Origin: Mycobacteriaceae bacterium
Lineage (GTDB): Bacteria > Actinomycetota > Actinomycetes > Mycobacteriales > Mycobacteriaceae
Direction: 5' to 3'
Assembly (NCBI GenBank): GCA_029977845.1
Contig: JAPOKC010000002.1
Location: 996 to 64,995, forward strand
DNA: 64,000 bases
Shown: positions 1-64,000 of the stretch, one piece after another
How the letters are laid out: every line of letters starts with the position of its first letter
How positions within the stretch are numbered: position 1 is the stretch's first letter
Notes under the pieces: generated by a model
Databases searched by the model: none
Told to the model about the DNA's origin: nothing
Seen by the model: only the letters and a program-made list of their open reading frames with translations
Position numbers and translations under genes: made by a program

Positions 1-1092
1 CGATCCGATCTCGGCGTAACGACCCGACACCTGATCTCCGCGCACGAAGAGTTCACCGACCTCGTCGGGACCGAGCACAGTTCCATCCTCGGCACGGATC
101 TGAACCTCGATACCGGGGACCGGCTGGCCCACCGAGCCGAGCCGTTTGCGGGTCGTCTCATCCTCGGCCCCGTGCGCGAGCCGGTGGTCGTCGGGAGTGA
201 GAACCGCGATCGTGGAACTGGTCTCGGTCAGGCCGTAGGCGTTGACGAATCCGACGTTCGGCAACAACTCCAGGGCTTTGCGGACCAGGGGCAGCGGAAC
301 CTTCGACCCGCCGTAGGCCAGCGTGCGCAGACGCGGAAGTTCGGTGCGCTGCGCCTCCAGCACCGCGATGATACGGTCGAGCATGGTGGGAACAACCGTC
401 GCGCTGGTGACCGATTCGGCCGCGGCCAGCCGAACCCATTCGCCCGCATCGAATTTGGGCAGGTAAACCATTTTTCGTCCGGCGTACAGGTTCGACAGCG
501 CGGCGCCGACACCGGCGATGTGATACGGCGGTACGCAGATCAGAGCGGCGTCGTCCGGTTCCGCCGAGGCGAATTCGACCGTGCCGGTCACATAGCTGGT
601 GAGGTTGTTGTGGCTGAGCTCAACGGCTTTGGGCCGCGAGGTGGTGCCGGAGGTGAACAGCACCACCGCCACATCATCGGGATCCGGGAACTCCGCGACG
701 GGTTCGGCTGCCGAGGCCGCGGTGACGAATGCGTTCGATTCTATGGTCGCGGTCCCGAGGCCGGCGACGACGTCGGCGTACTCCGCGTCATGCACCACGA
801 GCGGTTCGGGCAGCCGCGCGATCAATTCGGCCAGCGCCTCGCCGGACAGGCGGTAGTTCAGCGGGGTGAAGGGTTTCGCCGCACGAGCCGAACCGAAGAT
901 CAGCAGCGGCAGCATGACGCCGCCTGCTCCGACATAGATCACACTGCCGGCACCGGACGCGGCGATCACGCCGGCGGCTCCATCGGCCAGGGCGTTCAGC
1001 TCGCCCACCGTCAGACGCTGCTCTCCGCAGACCACCCCGACGCGCTCCTCATCGGCTGACACCGCCATCTCCAGCAGCAGCGCAACACTCAT
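1..1092 (-). CDS. Acyl-CoA synthetase / AMP-binding enzyme (3' end runs off the window)
   Basis: Absent from the ORF track (no stop in window); read manually from ATG at 1092: MSVALLLEMAV...; A3 motif VLFTSGTTSRPKAV and A5 motif FVNAYGLTETSS. Confidence 0.9.
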   Translation of the reverse strand, partial: MSVALLLEMAVSADEERVGVVCGEQRLTVGELNALADGAAGVIAASGAGSVIYVGAGGVMLPLLIFGSARAAKPFTPLNYRLSGEALAELIARLPEPLVVHDAEYADVVAGLGTATIESNAFVTAASAAEPVAEFPDPDDVAVVLFTSGTTSRPKAVELSHNNLTSYVTGTVEFASAEPDDAALICVPPYHIAGVGAALSNLYAGRKMVYLPKFDAGEWVRLAAAESVTSATVVPTMLDRIIAVLEAQRTELPRLRTLAYGGSKVPLPLVRKALELLPNVGFVNAYGLTETSSTIAVLTPDDHRLAHGAEDETTRKRLGSVGQPVPGIEVQIRAEDGTVLGPDEVGELFVRGDQVSGRYAEIGS

Positions 1093-1114
1093 CGGAAGGG
1101 ACTCCTAGACCGAC

Positions 1115-1726
1115 CTAGACGGGATTGAACTCGGAGATCAGCCAGCTGTCACCGCTGCGGACCATGGTCACCATCACGCTGCTGGTCGCCAGCGCCGGCT
1201 CCGGGCGTTCCTTGCTGGTGCTGACCTGATTGACGAAGACCAGGACGGTCGCGTTGTCCGGGCGCATCTCCGCGACCGCGGAGCGAACCACCGTCGCCTC
1301 GGTCTTGACACCCTTCTGTTTGGCGGCCGGGTTGACGATCTTGTCGGTGAAGTCGCTGTAGTAAGTCAGAAACGGTCCGGTCAGATGGGACTTGGCGTTG
1401 GCCAGATCCTGATCGATGGTGTCGGGCGCATACGACAGCAGCGCCACCGTCCCCTGCTTCGCGGCTTCGGCCACCCGTGCCTGATGGTCCGCATCGGTCA
1501 ATCGGTCCGGACGGTAGAGGAACCAGAACACGCTGCCGGCCGCGATCACCGAAGCCAGCAGCAGGGCCGCCAACGTCACGGCGAGTCGGCGTTGAGCGCA
1601 CCAGGCCAGCACCCGTCCGATAGCACCGGTCCCGGCGGCGACCACGGGTGTTTCGGAGGAGAGTTCTTCCACGGCTTCGGAATCAACCGTCAATTCCGCG
1701 GGATCGATCTCGTCATTTTCGGTCAT
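1115..1726 (-). CDS. Mce-associated membrane protein (Mam family)
   Basis: Acidic N-terminus, single TM, then VALLSY...AKSHLTGPF...VLVFVNQ...WLISEFNPV typical of Mam proteins. Confidence 0.85.
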   Translation of the reverse strand: MTENDEIDPAELTVDSEAVEELSSETPVVAAGTGAIGRVLAWCAQRRLAVTLAALLLASVIAAGSVFWFLYRPDRLTDADHQARVAEAAKQGTVALLSYAPDTIDQDLANAKSHLTGPFLTYYSDFTDKIVNPAAKQKGVKTEATVVRSAVAEMRPDNATVLVFVNQVSTSKERPEPALATSSVMVTMVRSGDSWLISEFNPV

Positions 1727-2415
1727 GGTACGAACTCCACATTCGACATCTTGAGTTGCCCGCCATCCGGGCTAACCGTCACGCTCATCCGGAAGGGACG
1801 CGGATCCTGGCGCGCACCGTTGGCATTCGTCACCTGGGACACCACCGCGAGCAGGACCACCGCGGAATCGCCGTTGACCGAATCGACAGCGGCTCCGCTG
1901 ACCGAACCCTTCGTCACCGCCTTGGACTGCTCGGCGGTCTTCACGAAATCCTCGGCCCCTTTGACGAAGTCCTCCCTGAATCCTCCGGTCGAGAGGTCCA
2001 GGACATGTTGAACATCGTCCTTGGCCCGGCTGTGATCGATCGACAGCAGTGCCACCACACCGTTGCGCGCCGCGTCGATGAAGGCCTGCCGATGCGCACG
2101 CTCGGCGGCTGCCTGCCGGTGCGCGACCACCATCCAACCGGTGAGCGCAACGCTGCCCGTCGTCAGCACCGCGGCACCCACCACCCCGATTCGCTTCCAC
2201 GGCAATCTGGACGGCAATCCCGACCACCGACGTCGAGCGGGCTCGGCAACCGCGGCAGGCTCCACGGATTCGTCGTCAGCACCCGCGTCCTCACCGCGCA
2301 AACGGGCTGCTTCCGCCCTGGCCCGTGCAGCCTCGGCGAGGGCCTCGGCCTCGGCAGCCTCGGCCTCGGCCAACTCGGTCAGCACCTCGGACGTGCCGTT
2401 CACCTCTGGATCCAT
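1723..2415 (-). CDS. Mce-associated membrane protein (Mam family)
   Basis: Ala/Glu coiled coil AEAEAAEAEALAEAARARA, one TM, LDLSTGGFREDF, C-terminal LKMSNVEFVP; start re-chosen at ATG 2415. Confidence 0.85.
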   Translation of the reverse strand: MDPEVNGTSEVLTELAEAEAAEAEALAEAARARAEAARLRGEDAGADDESVEPAAVAEPARRRWSGLPSRLPWKRIGVVGAAVLTTGSVALTGWMVVAHRQAAAERAHRQAFIDAARNGVVALLSIDHSRAKDDVQHVLDLSTGGFREDFVKGAEDFVKTAEQSKAVTKGSVSGAAVDSVNGDSAVVLLAVVSQVTNANGARQDPRPFRMSVTVSPDGGQLKMSNVEFVP

Positions 2416-2434
2416 CGCCGCCAGCGTACGCACC

Positions 2435-3880
2435 TCACTGCAGCTCACCTTTCATGACCTTGCCGGTGGCGTTCAGCGGCAGTCCGTCCCTGAATTCGAC
2501 GATGCGGGGAACCTTGTAGCCGGCCATCCGGTCTCGGCTCCAGGAGATGAGGTCCTCCGCGCTGATCCGCTGACCATCGCGGCACACCACGAACGCCTTG
2601 CCGACCTGGCCCAGCCGATCGTCGGGCACGCCGATCACGGCGGCCTGGGCCACGGCCGGGTGTTCCATCAGGAAGTCCTCGATCTCGGCCGGGTACGCGT
2701 TGAAGCCGCCGACGATGAACATGTCCTTCTTGCGACCGTTGATCTTCAGCCGTCCCGACTCCGTCAGCACACCCATGTCTCCGGTGTGCAGCCAGCCGTC
2801 GGGGTCGATGGCTTCGGCGGTGGCGGCCGGGTCGTCGAAGTAGCCCTGCATCACGCTGTAACCGCGCACCAGCACCTCGCCGTCCTCAGCGATGCGCACC
2901 TCGACATCGGCCACCGGCAGTCCGGCGGTGGTGGCGATGTCCTCGAACGAGTCACCCTGACGTGACATCGTCGCCGTACCCGCCTCGGTCAACCCGTAGC
3001 CGGTCGCCAACGTTGTGAACGGGAGCTCCTCGTAGACCCGGCGGACGAGTTCGACGGGGATGTCCGCAGCGCCGGTCACACCGGCGCGCAACGTGGCCAG
3101 CTTGCTCTTGTCGGTGACCGCGAGCAGCGAGTGGTACAGCGTCGGCGGACCGGGGAGCATCGTGATCTGTTCTGCGGCAATGAGATCCACGACACGGTCG
3201 ATGTCGAATACCGCAACCGGCAGCATGGTCGCGCCGCGGATGAAGGAGGCGATACAACCCGCCTTGTAGCCGAAGGTGTGGAAGAACGGGTTGATGATCA
3301 GGTAGCGATCACGCGGACGAAGATCAGCGAGGTCGCACCACTCGGCGTACATCCGCAGATTCTGCAGATGGTTCATCATGACGCCCTTGGGACGGCCGGT
3401 CGTACCCGAGGTGTAGATGATGTCGGCGATATCGGAGCCCTCGACCTGCCGATGCAAGGGCGTCCCGGCCTCGAGAAATCCGGACTTCAGATCGATCGCC
3501 GGTACACCCGGTGGGCTCGGGTAGTCCTGACCGAGGAAACCCTTCTCGACGAGGAGGACCTTGGCGCCACTGCGGGTGATGATGTCGGCCGCCTCGCCGG
3601 CTTTGTACCGGGTGCTGACCGGGACCACGATCCCACCGGCGGTCAGCGTCCCGAACGCGGCGATCATCCACTGCGCCGAGTTCGGCGCCCAGATGGCGAC
3701 CCGGTTACCCTTCTGCACACCCAGTTCCGCCAGTGCCCCCGCGGCCCGGCGAACCCGGTCGGCGACGTCGGTGAACGTCAGGCGCAACGGACCGTCGACG
3801 ACGGCCTCCGCGTCACCGAACCGGTCCGCCGCGCTCAGGACCATCTCCGGGATGGTCTGCCAGGGAACGGCTTGGGTCAC
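2435..3880 (-). CDS. FadD3-like acyl-CoA ligase
   Basis: YTSGTTGRPKG, INPFFHTFGYKAG (FadD3-like), GYGLTEAG, WLHTGD; likely GTG start at 3880 overlapping the upstream stop. Confidence 0.85.
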   Translation of the reverse strand: MTQAVPWQTIPEMVLSAADRFGDAEAVVDGPLRLTFTDVADRVRRAAGALAELGVQKGNRVAIWAPNSAQWMIAAFGTLTAGGIVVPVSTRYKAGEAADIITRSGAKVLLVEKGFLGQDYPSPPGVPAIDLKSGFLEAGTPLHRQVEGSDIADIIYTSGTTGRPKGVMMNHLQNLRMYAEWCDLADLRPRDRYLIINPFFHTFGYKAGCIASFIRGATMLPVAVFDIDRVVDLIAAEQITMLPGPPTLYHSLLAVTDKSKLATLRAGVTGAADIPVELVRRVYEELPFTTLATGYGLTEAGTATMSRQGDSFEDIATTAGLPVADVEVRIAEDGEVLVRGYSVMQGYFDDPAATAEAIDPDGWLHTGDMGVLTESGRLKINGRKKDMFIVGGFNAYPAEIEDFLMEHPAVAQAAVIGVPDDRLGQVGKAFVVCRDGQRISAEDLISWSRDRMAGYKVPRIVEFRDGLPLNATGKVMKGELQ

Positions 3881-5067
3881 ACCCCGACGAGCCGGGCCAG
3901 GTTGCCGCCCATGATCTTGGCCTGATCCGAAACGGGCAGGTGCTCGAGAGCCTTGGCGTAGTAGGTCGGCTCGGCCAACCCCTCCGGGTGCGGCCAGTCC
4001 GAGCCGTAGAGCACGTTGTCCACGCCGATCAGATTGACCAGATCGTCGATGCCCTCCTCGTAGAACGGGCTTACGGCGATCCGGCTCCGGACCATCTCGA
4101 CAGGGTCGCTCGGGAACGCTTCGGGCGCCTTCTTGTACACCTCGGCCAGACCGTCGAGCAACGGGAACATCCACTTCGCGCCGGCCTCGACGATCGCGAT
4201 CTTGACCGTCGGGAAACGATAGAGCAGGCCGTGGATCACGCAGGACGCCACCGCATCCTGAATCGGCCGCCACTCGTTGAGGATCGACATGGCGTTGGTC
4301 TGGAACGGCAGCATCTCCTGGGCAGCGCCGTCCCACTCCGAGGTGTAGCGCGAGTAACCGCTATCGCTGGAGTGCATTCCGACCAGAAGGTCGTACTCGA
4401 CGACCTTCTGCCAGAACGGGTCGAACTCCGGCAGCGCAAACGACCTCGGGCCACGGAAACCGGGCACCGGTGCCGGGCGGATCAGGATGCAGCGGGCACC
4501 GCGCTTGACCGCCCACTCCAACTCCTCCACCGCCTTCTCGACGATCGGCAGCGTGATCACCGGGGTGGTGTAGATGCGGTTCTCGTAGTTGAAACCCCAG
4601 ACGTCGGCGAGCCACTCGTTGAGGGCGTGGATGATGACGTGGATGGCGACCGGATCGTCACGCAGACGCTCCTCGACCACGCTGGCCATCGTCGGGAACA
4701 TCAGCGTCCGGTCCAGGCCGAGTTCGTTCATCACTTCGAGGCGCGGGCCGGGCTCGAAGAACGCCGGGATGGACCGCATCGGCTCACCGAACAGTTCGCG
4801 CTTGGTCTTGCCCTCCGGGTTGCCGTACTTGAAGTACTCCTCCCAGGCGCCGGGCTTGGCCACCACCTCGAAGGTGGCGTTGGGGATGTAGTTGCTGATC
4901 TGACCCCGCAGCGCAATCTTGGTCCGGCCATTGACCTGCACGTACTGGACGAGGTCCTTGTACTCCTTGGGCAGGTACTTGGTCATCGCCTCCGGCGGCT
5001 CGTACAGGTGGTTATCGGCGTCGAAGATCGAGAACGGCAGGTCGATCCGGTGTGACAGCTGGCCCAT
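3877..5067 (-). CDS. Amidohydrolase_2-fold protein; candidate PtmU3-type dinuclear oxygenase
   Basis: DADNH, GMHS, IVEAG, GSDWPHPEG; ATG at 5067 preceded by GAGGAGGA RBS. Confidence 0.85.
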   Translation of the reverse strand: MGQLSHRIDLPFSIFDADNHLYEPPEAMTKYLPKEYKDLVQYVQVNGRTKIALRGQISNYIPNATFEVVAKPGAWEEYFKYGNPEGKTKRELFGEPMRSIPAFFEPGPRLEVMNELGLDRTLMFPTMASVVEERLRDDPVAIHVIIHALNEWLADVWGFNYENRIYTTPVITLPIVEKAVEELEWAVKRGARCILIRPAPVPGFRGPRSFALPEFDPFWQKVVEYDLLVGMHSSDSGYSRYTSEWDGAAQEMLPFQTNAMSILNEWRPIQDAVASCVIHGLLYRFPTVKIAIVEAGAKWMFPLLDGLAEVYKKAPEAFPSDPVEMVRSRIAVSPFYEEGIDDLVNLIGVDNVLYGSDWPHPEGLAEPTYYAKALEHLPVSDQAKIMGGNLARLVGV

Positions 5068-5089
5068 GAAATCCTCCTCAAAGCTACGC

Positions 5090-5104
5090 GAGAATGTTAT
5101 TCTC
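5090..5104. promoter_or_regulatory. Palindromic operator GAGAAT-N3-ATTCTC (perfect copy)
   Basis: GAGAATGTTATTCTC about 23 bp upstream of the amidohydrolase start; motif recurs at many intergenic regions. Confidence 0.75.
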
Positions 5105-5127
5105 ATTATGGACTAATCGCAATACCC

Positions 5128-7527
5128 TCAACCCGGAGCTGTGCCGATGACCCCCTCGGCGGCCAGTTCGGAGATCTCGGCCTCGCTCAGGCCCAACCCG
5201 GTGAGGACCTCGTGGTTGTGTTGCCCGAGCAGGGGGGCATGCGCGCAGTGATAGCGCGTCGGGCCGCCCGCGCACCGGAACGGCAAGGTGCTGTGCCGCA
5301 CCGGATCGTTGACCGGGTGGGCGACGATCTCGAAGAAGCCCCGCGCCGCCAACTGCTCGAGATCGGGCTGGCGGTGCGGTTGCATGACGATGCCCACCGG
5401 CACCCCGGCCGGCCACAGGGTGGACACGATCTCCTCGGCACTGCGACCCGCGCACCAGCGGGCCAGATGTTCATCGATGCGGTCCGCGTGTGCGCGCCGT
5501 CCCGAGGCGGTGGCCAGTGACGCATCGCGGCCCCAGTCCGGATCGCCGAGTGCGGCGCGCAGTGCGGACCACTGTTGGTCGGTGGCCACCGCGATGGCGA
5601 CCCAGCGGTCTTCGCGACCGAACTCGTCGATCCCCGAGCTCCGGTACAGGTTCTGCGGCGCGGACACCGGGCCGCGGTTACCCGACCGCTGCAGCAGAGC
5701 GCCGTAGGCGGAGTATTCGATGACCTGTTCGGCGGCGATGTTGATGGCGGCATCGACCATCGCCGCCTCCACAAGGGCCCCCCGGCCAGTCCGGCGCCGA
5801 TTCGCGAGTGCGATCAGCACGGCGTTGAGCGCGTGCAGTCCGGCGTTGGGATCACCGATGGTGTACGGCTCGTAGGGATTTCGGTCGGGATACCCGGTGA
5901 GCCAGCTGATTCCGGCGGAAGCCTCGATCACATAGGCGAAGGCCGGGTTGTCCCGCCACGGCCCGTCGAGACCGAATCCCGGCATCCGGAGCATGATCAC
6001 ATCGGGCCGGATCCCTTGCACCGCTGCGTAATCCAGGCCGAGTTGGTCGAGGACCCGCGGGGTGAAATTCTCGGCGACCACATCACAGGTGGCGATCAGA
6101 CGCTTGAGCAGCTCACGTCCGCGTTCGCTCTGCAGATCCAGGGTGATGTCCTTCTTGTTGGTGTTCAGCGCCGAGAAGATCGGCTGCTTCTCCCACCACT
6201 GCTCGACGGTGACGGGAACCCCGCCGATCAACCGGGTCCCGTCCGGGCGACGGGTCGACTCGACGTGGATCACCTCCGCACCCAGCAGAGCCATCGGATG
6301 TGTGCAGGACGGCCCGGCCCAGAACGTCGTCAGGTCCAGGACCCGGACACCTTCCAGCGGTAGCCGGCCGGCAGCGACGCCGGTCGGCATTCGCGGATTC
6401 GGGGTTGCCGTCCGGTACTCCCCGGTGTGCTCGCCCATCCTCGGCGCCGGACCGGCGGGACGCAGCGTCACCCCGGAGATGCGGTAGGGATGGCCCGGTT
6501 GACGGAACCCGGCCGGATTGGCGACGAAGGATCCGCGGTCACGGAAATGATCCAGCGATTCGATGGTCGCCCCGTTGGACACCGGGGCGTTGGGGATGCG
6601 GAATGCGGTCGCCAGTTCCCGGACCTCATCGGCGGGGCGTTGGGCGATCCATGCGTACAGTTCGCCGGCCTTCTCGTTGGCCTGCTGGGTGATCGACAAC
6701 GCCGAACCCTCGTCGATCCAGTCCTCGTGCCCGGTCATCGCACAGAGGTCGAACCACTGCTGGGCGGTGCCGCAACCGATGTCGACCAAGCCGTCGGCGG
6801 CCGATGCGATCCCCGGCACGGTGAGCTTGCGGGCGTCCCGCCACGGCCGGCCGAGCATTTCGAAGTACGTCACCGGGAAATAGGTGAGTCCCATGACATG
6901 GCACTCGAGCATGGAGAGGTCGATCAACTCACCTGCGCCGCAATGTGATCGGCGCATCCATGCGGCCAGCGTGGCGGCACTGGCGTAGCCACCCGACAGA
7001 TAGTCACCGACCTGACCTCCGACATACACCGGAGCGCGGTCCGGGGCGCCACGGCCCAGTCCGACGATTCCGCCGGACCACGCCTGCAGGGTGAACTCGG
7101 TGGCCGCGCGATCACTCCACGGTCCCTCGAGCCCGAACGCGGTGATCGCGGTGATCACGAGGTGGGGGTGGCGCTCGCGCATCATCGCCGGAGAGAACCG
7201 GTCCAGTGCCGCGACGGGCGAGTCCGGCGTCCAGATGACCGCATCGGCGGATCCCAACAGTCGCTCGACGAGGTCGAGATCGGCCTCGCATGCCGGGTCG
7301 GCGAGCACGCTCGCCTTGCCGCCGGCCAGAAACGTGAACAGCGCACCGTCTTCATCGGGGGGGATCACCGCCCCCGACGCAGACCATCGGCGCAGCGGAT
7401 CACCCTGGGGCGCTTCCACTTTGATGATCTCAGCGCCGGCGTCCCCCAGAAGTTTCGTGCAGTATCCACCGGGGATTCCGGTCGAGAGATCGACGACGGT
7501 GAAGTCGATCAGTGGCGGTTCGGCCAC
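5128..7527 (-). CDS. Two-domain type III (CaiB/BaiF) CoA transferase
   Basis: 799 aa with two CaiB repeats (GAEIIKVEAPQGDPLR; PLEGVRVLDLTTFWAGP...GAEVIHVE), each ending APxxGxH. Confidence 0.9.
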   Translation of the reverse strand: MAEPPLIDFTVVDLSTGIPGGYCTKLLGDAGAEIIKVEAPQGDPLRRWSASGAVIPPDEDGALFTFLAGGKASVLADPACEADLDLVERLLGSADAVIWTPDSPVAALDRFSPAMMRERHPHLVITAITAFGLEGPWSDRAATEFTLQAWSGGIVGLGRGAPDRAPVYVGGQVGDYLSGGYASAATLAAWMRRSHCGAGELIDLSMLECHVMGLTYFPVTYFEMLGRPWRDARKLTVPGIASAADGLVDIGCGTAQQWFDLCAMTGHEDWIDEGSALSITQQANEKAGELYAWIAQRPADEVRELATAFRIPNAPVSNGATIESLDHFRDRGSFVANPAGFRQPGHPYRISGVTLRPAGPAPRMGEHTGEYRTATPNPRMPTGVAAGRLPLEGVRVLDLTTFWAGPSCTHPMALLGAEVIHVESTRRPDGTRLIGGVPVTVEQWWEKQPIFSALNTNKKDITLDLQSERGRELLKRLIATCDVVAENFTPRVLDQLGLDYAAVQGIRPDVIMLRMPGFGLDGPWRDNPAFAYVIEASAGISWLTGYPDRNPYEPYTIGDPNAGLHALNAVLIALANRRRTGRGALVEAAMVDAAINIAAEQVIEYSAYGALLQRSGNRGPVSAPQNLYRSSGIDEFGREDRWVAIAVATDQQWSALRAALGDPDWGRDASLATASGRRAHADRIDEHLARWCAGRSAEEIVSTLWPAGVPVGIVMQPHRQPDLEQLAARGFFEIVAHPVNDPVRHSTLPFRCAGGPTRYHCAHAPLLGQHNHEVLTGLGLSEAEISELAAEGVIGTAPG

Positions 7528-7531
7528 CGGG

Positions 7532-8497
7532 TCACTTCTTCTTGTGCTTCTTGCGGCCAGACTTCGACAGTCGCCATTCCGGAGGGAACTTGTCGTCGTT
7601 GTCCTTCACCGCTCCGGACAGACCGGTGTCGAGAGCCTCATGCATGTCCAGGTCGTCCTCGTCGTGGGCGATGGCCGCGCCCATCGACTCGAAGTACCCG
7701 CCCAGCAGGCTGCCCATGTACTCGCCCTGGAACTGTTTCATCACCTCGAAGAAGATCTTCTGCTGAAAGACCGTGTCCGTCGGGCGGTTACGCGCGCATG
7801 CCAGCGCATACTTGGCGACCTCGTCTTCAAGCTGATCGCGGGGTACCACGCTGTTGAGGAAGTTGCACTCGGCCATCTCGGCCGCGGTGAAGGGCCGGCC
7901 GGTGTAGACCATCTCCTGGAACTTGCGGATTCCCATCATCTGGGCCCACCACCACATCCGCGGCCCCCAGCCGTAGTACCGGAACGACGGGTGGCCGAAC
8001 AGCGCGTCGTCGGAGGAGATCACCAGGTCCGCGTCGGCAGCCTGATAGAAGTGCCAGCCGTAGCAGTAGCCCTTGACCTCCAGGATGGAGATCTTCTTGA
8101 AATCCTGCAGGGTGCGGATGCCCGACTGCGGGCTGGCATACCAGGCACTGATGGTGGCGCCGCGCCGAAACGATCCCTTGGGTGGGTATTTGACCTCTCC
8201 GGGCGGAATCCTGAATTCGCCCAGCCGCGGACCTTCGTCCTCGTCGTTCTGCATCTCCATGAACTCGGGCAGATCCGCACCGCTGCCGAGATCCTCGCCC
8301 TCGCCGCGGATCACCAGAACCTTGACCTGATCGTCGACTCCGGCCTGGTACAGCAGATCCGAGTACCGCAACCGGGCCGCTGCGGTGGGCGCGTTGAGAT
8401 ACTCCGGCCGATCGAAGGTGATCGTGGCGATCTTGGTCTTCGGATCCTTCTCGTAACGGATGATCTGCTCGGCGGGGGGACGCTGGCTTTTAGCCAT
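7532..8497 (-). CDS. Crotonase / enoyl-CoA hydratase-fold protein, atypical active site
   Basis: IATITFDRPEYLNA, GSGADL, EVKGYCYGWHFYQAADADLVISSDDALFGHP. Confidence 0.85.
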   Translation of the reverse strand: MAKSQRPPAEQIIRYEKDPKTKIATITFDRPEYLNAPTAAARLRYSDLLYQAGVDDQVKVLVIRGEGEDLGSGADLPEFMEMQNDEDEGPRLGEFRIPPGEVKYPPKGSFRRGATISAWYASPQSGIRTLQDFKKISILEVKGYCYGWHFYQAADADLVISSDDALFGHPSFRYYGWGPRMWWWAQMMGIRKFQEMVYTGRPFTAAEMAECNFLNSVVPRDQLEDEVAKYALACARNRPTDTVFQQKIFFEVMKQFQGEYMGSLLGGYFESMGAAIAHDEDDLDMHEALDTGLSGAVKDNDDKFPPEWRLSKSGRKKHKKK

Positions 8498-9617
8498 GGG
8501 TGCTCCACACCGGACTCGACGTCAACACTTCGCACCCTTCCCCGGTGATCAACACCGCATCGCGCCGGAACACCGCACCCACACCGTCGGCGAACACCAG
8601 TCCGGTGACCGCCAGCACCATTCCCGGCTCCAGCACCTCGGCCTCTGCCGTCGCGGCCAGTTGCGGAGTCACCACCGGGGCGTCGAACCCGGCACCCAGT
8701 CCGTGGGCCACCGGCAGCGGAGGCAGCGGTTCGCCGGCCTTCTCATACGCGGCCAGCAGATCCGCCGCGCGCCCGCCCGGCCGGCATGCCGCGAGCAGAT
8801 GATCGTGCAGTGTCGCCGAGCGCCGGTACAACCCGTTTCCGCCGTTGCCGGTCTGCCCGACCGGACAGGTGCGCCCGACTTCACCGATATAACCGCGATC
8901 CAGCACGCCGGACGCGAAGGCCACCAGATCGCCGGTGTGCACCCGGCCGTCACCGGCGACCCTCCGCCACGGGTGGTCCTTGGCGGTCACCCACACCGCA
9001 TCCTGATTGGCCGGCGTGCTGACTCCCCCGGCCGTCATCGCCTCCAGCAGCACCGCGGTGAGGTCCTGCACCGGAGTTCCGTCGCGCAGGTGCGCGGCGG
9101 CGGCCGCCAGGCCCAATTCGGCCACTCTGATCGACTCGCGCAGTGCCACGATCTCATCCGGCGTCTTGATCCGCCGCGCCGCACGCATGGCAGGTTCCCC
9201 GTCGACGAGTTCGGCATTGGGGAATGCCATCGGCAGAAGCTGCGCGAATCCCGGGGACAGCGCGTCCGAACCCACCCTGCGCGCGGTGGAGGCACCCGGA
9301 ATCCTGGTCAGGTTCGCGATGGTGTTCATCGGATTCCAGGAGATGCCGTAGAGGTTCTCGCGAGGGATGTCATCCGGGATGCCTTCGTCCCACGTGCTCA
9401 ACAGATGCACGGCTCCGGTCTCGCGAACCACCACGCACGACGGCGCGAACGGCCGGGTTCCGGCGACCCAGAGTTGTTGTGCCCCACTAACGTAGCGGAT
9501 GTTGGACTGACGTCCCAGGATCAGCACATCGAGATCGTGGGCGGCCATCTGCTCCAGTGCGCGTTTCCGGCGCCCCAGGCGCAGTGCGCGCTCGTCGGCG
9601 AGGACTTCAGTCGCCAT
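8490..9617 (-). CDS. M24 (pita-bread) fold protein with degenerate metal site
   Basis: Creatinase-like N-domain, ARRIKTPDEI, GEVGRTC, AHGLG, LEPGMVLAVTG; several acidic metal ligands replaced. Confidence 0.8.
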   Translation of the reverse strand: MATEVLADERALRLGRRKRALEQMAAHDLDVLILGRQSNIRYVSGAQQLWVAGTRPFAPSCVVVRETGAVHLLSTWDEGIPDDIPRENLYGISWNPMNTIANLTRIPGASTARRVGSDALSPGFAQLLPMAFPNAELVDGEPAMRAARRIKTPDEIVALRESIRVAELGLAAAAAHLRDGTPVQDLTAVLLEAMTAGGVSTPANQDAVWVTAKDHPWRRVAGDGRVHTGDLVAFASGVLDRGYIGEVGRTCPVGQTGNGGNGLYRRSATLHDHLLAACRPGGRAADLLAAYEKAGEPLPPLPVAHGLGAGFDAPVVTPQLAATAEAEVLEPGMVLAVTGLVFADGVGAVFRRDAVLITGEGCEVLTSSPVWSTHG

Positions 9618-10848
9618 AGGGCGTGTAGGGGTAGTCGGTCAATTTGATCCAGCCCTCCTCGGTGATCACCACGATCTCCTCGCTGCGGTAACCACCGGTT
9701 CCGTCCTCCCACACCACCGGTTCGAGCACCAGCACCATGCCGGCCTGCAACTCGTAACCCGCGTCGAATTCCTCTCCGAGGTCGGTTCCGATCATCGGCA
9801 TCTCGGCGGCGTTCACCCCGATCCCGTGGCCAAGGTAGAAATGCGGCAACCACGGTTTGGCGCCGTCGTTGGCGTCGATCGCGGCGCGACCGAGATCGGC
9901 GGCCGTGGCGCCGGCGCGGGTGACGTCGAGGACCGCGGTCATGATGTCTTTCCACCGCCGGAACTGCACCTGCTGACGCGCGTCCGGTTCCCGGCCGACG
10001 ATCCAGGTGCGGCCGAAGTCCGAGCAGTAGCCCCCGTAGGTGATCGAGACGTCGGTCCACAGGACGTCGCCGGCGTGCAACTCCCGTTCCGTCGACAGCA
10101 AGGGCAGTGCCAGGTCTCCGTGAGTGGTCCACACACCCTCGGCCCGACTGTTCGGCATCACCTGCCAGATGGGCTCCAGCATGGAGGCGACTGCGCCGAG
10201 TTCAAATGAACGGCGCAGGAATTCGGCGGACAGATCGATCTGACGGATACCCGGGGCCAGGGCATGCTGCACGTCGATCATCGCGGTGTCGGTAATCTGT
10301 GCGGCCCGGCGGATGCAGGCGATCTCATCGGCGGTCTTGATCGACTTGGCCGCGGCGACGATCGCGGCAGCGTCGGCAGGCGGACCGTCCGGGAAGACGG
10401 CGGCCGGCGAGCGCCGCATCGCACCGGTGAGTTCGTCGACGGCCACGACCGTGCCGCGTGGGATGAGGTCGGCGGCGATCGCGGCGAACTGCGCGACGCC
10501 CTCGTCGAATTCCAGATACAGCGCGGGATGCAGGTGGTCAACCGGAAGTCCGGTCTCCTCGGCGCTGCCCTCCCGGAACGGTAGGAACAGGTGCGGTGTC
10601 GGATCGTCGGCGAGCACGAGTGCCACCGGCCGCTCCACATGGGACAGTCCGGCATCGCCGAGGGGCCAATGACATCCGGTGGCGTAGGTGACGGCGTTGT
10701 TGCCCAGCAGCACCAGCGCGCCGATTCCCTTGTCCTTCATCGCCGCACGCAACCGGGCGCCGGTCTGCGCGCGCAGCCGGCTCCTGTCCGGCTCGACCGG
10801 GATGTCGGAGGCCGAGGCGACCGGGGCCGGCGTGGTGGCGGTGGTCAT
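9607..10848 (-). CDS. M24 family metallo-enzyme (intact D,D,H,E,E ligand set)
   Basis: KSIKTADEI, WTDVSITYGGYCSDFGRTW, GHGIG, LVLEP, GYRSEEIVVI. Confidence 0.85.
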   Translation of the reverse strand: MTTATTPAPVASASDIPVEPDRSRLRAQTGARLRAAMKDKGIGALVLLGNNAVTYATGCHWPLGDAGLSHVERPVALVLADDPTPHLFLPFREGSAEETGLPVDHLHPALYLEFDEGVAQFAAIAADLIPRGTVVAVDELTGAMRRSPAAVFPDGPPADAAAIVAAAKSIKTADEIACIRRAAQITDTAMIDVQHALAPGIRQIDLSAEFLRRSFELGAVASMLEPIWQVMPNSRAEGVWTTHGDLALPLLSTERELHAGDVLWTDVSITYGGYCSDFGRTWIVGREPDARQQVQFRRWKDIMTAVLDVTRAGATAADLGRAAIDANDGAKPWLPHFYLGHGIGVNAAEMPMIGTDLGEEFDAGYELQAGMVLVLEPVVWEDGTGGYRSEEIVVITEEGWIKLTDYPYTPYGD

Positions 10849-12009
10849 CTACAGGCCCAGGAACTTCTTGGCATTCGTGCTGCAGATCTTCACCGCGTCC
10901 ACCTGGCCGACCGCGTCGACGACCGACCTCAGCGAGCGCTGCGAGTAACCGAAGGTGCTCTCGTTGTGCGGGTAGTCCGACGACCACATGACATTGTCGA
11001 CACCGATCTCGTCGAGCAGTCTCAGGCCGAGCGGATCGACCATGAACGATGCCGTCATGTGGTTGTTCCAGTAGTAGCGGATGTCGTGCTCGACTTCGCG
11101 GTTGAACATGTGCTGGTAGGAGGCGAGCAGATGTTCGGCATCCTGCAGGGCCGTGGCGACCCATGCGATACCGCCCTCGAACCAGCCGATCTTGAGCGTC
11201 GGGTGGCGATCGAGGATGCCGGTGAAGAGGTACTTCGAGAACGTCTCCCGGAATCCGTCGACATTGATCATCATGCCGACCACGACACTGTTGTTCTCGC
11301 ACGGCGTCTTCGGCGGAGTCTCACCGATGTGGTGGCTGACCGGCAGTCCGGCTTCCTCGATCTCGTCCCACACGGCGTCCATCGCTGCGCTGCCGTAGTC
11401 GATGATCGCGTCGTCGTCGCCCTTTCCGGGATTGAGCGGCATGAGGAACGTCTTGAGCCCCAATGACTTCACCTCGGCGAGCGTGCGCCGCGCTCCGGCG
11501 GGATCCCACCAGTTGATCAGACCGACACCGTAAAAATGGCCGTTGCTGCGTTCCTGGATCTCGGCGATGTATTCGTTGTAGATCCGGAACACCTGCTCGC
11601 GCAGTTGACGATCGGGGTAGTGGAACAGCGCCAGCACGGCGTTCGGGAAGGCCAGTTCCTTGTCGACGCCGTCCTGGTGAAGTTCGGCGATCCGGGCCTC
11701 GATGTTCGTGGTGGCCGCGCCGGCGAGATCGTCGTACTGCATCAGCACCCGGCTGAAGTCCAGCGGCAGGAAGGTCTGCCCCTTACCCTTCCCCACCATG
11801 TACGCCCCGTCTTCGTACCAGATCCGGGGTGCCTTCTCCTTGAACTCGGGCGGGAACTTCTCGTAGAAGATGTCCTCCGACAACGAGATGTGGTTGTCGG
11901 CCGAGAACACCTCGGTTCCCGCCGGGAGGCCGTTGGCCTCGTTGACATTGGCGTGGCGGTCCTTCGGAGCGCCGAAGCCGCCTCGGGGATAGACGATGGC
12001 CGTGGACAT
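10849..12009 (-). CDS. Amidohydrolase_2-fold protein; candidate dinuclear oxygenase or hydrolase
   Basis: SADNH, SHHIGE, WFEGG, SSDYPHNES. Confidence 0.85.
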   Translation of the reverse strand: MSTAIVYPRGGFGAPKDRHANVNEANGLPAGTEVFSADNHISLSEDIFYEKFPPEFKEKAPRIWYEDGAYMVGKGKGQTFLPLDFSRVLMQYDDLAGAATTNIEARIAELHQDGVDKELAFPNAVLALFHYPDRQLREQVFRIYNEYIAEIQERSNGHFYGVGLINWWDPAGARRTLAEVKSLGLKTFLMPLNPGKGDDDAIIDYGSAAMDAVWDEIEEAGLPVSHHIGETPPKTPCENNSVVVGMMINVDGFRETFSKYLFTGILDRHPTLKIGWFEGGIAWVATALQDAEHLLASYQHMFNREVEHDIRYYWNNHMTASFMVDPLGLRLLDEIGVDNVMWSSDYPHNESTFGYSQRSLRSVVDAVGQVDAVKICSTNAKKFLGL

Positions 12010-12045
12010 GGTGGGGACTCCAATCTGACTGCTGCTAATGGTTTT

Positions 12046-13266
12046 TCACCAGGTGACCGGCAGTTCGTAGACGCCGTATGCCAACTTGTCGTTCTTGAAC
12101 GCGATGTTGTCGATCGATGTCGCGAGTCGTAACGTGGGCACGCGGCGCAGCAGCGTGCTGAAGACGATCTGCAGTTCGGCCCGGGCGAGCTGCTGTCCGA
12201 CGCACTGATGCCGCCCGTAACCGAAGGCGAGATTGTCATCGGCCTCCGGCCGCCTCAGCTCCAGGTGATCGGGATTCAGGAACTTCTTCGGGTCCCAGTC
12301 GGCCGGAGACAGGTCGATGATCACACCATCTCCGGCTTTGATCACGGTGCCGGCAATCTCGATGTCCTCGGTCGCCACCCGGCGCTGACCGGTGTGGATG
12401 ATGGACAGGTAGCGCAGGAGTTCCTCGACGGCGTTGGCGACGACCGCCGGGTCGTCGGTGTCGCGTAGAACGGCGAGTTGTTCGGGATTCTCCAGCAGCG
12501 CCAGCACACCCAGGCCGATCATGTTGGCTGTCGTCTCGTGACCGGCGAGCAGCAGTCCGCTGGCGAGTTGCGATGCCTCCTTGATGTCGATCTCGCCCGC
12601 CTTGACCCGTTCGGCGAGATCGGAGACCGCATCCTCTGCGGGCTCCTTCATCTTCTGCTCGACCAGGTTCCCGAGGTACCTGGCCAGACTCATGACGCCC
12701 TTCATGGTGTCCTCGGACTTGGCGTACCGGGCCAGACCGACGTTGGCGTGCTCCTGGAAGAACCCGTGATCCTCGTAGGGCACGCCGAGCATCTCGCAGA
12801 TCACCAGCGACGGGACCGGCAATGCCAGGGCACCGACGAGGTCGGCCGGTTTGGGGCCGGCCAGCATCGCGTCGATGTGGTCGTCGGTGATCTTCTGAAT
12901 GGCCGGGCGCAACGCCTCGACTCTTTTGAAGGTGAAGGGCTTGGACAGCATCCGCCGGTAGAACGTGTGCTCCTCGGCGTCGGCGGTGAACACCGACCGA
13001 GGCCGCTTGTCGACGGTGGACAGCATGTGTTCGTTCCAGTGCGGGAAGCCCGGCTTGCGGTCGTCGACACTGATCCGGGAGTCGGCGAACAGTGCGCGCG
13101 CCTCCTCGTAGCCCGTGATCAGCCACGGTGTGCTGCCATCCCAGATCGTCACCCGGCTCAGTGGAGCGGCCGCGGCAAGTTCCATCACCTCCGCCGGCGG
13201 CGCGAAGGGGCAACTGGCCGAGCGCTCCATCGGGTAGGCGTGGGCGACGGTCGCGGTGTCGGTCAC
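12046..13266 (-). CDS. Cytochrome P450 (CYP105-like)
   Basis: AGHETT I-helix, EELLR, heme motif FGYGRHQCVG; N-terminal CPFAPP typical of CYP105. Confidence 0.93.
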   Translation of the reverse strand: MTDTATVAHAYPMERSASCPFAPPAEVMELAAAAPLSRVTIWDGSTPWLITGYEEARALFADSRISVDDRKPGFPHWNEHMLSTVDKRPRSVFTADAEEHTFYRRMLSKPFTFKRVEALRPAIQKITDDHIDAMLAGPKPADLVGALALPVPSLVICEMLGVPYEDHGFFQEHANVGLARYAKSEDTMKGVMSLARYLGNLVEQKMKEPAEDAVSDLAERVKAGEIDIKEASQLASGLLLAGHETTANMIGLGVLALLENPEQLAVLRDTDDPAVVANAVEELLRYLSIIHTGQRRVATEDIEIAGTVIKAGDGVIIDLSPADWDPKKFLNPDHLELRRPEADDNLAFGYGRHQCVGQQLARAELQIVFSTLLRRVPTLRLATSIDNIAFKNDKLAYGVYELPVTW

Positions 13267-13269
13267 GGT

Positions 13270-13464
13270 TCACTCCTCGATCGTGATCGCTAGTGCGGGG
13301 CACGCGGCTGCGGCGGCCCGGACCCGGGCCTCCTGATCGTCCGGTGGCTCGTCGGTCAGCAGGACGACGACGCCGTCCTCGTCGCGCTGGTCGAACACCG
13401 CCGCGGCATTGCGGACGCACTGCCCGGAGGAGACGCAGGCGGCCTGATCGACGACGACTTTCAT
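13270..13464 (-). CDS. [3Fe-4S]-type ferredoxin (CxxSxxC...CP)
   Basis: MKVVVDQAACVSSGQC...ACPALAI; ATG at 13464 overlaps the TetR stop. Confidence 0.9.
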   Translation of the reverse strand: MKVVVDQAACVSSGQCVRNAAAVFDQRDEDGVVVLLTDEPPDDQEARVRAAAAACPALAITIEE

Positions 13465-14126
13465 ATCCCGTCCACCTCCTCGGTGACCGGCGCCAACCAC
13501 AGCCCGATGATCGCGTCGATCAGACCCGACGATGCCGAACCCCAGGTCAGGTTCGGCGAGCGCGTGCGGTCGGCGATGGCACGCTCGTAATGGGCGCAGG
13601 TGTGGATCAGCAGGTTGCGGCCCATGACGTTGCGCTCGGCCCGGACGCGGGTCGGCAGATCTGGCAGACACCGGCTGATGCCCTCGAGAACCGTGACCAG
13701 GGCCGGCAGGGCCAAAGCCCCGGAAGTGATGGTCTGGTAGTAGGCCGGATCGGCCATGACCTGAGCGGCGAAACGGGCGTACCAGGTCGGATTGCCCAGC
13801 GCGGTCAGGTGATCGGTCAACGGAAGGACCAGGGCGCCGACCCAGTCCCGCAACTCCTCCGAATCCCCCATCTCGGCCAGTCGTTGTGCGCGCAGTCGCT
13901 CCACCGGGACGGCGTGCTTGTGCTCGATGGCCCGGACGAGGTCGGTCTTGGTTCCGAAGTGGTACCCGACGGCGGCGTTGTTGCCCTGCCCGGCGGCCTC
14001 GCTGACCTGACGGTTGGACACCGCGTAGACACCGTGTTCGGCGAACAGTCGCTCAGCGGCCGCGAGGATCGCCTCGCGGGTGAGACTGGCCCGGTCGGCC
14101 CGGGTGCCGGTGGTCGCAGCGGTCAT
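13461..14126 (-). CDS. TetR family transcriptional regulator
   Basis: TREAILAAAERLFAEHG...RQVSEAAGQGNNAAVGYHFGTKTDL HTH. Confidence 0.92.
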   Translation of the reverse strand: MTAATTGTRADRASLTREAILAAAERLFAEHGVYAVSNRQVSEAAGQGNNAAVGYHFGTKTDLVRAIEHKHAVPVERLRAQRLAEMGDSEELRDWVGALVLPLTDHLTALGNPTWYARFAAQVMADPAYYQTITSGALALPALVTVLEGISRCLPDLPTRVRAERNVMGRNLLIHTCAHYERAIADRTRSPNLTWGSASSGLIDAIIGLWLAPVTEEVDGI

Positions 14127-14154
14127 CAAGGCCAGTCAACCCCCGACCATTCTT

Positions 14155-14170
14155 TAAGTCAAGTGCTTTA
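14155..14170. promoter_or_regulatory. Candidate TetR operator overlapping a TTGACT -35 element of the tetR-fdx-P450 unit
   Basis: AT-rich imperfect palindrome TAAGTCAAGTGCTTTA (TAAnnCAnnTGnnTTA) about 30 bp upstream of tetR. Confidence 0.45.
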
Positions 14171-14983
14171 TTTTCCGGGGCGCGGTTTCCGGCCGACCGG
14201 CCGACCGGCGGCCGTGCCGCCGTCGACGGGCAGCACGGTTCCGGTGACGTACGGCGAGCGGTCGCCGGCGAAGTAGACCGCCACCTCGGCGACGTCCTCG
14301 ATGGTGCCCTCGCGTTCGAGTGGCCGGTCGGCCCGCATCGTCTCGCGGATGCGCGCCTCGAATTCGGCGACGGCTTCGGCGTCCTTGCCGTGCGCCGACG
14401 AGGCGACGATCGCCGTCCTGATGTGGCCGGGCGCGATGCAGTTCACCCGGACCTCGTAGGCCGCCAACTCCACGGCAGCGCATTTGGTGAAGTGGATGAC
14501 CGCTGCCTTGGATGCGCGATAGGTCATCACCCCGCCCCCGGCCTGAATCCCTCCGATGGAGGTGAGATTGATGATCGAACCGCCGCCGTGTTCGGCCATG
14601 TACCGCGCGGCATCGCGCGTGCCCGCCATCACCGCCCGCAGGTTGATCGCCATCACCCGTTCGAAGTCGGCCAGGTCGTCACTGAGAAAGCTCCGATGCA
14701 TCTTCCCTGAGACCCCGGCGTTGTTGACCATGACGTCCAGGCCGCCGTAACGATCGATCGCCGCATCGATCAACCGGCTGAGCTGAACGGTGTCGGCGAC
14801 GTCGGTCGCCAGGAACAACGCCTTCTCGCCGTGCCGATCGGCCAGCTCCGCACCTCGGTCGGAGTCCACGTCACCGAACACCACCGACGCCCCCTCGGCC
14901 AGGAATCGCTCGACGATACCCGCACCGAGACCGGCCGCACCTCCGGTGACCACGGCCACCTTGCCCGCCAGTTCAGCGCTCAT
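14168..14983 (-). CDS. SDR family oxidoreductase
   Basis: TGGAAGLG, NNAG, YRASK. Confidence 0.92.
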   Translation of the reverse strand: MSAELAGKVAVVTGGAAGLGAGIVERFLAEGASVVFGDVDSDRGAELADRHGEKALFLATDVADTVQLSRLIDAAIDRYGGLDVMVNNAGVSGKMHRSFLSDDLADFERVMAINLRAVMAGTRDAARYMAEHGGGSIINLTSIGGIQAGGGVMTYRASKAAVIHFTKCAAVELAAYEVRVNCIAPGHIRTAIVASSAHGKDAEAVAEFEARIRETMRADRPLEREGTIEDVAEVAVYFAGDRSPYVTGTVLPVDGGTAAGRPVGRKPRPGK

Positions 14984-15013
14984 GCCGCAGTTATACCCCT
15001 ACGGCACACTTCG

Positions 15014-15043
15014 TTGACACCCTTGGCGTGAAACTGCCACAGT
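15014..15043 (+). promoter_or_regulatory. SigA-like promoter; probably leaderless P450 transcript
   Basis: TTGACA-18 nt-CACAGT, then 7 nt to GTG start at 15051; no RBS visible. Confidence 0.5.
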
Positions 15044-15050
15044 CATCGGT

Positions 15051-16232
15051 GTGACGGCCCACACCGACAGCACGTTGAGTTACGACCCGTACAACGTCGA
15101 AGTCAACATCAATCCGTTCGCGGTGTTCGCGCGCATCCGCCAAGAGGCGCCGCTCTACTACAACCCTGAGTTCGATTTCTTCGCGCTCAGCCGCTACGAC
15201 GATGTCAACAAGGCACTGATCGACAACGAGACGTTCATCTCCGGCCGTGGGGCGCTGCTGGAGATCATCAAATCGGGAATGGAAATCCCCCCGGGCACAC
15301 TGATATTCGAGGATCCCCCGATCCACACCATCCACCGCAACCTGCTGTCCCGGATGTTCACGCCCCGAAAGATCGCCGCGCTGGAACCTCAGGTCCGTGA
15401 ATTCACCGCGCGTTGCCTCGACCCCCTCATCGGCACCGGCCGCTTCGATTTCGTCAACGACCTCGGCGAGCAGATGCCGATGAATGTGATCGGCATGCTG
15501 CTGGGAATCCCCGAGGAGTTGCAGCGACAGGTCGCCGACCACGGCGAGGCGAGTCTGCAACGGGAGAAGGTCGACTCCTTCTCCTCCGGCGAGGTGTTCG
15601 GCGAACTCATCGACTGGCGAACCAAGCATCCCGCCGACGACATCATGACCGACCTGCTCAACGCGGAGTTCACCGATGAGACCGGCACGGTTCGCCGGCT
15701 GAGCCGCGACGAACTGCTGATGTATCTGACGGTCGTCGCGACCGCGGGCGCGGAGACCACCACCCGATTGATCGGCTGGACGGGAAAGACACTGGCGGAG
15801 CATCCCGATCAGCGCCGCGATCTCGTCGAGAACCCGTCATTGATCCCCCAGACCATTGAGGAGATTCTTCGTTTCGAACCCCCCGCACTGCAGGTCGCCC
15901 GCTATGTCGCGCGCGACGTCGAGTACTACGGCCGGACAGTGCCGGAAGGCTCGGCCATGCTGATGCTGGTCGGTTCGGCCAACCGCGACCATCGCCGGTT
16001 CGCCCCGGACGGCGACGTGTTCGACATCCACCGGGAACAGAAGTCGCACATGACGTTCAGCGCGGGCGCGCACTTCTGTCTGGGTAACGCGCTGGCCCGA
16101 TTGGAGGGCCGGATCGCACTGGAAGAGGTTCTCAAGCGATTCCCCACCTGGGAGGTCGACTGGCCCAATGCGGTGAAGTCCCCGACCACTGCCGTCCGCG
16201 GGTGGCAAGCGATGCCCACCATCGTCTCCTAG
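15051..16232 (+). CDS. Cytochrome P450 (CYP189-like, tentative)
   Basis: AGAETT, EEILR, heme motif FSAGAHFCLG. Confidence 0.92.
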   Translation: MTAHTDSTLSYDPYNVEVNINPFAVFARIRQEAPLYYNPEFDFFALSRYDDVNKALIDNETFISGRGALLEIIKSGMEIPPGTLIFEDPPIHTIHRNLLSRMFTPRKIAALEPQVREFTARCLDPLIGTGRFDFVNDLGEQMPMNVIGMLLGIPEELQRQVADHGEASLQREKVDSFSSGEVFGELIDWRTKHPADDIMTDLLNAEFTDETGTVRRLSRDELLMYLTVVATAGAETTTRLIGWTGKTLAEHPDQRRDLVENPSLIPQTIEEILRFEPPALQVARYVARDVEYYGRTVPEGSAMLMLVGSANRDHRRFAPDGDVFDIHREQKSHMTFSAGAHFCLGNALARLEGRIALEEVLKRFPTWEVDWPNAVKSPTTAVRGWQAMPTIVS

Positions 16233-16255
16233 ACCGCGGGGCTGGGGAGGTTGAG

Positions 16256-18409
16256 GTGATCGTCCACACCTTCTGCCGGTACTGCCTGGCATCCTGCGGT
16301 GTGGAGGTCGAGGTCACCGACAACCGGGTCGTGAAGATCTCGCCGGACAGGGCGAACCCGCACAGCTGGACCGATTTCTGTGCGAAGGGGCGCACCGCGG
16401 CCGAAGTCGTCGAGCATCCGCGCCGCATTCTGCATCCGATGCGGCGGGTGGACGACGGGTACGTCGAAGCGACCTGGGACGAGGCCGTCGCCGATATCGC
16501 AAGCCGGATGACGGCGATCATCGACGCCGACGGACCTGACGCGATCGCCTCCTACGCCGGCAATCCGGCCGGTTACTCCTCGTCGAGCATCCTGTTCATG
16601 ACCGGATGGCTCGACGCCATCGGAAGCCGAAACCGCTACCACGTCGGCTCGGTGGATCAGAACGCCCTGCACGTGGTGGCCGAATCCATGTACGGCTCGC
16701 AATTGTTCGTTCCGGTATCGGATGTCGACAACTGCGACTACTTCCTGATCGTCGGCGCCAACCCCGCGGTGAGTGCCTGGAACTGGGTCGAATCGGTACC
16801 CGGTGGCTGGAAACGGACCTTGGAACGTCAGCGGTCCGGCGCCACGATTGCGGTCGTCGATCCGATCCGCAGCGAGACCGCCGAGAGGGCCGACGTGCAT
16901 CTGGCGGTCCGCCCGGGACAGGATTGGGCTCTGCTTCTGGGCATGCTGGCGGTGATCCTCAATGAGCGCCGCGAACACCCGGGGGACTGCCGCGACCTGG
17001 TGACGGGAATGTCCGATCTACGGCGCCTGGCCTCCGAGGTTGACCTGGACGACCTGTCTGCGCGGTGTGACATCCCGCGATCCGAGATCGAATCGGTGGC
17101 AAGGGATTTCGCTGCGGCGCCGCGTGCCATGGTGATCACCCGTACCGGGGTCTCATTGCATGCGGCAGGGACGATCGGTGAATGGCTCGGTCACGTTCTC
17201 AACACCATCACCGGGCGAATGGACCGGCCCGGCGGTCGGCGCTACGAGCCCGGTTACGTCGACGCGTTGCGGTTGGCGGCGCTGGCCAAGGCTCCCGACC
17301 ACCGCAGTCGCGTGCAGGGACGTGCGCTGGTCGCCGGCCATCACGGCTTGGACGAACTCCCGGATGAGATCACGACGCCCGGCCCCGGCCGCATCCGCGC
17401 GCTGGTCATCAACGCCGGCAATCCCGTGGTCTCTGGTCCGGACGGCGCGAAACTCGATCATGCTTTGCAACAACTGGACCTCCTGGTCGCTATCGATCTC
17501 GTCCAGCGCGAAAGTCACCGTCACGCGCACTGGCTGTTACCGGCCGTGCACTGGCTTGAGCGCGACGACCTGCTGGCACTGACCAGCGGCCTGCACGACG
17601 AACCGTATGTGCATTTCGGGCGCCGGGCGATCGCGCCGCCGGGGCAGGCCCGCGAGGAATGGCGGTTCTTCCTGGACCTGACCCTGGCGATGAAACGACC
17701 GTTCCTCGGTATCAGAGGGGTCAACCGATTCGTCACGGCGTCGCGGGGCATAGCTCGTGCGACTCGCAGGCCCGGCCTGGAGTTCGGGCCGCACTGGATC
17801 GACCGGCTCATCCTCGCGAGTTCCAGGGGGATCAGTTGGCGGAAGGTCGTGAGCCGCCCGCACGGATGGGTGCTGGGCCCGCGACAGTTCGGCCGCCTGC
17901 GCGGCGCCTTGCGGACACCCGACAAGAAGATTCACGTGGCTCCGCCGGAATTCGTGGCACGGACCCGGGAGTTGCTCGCCGAACCACAACCGGAGGCGCC
18001 GGCCGGTATGCCCTATCTGCTCGGAAACCGCCGGCGGCGCCATTCGATGAACTCGTGGCTCAACGATCTGCCCGGACTTCATCCGTCCGGAAAGGACAAC
18101 CTGTTGCTCATCCATCCTTCAGACGCCTCCTCGCTTGGCATCAGTGACGGTGAGCGCGTCGGGGTGTTCTCCGCTGTGAGTCGGATCGAGGTCACCGCAT
18201 GCCTCAGCGACCGGCCCCGGCCCGGCGTGCTGATCCTCGACCACGGCTGGGGGTCGCGGGTTTTCGATCCGCGCGGCGGCGGGCCGCCGGTGTCGTTCGG
18301 CGTCAACCGGAACCTGCTGGCCGGGGCGGCGCCGCTGGATCCGCTCTCCCAGACACCGGCGCTCAATTCGACGTATGTGGGTATCGAGCGCCTTGCCCGG
18401 GAATCATGA
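16256..18409 (+). CDS. Molybdopterin (bis-MGD, DMSO reductase family) oxidoreductase with N-terminal [4Fe-4S]
   Basis: CRYCLASC...FCAKG, VGANP, VVDP, GNPVVSGPD, C-terminal RRRHSMNSW...IHPSDA domain IV; GTG start 16256. Confidence 0.88.
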   Translation: MIVHTFCRYCLASCGVEVEVTDNRVVKISPDRANPHSWTDFCAKGRTAAEVVEHPRRILHPMRRVDDGYVEATWDEAVADIASRMTAIIDADGPDAIASYAGNPAGYSSSSILFMTGWLDAIGSRNRYHVGSVDQNALHVVAESMYGSQLFVPVSDVDNCDYFLIVGANPAVSAWNWVESVPGGWKRTLERQRSGATIAVVDPIRSETAERADVHLAVRPGQDWALLLGMLAVILNERREHPGDCRDLVTGMSDLRRLASEVDLDDLSARCDIPRSEIESVARDFAAAPRAMVITRTGVSLHAAGTIGEWLGHVLNTITGRMDRPGGRRYEPGYVDALRLAALAKAPDHRSRVQGRALVAGHHGLDELPDEITTPGPGRIRALVINAGNPVVSGPDGAKLDHALQQLDLLVAIDLVQRESHRHAHWLLPAVHWLERDDLLALTSGLHDEPYVHFGRRAIAPPGQAREEWRFFLDLTLAMKRPFLGIRGVNRFVTASRGIARATRRPGLEFGPHWIDRLILASSRGISWRKVVSRPHGWVLGPRQFGRLRGALRTPDKKIHVAPPEFVARTRELLAEPQPEAPAGMPYLLGNRRRRHSMNSWLNDLPGLHPSGKDNLLLIHPSDASSLGISDGERVGVFSAVSRIEVTACLSDRPRPGVLILDHGWGSRVFDPRGGGPPVSFGVNRNLLAGAAPLDPLSQTPALNSTYVGIERLARES

Positions 18410-19228
18410 GCACTCCGCCAGGAACTGCAGCAGCACCGCGTTGACCGCCTCGGGTTGCTCGATCTGCGGGCAGTGACCGGCGTCGGGGATGACGGCGGAC
18501 CGAGCGCCGGTGATACGGCCGGCGATCTGCTCCGCCCACCCGGCCGGCAGCAGTTTGTCGCCGGCCCCCTCGACCAGCAGCACCGGAACAGTGATCCGGT
18601 CGTAGTCACGCGCGCTGGAGGGTGGAGGCGGTGCATCCAGGCCCGGTCGGCGAAATCGCGCTGCCGCCAACGACTCCCACGCTCCCGGAGCGACACTGGC
18701 GTCGTAACGCCGTCGAACGTAGGCGTCGTCGGTCGGATAGGACGGGTCGAGGAACAGTGCCTCGACGATCGCGCGCATCGCCTCCAGGGATGCGTCGTAG
18801 CCGTACAGAGCCGCGGTGTGCCGGTTCTGCTGGATGTCACCACCGCCGCAGATCGCCACCGCGGTGCGCACCGGCAGCACCGGTTTGTTCGCGGTCAGAT
18901 CGGTGAGCAGATTGATCGCGCCCATCGAATTGCCGATGAAGTGAGCTGACTCGACACCCAGCGCTTCGCAGAAGCGTGCGATGTGGCGGATACGGAAACC
19001 GCGGCCGTCGGTGAAGTCCATCACCTTCGCGGAGTCACCGAACCCCAACATGTCCGGCGCCAGGACACGGTACTGCGCGGCAAGCGCCGGAATCGTCTTC
19101 TCCCAGGCGATCTCGGCACCGGCTCCGAATTCGCCGCCGTGCAACAGGACCACCGCTTCACCCTCGCCGGCATCGAGGTAGTGGGTGCTCATCCCATCGA
19201 TCGCGATCGACCGGTGCGTGAGGCTCAT
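18404..19228 (-). CDS. Alpha/beta hydrolase, meta-cleavage-product hydrolase-like
   Basis: LLHGG, FIGNSMGA nucleophile elbow, AGHCPQIE. Confidence 0.88.
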   Translation of the reverse strand: MSLTHRSIAIDGMSTHYLDAGEGEAVVLLHGGEFGAGAEIAWEKTIPALAAQYRVLAPDMLGFGDSAKVMDFTDGRGFRIRHIARFCEALGVESAHFIGNSMGAINLLTDLTANKPVLPVRTAVAICGGGDIQQNRHTAALYGYDASLEAMRAIVEALFLDPSYPTDDAYVRRRYDASVAPGAWESLAAARFRRPGLDAPPPPSSARDYDRITVPVLLVEGAGDKLLPAGWAEQIAGRITGARSAVIPDAGHCPQIEQPEAVNAVLLQFLAECS

Positions 19229-19231
19229 CCG

Positions 19232-20212
19232 CTATTTGATCGCGATCGGGTTGACCGGCGACCCCACGGCCCCGGTGACGCTCAACGGCGGCGCGACGAG
19301 TTGGAACTCGTAGACCCCGTCTGCGGCGCAATCGGCGGCCAGTGCGGTCAGATTCCAGTACTCGCCGAGCATCAACCCGATATCGCGAAGGCACAGCATG
19401 TGCATCGGCAGGATGACGCCGTCGACGCCCGATACCGGATTCTCGACCATCAGATTGTCGGCGGCGACCGCCGCGACCTCATGGTCGTGCAGCCACGACG
19501 CACAGGTCCAGTCCAGACCCGCACCCGGCTCGGATCCATCCCCGGTCTCGAGGAACCGCGCCCACCAACCGGTGTTGACCAGGACGATGTCGCCGCACTC
19601 GATGGCGACGCCCTGCCGCGCGGCGGCGGCGTCGAGTTCGGCGGGTGTGATCGGCGCTCCCAGTGGGCAATAGGTGTCGACACCGCGGAGTCCGACGATG
19701 TCGAGAAGAACCCCGCGCGAGGTGATGCCCTTGTCGATCACCTTCTCGATACCGAGGTGATAGGCGCCGAGACTGGTCACCGAATCGGCCGGAAAACCGT
19801 TGTACAGCTTGTCCTCGTAATACACGTGGGACAACGCATCCCATTGGGTGGCGGCCTGCAACGGCATGATGATCATGTCGTCGTTGAATCGCATCGGTCC
19901 GGCTTCGGAGTACCCACCCAGTTGCACCGCTGCCGGATTGCGCAGCCACGGCGGCCCGTACTTCATCAGGGTGTGGGCGTCCCCGCCGTCGATGGTCATG
20001 ACGTGCATGGGATTGCTGCGGTACTTGAACGCGCCCTGCGGACCCGAGGAACCGAAGTCCACGCCGAGCGGAAAAATCCTGCCGTGCCGGACCAGCGAGG
20101 CAGCCTGCTGCACCTTCGCTGCGGTGATGAAGTTCAGCGTGCCGAGTTCGTCGTCATCCCCCCACCGTCCCCAGTTACTGACGTCGGCGGCGACACGGCG
20201 CACATCGCTCAT
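19232..20212 (-). CDS. Cyclase / kynurenine formamidase-fold metallohydrolase
   Basis: NWGRWGDDDELGTLNF, QAATQWDALSH, SRGVLLD, GAVGSPVNPIAIK. Confidence 0.87.
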   Translation of the reverse strand: MSDVRRVAADVSNWGRWGDDDELGTLNFITAAKVQQAASLVRHGRIFPLGVDFGSSGPQGAFKYRSNPMHVMTIDGGDAHTLMKYGPPWLRNPAAVQLGGYSEAGPMRFNDDMIIMPLQAATQWDALSHVYYEDKLYNGFPADSVTSLGAYHLGIEKVIDKGITSRGVLLDIVGLRGVDTYCPLGAPITPAELDAAAARQGVAIECGDIVLVNTGWWARFLETGDGSEPGAGLDWTCASWLHDHEVAAVAADNLMVENPVSGVDGVILPMHMLCLRDIGLMLGEYWNLTALAADCAADGVYEFQLVAPPLSVTGAVGSPVNPIAIK

Positions 20213-21039
20213 ATCTGCCACAGGTCGGCTCCTTTCGTGAATTCCGCCGACTGGCGGGCGGCCAGGGCTCCGCCGTCGACCCAGATGACCTGTCCGGTGA
20301 TGTAACCGGCAGCGGGACTGGCGAGGAAGGCCAGCACCGCCGCCTGTTCATCGGGATCGGACACCCGCCCCAACGGTTTGTCGATGGTGTCGAGGAAACC
20401 CTGCCCGTAGGCCGATCGCAGCTGCTCGAGGATCGGGGTCTCGGTGACTCCCGGTCCGGTGCAGTTGATGCGGATACCGCGGGCGGCCAGGTGCTCGGCG
20501 TGGCAGACGGTGTAGGCGATGAGCGCTTCCTTCGACAGCCGGTATCCGCCGTCGGCGAGGGCGTCGGGATGTCGTTCGCACCAGCGGATGCCGTCGGCCA
20601 TCGAGGTGGTCGCCAGGAGCCCGGCGACCTCGTCCCGGTGCTCGCGGTAGGCCGAACCGGCCAGTGAGGCCACGCTGACGATGGACGACCCGGTCGTCAT
20701 CAGTGGCAAAACCGACTCGGTGAGATGGCGCGTGCCGAGGAAGTTGATCCGGACCACCAGCATCGGATTCCCGATACCCGAGGACACCCCGGCGACGTTG
20801 AACAACGCGTCGACGCGCGGGCCGAGTGAACCCGCCGCCCGGTCGATCGAATCCGGATCGGCGAGATCGACCGCGATGAATTCACCGATGGGTTGGTTCG
20901 GCGTGATCCGGTCGAGCCCGACGACGTCGGCCCCCAAGTCGGCGAGTTGCGCGCACAGCTGCGCACCGATGCCCGAGGCACAGCCGGTGACCACGACACG
21001 TTTGTCGTCATACCGCAGGAGATCACCGACGCGGCGCAT
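20209..21039 (-). CDS. SDR (coniferyl-alcohol / 3-alpha-hydroxysteroid dehydrogenase-like)
   Basis: VTGCASGIG, FNVAGVS, YRLSK, PGVTETPIL. Confidence 0.87.
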   Translation of the reverse strand: MRRVGDLLRYDDKRVVVTGCASGIGAQLCAQLADLGADVVGLDRITPNQPIGEFIAVDLADPDSIDRAAGSLGPRVDALFNVAGVSSGIGNPMLVVRINFLGTRHLTESVLPLMTTGSSIVSVASLAGSAYREHRDEVAGLLATTSMADGIRWCERHPDALADGGYRLSKEALIAYTVCHAEHLAARGIRINCTGPGVTETPILEQLRSAYGQGFLDTIDKPLGRVSDPDEQAAVLAFLASPAAGYITGQVIWVDGGALAARQSAEFTKGADLWQI

Positions 21040-22347
21040 TCAGACGGCTTCCCGCTCCTCCTTGAGGCGCTGCGCGGCCTGGACCCGGCCCTCGTTGATC
21101 TCGGCCATCGCCTCCGGAATCTCGCCGGCGGTGAAGCTTCCGCCGCGCCCGGTCGGCAGGCCGCCGAAGTTGTAGTTCTCGTCGAAGTCGGGCGCAGTGC
21201 TCTCGACACGGCGGCCCTCGACCTTCTCGATCACCGGTGCCAGGCGCTTGGCCTTCGCGGCGACGGCTTTGGCATCCCGTTCGATGAACTCGGGCAGAAT
21301 CTCTTTGCCCATGATCTCGATGGACTCCATGGTGCCCTCGTGGCTGCGCGGGTTGATCAGCAGGATGATCTCGTCAACACCGCTCTCCTCGTAGCCCCGC
21401 AGGAATTCCCGCACGGTCTCCGGTGACCCGATCGCACCGCGGCCGGGACCGTAGGCGAGCGTCGGATCCTCCTTGACCGCCTCCTCGTAGCGCTCCCACA
21501 CCTTGGTGCGGCCCGGGGTGTGCATACCGGTCAGGTAGTAGTGCATGATCCCGAACGAGAAGAATCCGCCGCCGATGCCGAGTCGCTTCAGCGCTTCGTC
21601 GTCGGTCTTGGCGACCATCATGGAAAGGTCCCCGCCGATGGCCAGAATGTTCGGGTTGATCGCCGGCGTCACCGGGGCACCGGCGGCCTCGAACTCGTCG
21701 TAGTAGCCCTTGACCCGCTCCGCCAGCGGACCCGGACCGGTGTAGGCGAAACTCAGTGCGCCGATCGCCTTCTGGGCAGCCATCTGAACCGATGACGGAC
21801 GTGTGCACGCGACCCACACCGGCGGATGCGGCTTCTGCAACGGCTTGGGGATCACGTTGCGGGCCGGCATCTCGATGTGCTCACCCTTGAATCCGGTGAA
21901 AGGCGTCTCGACCATCGCGCGGATCGACACCTCCAGCGCCTCTTCCCACTGTGAGCGCTTGTCGGCCGGATCGATGTTGAACCCGCCGAGTTCGGCCACC
22001 GAGGATCCCTCACCGGTGCCGAATTCCACCCTGCCGTTGGAGAGGTGATCCAGTGTCGCGACGCGCTCGGCGATCCGTGCCGGATGGTTGATCGACGGCG
22101 GCAGGTGCATCACGCCGAAGCCCAGGCGGATGTCCTTGGTGCGCTGACTCGCCGCGGCGAGGAACATCTCGGGAGCGGTCGAGTGGCAGTACTCCTCCAG
22201 GAAGTGGTGTTCGGTGAGCCAGACCGTGGAGAAGCCCGCCTTGTCGGCGGCCTCGACCTCGTCGAGCCCGTCCTGGAACAGCCTGTGTTCGTCATCGTCG
22301 CTCCACGGCCGCGGCAGCGGGAACTCGTAGAACAGTGAGATTTTCAC
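21040..22347 (-). CDS. Luciferase-like (LLM) flavin-dependent oxidoreductase/monooxygenase
   Basis: WLTEHHF, AERVATLDHLSNGRVEFGTG, PKPLQKPHPPVW. Confidence 0.9.
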   Translation of the reverse strand: MKISLFYEFPLPRPWSDDDEHRLFQDGLDEVEAADKAGFSTVWLTEHHFLEEYCHSTAPEMFLAAASQRTKDIRLGFGVMHLPPSINHPARIAERVATLDHLSNGRVEFGTGEGSSVAELGGFNIDPADKRSQWEEALEVSIRAMVETPFTGFKGEHIEMPARNVIPKPLQKPHPPVWVACTRPSSVQMAAQKAIGALSFAYTGPGPLAERVKGYYDEFEAAGAPVTPAINPNILAIGGDLSMMVAKTDDEALKRLGIGGGFFSFGIMHYYLTGMHTPGRTKVWERYEEAVKEDPTLAYGPGRGAIGSPETVREFLRGYEESGVDEIILLINPRSHEGTMESIEIMGKEILPEFIERDAKAVAAKAKRLAPVIEKVEGRRVESTAPDFDENYNFGGLPTGRGGSFTAGEIPEAMAEINEGRVQAAQRLKEEREAV

Positions 22348-24113
22348 GTGGTACCTCCAGTGCGATACGTGGAATTGTCGCCGACTTCACTTGTCATGTC
22401 ACGCGTTTGCCGCTGAGCGATGTGCTTAGCCGCGATGTAGCCGAACGTCATGGCCGGCCCGATGGTCGCGCCTGCGCCGGCGTAGCTGCGCCCCATGACT
22501 GCCGCCGAGGTGTTGCCCACCGCGTAGAGGCCCTCGATCACGGTGTCGTCGCCGCGCAGCACCCGCGCGTGTTCATCGGTGCGCAGGCCGCCCGAGGTGC
22601 CCAGATCGCCGAGGATGATCTGGAATGCCAGATACGGAGGCGTCGTCAGTGGGTGCAGATTGGGATTGGGCAGGGTGGGGTCGCCGTAGTAGTTGTCATA
22701 GACGCTGTCGCCGCGATTGAAGTCGTCGTCGTGCCCGTTGCGCGCCAACTCGTTGAACCGCTCGGCCGTCGCCCGCAGGTTCGCCGGGGGCACCCCGATC
22801 TCGCCGGCCAACTCCTCCAGTGTCGCTGCTCGTTTGACGACACCGGAGTCCAGCCAGGCCTGCGGTACGGCGCGCCCGGTGGGCACCGGCGCACCCGGAA
22901 TCCGCGGCAACGGGAGGTGCCCGGCGACGACGTAGCGGTGGAATGATCCGGTGTCGGTGATGAGCCAGCACGGAATGTGGCTGATGCCGCTGCGTTGACC
23001 GGCGATCATCGCGTGCGCGAAATCCATGTAGGGGGCGGCCTCGTTGATGAAGCGGCGGCCCTCGCCGTTGACGACGAACTGCGACGGCATCATCCGTTCG
23101 TTGAGCATGAACTGCAACCTGCCGTCCGGCCAGCAGATCGCCGGAAACCACCACGCCTCGTCGAGCAGATCGGTCGACGCCCCGATCTTCTCGCCGGCCC
23201 GGATGCCGTCACCGGTGGCCACCGGGTTGCCGAAACTCCAGTCGTGGTTCAACTCGGGCAGATACTCGCGGCGCCAGGTCATATCGTGATCGAAACCGCC
23301 GGAGGCGAGGATCACACCGTGGCGCGCACCGATGCGGTGCTGTCGCCCGGATCGCTCGACCACCGCCCCGACCACGGCTCCGTCGATATCGGTGATCAAC
23401 TCGGTCATTGGTGCGTCGAGCCACAGTGGGATGTTCTGCTCCTTCATCGCCAGCCGAAGCCGGGCGGCCAGTGACTGGCCGATCGCCGCGATCCGTTCGC
23501 CGAAAACGTGCGCACGGAACTTGCGCCACAGCAGTTTGACCAGAACGGCCTTACCGCGCCAGTTCTGCCGGACCTGATAGAAGAACCGAAGATCCTTGGG
23601 GCCCAACCAGATTCCCTTCGGCGCGAGGGCCAGCGGCGTCAGAAGGTTCTTCTCCTCGGCACCGAGGACACGCAGGTCGATCGGCGGGACGTTGATGGTG
23701 CTGCCCTGCTCGGATCCACCCGGAAGCTCCGGGTAGTAGTCGGCATAGCCGGGCTTCCAGACGAACTCCAGCCAATCGCTGAGCTGCTCCAGAAAGACCA
23801 TCATCGCCGGCGCGTTGTCCACGTAGGCGCTGATCCGCTCGTCGCTCACCAGACCGGCCGTGATCTGTTTCAGATAACGCTTGACCCCCTCGGGGTCCGG
23901 GACATAACCGTCGCGCTTCTGCGCCGGGGCACCCGGTACCCAGATGCCGCCGCCGGACAGAGCGGTGGATCCGCCGAACTGAGCGGCCTTCTCGACCACC
24001 AGGGTGTCCAGGCCGGACGCGTGGGCGGTCAGCGCGGCGGTCATCCCCCCGCCACCGGATCCGATCACCAACACATCGACACACGTGTCGAACGTCTCCG
24101 CGCCAGTGCCCAT
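22344..24113 (-). CDS. 3-ketosteroid-delta1-dehydrogenase-like FAD oxidoreductase
   Basis: IGSGGGG, GGSTALSGGGIW, YADYYPE, EAAPYMDF, GLYAVGN, RSYAGAGATIGP. Confidence 0.85.
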   Translation of the reverse strand: MGTGAETFDTCVDVLVIGSGGGGMTAALTAHASGLDTLVVEKAAQFGGSTALSGGGIWVPGAPAQKRDGYVPDPEGVKRYLKQITAGLVSDERISAYVDNAPAMMVFLEQLSDWLEFVWKPGYADYYPELPGGSEQGSTINVPPIDLRVLGAEEKNLLTPLALAPKGIWLGPKDLRFFYQVRQNWRGKAVLVKLLWRKFRAHVFGERIAAIGQSLAARLRLAMKEQNIPLWLDAPMTELITDIDGAVVGAVVERSGRQHRIGARHGVILASGGFDHDMTWRREYLPELNHDWSFGNPVATGDGIRAGEKIGASTDLLDEAWWFPAICWPDGRLQFMLNERMMPSQFVVNGEGRRFINEAAPYMDFAHAMIAGQRSGISHIPCWLITDTGSFHRYVVAGHLPLPRIPGAPVPTGRAVPQAWLDSGVVKRAATLEELAGEIGVPPANLRATAERFNELARNGHDDDFNRGDSVYDNYYGDPTLPNPNLHPLTTPPYLAFQIILGDLGTSGGLRTDEHARVLRGDDTVIEGLYAVGNTSAAVMGRSYAGAGATIGPAMTFGYIAAKHIAQRQTRDMTSEVGDNSTYRTGGTT

Positions 24114-24126
24114 CACGCGGCCCCCA

Positions 24127-25065
24127 TCACGCGGCCACCGCGGTACGCACCGCGAAACCGGCGAGCAGTTCCGGCGCGGCGCGGTAGTAGCGGTCGACTG
24201 TTCGGTAGGGTCCCTGTGCGGCGAGTGCGGCGAAGGCCGCCACCCAGGTGCGCACCTCGTGTGCCGAATTGCCGGCCTGGTCGGCGATCCAGGAGTTGGT
24301 CCAGCCGTTCAACTCGTCTAAGTGGCCGCCGTCCACCAGGTCGAGGAACGAGCGATCCCAGTCCGGGTTGAGCGGCCGGCAGTCTCCGCGCCCGGCGGCG
24401 AACTCCTCGGCCGCGGCCACCACCGTGGCCTGCCGAGCCTGTCGTTGTTCGGCTGTCATGGGCGTGCCGGCGATGATGCGGTCCAGGGCCGCGGGAGGTG
24501 CGCTGGCCAGTGTGGGCACCGGCGGATCGTGCGACAGTCCTCCTGACCCGATCACCAGAACGCGCCGGTCCAATGCGTCCAGGAACGTCCCGACGGCGTC
24601 TCCCAGCGCCCGGGAACGGTTCACCGGACCCAGTGGCGTCGCGACGGAGTTGATGAAGATCGGGATCACCGGCACCGACTGTGCGTCGCCGAACAATCGC
24701 TGCAGTGGTTGCACGGTCCCGTGGTCGACGTCGAACCCGGCGGAGACGGACACGTCGACGCCCGCGTCGAGCACATGTGCGGCCAACTCGGTGGCCAGTG
24801 CGGCCGGCACCTGCAGGGGACCCGATTGGGTGCCGTAGTCGCCGACCCCGGTCGCGGCGGTGCCGACGCAGAACGGGGGCATCAACTTGTAGAAGAACCC
24901 GTTGTAGTGATCCGGGGAGAAGATGACCACCAGGTCGGGATCGAAGTCGGCGACGAATGCTCTCGCGGTGTTCAGCGCCCCTTCCACATCGTCAAGCAAC
25001 TCCGCCGACGGACCCGGGAGGGTCAGCAGCGGACTGTGCGACATGCAGCACAGGGCCAGTGTCAT
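24127..25065 (-). CDS. mhpB: LigB/MhpB-type extradiol (meta-cleavage) dioxygenase
   Basis: [40 protein letters not shown] - MhpB signatures. Confidence 0.87.
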
Positions 25066-26662
25066 CGTTGCCTCCTGGAATGAGGTTCAGTGTGCGGATC
25101 AGGGCGGCGCTCAACTCCGGTGTGCGCTGGGCGACGCAGGCACCGGCGATGCAGCGGTCAGGTCGCAGGAACAACACGGACTGCTCGCGCGCATCGAAGA
25201 ACGCCTTGAGCGCTCCGGTGCGGTCGCCCACCACGACGACCTCGGGGTCGTCGTCTCCCGGCCAGTTCAACTGTGTCAGCGGACGCAGGGCGATGAACGT
25301 CGCGCCGAGGGCCTTCCACGCTCTGAAGGCGTTGTCTCCCAGGAGTTTGCGCGGATTGTTGTTCCAGCAAAGCACAGCGAAACCGGGTCCGATCACATCG
25401 TCGAGGAGGACGTTCTGCCGATCGCGGACGTCGACCCGGGGCTGGATGAACAGCGTCCCGACTCCGGGCGCCGGTAGATCGCTATGTACGACGGCCCCCT
25501 GTTCGTAGAACGGCATCGGTTTGAATCGCATCTCCAGCACATAGCGCTTCAATGTCGGCACCAGGGATGCGGCACGGATGAGCGCGTCGCGGCCGCGGGC
25601 GATCTGCCGGTTGGTCGGGGAGATGACCTTGCCGACCGTGGTGGACAGGTCGATCATCGCGCGGGCGTGCTTGCGGCGCTCGACGTCATAGGTGTCGAGC
25701 AGTTGCTCCCCTGCCCGCCCGGTCACGACCGCGGCGAGTTTCCAGCCGAGGTTGGCCGCGTCCCGGATACCGCTGTTGTACCCCTGCCCCTGCCACACCG
25801 GCATCAGATGGGCGGCGTCGCCGGCGATCAGTAACCGGCCGCGACGGAATGAACCCGCGATACGGGAGTGGTGGGTGTAGAGCCGCTGCCGGATGATCTC
25901 CACCTTGTCCGGATACGGCACCAGTCGGGACAGCATCTGCGCGACGAACGCCGGGTCCTGCGCCTGTTCGTCCGTCTCGTCGGCGTGGATCATGAACTCG
26001 AATCGGCGGATGCCGTGCGCGATCGAGATCGAGACGTACGGTCGGCGAGGGTCGGCGCCCACCTCACTGTTGGGGTGGCCCAGGGGATCATTGGCCACGT
26101 CGACCACGAGCCACCGGGTCGAGGAGGTGGTGCCGTCGAACGACACCCCCATGAGATGCCTTGTGGCGCTTCGGCCGCCATCGCAGCCCACCACGTAGCG
26201 TGCGCGCACGTTTCGGCGGCCGGATTCGGGGGCCAGTTCGACGCTCACGCCGTCGGCGGTCTCGGCGATGGTCGTCATCGGATGGGCCCATGCGACCTCG
26301 ACGTGACCGAATCTGTCCAGACCCCGGAGGAGTTCGGCATCGACCAGCGGCTGAACGAACCCGTTCCGCTTCGGCCAGCCGAAACGGGCATCGGGCGGAG
26401 CCATCTCCGCCAGCAGGCGGCGCTTGGCGTCGAAGAAACGGAGTATCTGGTTCGGGACGGTGTGCGGCAGAACGGCATCGACCACACCGATCGACTGGAA
26501 GGTGCGCAACGCCTCATCGTCGAGACCCACTCCCCGCGGATAGTCGATCAGGCAGGCGCGCTCCTCGGCCACCAGCGCGCGCACACCGTGCAGACCGAGG
26601 ATGTTCGCCAGCGTCAGGCCGACCGGTCCCGCGCCGACCACCACCACATCGACGTCTGACAT
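24992..26662 (-). CDS. mhpA: MhpA-like FAD-dependent aromatic hydroxylase
   Basis: [57 protein letters not shown]. Confidence 0.87.
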
Positions 26663-27525
26663 CAGCGGCCCAGCAGGAAGTCAATGTGCAACCGGTTGAA
26701 CGCCTCGGCGTCCTCATACTGCGGCCAGTGGCCGCAACCCTGCATCACCTCGAACCGTGCGCCGGGGATCATCTCCGAAATCCGTCTGCCCTCACTGACA
26801 TCGGCGGTCGGATCGTGACTGGTCCACAGCACGAGGGTGGGCGCCACGATCGCACCGTAGTCGGCAGCCGTCATCAGATTGCGCTGCCGTATCCGGGGAT
26901 CCTGCAGGGCCATGATGTCGCGCATGGCGGCGACGAAACCGGGTTGACGGTAGATGCGCTGACGGCTGGCCACGATATCGTCGTAGTCCTTGGACTTGTC
27001 CGCCATCAGCCATTTGATCCGTGCCTGCACGGTCTCCCAACTCGGGTCTTCGGCTGCGGCCATCGACAGGGTGATGATCCGGGCCATCACCTCAGGATCG
27101 GCCTGCGAACCGCCCGCGGTGTTGAGCACCAGACGGTCAACCCGGTCGGGATTGTCGGCGGCGAGCCGGGACACCACCCAGCCCCCCAGCGACTCACCGG
27201 ACAGGTGCGCCCGGGTGGCGCCGATCGCGTCCATGACGGCCAGCAGGTGATCGGTGTAGTGGACGATCTCCAACGGGTGGCCGGGCTTGTCGGTGTATCC
27301 GTGGCCGAGCATGTCGATCGCCCAGGTGGAGAAGTGCGGCGCGTGGGCGGCGATATTGCGCACGTACGCCTCGGCGTGCCCGCCCGATCCGTGCAACAGG
27401 AACAGGACGGGTGACGAGTCGTCACCGGCATGCAGATAGCGCGTCCGCACGCCGCCGGCCGTCAGATAACCCTGCGAGAAGGGGACACCCTGAAGATCAC
27501 TCCAGACGCTTTCGAACGCAGGCAC
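26662..27525 (-). CDS. Alpha/beta hydrolase, MhpC/HsaD-like C-C hydrolase
   Basis: [21 protein letters not shown]; first gene of the mhpA-mhpB operon. Confidence 0.87.
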
Positions 27526-27604
27526 CTGGTGACCTTCCTATGGATTGGCGGACCTATTTTCCTAAGCGGTCTGTGTAATTCCGCCCGGAATATGACCCGT
27601 TTCG

Positions 27605-27633
27605 AGCATCACGGTCACACGGGCGTCTGTCAA
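27605..27633 (-). promoter_or_regulatory. Candidate SigA promoter for the ring-cleavage operon
   Basis: Minus strand TTGACA-17 nt-GATGCT (weak -10). Confidence 0.4.
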
Positions 27634-27699
27634 GGAATCCGGAGCCGTCACGGAGAGTTAAGCACCCCGCTGAACTGCGGAAATGCCTCAGTCAACTGC

Positions 27700-27729
27700 T
27701 TGACACCCGCTGATCGCCGTCGTTAGCGT
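27700..27729 (+). promoter_or_regulatory. SigA-like promoter for the FAD oxidoreductase
   Basis: TTGACA-18 nt-TAGCGT. Confidence 0.6.
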
Positions 27730-27750
27730 GTACACGTAATTCGACGTCAC

Positions 27751-27785
27751 CGCACTGCTTGTCGCCGAGTGACGACAAGAGTGCG
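27751..27785 (+). other. 5' UTR stem-loop immediately upstream of the RBS
   Basis: CGCACT-g-CTTGTCG...CGACAAG-AGTGCG inverted repeat, followed by AAGGAG and ATG 27800. Confidence 0.5.
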
Positions 27786-27799
27786 CAAAGGAGCCGACG

Positions 27800-29428
27800 A
27801 TGCCCGGCGCGAATCCACCGAGTTGGGATATCGAGGTCGACGTCGTCGTGCTCGGCACCGGCGGGGCCGGACTGACCGCGGCATTGTCGGCGGCGGCGCA
27901 CGGGGCCTCGGTGGCGGTGTTCGAGAAGTCGGCGACCGTCGGCGGCACGACCGCCGTGTCCGGCGGCATCCTCTGGATCCCGTCCCATCACCGCTCGGCC
28001 GATGTCGACCTGCCCGTCGAGGACGCGATGGCCTATCTGCGGGCCCAGTCCCTCGGCGCGATGGCCGAGGATCTGGTGGAGACCTTCGTTCGCACCGGTG
28101 AGCCGATGATCGACTTCGTCGAACGCAACAGCGAGGTGCGGTTCGAGATCGCCCCCGGCTACATGGACTACAAGCCCGAACTCCCCGGCGGCCGGACCGT
28201 CGGCGGACGGTCACTGAGCGCGGTGCCCTACGAGGTGACCCGACTCGGCGACTGGGCGGCGAGGATCACCACGTTCCCCGCCGACTGGAGCAACGTCGGC
28301 TTCGATGCCGAGACCCGCGCCCGGCTCAACGCCGACGTCGACGACCGGGGCGGTCAGATCGTGGTGGCCGGAGCCGCCCTGATCGCCGGGCTGCTCAAAG
28401 CTTTGCTCGACCTCGGCATCGAACCCGTCCTGGGCGCACGCGCGCTGGAGCTGGTCTGCGACGGCGACGCGGTGACCGGGGTGCGCATCGAGGCGGGAGG
28501 TAAGCCGGTCGCGGTACGCGCCCGCCGTGGTGTCATCCTGGGCACCGGCGGGTTCGAATGGGACGAGTCGCTCGTCGGAGCGTTCCTGCGCGGACCGATG
28601 CACGGCGCGGTCTCCCCGCCGAACAACACCGGCGACGGTCTGCGGATGGCGATGGCGGTGGGCGCCGATCTGGCCAACATGGGTGAGGCCTGGTGGGTGC
28701 CGATCGTCCGGATCCCCGGCGACACCATCGAGGGGCATCCGCGCAGCCGCAGCGTCCGCCTCGAACGCACCCGCCCGCGCAGCATCATCGTCAACCGGGC
28801 CGGCAAGCGGTTCGTCAACGAAGCGTGCGACTACAACTCGATGGCCGGCGCCTTCCACTACCTGGATCCCCGCTGCGGATACGTCAACGATCCGGCCTGG
28901 ATGGTGTTCGACTCGCTGCACCTCAAGCACTACGGGTTCCTCGGCGTCGAACCGGACGCTCCGGTGCCGGACTGGTTCTGCGAGTCCGCCGACGTCGACG
29001 AACTGAGCGAGAAGACCGGGATCGACGCGGCCGGTCTGGCCGAAACGCTGCACCGGTGGAACGCGAACGTCGCCCAAGAGGTCGATCCCGACTTCGGTCG
29101 CGGATCGAGCGCCTATGACGGGTATTGGGGTGACGAGAATGCGGCGACGACCGCCGGGAAGACACTCGGCCCGGTCGACACCGCACCGTTCTACGCGGTT
29201 CCCATCTCGGTCGGGTCGATGGGCACCAAAGGCGGACCACGCACCGACCGGGACGGCCGGGTTCTGCACGTCAGCGGACGGCATGTTCAAGGTCTGTACG
29301 CCGCGGGCAACGCGATGGCGGGCGTGACGGGTCGCGCCTACGGCGGCGCCGGCGGAACCATCGGGCCGGCAATGGTGTTCGGTTTCCGTTCAGGCCGCCA
29401 CGCGGCCGGCGGAGACACCGACGACTAG
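27800..29428 (+). CDS. Second KstD-like FAD-dependent oxidoreductase
   Basis: LGTGGAG, GGTTAVSGGILW, YMDYKPE, EACDYNSM, GLYAAGN, RAYGGAGGTIGP. Confidence 0.85.
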   Translation: MPGANPPSWDIEVDVVVLGTGGAGLTAALSAAAHGASVAVFEKSATVGGTTAVSGGILWIPSHHRSADVDLPVEDAMAYLRAQSLGAMAEDLVETFVRTGEPMIDFVERNSEVRFEIAPGYMDYKPELPGGRTVGGRSLSAVPYEVTRLGDWAARITTFPADWSNVGFDAETRARLNADVDDRGGQIVVAGAALIAGLLKALLDLGIEPVLGARALELVCDGDAVTGVRIEAGGKPVAVRARRGVILGTGGFEWDESLVGAFLRGPMHGAVSPPNNTGDGLRMAMAVGADLANMGEAWWVPIVRIPGDTIEGHPRSRSVRLERTRPRSIIVNRAGKRFVNEACDYNSMAGAFHYLDPRCGYVNDPAWMVFDSLHLKHYGFLGVEPDAPVPDWFCESADVDELSEKTGIDAAGLAETLHRWNANVAQEVDPDFGRGSSAYDGYWGDENAATTAGKTLGPVDTAPFYAVPISVGSMGTKGGPRTDRDGRVLHVSGRHVQGLYAAGNAMAGVTGRAYGGAGGTIGPAMVFGFRSGRHAAGGDTDD

Positions 29429-30396
29429 ACGTCGATGACGACCTTGCCGATCGCCTTGCGGTCGGCGACATAGCGGATCGCCGCAGCCGCCTCGGTCAAC
29501 GGGAATCGCGCACCGATATAGGGCCGCAGCTTCCCTTCGGAGAGAAGACTCCGCAATTCGGCGTCATCGCGCGCCATCTCCTCGGGGTGGTCGATCATGA
29601 ACGTCCGGATCTCCATGCCCTGCACGGTGATTCCCTTGAGTAGCACCAGATTAAGCGGGATCGCCGGGATCGTTCCCGACGCGTAGCCGAGGGTGACAAA
29701 CCTTCCCCCACGGCCGAGTCCGCGCAATGCCTGCTCCGAATACGGTCCGCCGACCGGGTCGACGACGACCTGGGCCCCGGTCTCCCCGGTGATCTCCTTG
29801 AGCCGGGTGCGCAGATCCTCGCGGTCGTAGTCGATGCATTCGGTCGCTCCGCGCTGTCGGCACACCTGAAGCTTGTCCGCGCCGGAGGCCGCCGCGATAA
29901 CCCGGGCGCCGAAGAGCACGCCGATGTCCACCGCGGCCAGACCCACCCCACCCGCGGCGCCGAGCACCACCACCCAGTCACCGGCTTTCACCGGCGCCAC
30001 GGTGCGCAGTGTGTAGTAGGCGGTGCGGTTGGTGACGCCGAAGGCCGCAGCATCGGCATAGTCGACACCGTCGGGGATCCTGGTGACGGCGCGGGCATCG
30101 ATGGCCACCTGTTCGGCGAAGGCGCCGACGAAACTCGTTGCCGAAACACGTTCGCCGGCAACGAAATCGACGCCCTCACCGACGGCGAGCACATCCCCGG
30201 CGAGTTCACTGCCCGGGCTGAACGGGGGTGGCAGCTTGATCTGGTACTTGCCGGCGATCATCAGGAAGTCGGGATAGTTCACCGCGGCGGCACGTACCTT
30301 GATCACCACCTGTCCTGGGCCCGGTGTCGGATCAGGCAACTCCTCAAGAACGAGATCCTCGGGAAGGCCGTATTCACGGCAGACGATCGCGCGCAT
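29425..30396 (-). CDS. NADPH:quinone oxidoreductase family (Zn-free MDR; possible enone reductase)
   Basis: MRAIVCREYG, AAVNYPD, GAAGGVG, GKVVI; start 30396 overlaps the TetR stop. Confidence 0.9.
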   Translation of the reverse strand: MRAIVCREYGLPEDLVLEELPDPTPGPGQVVIKVRAAAVNYPDFLMIAGKYQIKLPPPFSPGSELAGDVLAVGEGVDFVAGERVSATSFVGAFAEQVAIDARAVTRIPDGVDYADAAAFGVTNRTAYYTLRTVAPVKAGDWVVVLGAAGGVGLAAVDIGVLFGARVIAAASGADKLQVCRQRGATECIDYDREDLRTRLKEITGETGAQVVVDPVGGPYSEQALRGLGRGGRFVTLGYASGTIPAIPLNLVLLKGITVQGMEIRTFMIDHPEEMARDDAELRSLLSEGKLRPYIGARFPLTEAAAAIRYVADRKAIGKVVIDV

Positions 30397-31031
30397 CAGT
30401 CGTTCCTCACGTCGGGGCTCACAGACACTCCCAGACCACCCAGGCAGAACCGAACCAGATGATCGATATCCCTGCGACCCGGCTGATCGCCGGACCCGAC
30501 ATATCGTCGCATCGCGCCGACCGTGCACCCGAAGACCGCCTCGGCATCGCGGGCGGGATCGGGACGGCCCAGTGCCTGCAACGGTTGCACGAGCAGATCA
30601 CGCATGGTGGCCATGATCTCCTCCTCGGCGAGCCGGCCCCTGTCGGATTCCGACATCTGGCCGACCAGGGTGCGGCTGGTCCCGACCAGTTTCGGATCGG
30701 CCACCTGAGCGAGCGCTCCCCTGATCCACCGGGCGACCTTGTCCTCGGGGGTCTTCTCCTTGGCCATCTGGTGCTCGAGATACGAGACAACCAATGCGAC
30801 ACCGCGTTCCATCACCGCCAGCATCAGATCGTCCTTGCCGGCGAAGTAGCGGTAGAAGGCCTTATTGGAGACCTTGGCCTCGGCGATGATGTCGCTGACT
30901 CTCGGCGCCTCCGGCGCCACCCGCTGCATCTCCCGGACCGCTGCGGCCAGAATCCGCTCGACGTCATCGGCGGCGTCGCGCCGGCGCTCGTCGAGGGCAC
31001 GGACGACCGCGGCGGCGGCGCGACTGGTCAC
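30396..31031 (-). CDS. TetR family transcriptional regulator
   Basis: RILAAA...RVSDIIAEAKVSNKAFYRYFAGKDDL HTH. Confidence 0.9.
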   Translation of the reverse strand: MTSRAAAAVVRALDERRRDAADDVERILAAAVREMQRVAPEAPRVSDIIAEAKVSNKAFYRYFAGKDDLMLAVMERGVALVVSYLEHQMAKEKTPEDKVARWIRGALAQVADPKLVGTSRTLVGQMSESDRGRLAEEEIMATMRDLLVQPLQALGRPDPARDAEAVFGCTVGAMRRYVGSGDQPGRRDIDHLVRFCLGGLGVSVSPDVRND

Positions 31032-32335
31032 GGCGTGACGGGAAGCGCCGGGATCCGGTCCACCAGATGCCCGTACTTCTCCCGCACCCGTTCGATCCGG
31101 CTCTCCATGAACTCACTGGGCCACATCGGGTCCTCGGGTTCGTAATTCTTGAGCACCATGCGGGCCAGATTGACCTTGTGCGCCTCGGTGGGTCCGTCGG
31201 CCAGTCCGAGTGCGATCCCGCCGAACAGCACGTTGACCAACGGCATCTGATCGGTCAATCCGAGTCCGCCGTGGGTCTGGATGGCCCGAAGTCCGATCGC
31301 CTTGAGCAGATTGGCCGTCGCGATCTTGCAGGCCGCGATCTCCTCCCGCGCGGCATGCTCACCCTGGGTGTCGCACAGCCAGGCCGCGTGCAGGACCATC
31401 AGCCGGAACTGGGTCAGTTCGACGTAGGAGTCGGCGACGAATTCCTGGATGAGCTGTTTGTCGGCCAGCACACTGCCCTGGGTGAAACGGCTCTTCGCCC
31501 GTCGCGCCATCATGTCGATGGCGCGCTGGGCGACTCCGATGGAGCGCATCGCGTGATGCAGCCGGCCGCCGGAGAGCCGGGTCTGCGCAACACCGAACCC
31601 GCCGCCCTCCGGTCCGAGGATCGCCGATCCCGGCACCCGGACGTTGTCGTAGCGGACCAGCGAATGGCCGGGCTCGTGCGGTCGGGAACCGACCAGATGG
31701 TGGGTGGCCTCGACGATCACCCCCGGGGTGTTCTTCGGAACAAGGAAGGTCGATGCACCCTTGTGCACCGCGACGTCGGGGTTGGTGATCGCCACGACGA
31801 TGAAGAACGATGCGACCGCGGCATTCGACGACCAGTACTTGCGGCCGTTGATGATCCAGTCGTCACCATCGCGGGTGGCGCGGGTGGTGAACACCTTGGG
31901 ATCCGATCCGCCCTGCGGTTCGGTCATCGAGAAGGTGGAGAAGATCTCCCCCGACAGCAGCCCGGCGAGATAGGTGTCCTTCTGCTCCTGGGTGCCGTAC
32001 TTGGCGATGATCTCCGCGTTGCCGGTGTCGGGGGCCTGGGTGCCGAAGATGATCGAGGACCAGGTGGCCCGGCCGAGGATCTCGTTGATCAGGGTCAGCT
32101 TGACCGCGCCGAATCCCTGCCCGCCGAGTTCCGGTCCGAGGTGCGGCGCCCACAGGCCCTGGTCGCGCACCCGCTGCTTGAGCGGGTCGACGATCCTGCG
32201 CCGCTGCGCGTCGAGTGGCAGGAATTCGCACCCGGGGAAGAGCACCTCGAGCGGTTCGACCTCTTCGCGGACGAACTCTCGGATCCACTCCAGCTTCTTC
32301 TCGAACTCCGGCTCGGTGGAGAAGTCCCATGCCAT
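31028..32335 (-). CDS. Acyl-CoA dehydrogenase (ACAD10/11, LvaC-like)
   Basis: QAPDTGNAE, FSMTEPQGGSDP, AQTRLSGGRLHHAMR, LADGPTEAHK. Confidence 0.9.
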   Translation of the reverse strand: MAWDFSTEPEFEKKLEWIREFVREEVEPLEVLFPGCEFLPLDAQRRRIVDPLKQRVRDQGLWAPHLGPELGGQGFGAVKLTLINEILGRATWSSIIFGTQAPDTGNAEIIAKYGTQEQKDTYLAGLLSGEIFSTFSMTEPQGGSDPKVFTTRATRDGDDWIINGRKYWSSNAAVASFFIVVAITNPDVAVHKGASTFLVPKNTPGVIVEATHHLVGSRPHEPGHSLVRYDNVRVPGSAILGPEGGGFGVAQTRLSGGRLHHAMRSIGVAQRAIDMMARRAKSRFTQGSVLADKQLIQEFVADSYVELTQFRLMVLHAAWLCDTQGEHAAREEIAACKIATANLLKAIGLRAIQTHGGLGLTDQMPLVNVLFGGIALGLADGPTEAHKVNLARMVLKNYEPEDPMWPSEFMESRIERVREKYGHLVDRIPALPVTP

Positions 32336-32351
32336 GTCGTGCTCCTGCCTG

Positions 32352-33110
32352 TCAGGGAATGCCGCCGTCGGCCCGAAGGATCGAGCCGGTGGTGAAACTG
32401 GACGCGTCGGACATCAAGAACAAGGCGGCGCCGATGATCTCGGCAGGCTCGCCGGCCCGCTTGAGCGCGTGGCGGCCGAAAGGGTTCTCGACGCTGAAGT
32501 CCCACGCCTTGCTGATATCGGTGAGGAAGGGTCCGGGCATCAGCGTGTTGACGCGAACACTCGGACCGAATGCCAGTGCCAGACCTTCGGTCATCGCGTT
32601 GAGCCCGGCCTTGGACGCCGCATAGGGGATGAAGGACGGATGCGGCCGCAGCGATCCGTGCGTGCTGACGTTGATGATCGCCCCGCCGCCGTCGGTAACC
32701 ATCCGTTCCCCGACGAGGGCCGAGAGCCGGAATGGCCCCTTGAGATTGAGGTTGATCACCGCGTCGAACAACTTCTCGTTGACGTTCGTCAGCTTGTCGT
32801 AGGTCGGCGACATTCCGGCGTTGTTGACCAGGACGTCGAGCTTTCCGAACCGTTCGTACACGGCGTCGACAAGTCCGTCGAGTTCATCCCAGCGTCCGAC
32901 ATGGACTCCGTACGGCATTGCGGTGCGGCCGGTTTCGGCCTCGATCTCCGCTGCGGTCACCACACAGGTGTCGTACTTCCGGCTGGCGATGATCACATCC
33001 GCGCCGCAGCGCGCTGCTCCGAATGCCATCTCGCGGCCGAGCCCGCGACTGCCCCCGGTGATCAGCACGACCTTGCCGGTCAGATCGAAAAGATCGTCGG
33101 CGTAACCCAT
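32352..33110 (-). CDS. SDR family oxidoreductase
   Basis: TGGSRGLG, NNAG, YAASK. Confidence 0.92.
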   Translation of the reverse strand: MGYADDLFDLTGKVVLITGGSRGLGREMAFGAARCGADVIIASRKYDTCVVTAAEIEAETGRTAMPYGVHVGRWDELDGLVDAVYERFGKLDVLVNNAGMSPTYDKLTNVNEKLFDAVINLNLKGPFRLSALVGERMVTDGGGAIINVSTHGSLRPHPSFIPYAASKAGLNAMTEGLALAFGPSVRVNTLMPGPFLTDISKAWDFSVENPFGRHALKRAGEPAEIIGAALFLMSDASSFTTGSILRADGGIP

Positions 33111-33111
33111 C

Positions 33112-34155
33112 TCAGGCCTCCGGTCCGGATTGGGCCAACCGGGCGGCGGTGCTGATCAGATCCGGCGCCATGTTGCCGAATGCCTCTTTGATCCTCGGGT
33201 CGGCCTTGGGGTTGTTGACCGCGCCGGCGTAGGTCTTCTCCAACACGATGCCGAGTTTCCAGTTCGCCAGCACCAGGTAGTAGTGGATGTTCTCGGTCGA
33301 GATTCCGGTCAGCTTCTCGTAGTGAGCGAGCAACTCGCTGCGGGTGGGCATCCCCTCCATCGGAAGGTAGAAGCCCTGGGTCTTGGGTTCCTCGCCCTCA
33401 TAGCCCAGCAGCGCCCACGCGACGTCGAGCAACGGGTCGCCGATCGTGGTCATCTCCCAGTCGACGATGGCGGCAAGTCGGGCCGGCGCCCCGTGCGCGT
33501 ACATGACGTTGGCGAACTGATAGTCGCCGTGCATGATCCCCGGCGTGAAGTGTGCCGGCCGGTTGGCGCGCAGCCAGTCCGAGGCCACGTCGAGACCGTC
33601 CAACTCCCGGACCTTGAAGGTCGCCAGGAATGACAGCCAGCGATCCACCTGGCGGTCGTGAAAGCCGTCCGGCTTGCCGAACCCCTCGAGTCCCTGGGCC
33701 TTCCAGTCCAAGCGGCCGAGTTTGGCGGCACCCTCGATGAGCTGGAAGGCCAGACCGCGGCGTGCTTCCAGATCCGTGTCGAACGGTGCAGCCCAGCCAC
33801 CGTCCATAGGACTCCAGCCGTCGATCTCCTTCATCAGGTAGAACGGCTTACCCAGGACGGCGCCGCTCTCATCGGCGGCGACCAGTTCGGCGTGCGGCAC
33901 GTCGGTGCCCCGCAGCGCCCGCTCCAGACGGATCTCCCGGAGCAGTTCGCTCAGGCGTTTCTCGTCGGCGCGCGGCCCGGGCATCCGCAGCACCATCTTC
34001 TGACCGCCCCGCTCGACGCGGTACAGCATGTTCTGCGATCCGCCCTTGAGCACCTCGGCGACCGGTTCCTCACCGTGGCCGGGGGCCTCCTGGGTGTCGA
34101 GCCAGCGGCCCAGCGCCGCGGTGTCCAGGCCTGCGGGTTCTTCTGTTCTCGCCAT
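33112..34155 (-). CDS. APH-like phosphotransferase (ACAD10/11 kinase domain, LvaA-like)
   Basis: GGSQN, VLRMP, HGDYQFANV, IVDWEMTTIGDPLLD. Confidence 0.88.
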   Translation of the reverse strand: MARTEEPAGLDTAALGRWLDTQEAPGHGEEPVAEVLKGGSQNMLYRVERGGQKMVLRMPGPRADEKRLSELLREIRLERALRGTDVPHAELVAADESGAVLGKPFYLMKEIDGWSPMDGGWAAPFDTDLEARRGLAFQLIEGAAKLGRLDWKAQGLEGFGKPDGFHDRQVDRWLSFLATFKVRELDGLDVASDWLRANRPAHFTPGIMHGDYQFANVMYAHGAPARLAAIVDWEMTTIGDPLLDVAWALLGYEGEEPKTQGFYLPMEGMPTRSELLAHYEKLTGISTENIHYYLVLANWKLGIVLEKTYAGAVNNPKADPRIKEAFGNMAPDLISTAARLAQSGPEA

Positions 34156-34178
34156 GGGAACTCCTTAGTCTCCACCGG

Positions 34179-34193
34179 GAGAATAGCATTCTC
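34179..34193. promoter_or_regulatory. Palindromic operator GAGAAT-N3-ATTCTC (perfect copy)
   Basis: GAGAATAGCATTCTC about 24 bp upstream of the phosphotransferase start. Confidence 0.75.
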
Positions 34194-34203
34194 CGCAGCT
34201 CGG

Positions 34204-35742
34204 CTAAAGGGTTCCTTCCGCAACGCCCATCCGGACCAGATACTTCTGCACCTTGCCGCTCGGGGTGCGCGGATAGTCCTCCACCTGATGCAGTTCCTCG
34301 GGCCACTTCTGCCGCGCCGCCCCGGCCGCCTCGAAGTGTGCGCGCACCTGATCCAGGTTCGGCATCTGCTGCCCCTCGCGCATCCGCAACACCGCGGCCA
34401 CGCGTTCACCGAGCCGGGCGTCCGGAGCAGCGACCACGACTGCTTCGGCGACCCCCGGCACGGCGAGCAGAAGTTCCTCGACTTCGAGTGCGCTGACGTT
34501 CTCACCGCCGCGGATGATGACGTCGGCTTTACGGTCGGTGATGGTCAGATAGCCCTCGGAGTCGATCACACCGATATCGCCGGTGTGGTACCAGCCGTCG
34601 GCGTCGAAGGCCCGTTCGGTGAGTGCGTCATCGGTGTACCCGAGACACAGATCCGGTCCGCGGGAAAGGATTTCGCCATCCTCGGTCAGCCGGATCTCCA
34701 CACCCGGACGGGGATTCCCATCGGTGAACAGTCGCTTGTCCTCCGGCGCAGACAGCTGGGAACCGGTGACGGACGGATGCTCGGTGCTGCCGTAGGACCG
34801 GAAGACGACGATGCCGAGATCCGCCAGCCGGCGGGTCACTGCGGCCGGCACCGCCGACCCGCCGAGGCCGACGGTGGTGATCCGGCTCAGGTGCGACTCG
34901 GAGAAGTTCGGATGGTCGAGCAGACTGGTCACGAAGTAGGGCGGCCCACCCCCGATCGACATCCCCTCGCGATCCATGAGGTCAAGGACCAGGCCGGGAT
35001 CCCAGACATCGCAGAGGTCGATCGGTGATCCCTCCAGCACCGGGATCAGGAAGGCGCTGAGCATGCCGATGAAGTGCCCCACCGGGGTGGCGGTGATCTG
35101 ATGGCCGCGATCCGGTGCATAGTTCGCCAGCAGCTGGTGGGTTTCGAACCCGAGCGTCTGATGGCTGTGCACGACTCCCTTGGGGTCGCGAGTGGTTCCG
35201 GAGGTGAAGGCGATGACCGCCGGACCGGCCGGGTCGGTCCGCACCAGGCCCGGCATCGGCTCATCGGCGAGGAGGTCGTCGAAATCGCTTCCCACCAGTC
35301 CGACGACGGGGATGTCCTCGCACAGGTCCGGGTGATGGTCCATATGCCGGAACTGCTTGGTGGTGATGAGGACGGCGGGCTTGCAGGTGCCCAGAATGTG
35401 GCCCAGCTCCTTGCGGCCGTAGAAATGCACGACCGGCACCACCACCGCTCCGAGTAAGGCCGCGGCCCAGAAGGTCGCCGCCGCCTCGGCCCAGTTGGGC
35501 AGTTGCATGACCACGACGTCGCCCGGGCCGACACCCCGTTCGCACAGACCCGCGGCCAGCCGGCGTGCCAGGTGCTCGACATCGGCGAAGGTGCCGTCGA
35601 ACGGCCGGACATCGGAGAAGACCCGGAACCCGGTGTCCGGGTTGGCGGCCAGACCACGGGCGACGAGGTCACCGAGGGTGTCCTCGGTCCACCAGCCCTC
35701 GCTCTCGTAGCGGCGGCTCAGTTCTGCGGGGATCGGGCGCAT
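34204..35742 (-). CDS. Acyl-CoA ligase (cyclohexanecarboxylate-CoA ligase-like)
   Basis: FTSGTTRDPKG, SYGSTEHP, WYHTGD, QKWPE, RTPSGKVQK; start re-chosen at ATG 35742. Confidence 0.88.
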   Translation of the reverse strand: MRPIPAELSRRYESEGWWTEDTLGDLVARGLAANPDTGFRVFSDVRPFDGTFADVEHLARRLAAGLCERGVGPGDVVVMQLPNWAEAAATFWAAALLGAVVVPVVHFYGRKELGHILGTCKPAVLITTKQFRHMDHHPDLCEDIPVVGLVGSDFDDLLADEPMPGLVRTDPAGPAVIAFTSGTTRDPKGVVHSHQTLGFETHQLLANYAPDRGHQITATPVGHFIGMLSAFLIPVLEGSPIDLCDVWDPGLVLDLMDREGMSIGGGPPYFVTSLLDHPNFSESHLSRITTVGLGGSAVPAAVTRRLADLGIVVFRSYGSTEHPSVTGSQLSAPEDKRLFTDGNPRPGVEIRLTEDGEILSRGPDLCLGYTDDALTERAFDADGWYHTGDIGVIDSEGYLTITDRKADVIIRGGENVSALEVEELLLAVPGVAEAVVVAAPDARLGERVAAVLRMREGQQMPNLDQVRAHFEAAGAARQKWPEELHQVEDYPRTPSGKVQKYLVRMGVAEGTL

Positions 35743-35745
35743 CGT

Positions 35746-35795
35746 GGCGATGCTATTCTCCATCAGCGAGAATGCCAATATCGGAAATGGAGAAC
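35746..35795. promoter_or_regulatory. Array of three operator copies at 22 bp pitch in a divergent promoter
   Basis: GGCGATGCTATTCTC (35746), GAGAATGCCAATATC (35768), half-site GAGAAC (35790). Confidence 0.65.
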
Positions 35796-35801
35796 GGCCT
35801 C

Positions 35802-36518
35802 ATGGTGGACCTGGAGCGCAGTGGCGGCCTGGCCGTCATCACCATCGACCGGCCCCACGCCCGCAACGCCATCGCGATGTCGACGATGGGCGAACTCGAG
35901 GAGGCCCTCGACGCCGCGGCGGGCGCTCAGGCACTGGTCATCCGTGGCGGCGGCGATCGCGCCTTCGTCTCCGGCGGAGATCTCAAGGAGTTGGCCGCAC
36001 TGCGCACCATCGAGGAGGCCTCGGGGATGGCCCGGCGGATGAGGACCGTCTGCGACAGGATCGCGGACTTTCCGGCGCCGGTGGTGGCCGCGCTCAACGG
36101 TCACGCCCTGGGCGGAGGTGCCGAAGTCGCGGTGGCCGCCGATATCCGGATCGCCGCCGACGACATCAAGATCGGGTTCAATCAGGTCTCACTGGAGATC
36201 ATGCCGGCCTGGGGCGGGGCCGAACGGCTCGGCGCGCTGGTCGGCCGGGGCCGGGCACTGATGCTCGCCGGTTCCGGTACCATCCTCGGGGCCGCCGACG
36301 CGCAACGACTGGGGCTGATCGACCGGGTGGTCCCCCGCGCCGCGTTCGACGAGGAGTGGCGAGCGCTGGCGGAGGCCTTGGCGAACCGCCCGGCAGGGCG
36401 AATCAAGCAGGTGCTCGCCGGCGCGACCCCCGACCAGGCGGTGGCAGCCTTCGCCGATCTCTGGGTCTCCGATGAGCACTGGCAGGCCGCCGACCGGGTG
36501 ATGAACAAAGGTAAGTAG
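35802..36518 (+). CDS. Enoyl-CoA hydratase/isomerase family protein
   Basis: ITIDRPHARNA, AFVSGGDLK, LNGHALGGGAEVA, MPAWGG. Confidence 0.9.
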   Translation: MVDLERSGGLAVITIDRPHARNAIAMSTMGELEEALDAAAGAQALVIRGGGDRAFVSGGDLKELAALRTIEEASGMARRMRTVCDRIADFPAPVVAALNGHALGGGAEVAVAADIRIAADDIKIGFNQVSLEIMPAWGGAERLGALVGRGRALMLAGSGTILGAADAQRLGLIDRVVPRAAFDEEWRALAEALANRPAGRIKQVLAGATPDQAVAAFADLWVSDEHWQAADRVMNKGK

Positions 36519-36579
36519 AACCGTGGCGAACATCCCCCAAACCGTGGTTTCGACAGCAGGCGGCGTGCAAAACTGGCTC

Positions 36580-37005
36580 ATGGACTTCGTCCGGATGACA
36601 TCTGCGTTCGCCCTGGCTGTGAGCGCGACGACCCTCGCCACGGCAGTCGGCGCGGTGCCCGCTCATGCCGAAGGCCCGGTGATGCATCAGGTCACCTACA
36701 GCGTGTTCACCGAACGTCCGTTCAAGGCCGACATCTACTACCGGGACGCCGAACCCGCCATCTGGTCGGACTACAGCCACAACCCGTATCAGTTCAGTCC
36801 CAAGATCGAGGTTCAGGTCGGCCCCGACAACCCGTGGGTGCTCAATGTGCAACTCGCCAATCCCAACGAATGGGCGATGGTGATCGGCACCAGCGGACTG
36901 TCCCCCAATCCGCCGTACTTTCATTGCGTGCTGGCCATCGACGGGGTCGTGGTCAAGACGAACGGCGGCACCAAAGGCGCACTGTGCTCCGTGCGCATGT
37001 GGTGA
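36580..37005 (+). CDS. Secreted hypothetical protein with MmpS-like C-terminal Cys pair
   Basis: Signal peptide ending PAHA-EG; HCVLAIDGVVV...ALC resembles the MmpS Ig-like domain; start uncertain (36523-36595). Confidence 0.65.
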   Translation: MDFVRMTSAFALAVSATTLATAVGAVPAHAEGPVMHQVTYSVFTERPFKADIYYRDAEPAIWSDYSHNPYQFSPKIEVQVGPDNPWVLNVQLANPNEWAMVIGTSGLSPNPPYFHCVLAIDGVVVKTNGGTKGALCSVRMW

Positions 37006-37018
37006 CGCCTGAAGACTC

Positions 37019-38296
37019 ATGACCGATTTTGCAACCGTCGACTTCCTCACCGACCAGTCACTGGTTCCCGACCCGTATCCGTACTACGACTATCTGCGCG
37101 CGCGAAACCCCGTAGTGCTGGTCCCGCCGCACAACTTCGTCGCGGTCACCGGTTACGACGAGGCGATGGCGGTCTACAAGAACATCGACGACTTCTCCTC
37201 CTGCGTGGCGTTGGGCGGACCGTTCCCCCCACTGCCGTTCACGCCGGAGGGTGACGATCTCAATGCCGCGATCGATGCGCACCGCGAACAGTTCCCGATG
37301 TTCGAGCACATGGTCACCATGGATCCGCCCGAACACACCAAGGCCCGTTCACTGCTGAGCCGGCTGCTGACGCCGAAGCGGCTCAAGGAGAACGAGGACT
37401 TCATGTGGCGGCTCGCCGACCGCCAGCTCGACGAGTTCATCCATCAGGGCAGGTGCGAGTTCCTCGCCGAATACGCGAAACCCTTCTCGCTGTTGGTGAT
37501 CGCCGATCTTCTCGGGGTTCCCGAGGAGGACCATCAGGAGTTCCGCGTCGTCCTGGGCGCCGAACGTCCCGGCGCCCGGGTCGGTGCACTCGACCACGAG
37601 TCGGTCGGCAGGAATCCGCTGGAGTTCCTCGACGAGAAGTTCAGCGGTTACCTCAAGGACCGGCGCAGCAATCCGCGTGATGACGTGCTGACCGACCTGG
37701 CGACGGCGAAGTACCCCGACGGCTCCACACCGGAGATCATCGAGGTGGTGCGCACCGCGACCTTCCTGTTCGCCGCCGGGCAGGAGACCACGGCCAAACT
37801 GCTGTCCGGAGCGATCAAGGTTCTCGGTGAGCGGCAGGATGTGCAACAGGCGTTGCGCACCGACCGCAGTCTGATTCCGACCTTCGTCGAGGAGTCGCTG
37901 CGGCTGGAGAGTCCGGTGAAGAGTGACTCCCGCCTGGTCCGCAGATCTACCCGGATCGGTGATGTGGATCTGCCGGCCGGAACCATCGTGATGGTGCTGC
38001 CGGGCGCGGTGAACCGTGATCCGCGCCGTTTCACCGATCCGAATGAATTCGACTTGCACAGAGGCAATGTGCGCGAGCACATCGCGTTCGGCCGCGGCGC
38101 CCACTCATGCCCCGGCGCGCCGCTGGCAAGGGTGGAGGGCCGGGTGTCTCTGGAGCGCATCCTCGATCGGATGGGCGATATCCGCATCGACGAGGAATTC
38201 CACGGACCGGCCGCACAGCGTCGCTACAACTGGGAGCCGACCTACATCCTGCGCGGGCTCGCCGACGTGCACATCACGTTCACCCCGAAGGACTGA
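37019..38296 (+). CDS. Cytochrome P450 (CYP150-like)
   Basis: FLFAAGQETT, EESLR, heme motif FGRGAHSCPG, PTYILRGL. Confidence 0.93.
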   Translation: MTDFATVDFLTDQSLVPDPYPYYDYLRARNPVVLVPPHNFVAVTGYDEAMAVYKNIDDFSSCVALGGPFPPLPFTPEGDDLNAAIDAHREQFPMFEHMVTMDPPEHTKARSLLSRLLTPKRLKENEDFMWRLADRQLDEFIHQGRCEFLAEYAKPFSLLVIADLLGVPEEDHQEFRVVLGAERPGARVGALDHESVGRNPLEFLDEKFSGYLKDRRSNPRDDVLTDLATAKYPDGSTPEIIEVVRTATFLFAAGQETTAKLLSGAIKVLGERQDVQQALRTDRSLIPTFVEESLRLESPVKSDSRLVRRSTRIGDVDLPAGTIVMVLPGAVNRDPRRFTDPNEFDLHRGNVREHIAFGRGAHSCPGAPLARVEGRVSLERILDRMGDIRIDEEFHGPAAQRRYNWEPTYILRGLADVHITFTPKD

Positions 38297-38299
38297 GGC

Positions 38300-38680
38300 T
38301 TAAGCGTCGCCCTGCACCCAGATCGACTGGGCGTTCTGGGTCGCACACGTCAGGAACATACCGTCAGGTGCCTGCGCCACGTAATTCTCGTAGCCCTCGC
38401 AGGTGCTGTTGAAGATCTTGACGCCGGCCATCGGCGGTGAACGGAAGTACCGGGGCGCGAAGCGCCGCGGCGAACCGCAGAAGATCAACCGGCCCCAATT
38501 GTTTCGGGTGTCGACACCGAACACGTAATAGGTGGTGTTGTCGCACGGGGCGCCCAGCTCGACTCCGGCGGTGATGCCGGGGGTGCAGAACGCGTCGTTG
38601 CATTCATCGGCCGTTGCCGACGCGGGCATGAACAAGCCTGCGGTCAGCAGCGCCACCAGCCCGGGCACGGTCCATCGCAC
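38300..38680 (-). CDS. Small secreted Cys-rich hypothetical protein
   Basis: GTG start 38680 with AGAGAG RBS, signal peptide ending ATA-DE, 6 Cys in the mature part. Confidence 0.7.
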   Translation of the reverse strand: MRWTVPGLVALLTAGLFMPASATADECNDAFCTPGITAGVELGAPCDNTTYYVFGVDTRNNWGRLIFCGSPRRFAPRYFRSPPMAGVKIFNSTCEGYENYVAQAPDGMFLTCATQNAQSIWVQGDA

Positions 38681-38700
38681 CTCTCTACTTTCCCACAATC

Positions 38701-38715
38701 GGTAACCGAATTCTC
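38701..38715. promoter_or_regulatory. Degenerate operator copy in a divergent promoter
   Basis: GGTAACCGAATTCTC. Confidence 0.45.
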
Positions 38716-38769
38716 CGGCTCGGGCAAGAAAATTCGTGTGGCCTTCAAGCACTGTGGGAAACTGGCACG

Positions 38770-39438
38770 GTGACCGAAACAGGTGATTCCCCGAGTCACG
38801 GCTCCGACGAGATCGCGGCCGCCGACGCCGCCGCAGAAGCCGCCGAGGCCCGCGCCGAGGCGGCCCGCGCCAAGGCTGACGAGCTGCGTCGCCGGCTGGC
38901 TTCAGACGAAGCCGAAACGGTTCCCGCCGAATCACCCGGGAAACCGGCCGGCCGGACCTTTCGGCGGCTGGCCGTGGCGGGGGCCGTCGCGGCGATCCTG
39001 GCCCTGCTGTCCGGCACCGGGTACATGCTGCTGCTGCACCGCAAGGCCGAAGCCGAACGTCACCGCACGGCGGAGTTCGCCGCCGCGGGTCGCCAGGCCG
39101 CGGTGAACCTCATGTCGATGGACTTCAACTCCGCCAATGACATCGTGCAGCGCCTGGTCGACGACTCCACGGGCAAGTTCAAGGTCAACCTTCAGGACAC
39201 CTCCAAGGATCTGATAAAGGCGATGCAGGACTCGAAGGCCATCACCAAGGTGACCGTCAACGATGTGGCGGTGGAGTCACACACCGACGATTCCGGCGTG
39301 GTCCTGGTGGCCGCCTCCTCTAACCGGGAGGGGCCCAATGCGACAAAGGCGGATCAGCAGCCCCGGGTGTGGCGGGTGGTGCTCACCCTGGATCGCGATG
39401 ACGGGCGACTGAAGCTTTCCGACGTCGAATTCCAGTGA
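38770..39438 (+). CDS. Mce-associated membrane protein (Mam family)
   Basis: Ala-rich coiled coil, one TM, AVNLMSMDF...DDSTGKF, LKLSDVEF. Confidence 0.85.
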   Translation: MTETGDSPSHGSDEIAAADAAAEAAEARAEAARAKADELRRRLASDEAETVPAESPGKPAGRTFRRLAVAGAVAAILALLSGTGYMLLLHRKAEAERHRTAEFAAAGRQAAVNLMSMDFNSANDIVQRLVDDSTGKFKVNLQDTSKDLIKAMQDSKAITKVTVNDVAVESHTDDSGVVLVAASSNREGPNATKADQQPRVWRVVLTLDRDDGRLKLSDVEFQ

Positions 39439-39450
39439 TCCCGCGTGGCC

Positions 39451-39498
39451 CGGAATGTTATTCTCGGCAGAGAGAACGGTCCGCCGGCAGGGGAGAAA
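39451..39498. promoter_or_regulatory. Operator copy plus two half-sites at 21 bp pitch
   Basis: CGGAATGTTATTCTC (39451), GAGAAC (39472), GAGAAA (39493). Confidence 0.65.
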
Positions 39499-39502
39499 AC
39501 TG

Positions 39503-40018
39503 ATGCGACTGATCAGTGTGCTCGTCTGCGCAGGCGCCTCCGTGCTCGTCGCGAGCACCGGAATGGCCTCCCCCGCAACGGCTACCGCATGGGGTATCGA
39601 ACTCAACGGTCGCTACCTGTTCACCTCGAACGGTGAGTGGGCGAAGACCAACGATTACTTCCATGACGAGAAGGTGGTCCGCGCGGTCTGGACCGTCACC
39701 TCGGTGTGCCCGAGCCCGACGAAATGCACCGGGCACGTCGTCAGCAGCGAGGGCTGGGAGGCCGACGGCTTCTACTCCGAGGACCGGTGGGTGGTCCGCC
39801 GCACCGTCCCCAACTGGATGCCGTGCTTCGACGGCACCGTCGCCGACGGGCACCAGGAGTACCGGTTCTGGCCGGTGGACGCCAACGGTCAGCGCTACAC
39901 CACCGACGCCTCGACGTTCGGCGGCATCGACGAGACCAAGGGCACCAGCGGTTCGTGCGGACGTAACCTTCCGCTGACCATCACCATCCCGATGCGGTTG
40001 CAACGGATCATCGAATAA
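39503..40018 (+). CDS. Secreted protein, Rv2253-like
   Basis: Signal peptide ending ATA-WG; LNGRYLFTSNGEWAKTND...WTVTSVC..C pattern with 4 Cys; family call from memory. Confidence 0.65.
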   Translation: MRLISVLVCAGASVLVASTGMASPATATAWGIELNGRYLFTSNGEWAKTNDYFHDEKVVRAVWTVTSVCPSPTKCTGHVVSSEGWEADGFYSEDRWVVRRTVPNWMPCFDGTVADGHQEYRFWPVDANGQRYTTDASTFGGIDETKGTSGSCGRNLPLTITIPMRLQRIIE

Positions 40019-40043
40019 TCCGCATTCGCCACCGCTTGATCGT

Positions 40044-41642
40044 TCAGGCCGGCAGTAGGTCCTTCCACGACTTCGGAACGCCACCGGAGATCACGCTGGT
40101 CTGCTGCTGCAGCTGTCCGTCCGGAGTGAGGTAGCGCCCGTTCTTCGGGTCGTAGTAGGCGAATCCCACCGGCGGAGAAGAGGACTGGGTACCGCCGAAC
40201 GAACTCGGCGCCACCGACAGCAGTGGACTCTCGGGCGGCGCCGCAGGCGGCCCGGTGACCGGAGCAGGTGCGGGCACAGACGCCGCAGCCGGCGCGGGTG
40301 CGGCAGGCGCTGCCGGTGCGGGTGCCGGACCGGGCGGCATCGGCGTACCTTCCAACGGACCGTAGATGTGGTCGTTGAAGGTCGTCCGGTCGTCAGGCGG
40401 AATACCCTGCGAGATGATGTTGGGGTCGAACGGGTACGGACCGGTGGCGTGCGGGCGCATGGCCAGGGGCTCGTACGGCAGGTCGCTCTGGCAGATCTCG
40501 ACCGTCGGAGCGCGCTTGCCCGGCTTGTCCATGCAGGGGAAGTTGCGCGCGCCGCGCACGTTGAGCGCCGAGTCCTGCGGCAGCTTGCAGTACAACCCGT
40601 CCGGGGTGTCGATGTCGGTGGTGTCGCTCGGACTGCGCCAAGAGGACGGCGGGAGGAATCCGACCGTGCACGGCGGCGGGTCGCCCATCATCGCCGCGAA
40701 CTCACCGAGCGGAAGCCCGGTCGGATTGTTCTTCGGCAGGCCGAAGGACTGCTGAGCGGCGATGTAGGCGGGCAGGATCACCAGCAGCTGTTCGACGCTC
40801 GGGTTGTAGGTGACCAGGATCTGTCCCACCGTGGTCATGTTGGCCAGCAGCACCGGCAACGTGGGCTTGACCTGATTGAGCAGATTCGAGACCTCGTCGA
40901 TCGCACCGGGTGCGGTCTGCAGGACAGTGCGGAGCTGCGGGTCGCGGCGGTCCAGCGTCCCGGTGATGCCGGCCAGGCTGCGCGCCCAGGTCCGGACCGA
41001 GTCGGCCGTCTGCGCCTGACCTTCCAGCAGTGGGCCGGCGTCGTCGATGAGCGCCCGGGTCTGCTCGGAGACCCCGTTGACATCGGTGGCCAGTTTCGAC
41101 GACGAATCCAGGAACGACTGCAGGTCGAACCCGGCGCCGTTGAAGGCCTTGAACGACTCGTCGAGCAACTTGCTCAGCCTGTCGCCGGGAATGCTGTTGA
41201 CCAGCTTGCTGGCCTGGTCGAGCATCGGCCCGACCTCCTGGGGCATCGAGGCATCCTTGATCGGGATGACCGAACCGTTGCGCAGATACGGCTCGGAGTT
41301 CGTCCGCGGCACCAGGTCGACGTACTGCTCACCCACCGCGGAGATGCTGCGAACATTGGCCTGCAGGTCCGCCGGGATCTTCGGTGAGGTGTTCAACGCC
41401 ATGGTCGCCACCGCCCCGTCATCGGTCAGATCGACCGAAGTGACCTTGCCGATCTCGACACCGCGATAGGTGACGTTGGCGAACCGGTACAGCCCGCCAC
41501 TGGCCGGCAGTTCCAGCTTGACGTTGTACTTGCCGATACCCAGCAGTGTCGGCACCTGCATGTAGGTGAAGAGCATCACCGCGACACCGACGATCGAGGC
41601 GATGGTGAAGATGATCAGCTGATTGCGGACGAATCGCGTCAT
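40044..41642 (-). CDS. mceF: Mce family protein MceF
   Basis: SGGLYRFANVTYRGV, SAVGEQYVDL, YCKLPQD, RGARNFPC, Pro/Ala-rich tail; sixth mce gene. Confidence 0.92.
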   Translation of the reverse strand: MTRFVRNQLIIFTIASIVGVAVMLFTYMQVPTLLGIGKYNVKLELPASGGLYRFANVTYRGVEIGKVTSVDLTDDGAVATMALNTSPKIPADLQANVRSISAVGEQYVDLVPRTNSEPYLRNGSVIPIKDASMPQEVGPMLDQASKLVNSIPGDRLSKLLDESFKAFNGAGFDLQSFLDSSSKLATDVNGVSEQTRALIDDAGPLLEGQAQTADSVRTWARSLAGITGTLDRRDPQLRTVLQTAPGAIDEVSNLLNQVKPTLPVLLANMTTVGQILVTYNPSVEQLLVILPAYIAAQQSFGLPKNNPTGLPLGEFAAMMGDPPPCTVGFLPPSSWRSPSDTTDIDTPDGLYCKLPQDSALNVRGARNFPCMDKPGKRAPTVEICQSDLPYEPLAMRPHATGPYPFDPNIISQGIPPDDRTTFNDHIYGPLEGTPMPPGPAPAPAAPAAPAPAAASVPAPAPVTGPPAAPPESPLLSVAPSSFGGTQSSSPPVGFAYYDPKNGRYLTPDGQLQQQTSVISGGVPKSWKDLLPA

Positions 41643-41645
41643 GAC

Positions 41646-42863
41646 CTAGCGCCCTCCGGTCGGGGCCGGAGGCGCCGCTACTGCGGGCCCGGAATCTGGT
41701 CCAGGAACTAGGGGGCCGGGGACCACGGGTGCGTCGGGCAACGGTCCGGGTGCCGGCGTCACCGGAGCGCTCAGCGGATCGTAGGTGTAGCCCAGGTACC
41801 ACGGATCACCCGGTGCCGGAACGAGTTTCGCGTGCTCCTCACCCCAACTGGTGCCGAGGAACAAGGTCCGCTTGAGGCGCGGGATCGTGAAGTCCAGCAC
41901 GGCGTAGAGGTTGATGTAGTCACCCCGAACGGCCCGGTCGATCAGACCCTGGCTGTAGGGGAACGTCGTCGCGTAGGACAGGGCCTTACCGATATCGGGT
42001 CCGATGTCGGCGAGCGCTTTCAACGGCTGCTCCAGGTTTCGCAGGTTCGCGACCAGGTCCGCGTGGGTGTCGGTGAGCAGTCCGGTTGCGGTGTCGCTGA
42101 AACTGCCGAGCCGCTGCAGTGCTGTCGTCAGCGTGGGCCGCTCCTTGATCAGGACATCCATGGCCGGCGGGAGTTCGGTGAGTACGCGGTCGATGGCCTT
42201 GGTCTGACCGGCGAAGGTTCCGGACAGCCGGTTCAGCGCCTTGATCGAGGTGACGATGTTCTCCCGTTGGGCATCGAGAACGCCGACGAACTTGTCAAGC
42301 CTGATGAGCAGGTCGCGGACATCGCTCTCGCGTCCGGCCAGTGCCGCGCTGAAATTGTGAATGATGTCGCCGACCTGACCCAGCCCACCGCCGTTGACCA
42401 CCGCGGCGAGTGCCGACAACGTCTGCTCGGTGGACGGGTACTTGGAGGCGCGGCTCAGTGGAATCGTGGCACCGGGTTGCATTGTGCCACTGGGGTTTTC
42501 ACCCAGCGGCGGATCCAACGCGATGTGCATCGACCCCAGCAGGCTGGTCTGACCGACCGTCACCACGGCGTTGGCCGGAACGACCACATCGGGCTTCACC
42601 GAGATCTCGACGTCGGCATGCCAGCCCCGTACCCTCATCTTCCCGACGCTGCCGACGACGACATCGTCCATCAGCACCGGTGAATTGGGCTCCAGCGTTC
42701 CGATGTTCTCAACTTCGACGTGGTAGATCTTGGCGTCCGGTCCGCGACCCGACGCGCCGGGCAGCGGCAATGAGTTGAGGCCCTGGAACGCGCAGCCTGT
42801 GGCGCTCAGCATGACGCCCAAACCCAGGGCGCCCAGTCGGTTGATCACAGTTCTACCGATCAT
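41646..42863 (-). CDS. mceE: Mce family lipoprotein MceE
   Basis: Lipobox LSATGC, GLNSLPLPG, QTSLLGS, RGDYINL. Confidence 0.92.
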   Translation of the reverse strand: MIGRTVINRLGALGLGVMLSATGCAFQGLNSLPLPGASGRGPDAKIYHVEVENIGTLEPNSPVLMDDVVVGSVGKMRVRGWHADVEISVKPDVVVPANAVVTVGQTSLLGSMHIALDPPLGENPSGTMQPGATIPLSRASKYPSTEQTLSALAAVVNGGGLGQVGDIIHNFSAALAGRESDVRDLLIRLDKFVGVLDAQRENIVTSIKALNRLSGTFAGQTKAIDRVLTELPPAMDVLIKERPTLTTALQRLGSFSDTATGLLTDTHADLVANLRNLEQPLKALADIGPDIGKALSYATTFPYSQGLIDRAVRGDYINLYAVLDFTIPRLKRTLFLGTSWGEEHAKLVPAPGDPWYLGYTYDPLSAPVTPAPGPLPDAPVVPGPLVPGPDSGPAVAAPPAPTGGR

Positions 42864-44323
42864 GGCGTTCCCTCCGCGGGCAGGGGCGCCGGACCGGGGG
42901 CCGGCACCGCGGTCGGACCGTCACCCGGCATCAGCATGCCCGGCAGGTTTGACACGTTAGGCGGTATCGGCGGTGCCCCGATATGCCAGGCCGGCAGCGG
43001 TTGGACCGCACCGTGCGGCGTATCCGGCGCACTGGGCCCGGGCGCGATCGCGGGCGGCTGGCCGTAGTTCTCCGGCGCACCGGCGTCGTTGCCCAGTCCG
43101 GTCCAGGCCGAGACCGCCGGCGAATCCTCGGGGCCACGGATCGGCCCGGTCCCACCCGGCGCCAGCGACGGATCGGCGTACACGATATTGCTCGGGTTGG
43201 CGCCCTTCATGAGATACGGATTCACCGGCAGCGGAATGAGGTTGAAGTTGATCAGCCGCATCGCCGGACCCAGATACTGCGCGCACAGTTTGGCCGACTC
43301 GTTGGAGGTGACGTTCTCCAACGCGGCGATCGAACCGCAGATGAACTGGACCGGGCTGGACATGTTCGGCAAGGTGAAGCCGCCGCCGAAGTCTCCGGTG
43401 TCGGGGTTGTAGATGTTGTAGCCGTTGGCGAAGGCATTGGCGGAGATGTGCAGGAAGTTCTGGAACGCCATCTTCTCGTCGACGATCACCTGGGTGACCG
43501 AGGCGAGTTTCTGAATCTGATCCGAGGTCGGGTTGCGGGTCTGCGCGATGAACCGCTGCACGTCCCCGATCGCCACCGACAGATTGGCGACCGCGCCGTC
43601 GAGATCGGAGTTGCTGTCGTTGACGACGCTGGTGAGGGTGGCCAGCCTGTCCTGGAACTGCACGATCTGGGTGTTGCTGCTCTTGAGTACCGTCACCACC
43701 GTCTGCAGGTTCTTGATGATGTCGGTGATGTTGCCGCTGCCCTCGCCCAGGACTCGGGTGACACCGGACAGTTCGGCCAGCGTCCGGCGAAGTTTTTCAC
43801 CGTTGCCGTCCATCGCACTGGCCGCGCTGTCGATGAACCGCCCCAGCGAGGTGGTCGAGAGCTTGCCGTTGGGGCCCAGATCAGTGGACAGGCGCATGAT
43901 CTGGTTCTTGACCTCGTCCCATTCCACCGGAACCGCGGTCCGCTCCTCCGGGATGACCGCACCGCTGGCCATCCTCGGACCACCGGTGGCCTTCCGGTAG
44001 GCAGGGGTGAGTTGCACATATCGCGCGGCAATGAGGTTCTGCGCCACGATCACGGCTTTGGCGTCCGCCGGGACCGGCACACCGCGGTCCACCCGCATGC
44101 TGATCTTCGTCCGGGTGCCCTGTGGCTGGATCGAGTCGATGGTGCCCACCTTGATACCCGATACCCGTACCTCGTCACCGGGGTAGATGGCGGTGGCACT
44201 GCTGAAGTACGCGGTGATCTTGGTCGGTCCGAAGAACACCTGCCGGACCACCAGGACCGCGCCGCTGAGCGCGAGCACCGCGAACAGTGCGATGGCGGCC
44301 TTCATAAGGCGATGACGTGTCAC
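42860..44323 (-). CDS. mceD: Mce family protein MceD
   Basis: IYPGDEVRVSGIKVG, ARYVQLTPAY, RTAVPVEWD. Confidence 0.92.
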   Translation of the reverse strand: MTRHRLMKAAIALFAVLALSGAVLVVRQVFFGPTKITAYFSSATAIYPGDEVRVSGIKVGTIDSIQPQGTRTKISMRVDRGVPVPADAKAVIVAQNLIAARYVQLTPAYRKATGGPRMASGAVIPEERTAVPVEWDEVKNQIMRLSTDLGPNGKLSTTSLGRFIDSAASAMDGNGEKLRRTLAELSGVTRVLGEGSGNITDIIKNLQTVVTVLKSSNTQIVQFQDRLATLTSVVNDSNSDLDGAVANLSVAIGDVQRFIAQTRNPTSDQIQKLASVTQVIVDEKMAFQNFLHISANAFANGYNIYNPDTGDFGGGFTLPNMSSPVQFICGSIAALENVTSNESAKLCAQYLGPAMRLINFNLIPLPVNPYLMKGANPSNIVYADPSLAPGGTGPIRGPEDSPAVSAWTGLGNDAGAPENYGQPPAIAPGPSAPDTPHGAVQPLPAWHIGAPPIPPNVSNLPGMLMPGDGPTAVPAPGPAPLPAEGTP

Positions 44324-45420
44324 GGCGGGTACCCCCAACGCTGGTTGGGCTGGGGAATCCCGTTGTACGGGAACGGGAATTCAGCGCGCGGCCCGGCATT
44401 GTCCGGCGGTGCGCCGGCGTCGACCCCGCGGCGGAATCCGAATGCGTAATCGAAGAACGGCTGCAGCAGCATGCCCTGCTGGAGGTCGGGGACATAGGCG
44501 TTGTAGTAGAAGCCCGACGACACCGTCTCGCCCTGGGTGAGCTGGAACTTCACGAACCCGGGCAGGGCCTTGCCGAGGTTCTCCTTCTGCCGTTCCAGCA
44601 TCGTCAGAACGTTGTTCACCCGCTCCAGGGTCGGCGCCAGCACCGCTTCGTTCTCGTGCACCAGCCCGCTCAACTGCTGGGCCAGTGACGAGGTGCTGGA
44701 CAGCAGCGTCGCGATGGCCAGCCGGCGGTCGTTGAGCACGCCGAGCAGATCGTTGCCGTTGAGGATCAGTGAGTTGAGCTTGTCGCTGCGCTTACCCAGG
44801 ACTGCGCTGACCTCAGCCGCGTTCTTGAGCAGCGAGCCCAGCGATTCGTTACGGGAGTTCAGCGACTTCGACAGCCTCGCGACTCCGTCGAAGGTCGGAC
44901 CGAGTTGCGGCGCGATCTGATCCAGCGTGGTCGACAGGGTGTCCAGCGACTGGTTCAGCGCTGCGGTGTCGGTGCCGGCGGTGTTCGCGGTCAGTTCGCT
45001 GACGGCATCGGTCAGCGAGTACGGCGAGGAGGTGCGCGACGTCGGGATGACCGACAGCGGTCGCAAGGTGCCGCTACCGGAGGACTCGAGGGTGAGCACC
45101 CGTTCGCCCAGCAGGGTTCCGGTGCGGATGTGTGCGGTGGTCGTGCTGCCCAGCGGCACCGCACCCTTGACGGTGAAGGTGACCAGTGCATCGCCGTCCT
45201 GCAGCGCGACACCGCTGACCGTTCCCACCTTCGTGCCCGACACGGTCACGTCGTTGCCCAGCGTCACGCCGCCGCCCTCGGAGAACAGCGCCTGGTACTT
45301 CACAGTGGTGACCCAGTTGACCAGTCTCTCGGGCTGCAACCCGATCAGGATCACCAAAATGATCAGAGTGGCTCCGATGAAGCCGGCTCTGATGAGATTG
45401 GAACCGCGGTATTTCAGCAT
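44320..45420 (-). CDS. mceC: Mce family protein MceC
   Basis: GNDVTVSGTKVG, IRTGTLLGERVL, RTSSPYSL. Confidence 0.92.
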   Translation of the reverse strand: MLKYRGSNLIRAGFIGATLIILVILIGLQPERLVNWVTTVKYQALFSEGGGVTLGNDVTVSGTKVGTVSGVALQDGDALVTFTVKGAVPLGSTTTAHIRTGTLLGERVLTLESSGSGTLRPLSVIPTSRTSSPYSLTDAVSELTANTAGTDTAALNQSLDTLSTTLDQIAPQLGPTFDGVARLSKSLNSRNESLGSLLKNAAEVSAVLGKRSDKLNSLILNGNDLLGVLNDRRLAIATLLSSTSSLAQQLSGLVHENEAVLAPTLERVNNVLTMLERQKENLGKALPGFVKFQLTQGETVSSGFYYNAYVPDLQQGMLLQPFFDYAFGFRRGVDAGAPPDNAGPRAEFPFPYNGIPQPNQRWGYPP

Positions 45421-46451
45421 CAGGGCTCAGCGCACCTTCCGGTGTCCTGCTTGATCCACGGGAAGACCGCGGTGCGGCCCTGCAGGTCGGTCACCCGAAG
45501 CGACAGACCGCAGATGTAGTACTGGATGAAGCTGCCGTAAGCACCCAGACGCACGAGCTTGCGGTAGTTACCCGGCATCCGCTCGATACCGGCCTCAAGA
45601 CCCGGCGCGCTGGATTCGAGCAGGGGCGCAAGCTTGTTGAGCTGGGCCACCGCGGCGGTCAGTGGCGGCCGGGCGTCGACGAGCAGACTGCTCAGTTCGC
45701 CGGCGCCATTGCCCAGCGAGGTGACTGCATTGCCGATCGGATCACGGTCCCCGGACAGTCCTGTGACGAGCTTCTCCAAGCCGTCGATCGACGAGGAGAA
45801 CTTGTCGCCGTCCTTGGCGAGCACATCCACCACGGTGTTGAGATTGTCGATCAGCTCCTGCACGACCTGGTTGTTGTCGGCCAGGTTGTTGGAGAACGAT
45901 GTCGCCTTGGAGAACAGCGACTGCAACGTGGCGCCCTGGCCCTGAAAGGCCTGGACGAGCGCGCCGGTCAGGGCGTTGACGTCCTGCGGATTAAGGCCGT
46001 GCAGAACGGGTTTCAGCCCGCCCAGCAGCAGATCGAGATCCAGCGCCGGTGCCGTGCGATCCGCAGGGATCTGCGATCCGGCAGGCACGGTCTTGGTGGA
46101 ACCCGGGCCGTCTACGAGTTCGAGATAGCGATCACCGACGAGGTTGAGGTAACGCACGGCGGCCTTGGTGCCACTCGTCAGCACGATGTCGCGGTCCGCG
46201 TCGAATTTGACGAGGACCTTCTTGTCCGGCTGCAGCAGCACGTCGTTGACCGAACCGACCCGGATCCCGGCCACCCGCACGGTGTCCCCGGCCTTCAGTC
46301 TCGACGCATCGGTGAAAACCGCCGAGTACCCGTTGGTGGAACCGGTCCGGTACTCGCCGAAGATGTAGAACAACGACACGGTCAGGATCGCCATGATCGT
46401 CGTGAAGACGCCGAACTTGATCAGCGTCTGGTTCTGCTTTCTGCGGATCAT
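45420..46451 (-). CDS. mceB: Mce family protein MceB
   Basis: GDTVRVAGIRVG, RYLNLVGDRYLEL, PALDLDLLLGG; start re-chosen at ATG 46451. Confidence 0.92.
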   Translation of the reverse strand: MIRRKQNQTLIKFGVFTTIMAILTVSLFYIFGEYRTGSTNGYSAVFTDASRLKAGDTVRVAGIRVGSVNDVLLQPDKKVLVKFDADRDIVLTSGTKAAVRYLNLVGDRYLELVDGPGSTKTVPAGSQIPADRTAPALDLDLLLGGLKPVLHGLNPQDVNALTGALVQAFQGQGATLQSLFSKATSFSNNLADNNQVVQELIDNLNTVVDVLAKDGDKFSSSIDGLEKLVTGLSGDRDPIGNAVTSLGNGAGELSSLLVDARPPLTAAVAQLNKLAPLLESSAPGLEAGIERMPGNYRKLVRLGAYGSFIQYYICGLSLRVTDLQGRTAVFPWIKQDTGRCAEP

Positions 46452-47734
46452 CCGGGCATTCCCGACTGTGCGGTGTTGCGCGGCGGACCGTCGATGGGTC
46501 CGAACAGGAACTGCTTGAGCCCGTCGGAGTTCAGCAGCAGACCCTGGTTGCCGTACCTCCACGGATTGGCACCCACGTCGGCGACCAGCATCGGCGGCAC
46601 ATACTCGTAGGGCACGTTGGGCAGACCCATCTCCTTGCAGATCGGGCGGTCAAGTTTCGCGTTCACCCGGGGAAGATCCTGCGGGAACCGGTAGCGCTCG
46701 ATACCGAGCAGGAACGAGACCGACACCAGCACGCCCGGCACCGGCAGCGGCGGCGAGGTCGCGAACGGGATGATGCCGGCGATACCGCAGCCGAGATTCT
46801 CGTGGTACTTGTTCAGCACGTTGGTGGTCGGCAGGAGCAGATGGATGGTGTCGGACAAACCCTTGCGGTTGTCGCCGATCACCTCATTACCCAGATCGGA
46901 CAATCCGATCGCACTCATCAGCACGGTGTCGAGATCGTTCCGGTTGTCGACGATGGACGCGCTGACCCGGCTGCCGCTGTCAGCGGTGGTGACCAGATCG
47001 GGGGCCGCATCGCCGTACGCGCCGAACACCGGCGCCGAGAGTTCGATGTCGCGGGTGAGGTTCGGCAGGCCCGGGTCGAGCTTGGCGAGCAACCGGTCGA
47101 GATCGGTGATCGACTGACCGATCTTGTCCCCGCGCCCGGCAACGGCGGTGGAGATCGCGCCGAGCGTCTGGTTCAGCTTGGCGGGATCGATCTTGTTGAG
47201 CACTGTGACCAGTTGCTGAAAGACGGTGTTGGCTTCGACGGTGACATGCCCGACGTTGAGCACCTGCCCGGCCTGCATGGTCTTGCCGGAGGGTTGCGGC
47301 GGTGGCATGAACTGCACGAACTTGGCCCCGAACACCGTGGAGTTGGCGATGTCGACGGTGACGTTCGCCGGAATGTGGGACAGCTGTTTGGGATCGATCG
47401 CCAGATGCAGCGCAGCCGTTCCGTCGGCCCGGTCCTCGATCGAGTCGACCTTGCCGACCTGCACGCCGCGCATCTTGACCTTGGCGTTGGGATTCATCAC
47501 CAGGCCGGCACGGTCGGAGATGACCGTCACCGGCACGGTCTTGGTGAAGCTGCCACGGAAGAGCCCGACAGCAAGTGCGACGACGGCGAGGATCACCGCG
47601 ACGGTCAGCAAGCCGGCCAGCGGTCGGGCGAAGCTGCGCGACCCGAAACTCTGACCCGGCCGGGCGTCGACCGGCGCGGCCGAGCTCTCCGTCTCAGAGT
47701 GGTCCGCGGGCCCCGGGCCCCATTGCTGTGTCAC
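46448..47734 (-). CDS. mceA: Mce family protein MceA
   Basis: RAGLVMNPNAKVKMRGVQVG, TVFGAKFV, IDPAKLN. Confidence 0.92.
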   Translation of the reverse strand: MTQQWGPGPADHSETESSAAPVDARPGQSFGSRSFARPLAGLLTVAVILAVVALAVGLFRGSFTKTVPVTVISDRAGLVMNPNAKVKMRGVQVGKVDSIEDRADGTAALHLAIDPKQLSHIPANVTVDIANSTVFGAKFVQFMPPPQPSGKTMQAGQVLNVGHVTVEANTVFQQLVTVLNKIDPAKLNQTLGAISTAVAGRGDKIGQSITDLDRLLAKLDPGLPNLTRDIELSAPVFGAYGDAAPDLVTTADSGSRVSASIVDNRNDLDTVLMSAIGLSDLGNEVIGDNRKGLSDTIHLLLPTTNVLNKYHENLGCGIAGIIPFATSPPLPVPGVLVSVSFLLGIERYRFPQDLPRVNAKLDRPICKEMGLPNVPYEYVPPMLVADVGANPWRYGNQGLLLNSDGLKQFLFGPIDGPPRNTAQSGMPG

Positions 47735-47743
47735 CCGGTGGCC

Positions 47744-48601
47744 CTATCCCGACAGGTTGAAGTTGCCGTTGGAGCCGTAGATGGCCAGGGACACCAGCAG
47801 TGTCACCGAGACCACCACGATCAGGGACGTGCGGACCGCGTTGCCCACCGCGACGCCGACGCCGGCCGGTCCACCGGTGGCGAAGTAACCGAAGTAGGTG
47901 TGGATCAGCAGGATCGTGATCGCCATCAAGACCGCCTGCAGGAATGACCACAGCAGGTCGATCGGATTGAGGAAGGTGTTGAAGTAGTGGTTGTACAGGC
48001 CACCGGACTGACCGAAGAGCACCACCGTGGTGAACTGGGATGCCAGGAAGCTCAGGATCACCGCGATGGAGTAGAGCGGGGTGATGGCGATCATTCCGGC
48101 CAGGATGCGGGTGGAGACCAGGTACTCCACCGGTCGGATACCCATCGACTCCAGTGCGTCGATCTCCTCGTTGATGCGCATCGCGCCCAACTGCGCGGTG
48201 ACACCGGCGCCGAAGGTGGCGGCCAGTCCGATGCCGGCGACCACCGGCGCACTGATGCGCACGTTGATGAATGCGGCCAGGAACCCGGTCAGGGCTTCGA
48301 TGCCGATGTTGCCGAGGCTCGAGTAGCCCTGCACCGCCAGTGTCCCACCTGCGGCCAGGGTCAGGAATCCGACGATGACGACGGTGCCACCGATCATCGC
48401 CAATGTGCCTGCGCCCATGGAGATCTCGGCGATGAGCCGGACGATCTCCTTGCGATAACGCTTCGCGGCGAAAGGTATTCCGGCCAGGGCGCGACCGTAG
48501 AACAGCGTGTGATCGCCGATCCGGGCGAAGAACCCGGCGGGACGGCGCAACTCACGGAAGAGGCGCGGGTAGTTGCTGCGGAGCAGTGTCATTGTGCTCA
48601 T
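47744..48601 (-). CDS. yrbEB: Mce ABC permease YrbEB (MlaE family)
   Basis: AQLGAMRINEEIDALESMG, GGPAGVGVAVG. Confidence 0.93.
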   Translation of the reverse strand: MSTMTLLRSNYPRLFRELRRPAGFFARIGDHTLFYGRALAGIPFAAKRYRKEIVRLIAEISMGAGTLAMIGGTVVIVGFLTLAAGGTLAVQGYSSLGNIGIEALTGFLAAFINVRISAPVVAGIGLAATFGAGVTAQLGAMRINEEIDALESMGIRPVEYLVSTRILAGMIAITPLYSIAVILSFLASQFTTVVLFGQSGGLYNHYFNTFLNPIDLLWSFLQAVLMAITILLIHTYFGYFATGGPAGVGVAVGNAVRTSLIVVVSVTLLVSLAIYGSNGNFNLSG

Positions 48602-49413
48602 CAGCGCACCGTCATCCGGATGCCGATGGCGGTGACGACGACGTTGACCACGAACAGTGCCATGAACGCGTACACGACGGTCTCGTTGACGGCGTTACCG
48701 ACGGCTTTGGCACCGCCACCCTGGATCATCAGTCCGCGATAGCAGGCGACCAGGCCGGCGATGAGGCCGAACAGGGCGGCCTTGACGCAGGAGATGATGA
48801 CCTCGGGCACCCCGGTCAGAAGCGTGATGCCGGCGGCGAAGGCTCCGGGGTTGACGTCCTGGACGAAGACCGAGAACACGTAACCGCCCAGGATGCCGAT
48901 GATGACCACCAGCGAGTTGAGCAGCAGTGCCACCAGACCGGAGGCCAGCATCCGGGGAGTCACCAGACGTTGCACCGGATTGATTCCGAGTACCTCCAGT
49001 GCGGCGATCTCGTCCCGGATCGTCCGCGATCCGAGGTCGGCGCACATCGCCGTCGCACCCGCCCCGGCCACGATGAGCACGGTGACCAACGGGCCGACCT
49101 GAGTCACCGCACCGAACGCCGCGCCGGCGCCGGAGAGATCCGCCGCGCCGAGTTCACGCAGAAGGATGTTCAGGGTGAACGACACCAGCACGGTGAACGG
49201 GATCGCGACCAGCAGTGTCGGGGCCAGCGACACCCGCGCGACGAACCAGGCCTGATCCAGGAATTCCCGCCAGTAGAACGGGCGCTTGAACAGGAATCGG
49301 ACCGCGTCGGCCGACATCGAGAACAGCCCGCCGACTGCCTCCATCGGACCGGTCCCGCCGGAGGACAGGGCGATACCCGGCGACCAGCGATCGGCCCCCT
49401 TGCTAAATGCCAC
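48601..49413 (-). CDS. yrbEA: Mce ABC permease YrbEA (MlaE family)
   Basis: CADLGSRTIRDEIAALEVLG, GGAKAVGNAVNETVV; start uncertain. Confidence 0.92.
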   Translation of the reverse strand: MAFSKGADRWSPGIALSSGGTGPMEAVGGLFSMSADAVRFLFKRPFYWREFLDQAWFVARVSLAPTLLVAIPFTVLVSFTLNILLRELGAADLSGAGAAFGAVTQVGPLVTVLIVAGAGATAMCADLGSRTIRDEIAALEVLGINPVQRLVTPRMLASGLVALLLNSLVVIIGILGGYVFSVFVQDVNPGAFAAGITLLTGVPEVIISCVKAALFGLIAGLVACYRGLMIQGGGAKAVGNAVNETVVYAFMALFVVNVVVTAIGIRMTVR

Positions 49414-49515
49414 GATTCACCGGTCCTCTCCTGTGCGCGCAGACCTGCTCTTCATAGCCGATCGCGCGGCCTCGGTAGGCCCGAATGAAGACTTCTGTCA
49501 CATCGATCCCGCGGC

Positions 49516-50721
49516 TCATGTCACCGCGCCGGCGGTCTTGAACTCGATGATCCGGTCCCAGTCGAAGCCGAGTTCGGTGAGGATCTCGTCGGTCTGTTCG
49601 GCGAACCCGGGTGCCGGTCCGGTCGCCGGTGCGGCCACGTCGAACTGCACCGGGTTGGCGACCAGTTCCAGTTCCCCGGCCTGCACCAGGTATTCGTTTG
49701 CCCGCACCTGGGCATCCGCGGCGGCCTGCAGGGTGTCCTGTACCGGCGCCCAGGGGCCGGCCAGGGTGGCGAACCGTTGGCTCCACTCCGGCAGGGTCTT
49801 GGTGGCCATCACCCGGGAGAGGATCTCGACCGCCTCGGCGGTGTTCGCCGCGATCTGCTCGGCGGTGGCGAAACGCGGGTCCTCGGCCAGTTCCGGGATG
49901 TCCATGTGGCGGCAGACGTCGGCCCAGAACTTGGTGGGCTGCATCATCACGAATGAGATGTAGCGCTGATCGGCGGTCGCGTAGACGCCGACGAGTGGGT
50001 TGATCGGGGAACCGTGCACACCCGGCGGCGGGGCCACCAGACGCTCGCCGAGCCGCTGGGTCAGCGCGATGGTGTGACCCATCGCCCACAGACCGCTGCC
50101 CAGCAGTGACACGTCGACCACCGACGGCTCTCCGGTCCGTTCCCTCTTGAACAGCGCCGCCGCGATACCGCCGGCCAGGTTGGTGCCGGAGATGGTGTCG
50201 CCGTAGGCGGGTCCGGGCGGACCGATCATGCCCTCGATGCCGGGCGGGGTGATGGTGGCCGCGGTGCCGGCCCGGCACCAGAAGGCGGTCATGTCGTAAC
50301 CGCCCTTCTCCGATTCCTCGCCGCGCGGACCGAAGGCGCTGCCGCGCGCGTAGATGATCTTCGGGTTGATACCGCGGATGTCCTCGACGTCGATACCGAA
50401 CTTCCGGCGGTGTCCCGGCAGGAAGCTGGTGAGGAACACATCGGCTCGCTTGACGAGTTCGTGCAGAACTTCCCTGCCCTCGGGTACCGACATGTCCAGG
50501 CCGATACTGCGCTTGCCGCGGTTGGCGTGTTCGATGTTCGGATTGGGATCGCCCTCGACCCGCAGCGAACCGGTCTGCCGCAGGCCGCGCTGCGGGTCAC
50601 CGGTCACCGCATGCTCGACCTTGATGACCTCGGCTCCCCACTCGCCGAGCACCGCGCCGCAGGACGGGACGAACCCGTACATCGCGACCTCCAGGACACG
50701 AACGCCCGCAAGTGGTTTCAT
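49516..50721 (-). CDS. Type III (CaiB/BaiF) CoA transferase, single domain
   Basis: PLAGVRVLE, GAEVIKVE, NRGKRSI, catalytic-position Asp in AYGDTISG. Confidence 0.92.
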   Translation of the reverse strand: MKPLAGVRVLEVAMYGFVPSCGAVLGEWGAEVIKVEHAVTGDPQRGLRQTGSLRVEGDPNPNIEHANRGKRSIGLDMSVPEGREVLHELVKRADVFLTSFLPGHRRKFGIDVEDIRGINPKIIYARGSAFGPRGEESEKGGYDMTAFWCRAGTAATITPPGIEGMIGPPGPAYGDTISGTNLAGGIAAALFKRERTGEPSVVDVSLLGSGLWAMGHTIALTQRLGERLVAPPPGVHGSPINPLVGVYATADQRYISFVMMQPTKFWADVCRHMDIPELAEDPRFATAEQIAANTAEAVEILSRVMATKTLPEWSQRFATLAGPWAPVQDTLQAAADAQVRANEYLVQAGELELVANPVQFDVAAPATGPAPGFAEQTDEILTELGFDWDRIIEFKTAGAVT

Positions 50722-52169
50722 CCGACCACCGCCGCGAGCGTCTTGCGCTCCATGAACTCCTCGAGGCCGGCCACGCCCATCTCCCGCCCCACGCCCGATT
50801 GCTTGTATCCGCCGAACGGGCTGTCCGGTGCGAAGTAGTTGCCGCCGTTGATGCTCAGCGTGCCGGTGCGGATCCGGCGGGCGATCGCCAGAGCACGGTC
50901 CTGGCTGCCGAACACCCCGCCCGACAACCCGTAGACGGAATTGTTGGCGATCCGAACCGCGTCGTCGTCGTCGGAATAGGAGATGACCGCCAGCACCGGA
51001 CCGAAGATCTCCTCCTGGGCGATCTCACTGTCCGGGTCGACGTCGGTCACCAGCGTCGGCAAGTAGAAGAAACCCGGCCCGTCGACCTTCTTACCGCCGG
51101 CGACGACCTTCGCGCCGGCGGCGACGGCGCGCTTGACCATCCCGTCGACCTTGTCGCGCTGGGTCTCGCTGATCAACGGGCCCATGTACGTCGCCGGATC
51201 GGCCGGATCGCCGTACTTGATCATGCCCAGGTAGTTCTTGACCATCTCGACGATCTCGTCGTGGTGCTCGCGCGGCACCAGAAGTCGCGTGGTGATCGCA
51301 CATCCCTGCCCGGCGTGCGAGCAGATCATGAAGGCCGCCATCATCGCGCAGGTGTTGAAATCGGCATCATCGAGGACCACCATGGCCGACTTTCCGCCGA
51401 GTTCCAGGAACACCTTCTTGATCGTCTCGCTGGCCGCGGCCATGATCTTGCGGCCGGTGGCCGTCGATCCGGTGAACGTCACGACGTCGACATCGGGGCT
51501 GGTGGTCAGCGCCGCTCCCACCGCGGGATCGGTCGAACTGATCACGTTGACCACCCCGGCCGGGATATCGGTGTACTTGCTGATGACCTCGCCGAGCGCC
51601 AGCGTCGTCAGGGGTGTGTCCGGCGAGGCCTTGAGCACCACTGTGCAGCCGGCCGCCAGTGCCGGTCCGAGCTTGGCCAGGGCCAGCTGGTTGGGGTAGT
51701 TGTAGGCGGTGATCGCCGCGACCACGCCGGCGGCTTCCTTCTCCACCCACCGGTGGTGACGCTGACCGCGGGTCTCGATCTCGCCGAGATCCTCGGTCAG
51801 CGGATATGTCTTGAGCAGATCCGCGTAGTAACCGACGATCTTGATCGGCTCGTCCAATTGCGGGCCTTCGGTCAGTGCCCGGGTCGCCCCCACCTCGGCG
51901 ATGGTCAGTGCGCGCAGTTCATCACTGTGTTCGACCAGGGCGCGATGCAACTGCTCCATGCACTGGATGCGCTTGTCGACGTTGGTCGGCCAATCCGTGT
52001 CGTCGAATGCCCGGCGGGCGGCGGCGATCGCCTGCTCGGCGTCGGCTACCCCCGCGTCGGGCGCGTAGCCCACCACCTCGCCGTTCGCCGGATTCACCGA
52101 GGGGTACGTCTTGTCGGCACCGACCAGACGACCGTCGATCAGCATCTGCCGGTCAGCAGGGTGGCCCAT
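50718..52169 (-). CDS. Aldehyde dehydrogenase
   Basis: FTGSTATG, LELGGKS, AGQGC, EEIFGPV, PFGGYKQSG. Confidence 0.95.
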   Translation of the reverse strand: MGHPADRQMLIDGRLVGADKTYPSVNPANGEVVGYAPDAGVADAEQAIAAARRAFDDTDWPTNVDKRIQCMEQLHRALVEHSDELRALTIAEVGATRALTEGPQLDEPIKIVGYYADLLKTYPLTEDLGEIETRGQRHHRWVEKEAAGVVAAITAYNYPNQLALAKLGPALAAGCTVVLKASPDTPLTTLALGEVISKYTDIPAGVVNVISSTDPAVGAALTTSPDVDVVTFTGSTATGRKIMAAASETIKKVFLELGGKSAMVVLDDADFNTCAMMAAFMICSHAGQGCAITTRLLVPREHHDEIVEMVKNYLGMIKYGDPADPATYMGPLISETQRDKVDGMVKRAVAAGAKVVAGGKKVDGPGFFYLPTLVTDVDPDSEIAQEEIFGPVLAVISYSDDDDAVRIANNSVYGLSGGVFGSQDRALAIARRIRTGTLSINGGNYFAPDSPFGGYKQSGVGREMGVAGLEEFMERKTLAAVVG

Positions 52170-52183
52170 CGGGTGTCTCCTCG

Positions 52184-52242
52184 GATAATCACGTTCTCTT
52201 CTGCAGCGAATCTTACGATCGCCACCGGAGAATACAGGTTCG
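52184..52242. promoter_or_regulatory. Three operator copies at 22 bp pitch upstream of the aldh-CoA transferase-mce operon
   Basis: GATAATCACGTTCTC (52184), GCGAATCTTACGATC (52206), GAGAATACAGGTTCG (52228). Confidence 0.6.
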
Positions 52243-52350
52243 CTAAAAGGTACCCCGCGTGCCGGGCGCGAACACAGGGTTTCGAGCTAAAAACCTGCTT
52301 TCCGCAGTTAGAGAGTCCGAGTCTGCGGGTATTGCGGAATGCATTCAGGC

Positions 52351-52386
52351 GAGAGTAGCGTTCTCACATCGGAAAGGGAGATTCTT
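52351..52386. promoter_or_regulatory. Two operator copies at 21 bp pitch upstream of the SDR-SDR-fdx-P450 operon
   Basis: GAGAGTAGCGTTCTC (52351), GAAAGGGAGATTCTT (52372). Confidence 0.6.
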
Positions 52387-52419
52387 GCAAACTGGGATCG
52401 ACAGCAGCGGGTGCTGCCA

Positions 52420-53121
52420 ATGAGGACCGCTGTGGTCACCGGTGGAGGTTCGGGTATCGGAGCCGCCGTGGTCACCAGACTCCGCCAGGACGGTCACCGG
52501 GTGGCCATTCTCGACCTGAACCCCGTCGAGGACGAGATGTCCTACGTCGCCGATGTGACCGACCGCTCCCAGATCGACGCGGCCCTGGACGAGATCCGGG
52601 CCGCCCACGGCCCGGTGACGATCCTGGTCAATGCCGCCGGCCGTGACCACTTCAAGCGGTTCACAGATATCTCCTTCGCCGATTGGCAGAAGATCATCGA
52701 CATCAACCTGCACGGGGTCTTCCACACCATTCAGGCGGCGCTGCCCGACATGATCGAGGCCGGGTGGGGCCGTATCGTCAACATCTCGTCCTCGAGCACC
52801 CACTCCGGTGTGCCGTACATGTCGGCCTATGTCGCGGCCAAGTCCGGAGTCAACGGACTGACCAAATGTCTTGCGCTGGAATACGGTCGGGCAGGCATCA
52901 CGGTCAACGCAGTGCCGCCCGGTTTCATCGACACACCGATGCTGCGCAAGGCAGAATCGCGTGGCAACCTCGGTTCCATCGACGATTCGATCAAACAGAC
53001 GCCGGTCGGCCGGATGGGTAAACCCGAGGACATCGCCGCCGCCGTCGCGTTCTTCGCCTCCGAGGAAGCCGGCTACATCACCGGCCAGATACTCGGTGTC
53101 AACGGCGGACGGAACACCTGA
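52420..53121 (+). CDS. SDR family oxidoreductase (2-hydroxycyclohexanecarboxyl-CoA dehydrogenase/FabG-like)
   Basis: TGGGSGIG, NAAG, YVAAK; start re-chosen at ATG 52420. Confidence 0.9.
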   Translation: MRTAVVTGGGSGIGAAVVTRLRQDGHRVAILDLNPVEDEMSYVADVTDRSQIDAALDEIRAAHGPVTILVNAAGRDHFKRFTDISFADWQKIIDINLHGVFHTIQAALPDMIEAGWGRIVNISSSSTHSGVPYMSAYVAAKSGVNGLTKCLALEYGRAGITVNAVPPGFIDTPMLRKAESRGNLGSIDDSIKQTPVGRMGKPEDIAAAVAFFASEEAGYITGQILGVNGGRNT

Positions 53122-53147
53122 GCGCAACACCGACAGAAGGGACGATC

Positions 53148-54008
53148 GTGGGACGGGTTCAAGGCAAGGTCGCGTTTGTCACCGGTGCCGCGCGCGGTCA
53201 GGGCCGCAGTCACGCACTGCGCCTCGCCGAAGAGGGCGCCGACATCATCGCGGTCGACATCTGCAAGGACTTCCCGACCATCGGCTATCCGATGGCCACT
53301 CCCGAGGATCTCGAGGAGACGGCTGATCTGGTCAAGAAGACCGGGCGCGGCATCGTCACCGAGATCGCCGATGTCCGCGACGCCGCTCAGATGAAGGCGG
53401 CCGTCGCCGGCGGAATCGCCGAGTTCGGAAAGCTCGACATCGTGGTCGCACAGGCCGGCATCGCCGGTATGAAGGGCCAGCCGCCACTGCAGGCGTGGTG
53501 CGATGTGATCGACACCAACCTGATCGGCACGATCAACGCCATCCAGGCCGCGCTGCCGCACCTGACCGAGGGCGCCTCCATCATCGCCACCGGATCCACC
53601 GCTGCGCTGATGGACGCGCATCAGAAGGACAACCCGGGCGCCGACTCCGGCGGGATGTCCTACATGGTTGCCAAGCGCCTGCTGTCCCAGTACGTCCACG
53701 ATCTGGCCACCGAGTTGGCGGTCCGCGGGATCAGGGCCAATGTCGTGCATCCGACCAACTGCAACACCGACATGTTGCAGAGCGAGCCGATGTACCGCTC
53801 GTTCCGTCCGGATCTCGAGCACCCCACCCGCGCGGACGCCGAACCGGTTTTCGGCATTCAGCAGGCGATGAGGATCAACTACATCGAACCGATCGACATC
53901 AGCAACGCCGTGCTATGGCTCGCCTCCGAAGAGGCCCGCTACGTCACCGGCATGCAACTGCGCGTCGACGGCGGCGGCTATCTCAAGTGGTACGACTATC
54001 ACGTCTGA
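53148..54008 (+). CDS. Mycofactocin-coupled-type SDR oxidoreductase
   Basis: TGAARGQGRSHA and AVDIC insertion characteristic of MFT-linked SDRs; YMVAK; HPTNCNTDM. Confidence 0.87.
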   Translation: MGRVQGKVAFVTGAARGQGRSHALRLAEEGADIIAVDICKDFPTIGYPMATPEDLEETADLVKKTGRGIVTEIADVRDAAQMKAAVAGGIAEFGKLDIVVAQAGIAGMKGQPPLQAWCDVIDTNLIGTINAIQAALPHLTEGASIIATGSTAALMDAHQKDNPGADSGGMSYMVAKRLLSQYVHDLATELAVRGIRANVVHPTNCNTDMLQSEPMYRSFRPDLEHPTRADAEPVFGIQQAMRINYIEPIDISNAVLWLASEEARYVTGMQLRVDGGGYLKWYDYHV

Positions 54009-54044
54009 GTGTGACCAGACGATCGATGATCTGAAAGGAATACC

Positions 54045-54242
54045 GTGAAGGTTCGCGTCGACTCCGACCGCTGCCAGGGTCATACCCTGTGCGCGATGAT
54101 CGCGCCGGACATGTTCCAGCTCAGCGAGATTGACGGAAGTTCCTCGGCAGTGACAGAGGTGGTCCCGGCGGATCAGGAGAACCTGGTTCGTGAGGCCGCT
54201 CAGTCCTGTCCGGAGCAGGCGATCATCATCGAAGAGGACTGA
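54045..54242 (+). CDS. [3Fe-4S]-type ferredoxin (CxxHxxC...CP)
   Basis: CQGHTLC...SCPEQAI, directly upstream of a P450. Confidence 0.92.
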   Translation: MKVRVDSDRCQGHTLCAMIAPDMFQLSEIDGSSSAVTEVVPADQENLVREAAQSCPEQAIIIEED

Positions 54243-54250
54243 GGGCAACC

Positions 54251-55609
54251 ATGACCACAGAGGCCGCCACCGACGACGCCCGTCATCAGCCCCGGTTCCA
54301 GTTCGACCGGCACACAGCGGAATACCGCGAGCAGTTCGCCGATATCACCGCCGAGATGCAATCGAAGTGTCCGATCGCATGGTCGGACACCTACGGTGGG
54401 CACTGGGTCGCGGCCAGCAGCAGTGCGGTGTTCGAACTCGCGCGCTGCCCGGCGATCTCCAATGATCACGACATCAACGGCGAGCGGCGCGGGTACAAAG
54501 GTATTTCGATTCCCACGGCCCGCCGGGTCGTCACCCGCGGCGGCATGCTGGAGATGGACGATCCGGAGCATCGTCTCTACCGAAACGTGTTCAACCCCTA
54601 CTTGTCCCCGGCCGCGGTCGATCGCTGGATTCCGTTCGTCAACGAGATCGTGCGCGGCTGCCTCGACGAGAAGATCGCCGGCGGCAAGATCGACTTCGTC
54701 GACGACCTCGCCAATGTGGTGCCGGCCGTGCTCACCATGGCCCTTCTGGGCCTGCCGCTGAAGAACTGGTCGATGTACAGCGAGCCGACGCATGCCGCGA
54801 TCTACACCCCGGAGCACTCCCCGGACGCTGAGCGGGTAGCGCAGCAGCACCGCGAGATGGGTCTCGACCTCGTCAAGCAGCTCCATGAGATTCGTGCGAA
54901 TCCGAGGCCCGGCCTCATCAACGCCTTGATCAACATGCGGATCGAGGGCGAGCCGCCGCCCGATATGGAGATCCTGGGCATGCTGGGCCTGGTGATCGGT
55001 GGTGGTTTCGACACCACCACCGCGCTCACCGCCCACGCCCTGGAGTGGCTGTCCCAGCATCCGGAGGAGCGCGCGCGGCTCAGCCGGGAACGTGAGACGC
55101 TGCTCGATCCGGCGACCGAGGAGTTCCTGCGCTTCTACACCCCCGCCCCCGGCGATGGCAGGACGTTCTCCGAGGACGTCGAACTCGAGGGTCACGAGTT
55201 CAAAGAGGGCGAGCGGGTGTGGATCTCATGGGCGATGGCTAATCGCGATCCGTCGGTGTTCCACGACCCCAATGAGGTGATCCTGGACCGTAAGGGCAAC
55301 CGGCACTTCAGTTTCGGTATCGGTGTGCACCGCTGCATCGGCTCCAACGTGGCCCGTACGGTCTTCAAGGCCATGCTCACCGCGGTGCTCGACCGGATGC
55401 CGGACTACAAGTGCGATCCCGAGGGCACCGTGCACTACGACTCGATCGGCGTCATCCAGGGGATGCGCAACCTTCCGGCCACTTTCACTCCCGGTAAGCC
55501 GCTGGGCCCGGGTCTGGACGCGACGCTGGACAAGCTTCAGCGCATCTGCGACGAGCAGGAGCTCGCCAGGCCGATCACCGAGCGCAAGGACGCCGCGGTC
55601 ATCGACTGA
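54251..55609 (+). CDS. Cytochrome P450 (CYP188-like, tentative)
   Basis: GGFDTTT, EEFLR, heme motif FGIGVHRCIG. Confidence 0.92.
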   Translation: MTTEAATDDARHQPRFQFDRHTAEYREQFADITAEMQSKCPIAWSDTYGGHWVAASSSAVFELARCPAISNDHDINGERRGYKGISIPTARRVVTRGGMLEMDDPEHRLYRNVFNPYLSPAAVDRWIPFVNEIVRGCLDEKIAGGKIDFVDDLANVVPAVLTMALLGLPLKNWSMYSEPTHAAIYTPEHSPDAERVAQQHREMGLDLVKQLHEIRANPRPGLINALINMRIEGEPPPDMEILGMLGLVIGGGFDTTTALTAHALEWLSQHPEERARLSRERETLLDPATEEFLRFYTPAPGDGRTFSEDVELEGHEFKEGERVWISWAMANRDPSVFHDPNEVILDRKGNRHFSFGIGVHRCIGSNVARTVFKAMLTAVLDRMPDYKCDPEGTVHYDSIGVIQGMRNLPATFTPGKPLGPGLDATLDKLQRICDEQELARPITERKDAAVID

Positions 55610-55644
55610 AGCACCCCGCTTCCGCCCGGCCCTCCCTTCGGCAG

Positions 55645-55705
55645 CCGCCCGTGAAGCCATTTTCACTCTCGACGCCCAGCGTGAAGATAGCTTCACGTGG
55701 GGCGG
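55645..55705. terminator. Long hairpin / REP-like repeat between convergent genes; probable bidirectional terminator
   Basis: CCGCCCGTGAAGCCATTTTCAC...GTGAAGATAGCTTCACGTGGGGCGG; each arm is itself a near-palindrome. Confidence 0.6.
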
Positions 55706-55721
55706 TAAAGGCCGGTGGAGA

Positions 55722-56900
55722 TTACTTCCCGCGCGGCAGTCCCAGCACCTGCTGGGCGATGATGTTGCGCTGGATCTCCGAGGTGCCGCCGGCGATGGTG
55801 CCGCCGAAGCTGCGGGCGTAACGCTCGAACCAGCTCGCGAAGTAGTGGTCGAGGTTCATGTGCTCGTAGGGTCCGCTGTTGGCCGGATGAGCCAAACCGT
55901 CGGGACCTGATGCGGCCAGTGCGTATTCCAGGCCCCGCTGCTCGGCCTCGGCGCCGAAGAGCTTGACCACGGACACCCCCGCGACGTCGGTCTCCCCGCG
56001 GGCGGCCTTGGCCAGGCCGGAGGAGCCCATCAGCCGCAGCGCTTGATAGTCCATGATCATCGACGCGTACTGATCGCGCTGGAGTGCGGTCCTGGGTTTG
56101 AAATCGCCGATCGTGTTCGCGATCCGGTCGGCGAACCCCAGCCACATCATGGTGCGCTCATGACCCAGCGCTCCGTTGGCGACGCCCCATCCGCCGTTGA
56201 GCGGTCCGACGAGGTTCTCAGCCGGAACCCGAACATCGGTGAAGAAGACCTCGTTGAAATCCAGATCGTCCATCCCGCAGATCGACGGGAACGGCCGGCG
56301 CACAACCCCTGGAAGATCGGCCGGGATCACCAGCACGCTGATGCCCTTGTGTTTGGGGGCATCCGGGTCGGTGCGCACGAACGTCAGCAGGAAATCGGCG
56401 TCATGCGCTCCGGACGTCCACACCTTCTGGCCGTTGACCACGAAGTGCTCCCCGTCCAGGACGGCCCGGGTGCGCAGGGACGCCAGGTCCGAACCCGCGC
56501 TGGGCTCACTCATGCCCAGCGACGCGGTCTTCTCCCCCTTGAGCACCGGCACCGCCCAGCGATGCTTCTGCTCATCGGATCCGAACGAGATCAGCGATGC
56601 GGCAATGATGTTCACGCCCTGCGGATTGAAGCTGTGATAGATCCGGCGGTTGCACAGTTCCTCGAGATGGACGAACTGCTGGAGGATCGTGGCGTTGCGC
56701 CCGCCGAACTCCGGCGGCTGGCCCGGCAGCAGCCAGCCGTTGTCGAACAGCAGACGCTGCCAGCGCCTCGCCCAGGCCGGCATATGCGAAACCGACCGCG
56801 GCCGCTCCAGGGTCTCGGCCTCGCTGGGCAGGTTCGCCTCGAGGAACGCGATGAACTCCGCGCGGAACTCCTCGACCTCGGGATCGAATGTCAGCTGCAT
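55722..56900 (-). CDS. Acyl-CoA dehydrogenase, catalytic-type subunit of a heteromeric pair
   Basis: GMSEPSAGSDLASL, NGQKVWTS, FNEVFF, LGHER, TIAGGTSEIQRNIIA. Confidence 0.92.
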   Translation of the reverse strand: MQLTFDPEVEEFRAEFIAFLEANLPSEAETLERPRSVSHMPAWARRWQRLLFDNGWLLPGQPPEFGGRNATILQQFVHLEELCNRRIYHSFNPQGVNIIAASLISFGSDEQKHRWAVPVLKGEKTASLGMSEPSAGSDLASLRTRAVLDGEHFVVNGQKVWTSGAHDADFLLTFVRTDPDAPKHKGISVLVIPADLPGVVRRPFPSICGMDDLDFNEVFFTDVRVPAENLVGPLNGGWGVANGALGHERTMMWLGFADRIANTIGDFKPRTALQRDQYASMIMDYQALRLMGSSGLAKAARGETDVAGVSVVKLFGAEAEQRGLEYALAASGPDGLAHPANSGPYEHMNLDHYFASWFERYARSFGGTIAGGTSEIQRNIIAQQVLGLPRGK

Positions 56901-56901
56901 C

Positions 56902-57894
56902 TCACAGTCCCCTGTATTCCCCGGCGATCAGTTCACGGTGCTCGGCAGCACCGCCGAGCATCAACTCGCCGGCCTTGGCCCGCTTGAGGGCGAACTGCAC
57001 ATCGTTCTCCCAGGTGAATCCCATACCCCCAAACAATTGCAGGCCGTGCCGGAACACCACGGACTGGCAATCACCGGCCGCTGCTTTGGCCATCGCCGCG
57101 GCCAGCCGACGTCGTGGATCATCGACGCTGATCGTCAGCGCCGCGAAATAGGCCAGGGCTCTTGCCCTTTCGATCGCAACGTGCATATCGACGGCCTTGT
57201 GCTGGACCGCCTGGAACGACCCGATCGGCACGCCGAACTGCTCGCGTTCGCGCACATGGGTCAATACAAGATCCAGTGCGCGCTGGCAGGCGCCGACCAT
57301 CGTGACGGCCAGACCCACAAGTGCGACGTGCCTGGCTCGTTCAGGGTCGGTCCCGACTCTGTCGGCGTCGGTGGCGCGCACACCGGGTAGCGACACATCG
57401 GCGACGTGAAGCAGCGGATCGAATACCGCAACGCGGCTGACCGTCGCCTCTGAGGCCGGGACGAGGAACACCCCGCCGTCGGTCACCACCGCCAGGATCT
57501 GTGCCCGGTCCCCGTCTAGGACATACCGTGCAGTACCCGCCAGCACCCAGCCGTCGCCGTCGCGGTGCGAGGTGATCCCCCCGTAGAGTGCCGCGCCGGA
57601 AGCCCCCGGGGTGTAGCGCTCACCGGCCAGCGGGGCGTACTGGGTGACGGTGGCCAGATACGGCGTGGGATCGGTGGCGCGGCCCATCTCCTCGAGCAGG
57701 ATGGCGAGTTCCACCGCGTTCTCCGGGTCGGCGAGTTCGGTCCAGCCCTGCTCGACATGGGAGTCCCACAGCGGGCCCGGATCAGTCCCCTTCTCGGCGA
57801 TCTCGCGGATCAGGGACACCGGGCATTGCTTGCTTAACGCGTCCCTCGCGGTCTGTTGCCAGAACCGCTGCTCGTCGTCGAACTCCAGTAGCAC
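56902..57894 (-). CDS. Short acyl-CoA dehydrogenase, partner subunit
   Basis: 330 aa, lacks the EPxxGSD motif, retains REQFGVPIGSFQAVQHK and GGMGFTWE. Confidence 0.88.
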   Translation of the reverse strand: MLLEFDDEQRFWQQTARDALSKQCPVSLIREIAEKGTDPGPLWDSHVEQGWTELADPENAVELAILLEEMGRATDPTPYLATVTQYAPLAGERYTPGASGAALYGGITSHRDGDGWVLAGTARYVLDGDRAQILAVVTDGGVFLVPASEATVSRVAVFDPLLHVADVSLPGVRATDADRVGTDPERARHVALVGLAVTMVGACQRALDLVLTHVREREQFGVPIGSFQAVQHKAVDMHVAIERARALAYFAALTISVDDPRRRLAAAMAKAAAGDCQSVVFRHGLQLFGGMGFTWENDVQFALKRAKAGELMLGGAAEHRELIAGEYRGL

Positions 57895-57929
57895 TTACGC
57901 CCCTTCTCATCCGGGTCCGCCACCAGCTG

Positions 57930-57965
57930 GGAAATGCCATTCTCAAAAGCGGTGTTCAGGTTCTC
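57930..57965. promoter_or_regulatory. Two operator copies at 21 bp pitch upstream of the ACAD pair
   Basis: GGAAATGCCATTCTC (57930), GGTGTTCAGGTTCTC (57951). Confidence 0.6.
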
Positions 57966-58028
57966 CGCTGCTAGTAGCGCACTCTACCGGCCTTTTCGGC
58001 CGCGGGACAGAGCGGGTTGCGGCAACGT

Positions 58029-58068
58029 GGTAACCACGTTCTACTATGACGAGGAGAACGTAATTCTT
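58029..58068. promoter_or_regulatory. Two operator copies upstream of the amidohydrolase-Rieske operon
   Basis: GGTAACCACGTTCTA (58029), GAGAACGTAATTCTT (58054). Confidence 0.6.
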
Positions 58069-58087
58069 GCTGCTGAAGGCGGGTGCG

Positions 58088-59179
58088 GTGATCGAACACC
58101 GGGACGGAACGACGACTCCGCTGATTGACGCCAGCGTGCATATTTTCTTCGGCTCGACTCCGGAGTTGCGCGCCGTGATGCGGGAGCCGTTCAAGAGCCG
58201 CGGATTCCCGGACTACGAGATGGACTGGTACGGCGCCCCGGGCGGCGAGTACGCCAAGGGCACCCGTGGCCCCGACGGCCAGTACCCGGGATCCGATCCG
58301 GATCTGGTGGCACGCCACCTGTTCACCGACCGCGGAGTCGATGTCGCAGTGCTGCACCCGATGGGCCGCGGCATCATGCCCGACCGGCATCTGGGCACCG
58401 CGATCCTGTCCGCGCACAACGAGATGATGGTGTCGCGGTGGCTGGAGCATCCCGAATTCGGTGACAGATTCCGGGGCACCATCCGGGTCAACCCCGATGA
58501 CATCAGCGGCGCGCTGCGCGAGATCGAGAAGTACAAGAACCATCCGCGCGTCGTTCAGATCGGGATACCGCTGCAGTCGCGCGAACTGTATGGCAAGCCC
58601 CAGTTCTGGGACCTCTGGGAGGCGGCGGCCGCGGCCGGACTACCGGTGGCCACCCACATCGAACCCGGGGAGGGCATCGGGTTCAGTCCGACCCCAAGCG
58701 GTAACACCCGGACCTACGAGCAATACCTTGGTTTCATGTCGCTGAACTACGTCTACCACCTGCTGAACATGATCGCCGAGGGTGTGTTCGAGCGGTTCTC
58801 CGACCTCAGGGTCGTCTGGGCGGACGGTGCCGCTGACATGGTGACCCCGTTCATCTGGCGGATGGACTGCTTCGGCCGGCCGCATCTGGAGCAGACACCG
58901 TGGGCGCCGCGAATGCCCAGTGACTATCTTCCCGGTCACGTGTACTTCATCCACAACAGCCTGGACGGACCCGGCGACGCCGACTACGCCGACCAGTGGC
59001 TGTCGTTCACCGGCAAGGACGACATGCTGATGTTCGGTTCGAGTTATCCGTACTGGCATCTCTACGACGCACACGATCTGCCACCGGCGTGGACGGCCGA
59101 GCAGCGCGACAAAGTCTGCTGGCGTAACGCCGCCGGGCTTTATGGCATAGACATACCGGCCGGCGTGACCGCACAGTAG
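58088..59179 (+). CDS. Amidohydrolase_2-fold protein with degenerate metal site (putative structural subunit)
   Basis: DASVH, ATHIE, WADGAAD, GSSYPYW in place of DxDxH / E / SDYPH; start 58067 (TTG) or 58088 (GTG). Confidence 0.82.
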   Translation: MIEHRDGTTTPLIDASVHIFFGSTPELRAVMREPFKSRGFPDYEMDWYGAPGGEYAKGTRGPDGQYPGSDPDLVARHLFTDRGVDVAVLHPMGRGIMPDRHLGTAILSAHNEMMVSRWLEHPEFGDRFRGTIRVNPDDISGALREIEKYKNHPRVVQIGIPLQSRELYGKPQFWDLWEAAAAAGLPVATHIEPGEGIGFSPTPSGNTRTYEQYLGFMSLNYVYHLLNMIAEGVFERFSDLRVVWADGAADMVTPFIWRMDCFGRPHLEQTPWAPRMPSDYLPGHVYFIHNSLDGPGDADYADQWLSFTGKDDMLMFGSSYPYWHLYDAHDLPPAWTAEQRDKVCWRNAAGLYGIDIPAGVTAQ

Positions 59180-59199
59180 GAACGAACGAGGAGACCACC

Positions 59200-60354
59200 A
59201 TGACGCTGAGCCATATTCAGGAACGCGTTACTCCTGCCGAGCGTGTTCCGGTGCGCTGCGTCGATTCCGATGTCCACCCGGTGCCCCGGCGTGGAGTGAT
59301 GCAGCAGTACATCCCGGAGCCGATTCGCAGCAAGTACTTCACTAACCACTCAGTCGGCGAGACCATCTACTACGACGCTCCGGATTACGCGCACGCCTAT
59401 GCGATGCGGGTGGACACCTTCCCGCCCGACGGGGAGTTCGCCTGCACCGATCCGGACATGGCGTTTCGCCAAGCGATCATGGAGGCCGGCGCCGATATCG
59501 CGATACTCGAGCCCGTGTTCGCGACCTGCCGGTTGCCGGAGGCCACCGTGGCGCTGGCCGCCGCGCACAACAGCTGGCAGGACGAGCACTGGCTGGACAG
59601 CAAGAACAACTGGCACGGCCGCTGGCGCGGATCGATCTGCGTGGCCATCGAAGACCCTGCGGCAGCGGTCCTCGAGATCGAGAAGTGGGCCGGCCACCCC
59701 AGCATGTCGCAGATCCTGATCAGGGCGGAGCCCAGACCCTCCTGGGGGGACCCCGTCTACGACCCGGTCTGGGCGGCGGCCACCAAACACGACATCACAG
59801 TCAGCTGCCACCTCGGGCGAGGGCACAGCGAACTGCTGCCCCTACCGCCGGTGGGCTTTCCCAGCTACAACCACGACATGATGGTCAGCTACTCGCTTCT
59901 GGCCAACAACCAGGTGATGAGCCTGATCTTCGACGGCGTCTTCGATCGATTCCCCACCCTGCGTGTGGTTTTCGTCGAACACGCATTCAACTGGATCCTG
60001 CCGCTGATGTGGCGGATGGATGCGATCTACGAAGCGCGCAAGTCGTGGATGGACATCAAGCGCAAGCCCAGCGAGTACGTCAAGGAACACATCAAGTTCA
60101 CCACGCAGCCACTGGACTACCCCGAGGACAAGACCGAGTTGCTGCGCGCCTTCGAGTGGATGGAGTGCGAGAAGATCCTGCTGTTCTCCTCGGACTATCC
60201 GCACTGGACCTACGACGATCCCCGCTGGCTGGTCAAGCACCTACCCGAGCATGCACGGGAAGCGGTGATGTTCCGCAACGGCATCGAGACCTACAAACTG
60301 CCCGACACCGTTCCGGCTCTCGAGGGCCAGACCCGGGTGTTCGACGTTCGATGA
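59200..60354 (+). CDS. Amidohydrolase_2-fold protein (putative catalytic subunit of a dinuclear monooxygenase)
   Basis: DSDVH, SCHLG, VFVEH, FTTQP, SSDYPHWTYDDP. Confidence 0.85.
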   Translation: MTLSHIQERVTPAERVPVRCVDSDVHPVPRRGVMQQYIPEPIRSKYFTNHSVGETIYYDAPDYAHAYAMRVDTFPPDGEFACTDPDMAFRQAIMEAGADIAILEPVFATCRLPEATVALAAAHNSWQDEHWLDSKNNWHGRWRGSICVAIEDPAAAVLEIEKWAGHPSMSQILIRAEPRPSWGDPVYDPVWAAATKHDITVSCHLGRGHSELLPLPPVGFPSYNHDMMVSYSLLANNQVMSLIFDGVFDRFPTLRVVFVEHAFNWILPLMWRMDAIYEARKSWMDIKRKPSEYVKEHIKFTTQPLDYPEDKTELLRAFEWMECEKILLFSSDYPHWTYDDPRWLVKHLPEHAREAVMFRNGIETYKLPDTVPALEGQTRVFDVR

Positions 60355-60746
60355 CCGAGGCGCAGAAGAAGGAACCCCGTCTGGCCCAGGGCCGCGAGCA
60401 CATCGTGGCGACGATCGACGAGATCCCGCCGGGCACCCACAAACTGGTTCCGATTGGCCGACACGGTGTCGGCGTCTACAACGTCAACGGCACCTTCTAC
60501 GCGATCGCCAACTTCTGCCCCCATGAAGGTGGCCCGCTGTGCTCCGGGCGACCGCGCGGCCGCAACATCGTCGATGAGAGCGTCCCCGGCGATGCCGTGA
60601 TGGTTCGCGACCTCGAGTACATCTACTGTCCCTGGCATCAGTGGGGTTTCGAACTGGCGACCGGCACCACCGCGGTGAAGCCCGAGTGGAGCATTCGCAC
60701 CTATCCGGTGCGGGTTGTGGGGACCGACATCCTCGTGCAGGCATGA
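60351..60746 (+). CDS. Rieske [2Fe-2S] ferredoxin
   Basis: CPHEGGPL...CPWHQWGF; ATG 60351 overlaps the upstream stop (ATGA). Confidence 0.93.
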   Translation: MTEAQKKEPRLAQGREHIVATIDEIPPGTHKLVPIGRHGVGVYNVNGTFYAIANFCPHEGGPLCSGRPRGRNIVDESVPGDAVMVRDLEYIYCPWHQWGFELATGTTAVKPEWSIRTYPVRVVGTDILVQA

Positions 60747-61648
60747 GCGCCGCAGCCAACGGCCCGCAGTTGCGGGGCGGCGAACAGGTCATGGAGATCA
60801 ACGGCGGCAACGTCGTCTACGAGATCCTCGGCGAATCCGGGGATTTCATCGCCCTGACTCCGGGCGGCCGGTACAGCAAGGACATCGAGGGCCTGCGCCC
60901 ACTGGCCGAGGAACTGGTCAAGGGCGGCTTTCGGGTACTGCTGTGGGACCGGCCCAACTGCGGAAAATCCGACCTGCAGTTCTACGGGCAGAGCGAGTCA
61001 CATATGCGCGCCGACACCCTGGCCGCACTGATTCGCGGCCTGGGAATCGGGCCCTGCGTCATCGCCGGTGGATCAGGTGGGGCACGGGACTCGATCCTCA
61101 CCACGATCCTGCATCCCGACCTGGTCACCAAACTCGTCACGTGGAACATCGTCGGCGGGGTGTACGGAAGTTTCGTGCTGGGTTCCTACTACCTGGTGCC
61201 GAGCATCCTCGCGGTGCGCGGATTGGGCATCAAGGGTCTGCTGCACGTTGACGAGTGGAAGGAGCGGATCGCCGAGAACCCGGCCAACAAGGACCGGATA
61301 CTGGCCATGGACGGTGATGAATTCCTCACGGTGATGCTGCGCTGGCTCAATGCGTTCGTTCCCAAGGCAGGTCAGGCCATCCCGGGCGTCGACGACGAAC
61401 TGTTCGGTCAGATCAAGGTTCCGACGCTGATCATCCGGGGCGGGGAGAACGACTGGGACCACCCCAAACGGACCTCCCTGGAGGTGAACTGTCTCATCCG
61501 CGGATCGAAACTGATCGACCCGCCCTGGCCGGAGGACGCCTGGGAGCGCGCCGGCGAGGACCGTGCATCCGGAAAAGTCAAGCGGTTCAACATGTTCGAC
61601 ACCTGGGTACAGGCCGCACCAGCCATTCTGGAATTCCTCGGCCGATGA
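60743..61648 (+). CDS. Alpha/beta hydrolase, atypical
   Basis: TPGGR, WDRPNCGKSD, GGSGG elbow, PTLIIRGGENDWDHP; ATG 60743 overlaps the Rieske stop. Confidence 0.82.
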   Translation: MSAAANGPQLRGGEQVMEINGGNVVYEILGESGDFIALTPGGRYSKDIEGLRPLAEELVKGGFRVLLWDRPNCGKSDLQFYGQSESHMRADTLAALIRGLGIGPCVIAGGSGGARDSILTTILHPDLVTKLVTWNIVGGVYGSFVLGSYYLVPSILAVRGLGIKGLLHVDEWKERIAENPANKDRILAMDGDEFLTVMLRWLNAFVPKAGQAIPGVDDELFGQIKVPTLIIRGGENDWDHPKRTSLEVNCLIRGSKLIDPPWPEDAWERAGEDRASGKVKRFNMFDTWVQAAPAILEFLGR

Positions 61649-61659
61649 CACCCCGGAGT

Positions 61660-62133
61660 TCACAGGATCCGAATTCGGACCTCACAGTTGGTCGCCGCTT
61701 CCAGCGCGGTGTAGACCCGGCTCTCCGGGATCCGGGCAAGGTCGTCCTTGCGCAAGGTCACGTCGAGGATGTCGTAGCCGTCCTCGCCACTGCTCCGGCT
61801 GACGTCACCGGCGAGTCCGAACCCGGCCAGCACTCCGTGAGCATCCTCGTCGGTGCCGCGGCTCACATAGGTCAGCGTCCCGGCGGCCGGGACCGTGCCG
61901 AAGGCCTCGGAGCAGATCGTCGTCGCGGTGCGTTTGAGTTCCTGCTCGTCGGCTCCGGCGATCAGGAACTCCGCCTCGCGGCGCCCGCGCGGCATCGCGG
62001 CCAGATTGTTGTCGACGACCTCGATTCCGGCCTGGTCGGCCAGAGCGCGCAGAGCCGCCACACCAGAACTCATCTCTTCCGGGGAGAGCCCACCCGACGG
62101 GTCGACATCGATCCGAACCACCGCCGTCCTCAT
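61660..62133 (-). CDS. Hypothetical protein
   Basis: 157 aa ORF MRTAVVRIDVDP...ALEAATNCEVRI fills the gap between two + strand genes. Confidence 0.65.
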   Translation of the reverse strand: MRTAVVRIDVDPSGGLSPEEMSSGVAALRALADQAGIEVVDNNLAAMPRGRREAEFLIAGADEQELKRTATTICSEAFGTVPAAGTLTYVSRGTDEDAHGVLAGFGLAGDVSRSSGEDGYDILDVTLRKDDLARIPESRVYTALEAATNCEVRIRIL

Positions 62134-62171
62134 GGTCATCAGCCTAATGAGGAGATCGACGGGAGAGCACA

Positions 62172-63452
62172 GTGCTGAAGGTTGCCGCGGCGCCCGGATG
62201 CGAACCTCGATTACTACGGTCGACGTCCGGGCTGGAAACCCACAGTGCCTACACCGCACCCGGCGGATACCGACTGCTGGACAGTGTGGAGGCGCTGCTC
62301 GCCGAAGTCGAGGAATCCGGGCTGCTCGGCCGCGGCGGCGCCGCGTTCCCGCTCGGTGTCAAACTCCGCACGGTGCGGGGGGCGCATCTCAAGGGCCACG
62401 AGACGGTCGTCGTCGCCAACGGTGAGGAGGGCGAGCCGGCCTCGGTCAAGGACCGGTGGCTGATGCGGCACCGGCCACATCTGGTGATCGACGGACTACG
62501 GCTCGCGGCCCGGATGGTCGGTGCCGAACGGGCATTCCTCTACGTCGCCGACCCGCAGTCGGCGGTCACCCTGGACGCCGCTCTGAACGAGGTGGGTTTC
62601 GACACTCTGGGCGGCTTGAACATCGGCATCGTGATCGTTGCGCCGGGTTATGTGGCCGGTGAGGAGACCGCCGCGGTACGCGCCATCAACGGCGGGCCGG
62701 CGAAACCGACCGACAAACCACCCAGGCCCTTCCAGCATGGCGTGCTCGGCCATCCGACGCTGGTGAGCAATGTCGAAACGCTGGCGAATCTGCCCTTTCT
62801 ACAACGCCGCGGCGCTGCGGTGTTCCGGTCGGCGGGCACCGCCGCATCTCCCGGAACCTTCCTGATGACAGTGACCGGCGGAGCCGGAAGTCCCGCGCTG
62901 TATGAAATTCCACATGGCATGCCGGTGATGGATCTTCTTGCCATGCACGGTGTTTCGCCCAATGACGTTCGCGGTGCGATGGTCGGCGGTTACTTCGCAG
63001 GCCTGATGAACCGCCGGGTGCTGGACGCCTCACTGGATCATGAGACCTTCCGGCAACTGGGCTGCGGTCTGGGGTGCGGTGCGATCGCCCTCCTGACCGA
63101 TGACTGTCCCGTGGCGGTCGCCGCCGCTGTCCTGGACTATTTCGACCGCGAGAACGCCGGCCAGTGCGGGTCGTGTTTCAACGGCACCGCGGCGATGGCA
63201 GCCGCCGCAGGCGCACTGCGGGACGGATCAGCAGGCGCCGAGGACGTCGCCCGCCTGCAACGGTGGTCGGTGGTGCTGCGCGGCCGCGGCGCCTGCGCGA
63301 CACTGGACGGCGCCACCAACATCGCCGCCAGCCTGCTGGCGGATTTTCCCGGCGAGGTGCAACAACACCTTTCCGGTGATTGCCAGACCTGCCGACCGGG
63401 TGCGTTCGCAGCCCTGCGGCCCTATGAGGTGGAGGCGGTGAGCCCGGTATGA
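62172..63452 (+). CDS. Stand-alone NuoF-like (FMN, NADH-binding, Fe-S) flavoprotein
   Basis: SGLLGRGGAAFP, NGEEGEPAS, YVAGEETA, NVETLA, ENAGQCGSC...GAC; no other nuo genes nearby. Confidence 0.88.
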   Translation: MLKVAAAPGCEPRLLRSTSGLETHSAYTAPGGYRLLDSVEALLAEVEESGLLGRGGAAFPLGVKLRTVRGAHLKGHETVVVANGEEGEPASVKDRWLMRHRPHLVIDGLRLAARMVGAERAFLYVADPQSAVTLDAALNEVGFDTLGGLNIGIVIVAPGYVAGEETAAVRAINGGPAKPTDKPPRPFQHGVLGHPTLVSNVETLANLPFLQRRGAAVFRSAGTAASPGTFLMTVTGGAGSPALYEIPHGMPVMDLLAMHGVSPNDVRGAMVGGYFAGLMNRRVLDASLDHETFRQLGCGLGCGAIALLTDDCPVAVAAAVLDYFDRENAGQCGSCFNGTAAMAAAAGALRDGSAGAEDVARLQRWSVVLRGRGACATLDGATNIAASLLADFPGEVQQHLSGDCQTCRPGAFAALRPYEVEAVSPV

Positions 63453-63748
63453 GCGAGGGTCTGAGAATTCGTCTGGACCGCACGATCTGTGACGGCTTCG
63501 GCGCCTGCGCCAAACACGCGCCGGACTACTTCTCGCTCGACGACTGGGGGTACGCGACCCTGATCGGCGATGGCGTGATTCCGGAGGCTGACCGCGCCGA
63601 CGTATTGCGGGCGGTGTTCGACTGTCCGGCCAACGCGATCATCGAGATGAGCGGTGACGAGTTCGCCGGGGAAGTGCATCCCGATCCACGCCGGCAGTCC
63701 GAGGACGAGACGCCGGCCTTCGAAGCCCATTGGGGATTCGCCCAGTGA
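63449..63748 (+). CDS. Ferredoxin (CxxFxxC...CP) with acidic C-terminal extension
   Basis: CDGFGAC...DCPANAI; coupled to the NuoF-like gene by ATGA overlap. Confidence 0.88.
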   Translation: MSEGLRIRLDRTICDGFGACAKHAPDYFSLDDWGYATLIGDGVIPEADRADVLRAVFDCPANAIIEMSGDEFAGEVHPDPRRQSEDETPAFEAHWGFAQ

Positions 63749-63758
63749 AGGACCGCCG

Positions 63759-64000
63759 ATGAGTCGACTCCCGCTGCCGCAACTAACCGCCGAGAACGAG
63801 TTCTTCTGGACTGCGGGCGCTGACGGCGTCCTACGGATCCAGAAGTGCCGCAGTTGCGAGGCGCTCATCCACCCGCCGCAACCGGTGTGCCGGTACTGCC
63901 GCAGCCATGACATGGGCGTGCGGGAGGTGAGCGGCCGCGCAGTGCTGTCGGCGTTCACCGTCAATCACCGGTTCAGCATTCCCGGGCTCACCGCTCCGTA
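63759..64000 (+). CDS. Zn-ribbon/OB-fold (DUF35) protein, possibly N-terminus of a thiolase fusion (truncated by window)
   Basis: Read manually: MSRLPLPQLTAENEFFW...IQKCRSC...HPPQPVCRYC...VSGRAVLSAFTVNH. Confidence 0.8.
   Translation, partial: MSRLPLPQLTAENEFFWTAGADGVLRIQKCRSCEALIHPPQPVCRYCRSHDMGVREVSGRAVLSAFTVNHRFSIPGLTAP

Follow-up and report, generated by a model that had tools for sequence, protein, structure and literature searches.

The protein P0001, encoded in a 64,000-nucleotide stretch of a Mycobacteriaceae genome (the window), is probably a high-potential amidohydrolase-related dinuclear oxygenase (ARO) of the diiron type that hydroxylates the acyl-CoA made by its FadD3-family partner ligase, P0002, within an operator-controlled two-gene unit, a reading to which we give a probability of roughly 0.6. 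In the proposed mechanism, metal 1 would be held by D18 and H20 on strand 1 together with H232 and E294 of the TIM barrel, and metal 2 by D357, H360 and E362 in the loop after strand 8. Using O2 and two electrons, the enzyme would hydroxylate an unactivated C-H bond of an alicyclic carboxylic acid, most likely terpenoid- or steroid-derived, and the probable form of this substrate is the CoA thioester produced by the ligase, which would be translated from the same message via a GTGA overlap. The features discussed below are collected in the table.

Table. Features of the oxygenase-ligase locus and its surroundings (positions in the window)
Feature	Coordinates	Strand	Basis or remark
P0001, ARO-type candidate diiron oxygenase, 396 aa	3877..5067	(-)	PF04909, ligand set, solved relatives, AF2 model
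P0002, FadD3-family acyl-CoA ligase paralogue, 481 aa	2435..3880	(-)	NF005801
P0003, fused two-domain family III CoA-transferase, 799 aa	5128..7527	(-)	two CoA_transf_3 stretches (Pfam)
First protein after ligase	1723..2448	(-)	matches 300-aa gene after M. kansasii ligase
Second protein after ligase	1115..1726	(-)	matches 199-aa M. kansasii gene
Shine-Dalgarno GAGGAGG	5073..5079	(-)	read in sequence; AGGAG kept in orthologous leaders
Perfect palindromic operator GAGAATnnnATTCTC	5090..5104	.	60-nt gap between CoA-transferase stop and P0001 ATG
Candidate -35 hexamer TTGCGA	5117..5122	(-)	17 nt upstream of -10, directly after CoA-transferase stop codon
Second perfect operator copy in window	34179..34193	.	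in front of APH-like kinase gene

The preliminary description had read the motif series DxDNH...H...E...SDWPHPE in the oxygenase gene, and all of these residues are present, as D16-A-D18-N-H20, H232, E294 and S356-D-W-P-H-P-E362. Among 43 homologues with 29-86% identity to P0001, residues D16, D18, H20, H232, E294, D357, P359 and H360 are invariant, and position 362 carries E in 41 of them and D in the other two; judged from the alignment, these columns are conserved and chance is ruled out. In the AF2 model (pLDDT 93, pTM 0.92), D18-N19-H20 sits within a predicted strand (residues 15-21). Furthermore, the HMMER alignment pairs H232 and E294 with a His and a Glu of PtmU3, and E362 with PtmU3 Glu313, a reported iron ligand (PMC7782822), which agrees with the earlier statement that D-x-x-H-x-E supplies second-iron ligands in PtmU3.

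The Rittle laboratory defined AROs by the PF04909 fold combined with an N-terminal D-x-H and a C-terminal D-x-P-H-x-D/E, the latter (the metal 2 site) being expected no earlier than about residue 200 (PMC13154177). P0001 has the PF04909 TIM barrel (Pfam E 9.6e-24), D18-x-H20 and D357-W-P-H360-P-E362, as well as the mid-barrel H232 and the bridging E294. The diiron-dependent pattern comprises a hydrophilic residue in D-x-H, a hydrophobic one closing strand 2 and a non-aromatic one in D-x-P-H-x-D/E (PMC13154177, Table 1), and the corresponding residues of P0001, N19, F124 (at the end of the predicted strand 120-125) and P361, fit this class. Rieske ferredoxin genes were reported to be largely absent near members of the diiron-dependent high-potential subclass (PMC13154177); in agreement with this, no small Rieske ferredoxin is found among the annotated genes in and around the P0001 operon. 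Together, these features make a two-iron hydroxylase that uses O2 the most likely identity of P0001.

The partner ligase scores 759.7 bits against NCBIfam NF005801 'FadD3 family acyl-CoA ligase' (equivalog cut-off 657), and its M. kansasii orthologue scores 775.1. The stop codon TGA of the oxygenase gene overlaps the ligase start GTG as GTGA, a junction kept in most of 80 orthologous loci, with the ligase frame beginning there in at least 36; the translational coupling proposed earlier is thus upheld. Indeed, in 79 of the 80 orthologous Mycobacteriaceae loci the ligase gene immediately follows the oxygenase gene. This adjacency and the start/stop overlap strongly support a functional link between oxygenase and ligase, and either reaction order fits them. 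The order in which the ligase acts before the hydroxylase is drawn solely from analogy with PtmU3. Alternatively, the ARO may oxidise the free acid first, as is thought for DitZ and dehydroabietic acid, leaving the ligase to activate the hydroxylated product; we regard this order as unlikely. It is favoured by the preparation of DitZ samples with free dehydroabietic acid (PMC13154177), by the leading position of the oxygenase gene in the operon and by a DitZ orthologue within the same genomic island. Against it, the sequence of P0001 is nearer to PtmU3, which acts on CoA-linked substrates, than to DitZ, and the coupling to the ligase is conserved, although such coupling is compatible with either order.

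A role of P0002 as HIP-CoA ligase in the KstR2 regulon of steroid ring C/D catabolism was also considered and rejected, because another FadD3-family copy in the genome (contig C71; 826.9 bits) scores better and because P0002 stands under a different operator. The C71 copy is flanked by two acyl-CoA dehydrogenase genes, an arrangement that we take to be the canonical fadE30-fadD3-fadE31 order. Steroid pathways were reported to converge on a single FadD3 (PMC9546629).

A search of the PDB with the P0001 sequence returned 4DZI (E 1.9e-79), PtmU3 (1.9e-20), DitZ (4.5e-8) and AibH-type chains (about 1e-7), and Foldseek with the AF2 model placed 4DZI (TM 0.92-0.95), PtmU3, DitZ, SfbO, TruffO and an AibH1H2 chain ahead of ACMSD. 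The Foldseek E values for the AROs and for ACMSD both lie between 1e-15 and 1e-20, so that the fold ranking barely splits the groups, and the ARO assignment therefore rests on the motifs. The designation of P0001 as a PtmU3-like oxygenase candidate holds for its motifs and matches, which are of the PtmU3/DitZ type, but its closest solved relative is MAP2389c (4DZI). An ARO carrying out another oxidation of the ligase product (oxidative decarboxylation, desaturation or oxidative C-C cleavage) seems to us improbable. The ARO superfamily is functionally diverse and mostly uncharacterised, and includes non-hydroxylating reactions such as the oxidative decarboxylation by BarH-like enzymes (BarH, LynB7 and DolJ types; PMC13154177), but the nearest characterised relatives, PtmU3 and DitZ, are hydroxylases, and the P0001 sequence alone tells no outcome apart. 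There is equally little chance that P0001 is a non-redox enzyme of the ACMSD, LigW, LigY, LigJ or LigI type, turning over a ring-cleavage product from the island as a decarboxylase, C-C hydrolase, hydratase or lactonase. Such a role is suggested by the common family PF04909, by ACMSD and dihydroxybenzoate decarboxylases among the fold matches (TM about 0.65) and by meta-cleavage genes in the island, but is opposed by an ACMSD sequence match confined to the C-terminal third (residues 272-395; E 1.5e-5) with every better match an ARO, by the conserved second-metal residues H360 and E362, and by the combination of D-x-H with D-x-P-H-x-D/E, which the characterised hydrolases and decarboxylases of PF04909 are reported to lack (PMC13154177). 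Clustering with ACMSD, LigW or LigY, the outcome that the preliminary description had set against its own reading, was not seen: decarboxylases rank below the AROs, and both ARO motifs are present.

The oxygenase was also described as lying between the ligase and a two-domain CoA-transferase, which is true at these coordinates, but the fused transferase adjoins the oxygenase in 7 of the 80 orthologous loci only and falls outside the conserved unit; as the comparison of loci indicates, the placement of the oxygenase between ligase and transferase is a chance arrangement particular to this lineage. The two proteins after the ligase, earlier labelled as putative Mce-associated membrane (Mam) proteins, belong to no known family. 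The first is without a Pfam or NCBIfam match, and 41 of 80 loci have a homologue of it after the ligase; the second, for which the Pfam/NCBIfam search gave a weak Rv0361-family C-terminal match alone (E 0.0026), has a homologue in 44. In 53 of 80 orthologous loci, a gene for a Bfd-type ferredoxin with four invariant Cys lies downstream in the same orientation, and this Bfd-type [2Fe-2S] ferredoxin is the likely electron donor in the relatives. The contig studied here ends short of the ferredoxin position known from relatives. No Bfd homologue was found in the 73%-complete genome, and no ferredoxin or reductase gene in the operon as visible on the contig.

The oxygenase and ligase genes would form their own transcription unit, read from a sigma-A-type promoter directly after the upstream CoA-transferase gene. 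The centre of the palindrome GAGAATnnnATTCTC is a candidate -10 hexamer, TAACAT (5094-5099, minus strand), and in 81 of 81 sequences TAnnnT is preceded, at a distance of 16-18 nt, by a hexamer that begins with TTG. A stricter consensus promoter scan, which needs 9 of 12 matching positions, did not call this promoter, where 8 match by hand count. Since the palindrome encloses the -10 hexamer, a bound repressor would block RNA polymerase. The oxygenase gene indeed has its own perfect operator copy, as had been noted before, and in all 80 orthologous loci the site is found at -37. Translation of P0001 starts at an ATG 5 nt after the Shine-Dalgarno sequence; elsewhere, the protein carries the annotation 'amidohydrolase'. 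The window holds eight operator sites with at most two mismatches against 1.1 expected, and the five perfect copies in the genome (2.79 Mb) are all on the contig of P0001. At the level of sequence, the second perfect copy in the window makes the oxygenase and ligase genes part of a regulon that spans the island, and the same operator would govern other operons of this island.

The five perfect copies mark an island of about 95 kb, which contains an Mce importer, P450s, ring-cleavage (including meta-cleavage) genes, beta-oxidation genes and the DitZ orthologue, with ring-hydroxylating and extradiol dioxygenases and a CYP150A6-type P450 among its genes; by its gene content, it is a gene set for the breakdown of ring-shaped lipids. 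The DitZ orthologue (8UYR match E 7e-111), 72 kb from P0001, adjoins a ring-hydroxylating dioxygenase alpha subunit gene, and in at least 10 related genomes a single contig carries both it and the P0001 orthologue, 48-100 kb apart. The core unit is also present in species such as M. kansasii, with no ring-cleavage genes within 10 kb of it, and its substrate thus does not have to arise from ring cleavage. A CYP150A6-type P450 stands beside the orthologous unit in M. kansasii and other mycobacteria, and matches the solved structure of CYP150A6 (6DCD), an M. marinum enzyme; we know of no physiological substrate of CYP150A6.

A wider role for the unit may be proposed tentatively, with the odds against it. 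The oxygenase and ligase, together with the Bfd-type ferredoxin and a 210-aa protein (both encoded downstream in relatives), might carry out a hitherto undescribed O2-dependent reaction through which beta-oxidation gets past a quaternary or otherwise hindered carbon. This carbon would belong to a bicyclic acid that remains once the rings of a diterpenoid, or of another polycyclic isoprenoid, have been cleaved, and the acid would be the terpenoid counterpart of steroid HIP; the island might then be a widespread mycobacterial regulon for terpenoid or resin-acid catabolism under a repressor reading GAGAATnnnATTCTC. A retro-aldol reaction or ring fragmentation after the hydroxylation is speculation.

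AROs were recognised only in 2019-2026, and about 17,000 sequences still carry the label 'amidohydrolase', with only a handful having a known reaction. Mycobacteria have an expanded 4DZI-like branch, with two to six paralogues per genome and without a known substrate, and the P0001 locus provides it with a testable setting: an obligate FadD3-family ligase partner, a probable ferredoxin donor encoded in relatives, a promoter and operator in fixed position, and a conserved Mce-linked island with a DitZ orthologue. The substrate, once found, would name the oxygenase, the ligase, the P450 and probably the Mce importer in one step, and would also correct the systematic 'amidohydrolase' misannotation.

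Among solved enzymes, MAP2389c of M. avium subsp. paratuberculosis (4DZI; Q73XC0) is closest to P0001, with 36% identity; it also comes from Mycobacterium and has the D-N-H, H, E and D-W-P-H-x-E residues in common with P0001. By spectroscopy it is a high-potential ARO of the diiron type, known from cofactor spectroscopy only and without a known reaction (PMC13154177). However, it is a paralogue, whereas true P0001 orthologues are 83-95% identical. PtmU3 of Streptomyces platensis (6OMP/6OMQ), a diiron hydroxylase of platensimycin and platencin biosynthesis, takes CoA-linked diterpenoid substrates (PMC7782822). It resembles P0001 in its fold and in seven ligand positions, the last being Glu (E362/E313), and a CoA ligase partner is implied for P0001 too. 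PtmU3 differs in its lower similarity (22% identity, TM 0.71-0.79) and in its length of 356 aa, P0001 having extra N-terminal elements at roughly residues 25-100; it is, furthermore, a biosynthetic enzyme, whereas the P0001 locus appears to be catabolic and its use of a CoA ester would be by analogy.

DitZ (Rhodococcus rhodochrous, 8UYR; also Pseudomonas), a diiron diterpenoid hydroxylase, has the ARO fold and motifs, a catabolic setting and the diterpenoid substrate class, but P0001 is distant from it (19% identity). Between D and H, DitZ has Asp where P0001 has N19; two positions ahead of the C-terminal motif it has Glu where P0001 has G355, and its last ligand is Asp in place of E362. ACMSD, LigW and gamma-resorcylate decarboxylase have the Pfam family and the TIM-barrel fold in common with P0001, but they are mononuclear or metal-free and lack the paired ARO motifs (PMC13154177). 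With FadD3, the HIP-CoA ligase of steroid ring C/D catabolism, P0002 has in common that it passes the FadD3-family equivalog cut-off, but it is the genome's second copy and shares 45% identity with the main FadD3-family copy on C71. The KstR operator consensus of the mycobacterial cholesterol regulon is TnnAACnnGTTnnA. The operator described here is likewise an AT-rich palindrome with AGAAY-type half-sites, placed before many lipid-catabolic operons including an mce operon, but differs from the KstR operator in that GAGAATnnnATTCTC has the half-site GAGAAT and an odd 3-nt spacer.

The genes for P0001, the candidate oxygenase, and P0002, its partner ligase, lie on C76, a 130.6-kb contig within a 2.79-Mb metagenome-assembled genome that is 73% complete and whose nearest relatives belong to Mycobacterium and Mycolicibacterium; the G+C content of the window is 66%. 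Both genes share the minus-strand orientation with that of a two-domain CoA-transferase, and each element noted here in the preliminary description was recovered in place. The ATG start of P0001 lies 5 nt 3′ of GAGGAGG, and its stop codon, TGA, forms a GTGA overlap with the GTG that opens the ligase gene. A perfect palindrome, GAGAATnnnATTCTC, lies in the 60-nt gap that separates P0001 from the CoA-transferase stop.

Positions of the features discussed (window coordinates unless a contig, C76 or C71, or the M. kansasii locus, L081, is named)
Feature	Position	Strand	Description
CoA-transferase	5128-7527	-	799 aa, two family III CoA-transferase domains
Candidate -35 element	5122-5117	-	TTGCGA
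Candidate -10 element	5099-5094	-	TAACAT
Palindrome	5090-5104		perfect copy
P0001	3877-5067	-	396 aa, PF04909 'amidohydrolase_2'
P0002	2435-3880	-	acyl-CoA ligase, 481 aa, passes NCBIfam FadD3 family equivalog cut-off
Second protein with full ARO motifs	10849-12009	-	D-N-H, D-Y-P-H-N-E
TetR gene of the window	13461-14135		
Hydratase, Rv2576c-like and CYP150A6-type genes	35802-38296	+	
Further PF04909 gene	58064-59179	+	behind operator-like site
Further PF04909 gene	59128-60354	+	behind operator-like site
DitZ-like gene	C76:76731-78056 (L095:12731-14056)	-	441 aa, outside the window; D-D-H, D-Y-P-H-S-D
Operator copy upstream of DitZ-like gene	C76:78185		perfect copy
Best FadD3-family gene	C71:12885-14396 (L085)		826.9 bits
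210-aa protein and Bfd-type ferredoxin, M. kansasii	L081:14536-15366		
Flank of the M. kansasii locus	L081:15368-20830		

A one-genome-per-species scan yielded at least 587 relatives, and the best 80 loci, all from Mycobacteriaceae and with 83-95% identity, were analysed. A FadD3-like ligase lies immediately 3′ of the oxygenase in 79 of these 80; the GTGA junction is retained in most of them, and the ligase frame begins there in at least 36. The fused CoA-transferase, by contrast, is found with the enoyl-CoA hydratase and M24 pair that lie upstream in the window at only 7 of the 80 loci; it is thus a lineage-specific neighbour and no partner of the oxygenase. With the M. kansasii locus as reference, the recurrent neighbours among the best 80 loci are, upstream and divergent, an enoyl-CoA hydratase (65/80), a 198-aa TetR protein (57/80), an Rv2576c-like protein (55/80) and a P450 (53/80) that matches CYP150A6 (PDB 6DCD) with an E-value of 6e-216. 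Downstream, the ligase is followed by two proteins without a known family (about 40-47/80) and then by a highly conserved 210-aa protein without a Pfam family (54/80) and a 61-aa Bfd-type [2Fe-2S] ferredoxin (53/80), whose four cysteines are unchanged (C-x-C...C-x2-C). The atlas clusters nearest to the 210-aa protein include ABM-like ones. In the source genome the hydratase, Rv2576c-like and CYP150A6-type genes stand about 30 kb from P0001, the intervening DNA being occupied by additional catabolic genes. No homologue of the ferredoxin or of the 210-aa protein was found in the 73% complete genome, probably because C76 breaks off about 1 kb ahead of the window; judged from the nearest relatives, both genes would lie past the contig end. 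A literature search for the oxygenase-ligase gene pair returned no paper. The M. kansasii flank encodes an indolepyruvate-decarboxylase-like TPP enzyme, SRPBCC proteins, a family III CoA-transferase (far-like) and an aminotransferase, and may resemble the M. tuberculosis Rv0853c-Rv0858c region, which is adjoined by fadD16 (Rv0852). If this likeness holds, the ligase would be the counterpart of FadD16, which would suggest that the oxygenase was lost in M. tuberculosis.

The palindrome stands at -37 from the oxygenase start codon in all of the best 80 loci, perfect in 76 and with one mismatch in four. Furthermore, its centre is formed by a TAnnnT hexamer in 81 of 81 sequences (the best 80 loci and the window), and each of these has a TTG-starting hexamer 16-18 nt 5′ of it. 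A consensus promoter scan upstream of P0001 made no call, the site matching 8 of 12 positions when 9 are required, so the case for a promoter rests on conservation. Together, the conserved hexamers and the palindrome indicate that the oxygenase-ligase pair has its own regulated promoter just past the CoA-transferase stop, in keeping with its behaviour as a separate module, and any protein occupying the palindrome would mask the -10 element. The window contains eight copies with at most two mismatches against 1.1 expected, and all five perfect copies in the source genome are on C76; five relatives (G002, G011, G013, G017 and G024) have three to nine perfect copies each, and the reversed control pattern has none. 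Sites with at most two mismatches also precede other operons between about 6 and 95 kb of C76, among them a ligase/kinase/SDR/ACAD module, aldehyde dehydrogenase-CoA-transferase genes at the head of what, judged by the order and sizes of its genes, resembles an mce operon, ACAD pairs, a thiolase and further PF04909 genes. As for the regulator, the TetR gene of the window was rejected as the conserved candidate, having no counterpart near the best 80 loci. The 198-aa TetR of the M. kansasii type lies within the island in five of five related genomes; no orthologue was found in the 73% complete source genome, though five perfect operator copies are present there.

P0002 scores 759.7 bits on the NCBIfam FadD3 model, against a cut-off of 657, and is one of two genes of the source genome above that curated threshold. 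The better-scoring gene, on a second contig, is flanked by two acyl-CoA dehydrogenase genes, an order that we take to be that of fadE30-fadD3-fadE31 in the steroid ring C/D regulon, and the organism therefore probably degrades steroids as well. P0002 shares 45% identity with that copy and is a FadD3 paralogue with a different control element, which suggests a bulky alicyclic acid as a candidate substrate. Steroid pathways are reported to meet at a single FadD3 (PMC9546629), so the presence of another copy with regulation of its own points to another substrate family. We give a probability of roughly 0.6 to the following scheme as a whole. The alicyclic acid would arise in the island pathway or enter through the island Mce system, and the FadD3-type ligase would convert it to its CoA thioester. 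The putative diiron oxygenase, co-produced with the ligase from one message, would then hydroxylate an unactivated carbon, consuming O2 and two electrons, the latter probably supplied by the Bfd-type ferredoxin that relatives encode. The new hydroxyl would allow island enzymes of the hydratase, dehydrogenase and thiolase types to proceed. The same gene pair could also serve the reverse order, in which the free acid is oxidised first and ligation follows, a reading that we consider rather unlikely.

Within PF04909, Rittle and co-workers defined the amidohydrolase-related dinuclear oxygenases (AROs) through two motifs, an N-terminal D-x-H in the first strand and a C-terminal D-x-P-H-x-D/E, a combination reported absent from all characterised hydrolases and decarboxylases of the fold and present in about 17,000 database 'amidohydrolases' (PMC13154177; PMC10811679). 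P0001 has D18-N-H20 in a predicted strand (15-21), D357-W-P-H-P-E362 past the last strand, and H232 and E294 in mid-barrel. Across 43 homologues (29-86% identity), D16, D18, H20, H232, E294, D357, P359 and H360 are unchanged, and position 362 is Glu in 41 and Asp in two. In a HMMER alignment, E362 stands opposite PtmU3 E313, a glutamate reported as a direct iron ligand (PMC7782822). Furthermore, the three proposed metal-preference positions (N19, F124 and P361) give the 'diiron-dependent, high-potential' pattern, and P0001 thus has every sequence feature set for the ARO superfamily and its diiron subclass. Ordered by E-values and TM-scores only, its relatives agree: the best PDB sequence match is MAP2389c (4DZI; 1.9e-79), followed by PtmU3 (1.9e-20), DitZ (4.5e-8) and AibH-type chains (about 1e-7), with ACMSD at 1.5e-5 over residues 272-395, and for an AlphaFold2 model (43-sequence alignment, pLDDT 93) Foldseek places 4DZI first (TM 0.92-0.95, 36% identity), then PtmU3, DitZ, SfbO, TruffO and one AibH1H2 chain, all ahead of the first decarboxylase. 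The proposal that P0001 is a candidate of the PtmU3/DitZ type is therefore supported, and clustering with ACMSD, LigW or LigY was not seen. ACMSD fold scores are close to those of distant AROs, so the assignment is based on motifs, not fold. That similarity and the Pfam name would suit a non-redox PF04909 enzyme, which the motif pair makes improbable; P0001 is most probably an oxygenase of the ARO type and neither a hydrolase nor a decarboxylase. An ARO with an outcome other than hydroxylation, which the motifs would admit, is just as improbable given hydroxylases such as DitZ among its relatives. The 4DZI protein (UniProt Q73XC0) belongs to the same diiron class by spectroscopy and forms its own SSN cluster (PMC13154177). 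The family assignment of P0001 as such is no longer surprising. The 4DZI-like branch is strongly expanded in the source's genus. Related genomes (G002-G024) each encode two to six P0001 paralogues at 42-69% identity.

Gene content gives a guide to the substrate. Among the proteins encoded on C76 are at least six P450s, two KstD-like flavoproteins and several family III CoA-transferases and CoA ligases. A LigB-type extradiol dioxygenase is accompanied by a flavin hydroxylase and two hydrolases of the meta-cleavage-product type, and there are also a luciferase-like monooxygenase, SDRs, thiolases, ACAD pairs and a DUF35/thiolase-like fusion. Full ARO motifs occur in three of its proteins. Besides P0001, one is encoded at the head of a block with two M24/creatinase-like genes and lies closer to PtmU3 (1.3e-23) and DitZ (7e-23) than to 4DZI; the other matches DitZ of Rhodococcus rhodochrous (8UYR) over its full length (E 7e-111), has a perfect operator copy upstream and adjoins genes for a CMD-family protein and an aromatic-ring-hydroxylating dioxygenase alpha subunit. 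Two further PF04909 genes lie near the far end of the window, one without the C-terminal ARO motif and the other with D-V-H and D-Y-P-H-W-T, where Thr, preceded by an aromatic residue, occupies the Asp/Glu position; the published motif filter would miss this variant. Orthologues of P0001 and of the DitZ-like protein are absent from the same four of 24 same-genus genomes and, in at least ten, share a contig at a distance of 48-100 kb. DitZ is reported to be a diiron hydroxylase of diterpenoids and was handled with dehydroabietic acid (PMC13154177), and our best guess for the island substrate is accordingly a diterpenoid acid or an acid from a related polycyclic isoprenoid, a suggestion weakened by the occurrence of the core unit also at loci that lack ring-cleavage genes within 10 kb.

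Together, a conserved ligase-oxygenase-ferredoxin unit and a fixed operator in a DitZ-containing, Mce-linked island provide a well-defined entry to an uncharacterised mycobacterial pathway. The P0001-P0002 pair is distinct from the FadD3 system of steroid catabolism. The closest relative of P0001 with a solved structure is MAP2389c of M. avium subsp. paratuberculosis, whereas by analogy it would work most like PtmU3, with Glu as the final ligand residue and a substrate probably linked to CoA.

Follow-up and report, generated by a model that had tools for sequence, protein, structure and literature searches.

KstR (Rv3574) of Mycobacterium and Rhodococcus is an autoregulated TetR repressor with a short palindrome that recurs across a lipid/steroid gene cluster with an mce operon, and KstR2 (Rv3557c), a second TetR repressor, acts through a palindromic operator on a sub-regulon for steroid-ring catabolism; in these features both resemble the predicted system described here. 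KstR2 responds to a CoA thioester, and FadR-type TetRs repress fatty-acid degradation genes until acyl-CoA binds. The KstR motif has been given as TnnAACnnGTTnnA, which is 14 bp long around an even, 2-nt centre (PMC1995591), and the KstR2 motif as AnCAAGnnCTTGnT (PMC3068626). BkaR (Rv2506), likewise an autoregulated TetR, has a pair of palindromes at its own promoter and more at target operons (PMC3920632). KstR3 (Mn_4965), a TetR-type repressor linked to sterol side-chain genes in the environmental species Mycolicibacterium neoaurum, is encoded beside thiolase, DUF35, and ACAD genes at a locus between hflX and lexA; its deletion altered only 4 neighbouring genes, and the paper reports no operator (PMC10398937).

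The stretch of DNA analysed here, a 64-kb window on contig C76, contains two perfect copies and six two-mismatch copies of the 15-base palindrome GAGAAT-N3-ATTCTC, which is a real, strongly conserved predicted repressor-binding site. It appears to join much of a large catabolic and Mce-uptake island, an uncharacterised island of non-tuberculous mycobacteria for lipid- or terpenoid-like breakdown and Mce uptake, into one predicted regulon. Both perfect copies that an earlier note on this DNA had listed, at 5090 and 34179, were found again (0 expected; 100 shuffles), and at up to two mismatches we counted eight operators (5090, 34179, 35768, 39451, 52184, 52351, 57930, and 58054) against 1.1 expected, a number that none of the 100 shuffles reached. 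All eight are intergenic, at variable distances of 8–37 nt from start codons, bearing out the placement just upstream of gene starts that the note had described; the intergenic share of the window is 4.4%, as derived from a hand-made gene list with crude start-codon assignments. Assembly-wide (2.8 Mb), all 5 perfect copies lie on contig C76, as do 14 of the 37 matches with up to two mismatches, the contig being 4.7% of the assembly. Comparison of 224 sites revealed a dyad whose 6-nt arms are invariant and enclose a free 3-nt centre, and at orthologous promoters across species the arms are kept and the spacers and flanks differ.

The remaining near copies in the note did not hold up as full copies: those at 35746 and 38701 have 3 mismatches, those at 52206 and 52372 have 4, those at 35790, 52228, 57951, and 58029 have 5, and those at 39472 and 39493 have 6, each with one good half-site except 58029. 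The elements with 4–6 mismatches, together with the higher AT content of intergenic than of coding DNA, are what could be said for chance similarity in AT-rich intergenic DNA as the source of the matches. For the primary sites this explanation is refuted and retains virtually no probability, since the observed counts were reached in none of the shuffles, orthologous positions keep their sites, and a reversed control pattern was essentially absent from 151 genomes (1 match, in one genome), the real pattern being present in 124 of them.

Operators precede ~35 of roughly 56 window genes, and the perfect operators stand at the head of two operons. GAGAATGTTATTCTC (5090..5104) lies 23 nt upstream of the ATG (5067) of an amidohydrolase_2 gene (3877-5067, minus strand), the head of an operon that also contains acyl-CoA ligase genes by Pfam; genomes G024 and G009 have a perfect counterpart, also at -37, whose 3-nt spacer differs from genome to genome. 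GAGAATAGCATTCTC (34179..34193) lies 24 nt upstream of the ATG (34155) of an APH-like kinase gene that leads a minus-strand APH-SDR-ACAD-TetR-ADH series (34155 to 29425; Pfam). The APH orthologs of G024 and G009, where the gene order differs, have no upstream operator. Between these two operators, the ring-cleavage block at 5128-29428 (~23 kb), including the ring-cleavage operon, has zero operators in this genome, making the "cluster-wide" of the earlier note too broad; a search of its operator-free spacers at 13240-13480, 14960-15080, and 27500-27820 for other palindromes found none.

The divergent spacer between FadD (34204-35738, minus strand) and ECH (35802-36518, plus strand) holds a composite double operator, GGCGATGCTATTCTC-N7-GAGAATGCCAATATC (35746..35782), with a centre-to-centre distance of 22 bp and perfect inner half-sites. 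At this promoter pair GATGyTATTCTC-N7-GAGAATGCCAATAyC is kept in 16 of 17 species, with variable 7-nt spacer and flanks. TAGCAT, 7 nt before the FadD ATG, suggests a leaderless FadD transcript, and on the other side CAATAT precedes the putative ECH SD. Further along, a weak and uncertain candidate, GGTAACCGAATTCTC (38701..38715), has 3 mismatches and a perfect right half; the G009 ortholog has a one-mismatch site upstream and that of G024 has none. The two-mismatch operator CGGAATGTTATTCTC (39451..39465) lies 37 nt upstream of a small protein gene (ATG at 39503) that adjoins the end of the mce operon, and G024 and G009 have two-mismatch counterparts at the equivalent position.

Uptake genes are probably controlled by GATAATCACGTTCTC (52184..52198), 14 nt upstream of the ALDH start (52169), as the operator of ALDH-CoA-transferase-yrbEAB-mceA-F (52169 to 40044, minus strand). 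At this promoter GATAATnnnATTCTC is kept in the island copies of ~11 species, and yrbEA has no upstream operator in three genomes, suggesting that mce is controlled via the ALDH promoter. The additional copies reported at 52206 and 52228 (52206..52242, minus strand) seem better read as the -10 (TAAGAT) and -35 (TTGAAT) boxes of the leftward ALDH promoter, each overlapping a half-site-like hexamer: the block GGCGAATCTTACATTCG...GAGAATTCAAGAAA is kept in 11 species, the bottom strand of the relatives reads TTGAAT-N16-TAAGAT, and G000 has TGTATT and TAAGAT at these places.

On the other side of this region, GAGAGTAGCGTTCTC (52351..52365) lies upstream of a small uORF (52385-52423) and, after it, SDR-SDR-P450 (52423 to 55609, plus strand). 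Its centre reads TAGCGT, compatible with a -10 hexamer, a TTGCg box is conserved 18 nt further upstream, and GAGAGTAnnGTTCTC is kept at 16 island loci and absent at 8 paralogous SDR loci outside the island. The two-mismatch operator GGAAATGCCATTCTC (57930..57944), 35 nt upstream of an ACAD pair (57894 to 55722, minus strand), is replaced by a perfect GAGAATGCTATTCTC at the orthologous position in G024 and G009. A final two-mismatch operator, GAGAACGTAATTCTT (58054..58068), precedes an amidohydrolase pair/NuoF-like operon (~58100 to beyond 63452, plus strand); GAGAAnnnnATTCTTGC is kept in G024 and G009, and in both genomes ATTCTTGC overlaps a -35 box (TTGC), with TACACT coming after it. Taken together, these placements support the claim of the earlier note that one site, predicted to bind a dimeric repressor, unites mce uptake (ALDH-CoA-transferase-yrbE-mce), oxygenases, and beta-oxidation genes.

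Such overlaps with promoter boxes bear on a different reading, namely that the hexamers mark a shared promoter class of AT-rich boxes resembling -10 and -35 elements, perhaps recognised by an alternative sigma factor, with the pitch reflecting -35/-10 spacing. Operator centres do often read TAnnnT, the extra ALDH copies coincide with TTGAAT-N16-TAAGAT, and ATTCTTGC overlaps the -35 box at 58054. However, a strict dyad with a free 3-nt centre, kept on either strand regardless of gene direction, is a requirement of a dimeric helix-turn-helix protein, not of a sigma factor; the distance to the start codon ranges from 8 to 37 nt, and across 150 genomes the motif comes and goes with one TetR gene. 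We regard a promoter class as quite improbable and read the palindrome as an operator.

The 21–22 bp pitch stressed in the earlier note proved real, although its arrays shrank to fewer places. Around 14 primary sites of contig C76, half-sites with at most one mismatch fell at offset 21 in 6 cases and at offset 22 in 4, compared with 0–2 cases at each other offset from 12 to 80, and this pile-up indicates that the spacing is real. A partner site (up to 4 mismatches) accompanies only ~10 of 144 other strong sites. Judged by sequence, clear double operators are present at two promoters, the FadD/ECH spacer and that of the regulator itself, and the extra copies elsewhere appear to be mostly single recognisable half-sites, those at ALDH looking like -10/-35 boxes. 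At the double operators, cooperative binding of predicted dimers on the same DNA face is plausible.

Which protein reads the operator? The earlier note had placed the regulator possibly outside the window and probably among the TetRs; it does lie outside and is very probably a TetR. Both parts agree with TetR-A (C76:83984-84652), which lies 19 kb past the window end on the same contig and is the most likely reader; a paralog (C76:97010-97654) is 66% identical. The TetR-A promoter carries a perfect palindrome, GCGAGAAC-GAA-GTTCTCGC, and a second site 21 bp on. Among 80 TetR-A orthologs from 80 genomes of different species, including Gordonia, 79 have an operator (at most one mismatch) at a fixed upstream distance, -158 or -109, which is the classic signature of an autoregulated TetR. 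This layout is repeated in three further genera, and in 5 genera the second site, GAnAGT-N3-AnTCTC, follows at a distance of 21–22 bp. The main operators of most species are ~75–100 nt upstream of a candidate leaderless TetR promoter (TACAGT-N6-ATG), and autoregulation there may use another promoter, or the operators may serve the divergent gene; the second operator of G000 overlaps a TAATCT located 7 nt ahead of the uORF ATG.

Within the family, TetR-A orthologs were found in 8 of the 33 genera sampled. Across 150 genomes of the genus, which are related and not independent samples, 121 had both TetR and motif, 23 had neither, and 6 were discordant. Four TetR-positive genomes are without a perfect site, and G049 (91% complete) has 7 sites and no TetR match. 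The motif count was 0 in an M. tuberculosis-like (IS6110-bearing) genome. Co-occurrence alone does not distinguish TetR-A from its island neighbours, leaving room for a real operator that is read by another island regulator, such as the TetR at 13461-14129, with TetR-A as a mere target. Orthologs of that TetR (~67% identical) do lie inside site-rich islands of M. wolinskyi, M. persicum, and M. kyorinense, and autoregulation is not obligatory for a repressor. Against this, neither the gene nor its orthologs have an upstream site in three genomes, whereas an operator is fixed at the TetR-A promoter; moreover, Gordonia combines the motif cluster with a 71%-identical TetR-A ortholog, and its relatives of the 13461-14129 protein (41–47% identical) are all outside the cluster. 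Another reader thus appears unlikely. The TetR at 30396-31031 also fits worse as the reader, its ortholog being missing or 31–36% identical in genomes with 6–7 sites.

TetR-A carries a TetR_N domain (PF00440), and its AF2 model is an all-helical TetR fold of 10 helices (pLDDT 85.7). The top PDB matches of the model are all TetRs, the nearest being EthR2/Rv0078 and acyl-CoA-binding FadRs; a sequence search against the PDB gave remote TetRs only, a large protein database returned generic names only, and none of the four TetRs on contig C76 had an NCBIfam equivalog.

Overall, we consider it probable that a homodimeric TetR-family repressor uses GAGAAT-N3-ATTCTC as its operator and that TetR-A is the gene for it. 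Ligand-free repressor would occupy operators that overlap or abut the -35, -10, or +1 of at least nine window promoters with a short or no leader, and the occupied operators would shut out RNA polymerase. Less in line with this picture are the operators at 34179 and 39451, whose centres do not resemble a -10 when read in the gene direction, and the absence of an operator at the ring-cleavage operon in this genome. Repression would extend to two acyl-CoA ligase operons, the enoyl-CoA hydratase-P450 unit, the ALDH-CoA-transferase-yrbE-mce uptake operon, the SDR-SDR-P450 unit, the acyl-CoA dehydrogenase pair, and the amidohydrolase/NuoF-like oxygenase operon, as well as to the TetR-A gene itself. 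At its own promoter and at FadD/ECH, a weaker second operator 21–22 bp off would seat a second dimer on the same DNA face. The inducer would be a pathway substrate or intermediate, possibly a CoA thioester, bound at the C-terminal domain, and its binding would free the operators and turn on uptake and catabolism together.

A more far-reaching and tentative proposal, which we think rather doubtful, is that graded operator architecture and uORF coupling together make up a control circuit, not described before, that serves an orphan Mce importer as well as a terpenoid- or steroid-like pathway present in most non-tuberculous mycobacteria and missing from M. tuberculosis. Its elements would be single operators at most promoters; conserved two-operator units at the regulator and FadD/ECH promoters, 21–22 bp apart, holding two dimers cooperatively; and a conserved, leaderless, 12-codon uORF whose stop overlaps the TetR start, coupling translation. 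If so, the TetR would be a ready-made biosensor for the substrate of the island.

The operator provides a sequence-level definition of a large conserved catabolic regulon, which roughly five in six of the sampled Mycobacterium species have, as do several related genera. An orphan Mce transporter belongs to it, along with several P450s and candidate oxygenases of an unusual "amidohydrolase" kind. With the likely TetR, it makes the Mce cargo and the island substrate testable questions: an operator reporter or the purified TetR could be screened against candidate lipids or CoA esters, and loss of the TetR should turn on the whole pathway for biochemistry.

The motif is enriched, conserved among orthologs, and without a described match among the motifs compared. 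Literature string searches for GAGAAT-N3-ATTCTC returned nothing relevant, the motifs of the Balhana 2015 TetR survey, given as images, lying outside the comparison; we found no published description of this operator, and the switch type is ordinary and its regulatory principle textbook. As the earlier note had stated, neither KstR nor KstR2 accounts for it, their few window matches all being inside genes. The KstR pattern TnnAACnnGTTnnA has two matches in the window, a count reached in 4 of 100 shuffles, and AnCAAGnnCTTGnT has no exact match and two one-mismatch matches, a chance-level number. The half-sites of KstR (AGAAC) resemble those here (AGAAT/AGAAC), but 14 bp with a 2-nt centre contrasts with 15 bp and an odd 3-nt centre. 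We rejected KstR identity on operator form and on the NCBIfam KstR model NF033703, which matched neither TetR-A nor the two window TetRs and scored the paralog at 20 bits, its cutoff being 280. In fold, the TetR-A model matches the KstR2 structure (4W97) only distantly (TM ~0.5). KstR3, whose operon also has thiolase and DUF35, was rejected as the name of TetR-A on genomic context and on termini derived from its cloning primers (MTAADTE... and ...VAGRD, compared with ...EEPAWKQRA... and an ending ...CSxGFAxx in TetR-A orthologs), and it matched neither window TetR. BkaR, with the core GTTAnT-N4-AnTAAC and a small branched-chain keto-acid regulon, also differs. Nearest in fold to the TetR-A model are the FadR-type TetRs of Thermus and Bacillus and EthR2/Rv0078 (TM 0.66–0.76), with sequence identity of only 15–22% and different operators, and it is this fold similarity to FadR-type TetRs that hints at an acyl-CoA effector.

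Both perfect copies of the palindrome GAGAAT-N3-ATTCTC that the earlier note had placed at 5090 and 34179 are present in the window, and 100 dinucleotide shuffles produced no perfect copy. Allowing up to two mismatches gave 8 matches (1.1 expected), a number that no shuffle reached. As had been claimed, the placement is intergenic and near gene starts: all 8 fall in the 4.4% of intergenic DNA defined by a hand-made gene list (GC3-based ORF calls plus Pfam), 8–37 nt from start codons. The other coordinates proposed as near copies carry three (35746, 38701), four (52206, 52372), five (35790, 52228, 57951, 58029) or six mismatches (39472, 39493); all of these weaker copies except 58029 retain one good half-site (a hexamer arm). 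The source assembly G000 is 2.79 Mb and 73% complete, and the 130-kb contig C76, in which the window spans 996–64995, carries all five of its perfect copies, three of them past the window end (C76:78185, 86737, and 92282), and 14 of its 37 matches at up to two mismatches; elsewhere in the assembly, the density of matches is at or below chance.

The window encodes acyl-CoA ligases, CoA-transferases, enoyl-CoA hydratases, acyl-CoA dehydrogenases, four P450s, several Amidohydro_2 proteins, KstD-like flavoproteins, an MhpA/MhpB/hydrolase-type ring-cleavage block, a yrbE2-mce6 importer and two TetRs (13461–14129 and 30396–31031). The regulon had been described as cluster-wide, and about 35 of the about 56 window genes do lie behind an operator in predicted operons; the description fails for 5128–29428, which is without any site. 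For the ring-cleavage operon (18404–27525), the best match in the upstream spacer (27525–27800) has four mismatches and no GAGAAT operator is found there, while its orthologs in G024 and G009, two comparison genomes, have an operator at −39 in the equivalent spacer. This absence from G000 looks, from the sequences compared, like lineage-specific rewiring of the operon.

Among 24 same-genus genomes, 20 have perfect copies (2–10 each). The 16 genomes sampled from the order's other families have no perfect copy, and a reversed control pattern was absent. Copies in complete genomes are grouped within ~150 kb. A M. tuberculosis-like genome (16 IS6110-primer sites) has no site, even at one mismatch. 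The conservation in orthologs that the earlier note proposed as a test is borne out at the promoters of amidohydrolase, FadD/ECH, ALDH/SDR, and ACAD/amidohydrolase genes. Three species have a perfect copy at −37 upstream of the amidohydrolase (3877–5067), and its 3-nt centre differs in all three. The FadD/ECH spacer reads GATGyTATTCTC-N7-GAGAATGCCAATAyC in 16 of 17 species, with flanks and the 7-nt linker free to vary. Island copies of the ALDH/SDR spacer have one site near each gene, and paralogous SDR loci outside this catabolic and Mce-uptake region have none (0/8). In the ACAD/amidohydrolase spacer, the copy is perfect in G024 and G009 but has two mismatches in G000.

The regulator, which the earlier note thought might lie beyond the window, has its best candidate in TetR-A (C76:83984–84652), preceded by a 19-bp perfect palindrome, GCGAGAAC-GAA-GTTCTCGC, and a second site 21 bp away. 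In a survey with one genome per species, 79 of the best 80 of more than 580 relatives (M. kyorinense, M. persicum, M. wolinskyi, M. vanbaalenii, and Gordonia hankookensis among them) have a palindrome with at most one mismatch, whose distance to the conserved PAWKQRA codons is fixed (−158 or −109) in those 79 loci. The same layout occurs in three further genera, and orthologs occur in 8 of the 33 genera sampled in the family. Across 150 related, non-independent genomes of the genus (each at least 90% complete), TetR and motif were both present in 121 and both absent in 23, with the TetR alone in 4 and the motif alone in 2. Such co-occurrence on its own cannot separate island genes; what sets TetR-A apart is the fixed operator at its own promoter. 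The genomes with an ortholog and no perfect palindrome are G085, G107, G142, and G157, three of which have the lowest ortholog scores; these four may use a diverged operator. G049 (91% complete) has 7 palindromes and no TetR-A match, possibly owing to an assembly gap.

Both window TetRs fit worse: the ortholog of 30396–31031 is absent or just 31–36% identical in genomes with 6–7 sites, and 13461–14129 has no upstream site and only 41–47% identical Gordonia relatives. G. hankookensis (G041) has a second TetR (C2:68206–68787), 36% identical to 30396–31031, with a perfect palindrome ~90 bp upstream (C2:68877–68891), so the regulon may include a subordinate TetR. Most species have one TetR-A-type gene; G000 has two full ones plus a fragment (C36:1–369). 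The paralog (C76:97010–97654; 66% identical) lacks a uORF, and its promoter has just a degenerate site, GAGAATCAACTTCGG. At C76:96674 there is a second operator of the FadD type, GAGAATGCCAATACC.

The two arms of the palindrome do not vary, and the only constraint on its centre is a preference for A at position 7 and T at position 9, a pattern that fits a TetR dimer. The operators coincide with promoter elements, pointing to repression in which the bound protein would occlude the promoter: a conserved TTGCg box lies 18 nt from TAnnnT, the centre of the SDR operator; the arm ATTCTTGC of the 58054 site shares bases with a TTGC −35 box; and the ALDH operator lies directly downstream of TTGAAT-N16-TAAGAT. 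TAGCAT, the centre of the left FadD operator, stands 7 nt before ATG 35738, probably the start rather than the longest-ORF TTG 35778, suggesting a transcript that is probably leaderless.

The earlier note described most multi-copy sites as repeating every 21–22 bp. Half-sites around primary sites on C76 number 10 at offsets 21 and 22, against 0–2 at any other offset. The second TetR-A palindrome (GAnAGT-N3-AnTCTC, 21–22 bp off, conserved in five genera) and the conserved FadD/ECH pair establish double operators at some promoters. Among other strong sites in 80 species, only ~10/144 have a partner at up to four mismatches, and the supposed ALDH partners coincide with the −10 and −35 boxes. These results do not establish arrays as a general rule, and binding at the paired sites may be cooperative.

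A small ATG ORF precedes TetR-A in 73 of 85 loci, with 12 codons in 67; its TGA overlaps the TetR start (ATGA/GTGA) in 73/73, and genera share its length but have divergent peptides (MFSPIGKHPSRR, MFATNESARIRP). In most loci TACAGT-N6 precedes it, a leaderless layout. The G000 copy (C76:83955–83987) has 10 codons, with its −10 (TAATCT) inside the second operator. Another conserved uORF (52385–52426; 11–13 codons, often MTET...) precedes the SDR gene in 16/16 island loci examined, its stop overlapping the SDR start (52423); its own SD (AAGGGAG) region accounts for the palindrome copy claimed at 52372.

The AF2 model of TetR-A is a standard TetR (pLDDT 85.7), closest to EthR2/Rv0078 and acyl-CoA-binding FadRs (15–22% identity), a weak hint, not evidence, that the inducer might be a CoA-ester. 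On sequence grounds, the palindrome is a genuine TetR-type operator with deep conservation, and it defines a regulon. As the earlier note held, it differs from the motifs of KstR (TnnAACnnGTTnnA) and KstR2 (AnCAAGnnCTTGnT), whose window matches (26687 and 61586; 54917 and 58719) lie within coding regions at chance frequency. It differs also from that of BkaR (GTTAnT-N4-AnTAAC). TetR-A is not M. neoaurum KstR3, which is another protein and sits at another locus. Our literature search found no paper printing the motif; the regulon appears undescribed in that literature, though of a well-known kind.

Follow-up and report, generated by a model that had tools for sequence, protein, structure and literature searches.

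Two-domain enzymes of the M24 family, including prolidase (1pv9, 5giu), creatinase (1chm), DddP (4b28, 4rzy), and DoeA (6twk), combine a Creatinase_N domain with a pita-bread domain, and all of the characterized members known to us are homodimers. The alpha/beta mitochondrial processing peptidase, in contrast, consists of a catalytic subunit and a dead paralogue. Likewise, TldD/TldE (PMC5810440) joins a paralogue that has a metal site to one that has none, the latter being kept to form the substrate chamber. The tunnel to the active site of a DddP chain is walled by the N-domain of the other chain, and the same holds for creatinase and the prolidases (PMC4108388).

Here, we describe two adjacent "peptidase" genes of a soil Mycobacterium, designated M24A and M24B, that probably encode one two-part metal enzyme, with a working half and a metal-less helper half. 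Their products share the fold of the two-domain M24 structures (Foldseek TM of 0.7 to 0.8); unlike those homodimers, however, they are two gene products that are only 25% identical to each other, and one of them is without a metal site. In this respect, they resemble TldD/TldE and the mitochondrial processing peptidase, although the latter systems have unrelated folds (the TldD/E fold and M16, respectively), act on peptide substrates, and form heteromers that have been demonstrated, whereas we infer the heteromer for M24A/M24B.

The CYP105Q4 operon and its M24 gene pair

The gene order of the locus is identical to that of the CYP105Q4/Fdx9 cluster of M. marinum, Mmar_4757 to Mmar_4765 (PMC6237146 supplement), which runs SDR, regulator, Fdx9, CYP105Q4, "unknown," "dipeptidase," "aminopeptidase," EchA4_1, and acyl-CoA transferase (PMC6237146). 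The "unknown" gene is the counterpart of ARO1 described below, the "dipeptidase" is that of M24A, and the "aminopeptidase" is that of M24B. The M. marinum genes bear automatic names only, the M24 pair is not discussed in that paper, and none of the compounds assayed there was bound by CYP105Q4, for which no substrate was found (PMC6237146). Our search of the literature on M24 proteins that are heteromeric or pseudo-enzymes, and on the locus tags of M. marinum, returned nothing on the M24A/M24B pair. The window that we analyzed is a stretch of 64,000 nucleotides from a Mycobacteriaceae bacterium (GCA_029977845.1, contig JAPOKC010000002.1), in which the module comprises the following genes:

14168..14983, minus strand: short-chain dehydrogenase (SDR), the first conserved gene of the module (Pfam adh_short_C2, 202 bits)
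13461..14129, minus strand: TetR-family regulator, counterpart of Mmar_4764 (Pfam TetR_N, E = 1.2e-09)
13270..13461, minus strand: ferredoxin of the Fdx9 type, 63 aa, CxxSxxC...CP (Pfam Fer4_15, E = 4.5e-12)
12046..13266, minus strand: cytochrome P450, CYP105Q4 orthologue (PDB 8swl, E = 1.1e-201, residues 3-406)
10849..12009, minus strand: ARO1, PtmU3/DitZ-like, a predicted diiron oxygenase (Pfam PF04909, 83.8 bits)
9607..10848, minus strand: M24A, dinuclear metal site intact, Ala for the xHE His (Peptidase_M24 and Creatinase_N)
8490..9617, minus strand: M24B, a paralogue without a metal site, proposed as a non-catalytic subunit (Peptidase_M24 and Creatinase_N)
7532..8497, minus strand: crotonase-family enzyme, EchA4_1-like (Pfam ECH_1, 76.5 bits)
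5128..7527, minus strand: two-domain family III CoA-transferase, the last gene of the module (CoA_transf_3, 563.9 bits, two stretches)

These genes are tightly packed. No nucleotide separates the ARO1 stop codon from the start codon of M24A, the M24A stop lies with the M24B start in an 11-nt overlap (ATGGCGACTGA), and a further 8 nt are shared by the M24B stop and the start of the crotonase-family gene. The SDR gene (counterpart of Mmar_4765) and the CoA-transferase gene (counterpart of Mmar_4757) are syntenic in most of the 80 genome loci that we compared; the crotonase-family gene occurs in roughly two thirds of these loci and is absent from one subclade. Both the full-length match to 8swl and an adjacent Fdx9-type ferredoxin place the P450 with CYP105Q4. 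The ferredoxin gene lies directly upstream of the P450 gene, and its motif and position match those of Fdx9/Mmar_4763 (PMC6237146), making it the predicted redox partner of the P450. The TetR-family regulator, whose counterpart Mmar_4764 is described as one that "may encode a transcription regulator" (PMC6237146 supplement), is probably the module's own repressor. Two other modes of control were considered and rejected: the KstR-type operator pattern had two matches only, neither of them near the operon, and the island operator had no copies between 5128 and 16000.

Pairing of M24A and M24B

In all of the 80 genome loci, which come from Mycobacterium, Mycolicibacterium, Mycolicibacter, and Nocardia, M24B directly follows M24A; two loci that seem to depart from this order are frameshifted assemblies. 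Of 76 loci, 66 retain the 11-nt start/stop overlap. The same adjacency holds in 21 additional loci and in one genome from a different class of actinobacteria, and such pairs recur down to ~40% identity. The partial correlation of dN between M24A and M24B is 0.69, the highest among the ten operon gene pairs, and that of the equally adjacent ARO1-M24A pair is -0.11; both values come from non-independent pairs and carry no significance test. We sought a natural M24A-M24B fusion as Rosetta-stone evidence and found no genuine one; four "longer" matches and P0276 proved to be frameshifted read-throughs of error-prone assemblies.

Constraint within M24B is distributed in the reverse of the pattern seen in catalytic M24 enzymes, in that the N-domain is its best-conserved part. 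In the same 11 genomes, the ratio of N-domain to C-domain dN is 0.69 for M24B, as against 1.37 in M24A and 2.13 in the housekeeping prolidase, and across 26 sequences, the N-domain holds 13 of the 22 invariant residues of M24B versus 6 of the 50 of M24A. R55 in the RPF loop of M24B aligns with the N-domain Arg of "FGRPY" in creatinase, and only this Arg is shared with that enzyme. Shortened C-domains also occur: an M24B variant of 316 aa (genome G499) keeps its N-domain, and in an Atlas cluster of the M24B type (323 aa), Creatinase_N alone is recognized.

In total, the reversed domain conservation of M24B, the partner-walling role of the N-domain in relatives, and the strongest rate covariation in the operon are consistent with an asymmetric heterodimer that has one active site. 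We posit that M24A and M24B would form an "embracing hands" dimer of the type known from the creatinase, prolidase, and DddP homodimers, in which the sole catalytic pocket would be the dinuclear metal site in the pita-bread domain of M24A. The conserved N-domain of M24B, with its G-x-R-P-F loop, would serve as the wall and gate of this pocket, and the reciprocal pocket in M24B would be dead. Taken as a whole, we give about an even chance to the model of an obligate heterodimer of this kind, predicted from sequence, that is not a peptidase and acts on the carbonyl of a pathway intermediate. The first-pass annotation had proposed a heteromer and pointed to conservation of the pair as a way to check it; strict adjacency, the conserved overlap, purifying selection on M24B (see below), its reversed domain conservation, and the rate covariation all lend that idea indirect support.

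Could the two proteins instead be co-transcribed only, with M24A a self-sufficient homodimeric metallohydrolase and M24B a protein that binds ligand, scaffolds, or senses? The known two-domain M24 enzymes are homodimers (PMC4108388), and lone degenerate M24 relatives, with no intact copy adjacent, do occur (loci L100 and L109). Moreover, M24A has a creatinase-like "ERP" Arg of its own in the N-domain, R73, which is present in 21 of 26 sequences, and thus an M24A homodimer could in principle build a complete site. We nonetheless consider this arrangement unlikely given the invariant adjacency with its conserved overlap geometry, the covariation of rates, and the fact that the N-domain of M24A is its less constrained half, which would not be expected if it capped its own active site.

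Active-site residues and the proposed chemistry of the pair

M24A scores 128.6 bits for Peptidase_M24 (cut-off, 23) and 37 bits for Creatinase_N in Pfam, and M24B scores 73.9 bits for Peptidase_M24 against the same cut-off and also matches Creatinase_N. The AlphaFold2 model of M24A (pLDDT, 87.7; pTM, 0.89) finds its best Foldseek matches among DddP and prolidases, and that of M24B (pLDDT, 90.9; pTM, 0.90), a confident and complete two-domain fold, among prolidases, creatinase, DddP, and DoeA. Based on an alignment with the Deinococcus prolidase 5giu, the metal ligands of M24A are D266 (WTDVS), D277 (CSDFGRT), H341 (LGHGIG), E376 (VLEPV), and E390 (RSEEI), the same five as in prolidase and DddP, and NAAEMP (A348-E349) stands where 5giu has EVHEGP. 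At the same five positions, M24B has A235, E246, H305, T338, and R352, four of the five ligands having been lost. Earlier reading of the sequence had placed three open reading frames here, all of which are present on the minus strand at the coordinates given, and had described the full D,D,H,E,E set with AAE for xHE in M24A and A, E, H, T, R in the overlapping M24B; the alignments and the 11-nt overlap bear this out.

Across 26 sequences, down to ~40% identity, the five ligands of M24A are invariant, as are H336, E349, and R388, and H336 and R388 are the equivalents of APP H350 and R404. The His of the xHE motif (His361 in E. coli APP) assists peptide hydrolysis in Xaa-Pro peptidases. M24A differs from the peptidases in having lost it: the position is Ala in 24 of the 26 sequences and Gly in 2, whereas IHE is retained in the housekeeping prolidase of this genome. 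The position six residues after H341, which we take to be equivalent to that of the base Asp377 of DddP, is variable (A/S/P). A metagenome scan from a 6-sequence alignment gave 80 loci, about half of which belong to a different M24 family (DDH-W-EE); among 109 M24 copies from metagenome loci, every M24A-type copy is DDH-A/G-EE and every downstream partner is degenerate. An intact ligand set with invariant Ala/Gly in 26 members, together with a partner that is always degenerate, argues that this residue pattern is not due to chance.

Both proteins fall far below the cut-off of every curated peptidase, DddP, DoeA, and creatinase-type model. Among the PepQ/PepP/YpdF models, the best scores for the pair are 58.2 versus 630 (NF040821, PepQ) and 64.6 versus 393 (PRK09795); the DddP model NF043017, with a cut-off of 600, gives 53.8 bits for M24A and 44.2 bits for M24B, and the scores for the DoeA models TIGR02993 and NF038259, whose cut-offs are 613 and 575, are 27.9 and 24.5 bits. 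Given the family-wide loss of the xHE His, these low scores, and the oxygenase and CoA-activating neighbors, it is plausible that the pair is a non-peptidase. M24A does keep nearly the whole catalytic apparatus of prolidase (the five ligands, H336, R388, and E349), which leaves room for amide hydrolysis, and the characterized hydrolytic two-domain members (prolidase, creatinase, and DoeA) all cleave C-N bonds. The pair might then be a peptidase or amidase that, for example, deconjugates an amino acid or amine from a lipid acid, but we regard this as quite unlikely in light of the missing His, the scores relative to the peptidase models, and the observation that nothing encoded in the operon or around the distant pairs suggests a nitrogen-containing substrate.

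Creatinase is proof that catalysis is possible in a pita-bread pocket devoid of metal ligands, and in both fold and sequence it ranks among the closest matches to M24B, whose model is that of a complete two-domain protein. This raises the prospect that M24B is a metal-free enzyme of the creatinase kind and that the pair runs two consecutive reactions. Such a role is highly unlikely, since the ligand-equivalent positions of M24B vary freely among relatives, and its C-domain, the fastest-evolving part of the protein and shortened in some lineages, has as its invariants P216, G242, R249, C278, G308, G310, P314, L365, and T366, and none of its His, Asp, Glu, Lys, or Ser residues is invariant among the 26 sequences. 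That M24B is a decaying duplicate heading for loss, as the missing ligands might suggest and as relaxed selection would have indicated, is refuted by a frame that is intact in 79 of 80 loci, a lineage of 212 clusters at 50% identity (E <= 1e-30), a degenerate state common to relatives down to ~35% identity, and an omega of 0.160, on a par with M24A (0.175), ARO1 (0.141), the P450 (0.158), and the CoA-transferase (0.180) in pairwise dN/dS from non-independent pairs, again with no significance test.

Oxygenase neighbors and the proposed substrate

What might a metal-dependent heterodimer do in this operon? The gene upstream of M24A offers one clue. AROs are marked by an N-terminal D-x-H and a C-terminal D-x-P-H-x-D/E metal-binding motif (PMC13154177), and ARO1 has both, D38-N-H40 and D345-Y-P-H-N-E350. 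We counted as an ARO a protein of the PF04909 fold with at least ~200 residues ahead of the C-terminal motif; the PF04909 score of ARO1 is 83.8 bits, and its C-terminal motif begins at residue 345. Its best solved relatives are PtmU3 (6omp, E = 1.3e-23) and DitZ (8uyr, E = 7.1e-23), with alignments that span both motifs. Based on these motifs and relatives, we predict that ARO1 is an O2-dependent diiron hydroxylase, related to the amidohydrolases but not itself a hydrolase. The first-pass annotation had read SDYPHNE here, which we find at residues 344-350, and a candidate dimetal amidohydrolase; of the latter, a dinuclear site is probable, and the motifs and relatives indicate an oxygenase in place of a hydrolase. 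A two-paralogue enzyme is known in the superfamily of ARO1, namely, AibH1H2, in which metal-binding AibH2 is joined to its paralogue AibH1 (PMC10811679); that enzyme, however, is a TIM-barrel oxygenase and not a pita-bread hydrolase, and ARO1 stands alone, with no paralogue paired to it.

Distant pairs are found in other company. A P450 gene lies beside several of them (L101, L102, L104, L115-L117, and L120), and in a number of cases, which count against our model, the pair sits among housekeeping genes with a P450 alone nearby. One pair (L122) has a motif-positive ARO beside it; that of G499 neighbors a luciferase-like monooxygenase and a FadD3-like ligase, L176 likewise has a FadD3-like ligase, and L124 and L178 have a CoA-transferase. 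We rejected a role for M24A/M24B as a dedicated ARO accessory given these associations with P450s or a flavin monooxygenase and the lack of covariation between ARO1 and M24A.

We speculate that, in the proposed M24A/M24B heterodimer, metal-bound hydroxide would attack the carbonyl of a pathway intermediate. The likeliest such intermediate would be a lactone or ester that arises once the neighboring oxygenases (CYP105Q4 plus ferredoxin, and the diiron ARO) have acted on an alicyclic carboxylic acid by hydroxylation or Baeyer-Villiger oxygenation. The carboxylate released on hydrolysis would then be activated with CoA, through the family III CoA-transferase or a FadD3-like ligase, and pass into crotonase chemistry. 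The lactone or ester of a hydroxylated ring acid is our best guess, drawn wholly from the gene neighborhood and chemical logic; more generally, the pair likely handles an oxidized ring lipid and not peptides. A bolder version, which we hold to be doubtful, is that M24A/M24B is the first heteromeric pita-bread enzyme with a new reaction, either lactone opening or C-C cleavage beside a fresh hydroxyl, on a hindered alicyclic acid, and that, teamed with a P450, a diiron ARO, or a flavin monooxygenase, it acts as a portable "oxygenase plus ring-opener" module.

An obligate enzyme/pseudo-enzyme heterodimer, if true, would add a new architecture to a textbook fold and offer a clean case of a dead paralogue retained as an active-site lid. 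The annotation of the pair as "Xaa-Pro dipeptidase" and "Xaa-Pro aminopeptidase" is probably wrong across hundreds of genomes. The pair shares its operon with two orphan oxygenases, CYP105Q4, whose structure has been solved, and the PtmU3/DitZ-like diiron oxygenase, and the operon is conserved in M. marinum, M. smegmatis, and M. vanbaalenii, so that genetics and biochemistry are directly feasible. Solving the M24 pair could reveal the environmental ring lipid that is degraded by this mycobacterial island. If the heterodimer does carry out a new reaction, it would provide the clue that has been missing as to the natural substrate both of CYP105Q4 and of a large P450-rich, Mce-linked catabolic island of non-tuberculous mycobacteria.

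The M24 genes within their operon

Minus-strand open reading frames are confirmed at the coordinates of M24A, M24B, and ARO1, listed here with the small ferredoxin of the same operon.

8490-9617, minus strand: M24B, degenerate paralogue and proposed partner subunit; 375 aa, Peptidase_M24 (73.9 bits) and Creatinase_N, both Pfam domains
9607-10848, minus strand: M24A, proposed catalytic subunit; 413 aa, Peptidase_M24 (128.6 bits) and Creatinase_N
10849-12009, minus strand: ARO1, amidohydrolase-related dinuclear oxygenase (ARO) gene
13270-13461, minus strand: ferredoxin; 63 aa, CxxSxxC...CP motif, concealed in the 3' part of a 133-aa ORF call

Alignment with the Deinococcus prolidase 5giu places all five ligands of the dinuclear center in M24A (D266, D277, H341, E376, and E390); H336, E349, and R388 are also retained, and N-A-A-E stands where the prolidase has E-V-H-E. 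The xHE His, which assists peptide hydrolysis in peptidases, is absent from M24A and family-wide. M24B, 25% identical to M24A, has A235, E246, H305, T338, and R352 at the ligand-equivalent positions. The residues read from the alignments therefore bear out the first-pass annotation, which had called D,D,H,E,E with AAE in M24A and A, E, H, T, R in M24B.

Spacing within the operon is tight: the stop codon of ARO1 (TAG) immediately adjoins the M24A ATG, the M24A stop and M24B start overlap by 11 nt, and the M24B stop and crotonase (ECH) start overlap by 8 nt. Upstream lie a P450, the ferredoxin, a TetR regulator, and an SDR, and a two-domain family III CoA-transferase (CoAT) follows downstream. 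The P450 matches the solved M. marinum CYP105Q4 (8swl; E = 1e-201), and the ferredoxin matches the Fdx9 type, the companion of CYP105Q4 in that species. The gene order is also that of M. marinum, where Mmar_4765 (SDR), 4764 (regulator), 4763 (Fdx9), and 4762 (CYP105Q4) are followed by 4761 ("unknown"), 4760 ("dipeptidase"), 4759 ("aminopeptidase"), 4758 (EchA4_1), and 4757 (acyl-CoA transferase), and the CYP105Q4 neighborhood is kept in M. ulcerans, M. vanbaalenii, M. gilvum, and M. smegmatis (PMC6237146 supplement). CYP105Q4 showed no spin-state shift with any compound of an extensive panel, and Table 1 of that study gives no M. tuberculosis counterpart of Fdx9 (PMC6237146). For the M. marinum genes of the pair, literature searches gave automatic names only.

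An island-wide palindrome, GAGAAT-N3-ATTCTC, has eight matches in the window at up to two mismatches (1.1 expected), one of them at 5090-5104 in front of ARO2, a second ARO gene (3877-5106). No copy lies within 5128-16000, that is, none before the M24 operon, which is therefore probably under the control of its own TetR.

Conservation and selection of the pair

Relatives at 70-84% identity number in the hundreds for both M24A and M24B, most of them bearing the name Mycobacterium. A one-genome-per-species scan gave 312 M24B relatives, of which the best 80, from Mycobacterium, Mycolicibacterium, Mycolicibacter, and Nocardia, were analyzed as loci. M24A lies immediately upstream of M24B in all of these best 80, and the order P450-ARO1-M24A-M24B-(ECH)-CoAT is retained in most; the 11-nt overlap persists in 66 of 76 loci, with four further loci overlapping by 4 or 14 nt. 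Two seeming exceptions to adjacency (L018 and L076) are frameshifted long-read metagenome assemblies and not gene loss, and apparent fusions of M24A to M24B or of M24B to the CoA-transferase (P0276, P0420, and P0423) are artefacts of frameshift-rich assemblies of the same kind.

A search of 1.84 billion representatives returned 212 cluster representatives for M24B at E <= 1e-30; full-length ones at 33-53% identity likewise carry a degenerate ligand set, in which the fourth position is typically Gln and the fifth Arg or Lys. The arrangement extends to metagenome loci and to a genome from a different actinobacterial class, in which M24B-like genes come directly after M24A-like genes (38-52% identity). 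Among the 109 M24 copies of these loci, all M24A-type ones have D-D-H-(A/G)-E-E, and their partners are all degenerate. M24B shows no sign of the relaxed selection that the first-pass annotation had named as evidence against its proposal: omega (Nei-Gojobori, median over sequence pairs with dS 0.1-1.5, 56 loci) is 0.160 for M24B, 0.175 for M24A, 0.141 for ARO1, 0.158 for the P450, and 0.180 for the CoA-transferase.

One Mycobacterium genome (G109) carries two P450-ARO1-M24A-M24B blocks (G109:C10:460500-471482, L099; and G109:C20, L005), the duplicates having ~64-72% identity to the window proteins. A single in-frame stop was found among 57 extracted M24B copies, in the MAG Mycobacterium sp. 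BP_240 (L081, M24B at 10001-11125), and could reflect either a sequencing error or genuine loss. In other tandem M24 pairs, the intact copy comes after the degenerate or altered one (L132:752-2802, L119:11-1689, L157:1139-3597, and L161:3457-5915), the reversed-order patterns being "EVHIAT" then "DDHVEE" and "DCHYEE" then "DDHQEE"; the pairing of intact with altered copies apparently has more than one origin. A degenerate "DGYVQR" M24 sits directly behind a CoA-transferase at L100:223-1362 and L109:15-836, with no intact M24 anywhere on these contigs, and one member of its cluster is named Chloroflexota. A different, mostly single-copy M24 family in metagenome loci (L129 and L133-L175; e.g., L133:8001-9137) retains D,D,H,E,E, has Trp (or Gln) at the xHE His position, and very often has an SDR gene behind it; this family is possibly a further M24 lineage of non-peptidases.

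The third gene and the candidate reaction

The ARO1 protein is a PF04909 member whose best solved relatives, PtmU3 (6omp; E = 1.3e-23) and DitZ (8uyr; E = 7.1e-23), rank above every decarboxylase or hydrolase of the same fold. AROs are defined by an N-terminal D-x-H and a C-terminal D-x-P-H-x-D/E motif (PMC13154177), and both are present (D38-N-H40 and D345-Y-P-H-N-E350); its putative diiron class is judged on one of three criteria of that study, the hydrophilic residue in D-N-H, which ARO1 has. With these motifs and top relatives, ARO1 is best read as a putative O2-dependent hydroxylase, not a hydrolase. The SDYPHNE reported earlier for this gene is indeed there and is the exact oxygenase signature of dinuclear AROs; the hydrolase label attached to it gives way, PtmU3 and DitZ being closest.

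Neither M24A nor M24B reaches any curated family cut-off (PepQ, 58 versus 630; DddP, 54 versus 600; DoeA, 28 versus 613). Neighbors of the distant pairs vary and are at times housekeeping genes, and two kinds recur. The first is oxygenases: seven loci have P450s, L122 has a motif-positive ARO, and G499, from another actinobacterial class, has a luciferase-like monooxygenase immediately upstream of the pair. The second is enzymes dependent on a free carboxylate, with a FadD3-like CoA ligase near the pair in G499 and L176 and a family III CoA-transferase in L124 and L178. The window itself encodes a FadD3-family ligase (758 bits versus a curated cut-off of 657). Rigid-ring hydroxy acids readily lactonize, 5-hydroxy-HIP gives the delta-lactone HIL in steroid-degrading actinobacteria, and lactones are direct products of flavin Baeyer-Villiger enzymes. 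Because of this recurrence and this chemistry, we tentatively prefer, as one possibility among several, that the pair hydrolyzes a lactone or ester by metal-hydroxide attack, freeing a carboxylate for CoA activation; the reaction may instead be hydrolysis of an amide, cleavage of a C-C bond, or opening of an epoxide. About 2.6-6 kb from one distant pair (L125) sit a carotenoid-cleavage-type oxygenase (11679-13148, minus strand; RPE65 family, 379 bits), a thiolase, and an SDR, a hint that substrates in that lineage derive from isoprenoids.

Covariation, domain constraint, and the putative heterodimer

Among five operon genes, the highest correlation of dN distance matrices is that of M24A with M24B (r = 0.876; sequence pairs are non-independent, and these figures are descriptive only). 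With the signal of the other three genes removed, the partial correlation is 0.69 for M24A-M24B and, ranking second, 0.61 for P450-ARO1; for ARO1-M24A, just as adjacent, it is -0.11. These values argue for two co-evolving units, P450 with ARO1 and M24A with M24B, and against the M24 pair as a dedicated ARO accessory.

Constraint is distributed in opposite ways within the two proteins. In M24A the catalytic C-domain is better conserved (dN 0.144 versus 0.202 for the N-domain), and 44 of 50 invariant residues lie there; in M24B the reverse holds (N-domain 0.124 versus C-domain 0.219), and 13 of the 22 residues invariant in 26 sequences lie in the N-domain, those of the C-domain including no acids or bases. 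Across 11 complete genomes, the ratio of N- to C-domain dN is 2.13 for a housekeeping prolidase with IHE intact, 1.37 for M24A, and 0.69 for M24B. The G499 M24B (316 aa) keeps the N-domain and has a shortened C-domain, and in an Atlas cluster of 323-aa relatives Creatinase_N alone is recognized. In the M24B family profile, a conserved loop, W-x-A-G-x-R-P-F, aligns with creatinase "FGRPY"; the Arg of that creatinase motif (Arg64) extends into the site of the partner chain, where it binds the carboxylate of the substrate.

Both proteins are confidently modeled by AlphaFold2 as two-domain folds (M24B, pLDDT 90.9, pTM 0.90; M24A, pLDDT 87.7, pTM 0.89), confidence in M24B dropping at residues 41-60, the stretch holding the R-P-F loop. 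In Foldseek each matches prolidases, creatinase, DddP, and DoeA at TM ~0.7-0.8, which leaves these families undiscriminated. In DddP the chains embrace, such that the N-domain of one walls the tunnel to the metal site of the other, and the same arrangement is described for creatinase and prolidases (PMC4108388). We posit that M24A and M24B would pair as an A·B dimer in which the M24B N-domain would complete a single live site, located in M24A, with the other half under relaxed constraint. The reversed domain conservation, the shortened C-domains, the embracing homologues, and the loop alignment together fit such a dimer. No heteromeric M24 enzyme, nor one with a pseudo-subunit, turned up in full-text literature searches; in working principle the proposed dimer most resembles TldD/TldE and the alpha/beta processing peptidases. 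That M24A and M24B form a conserved, selected, and co-evolving enzyme/pseudo-enzyme pair is well supported.
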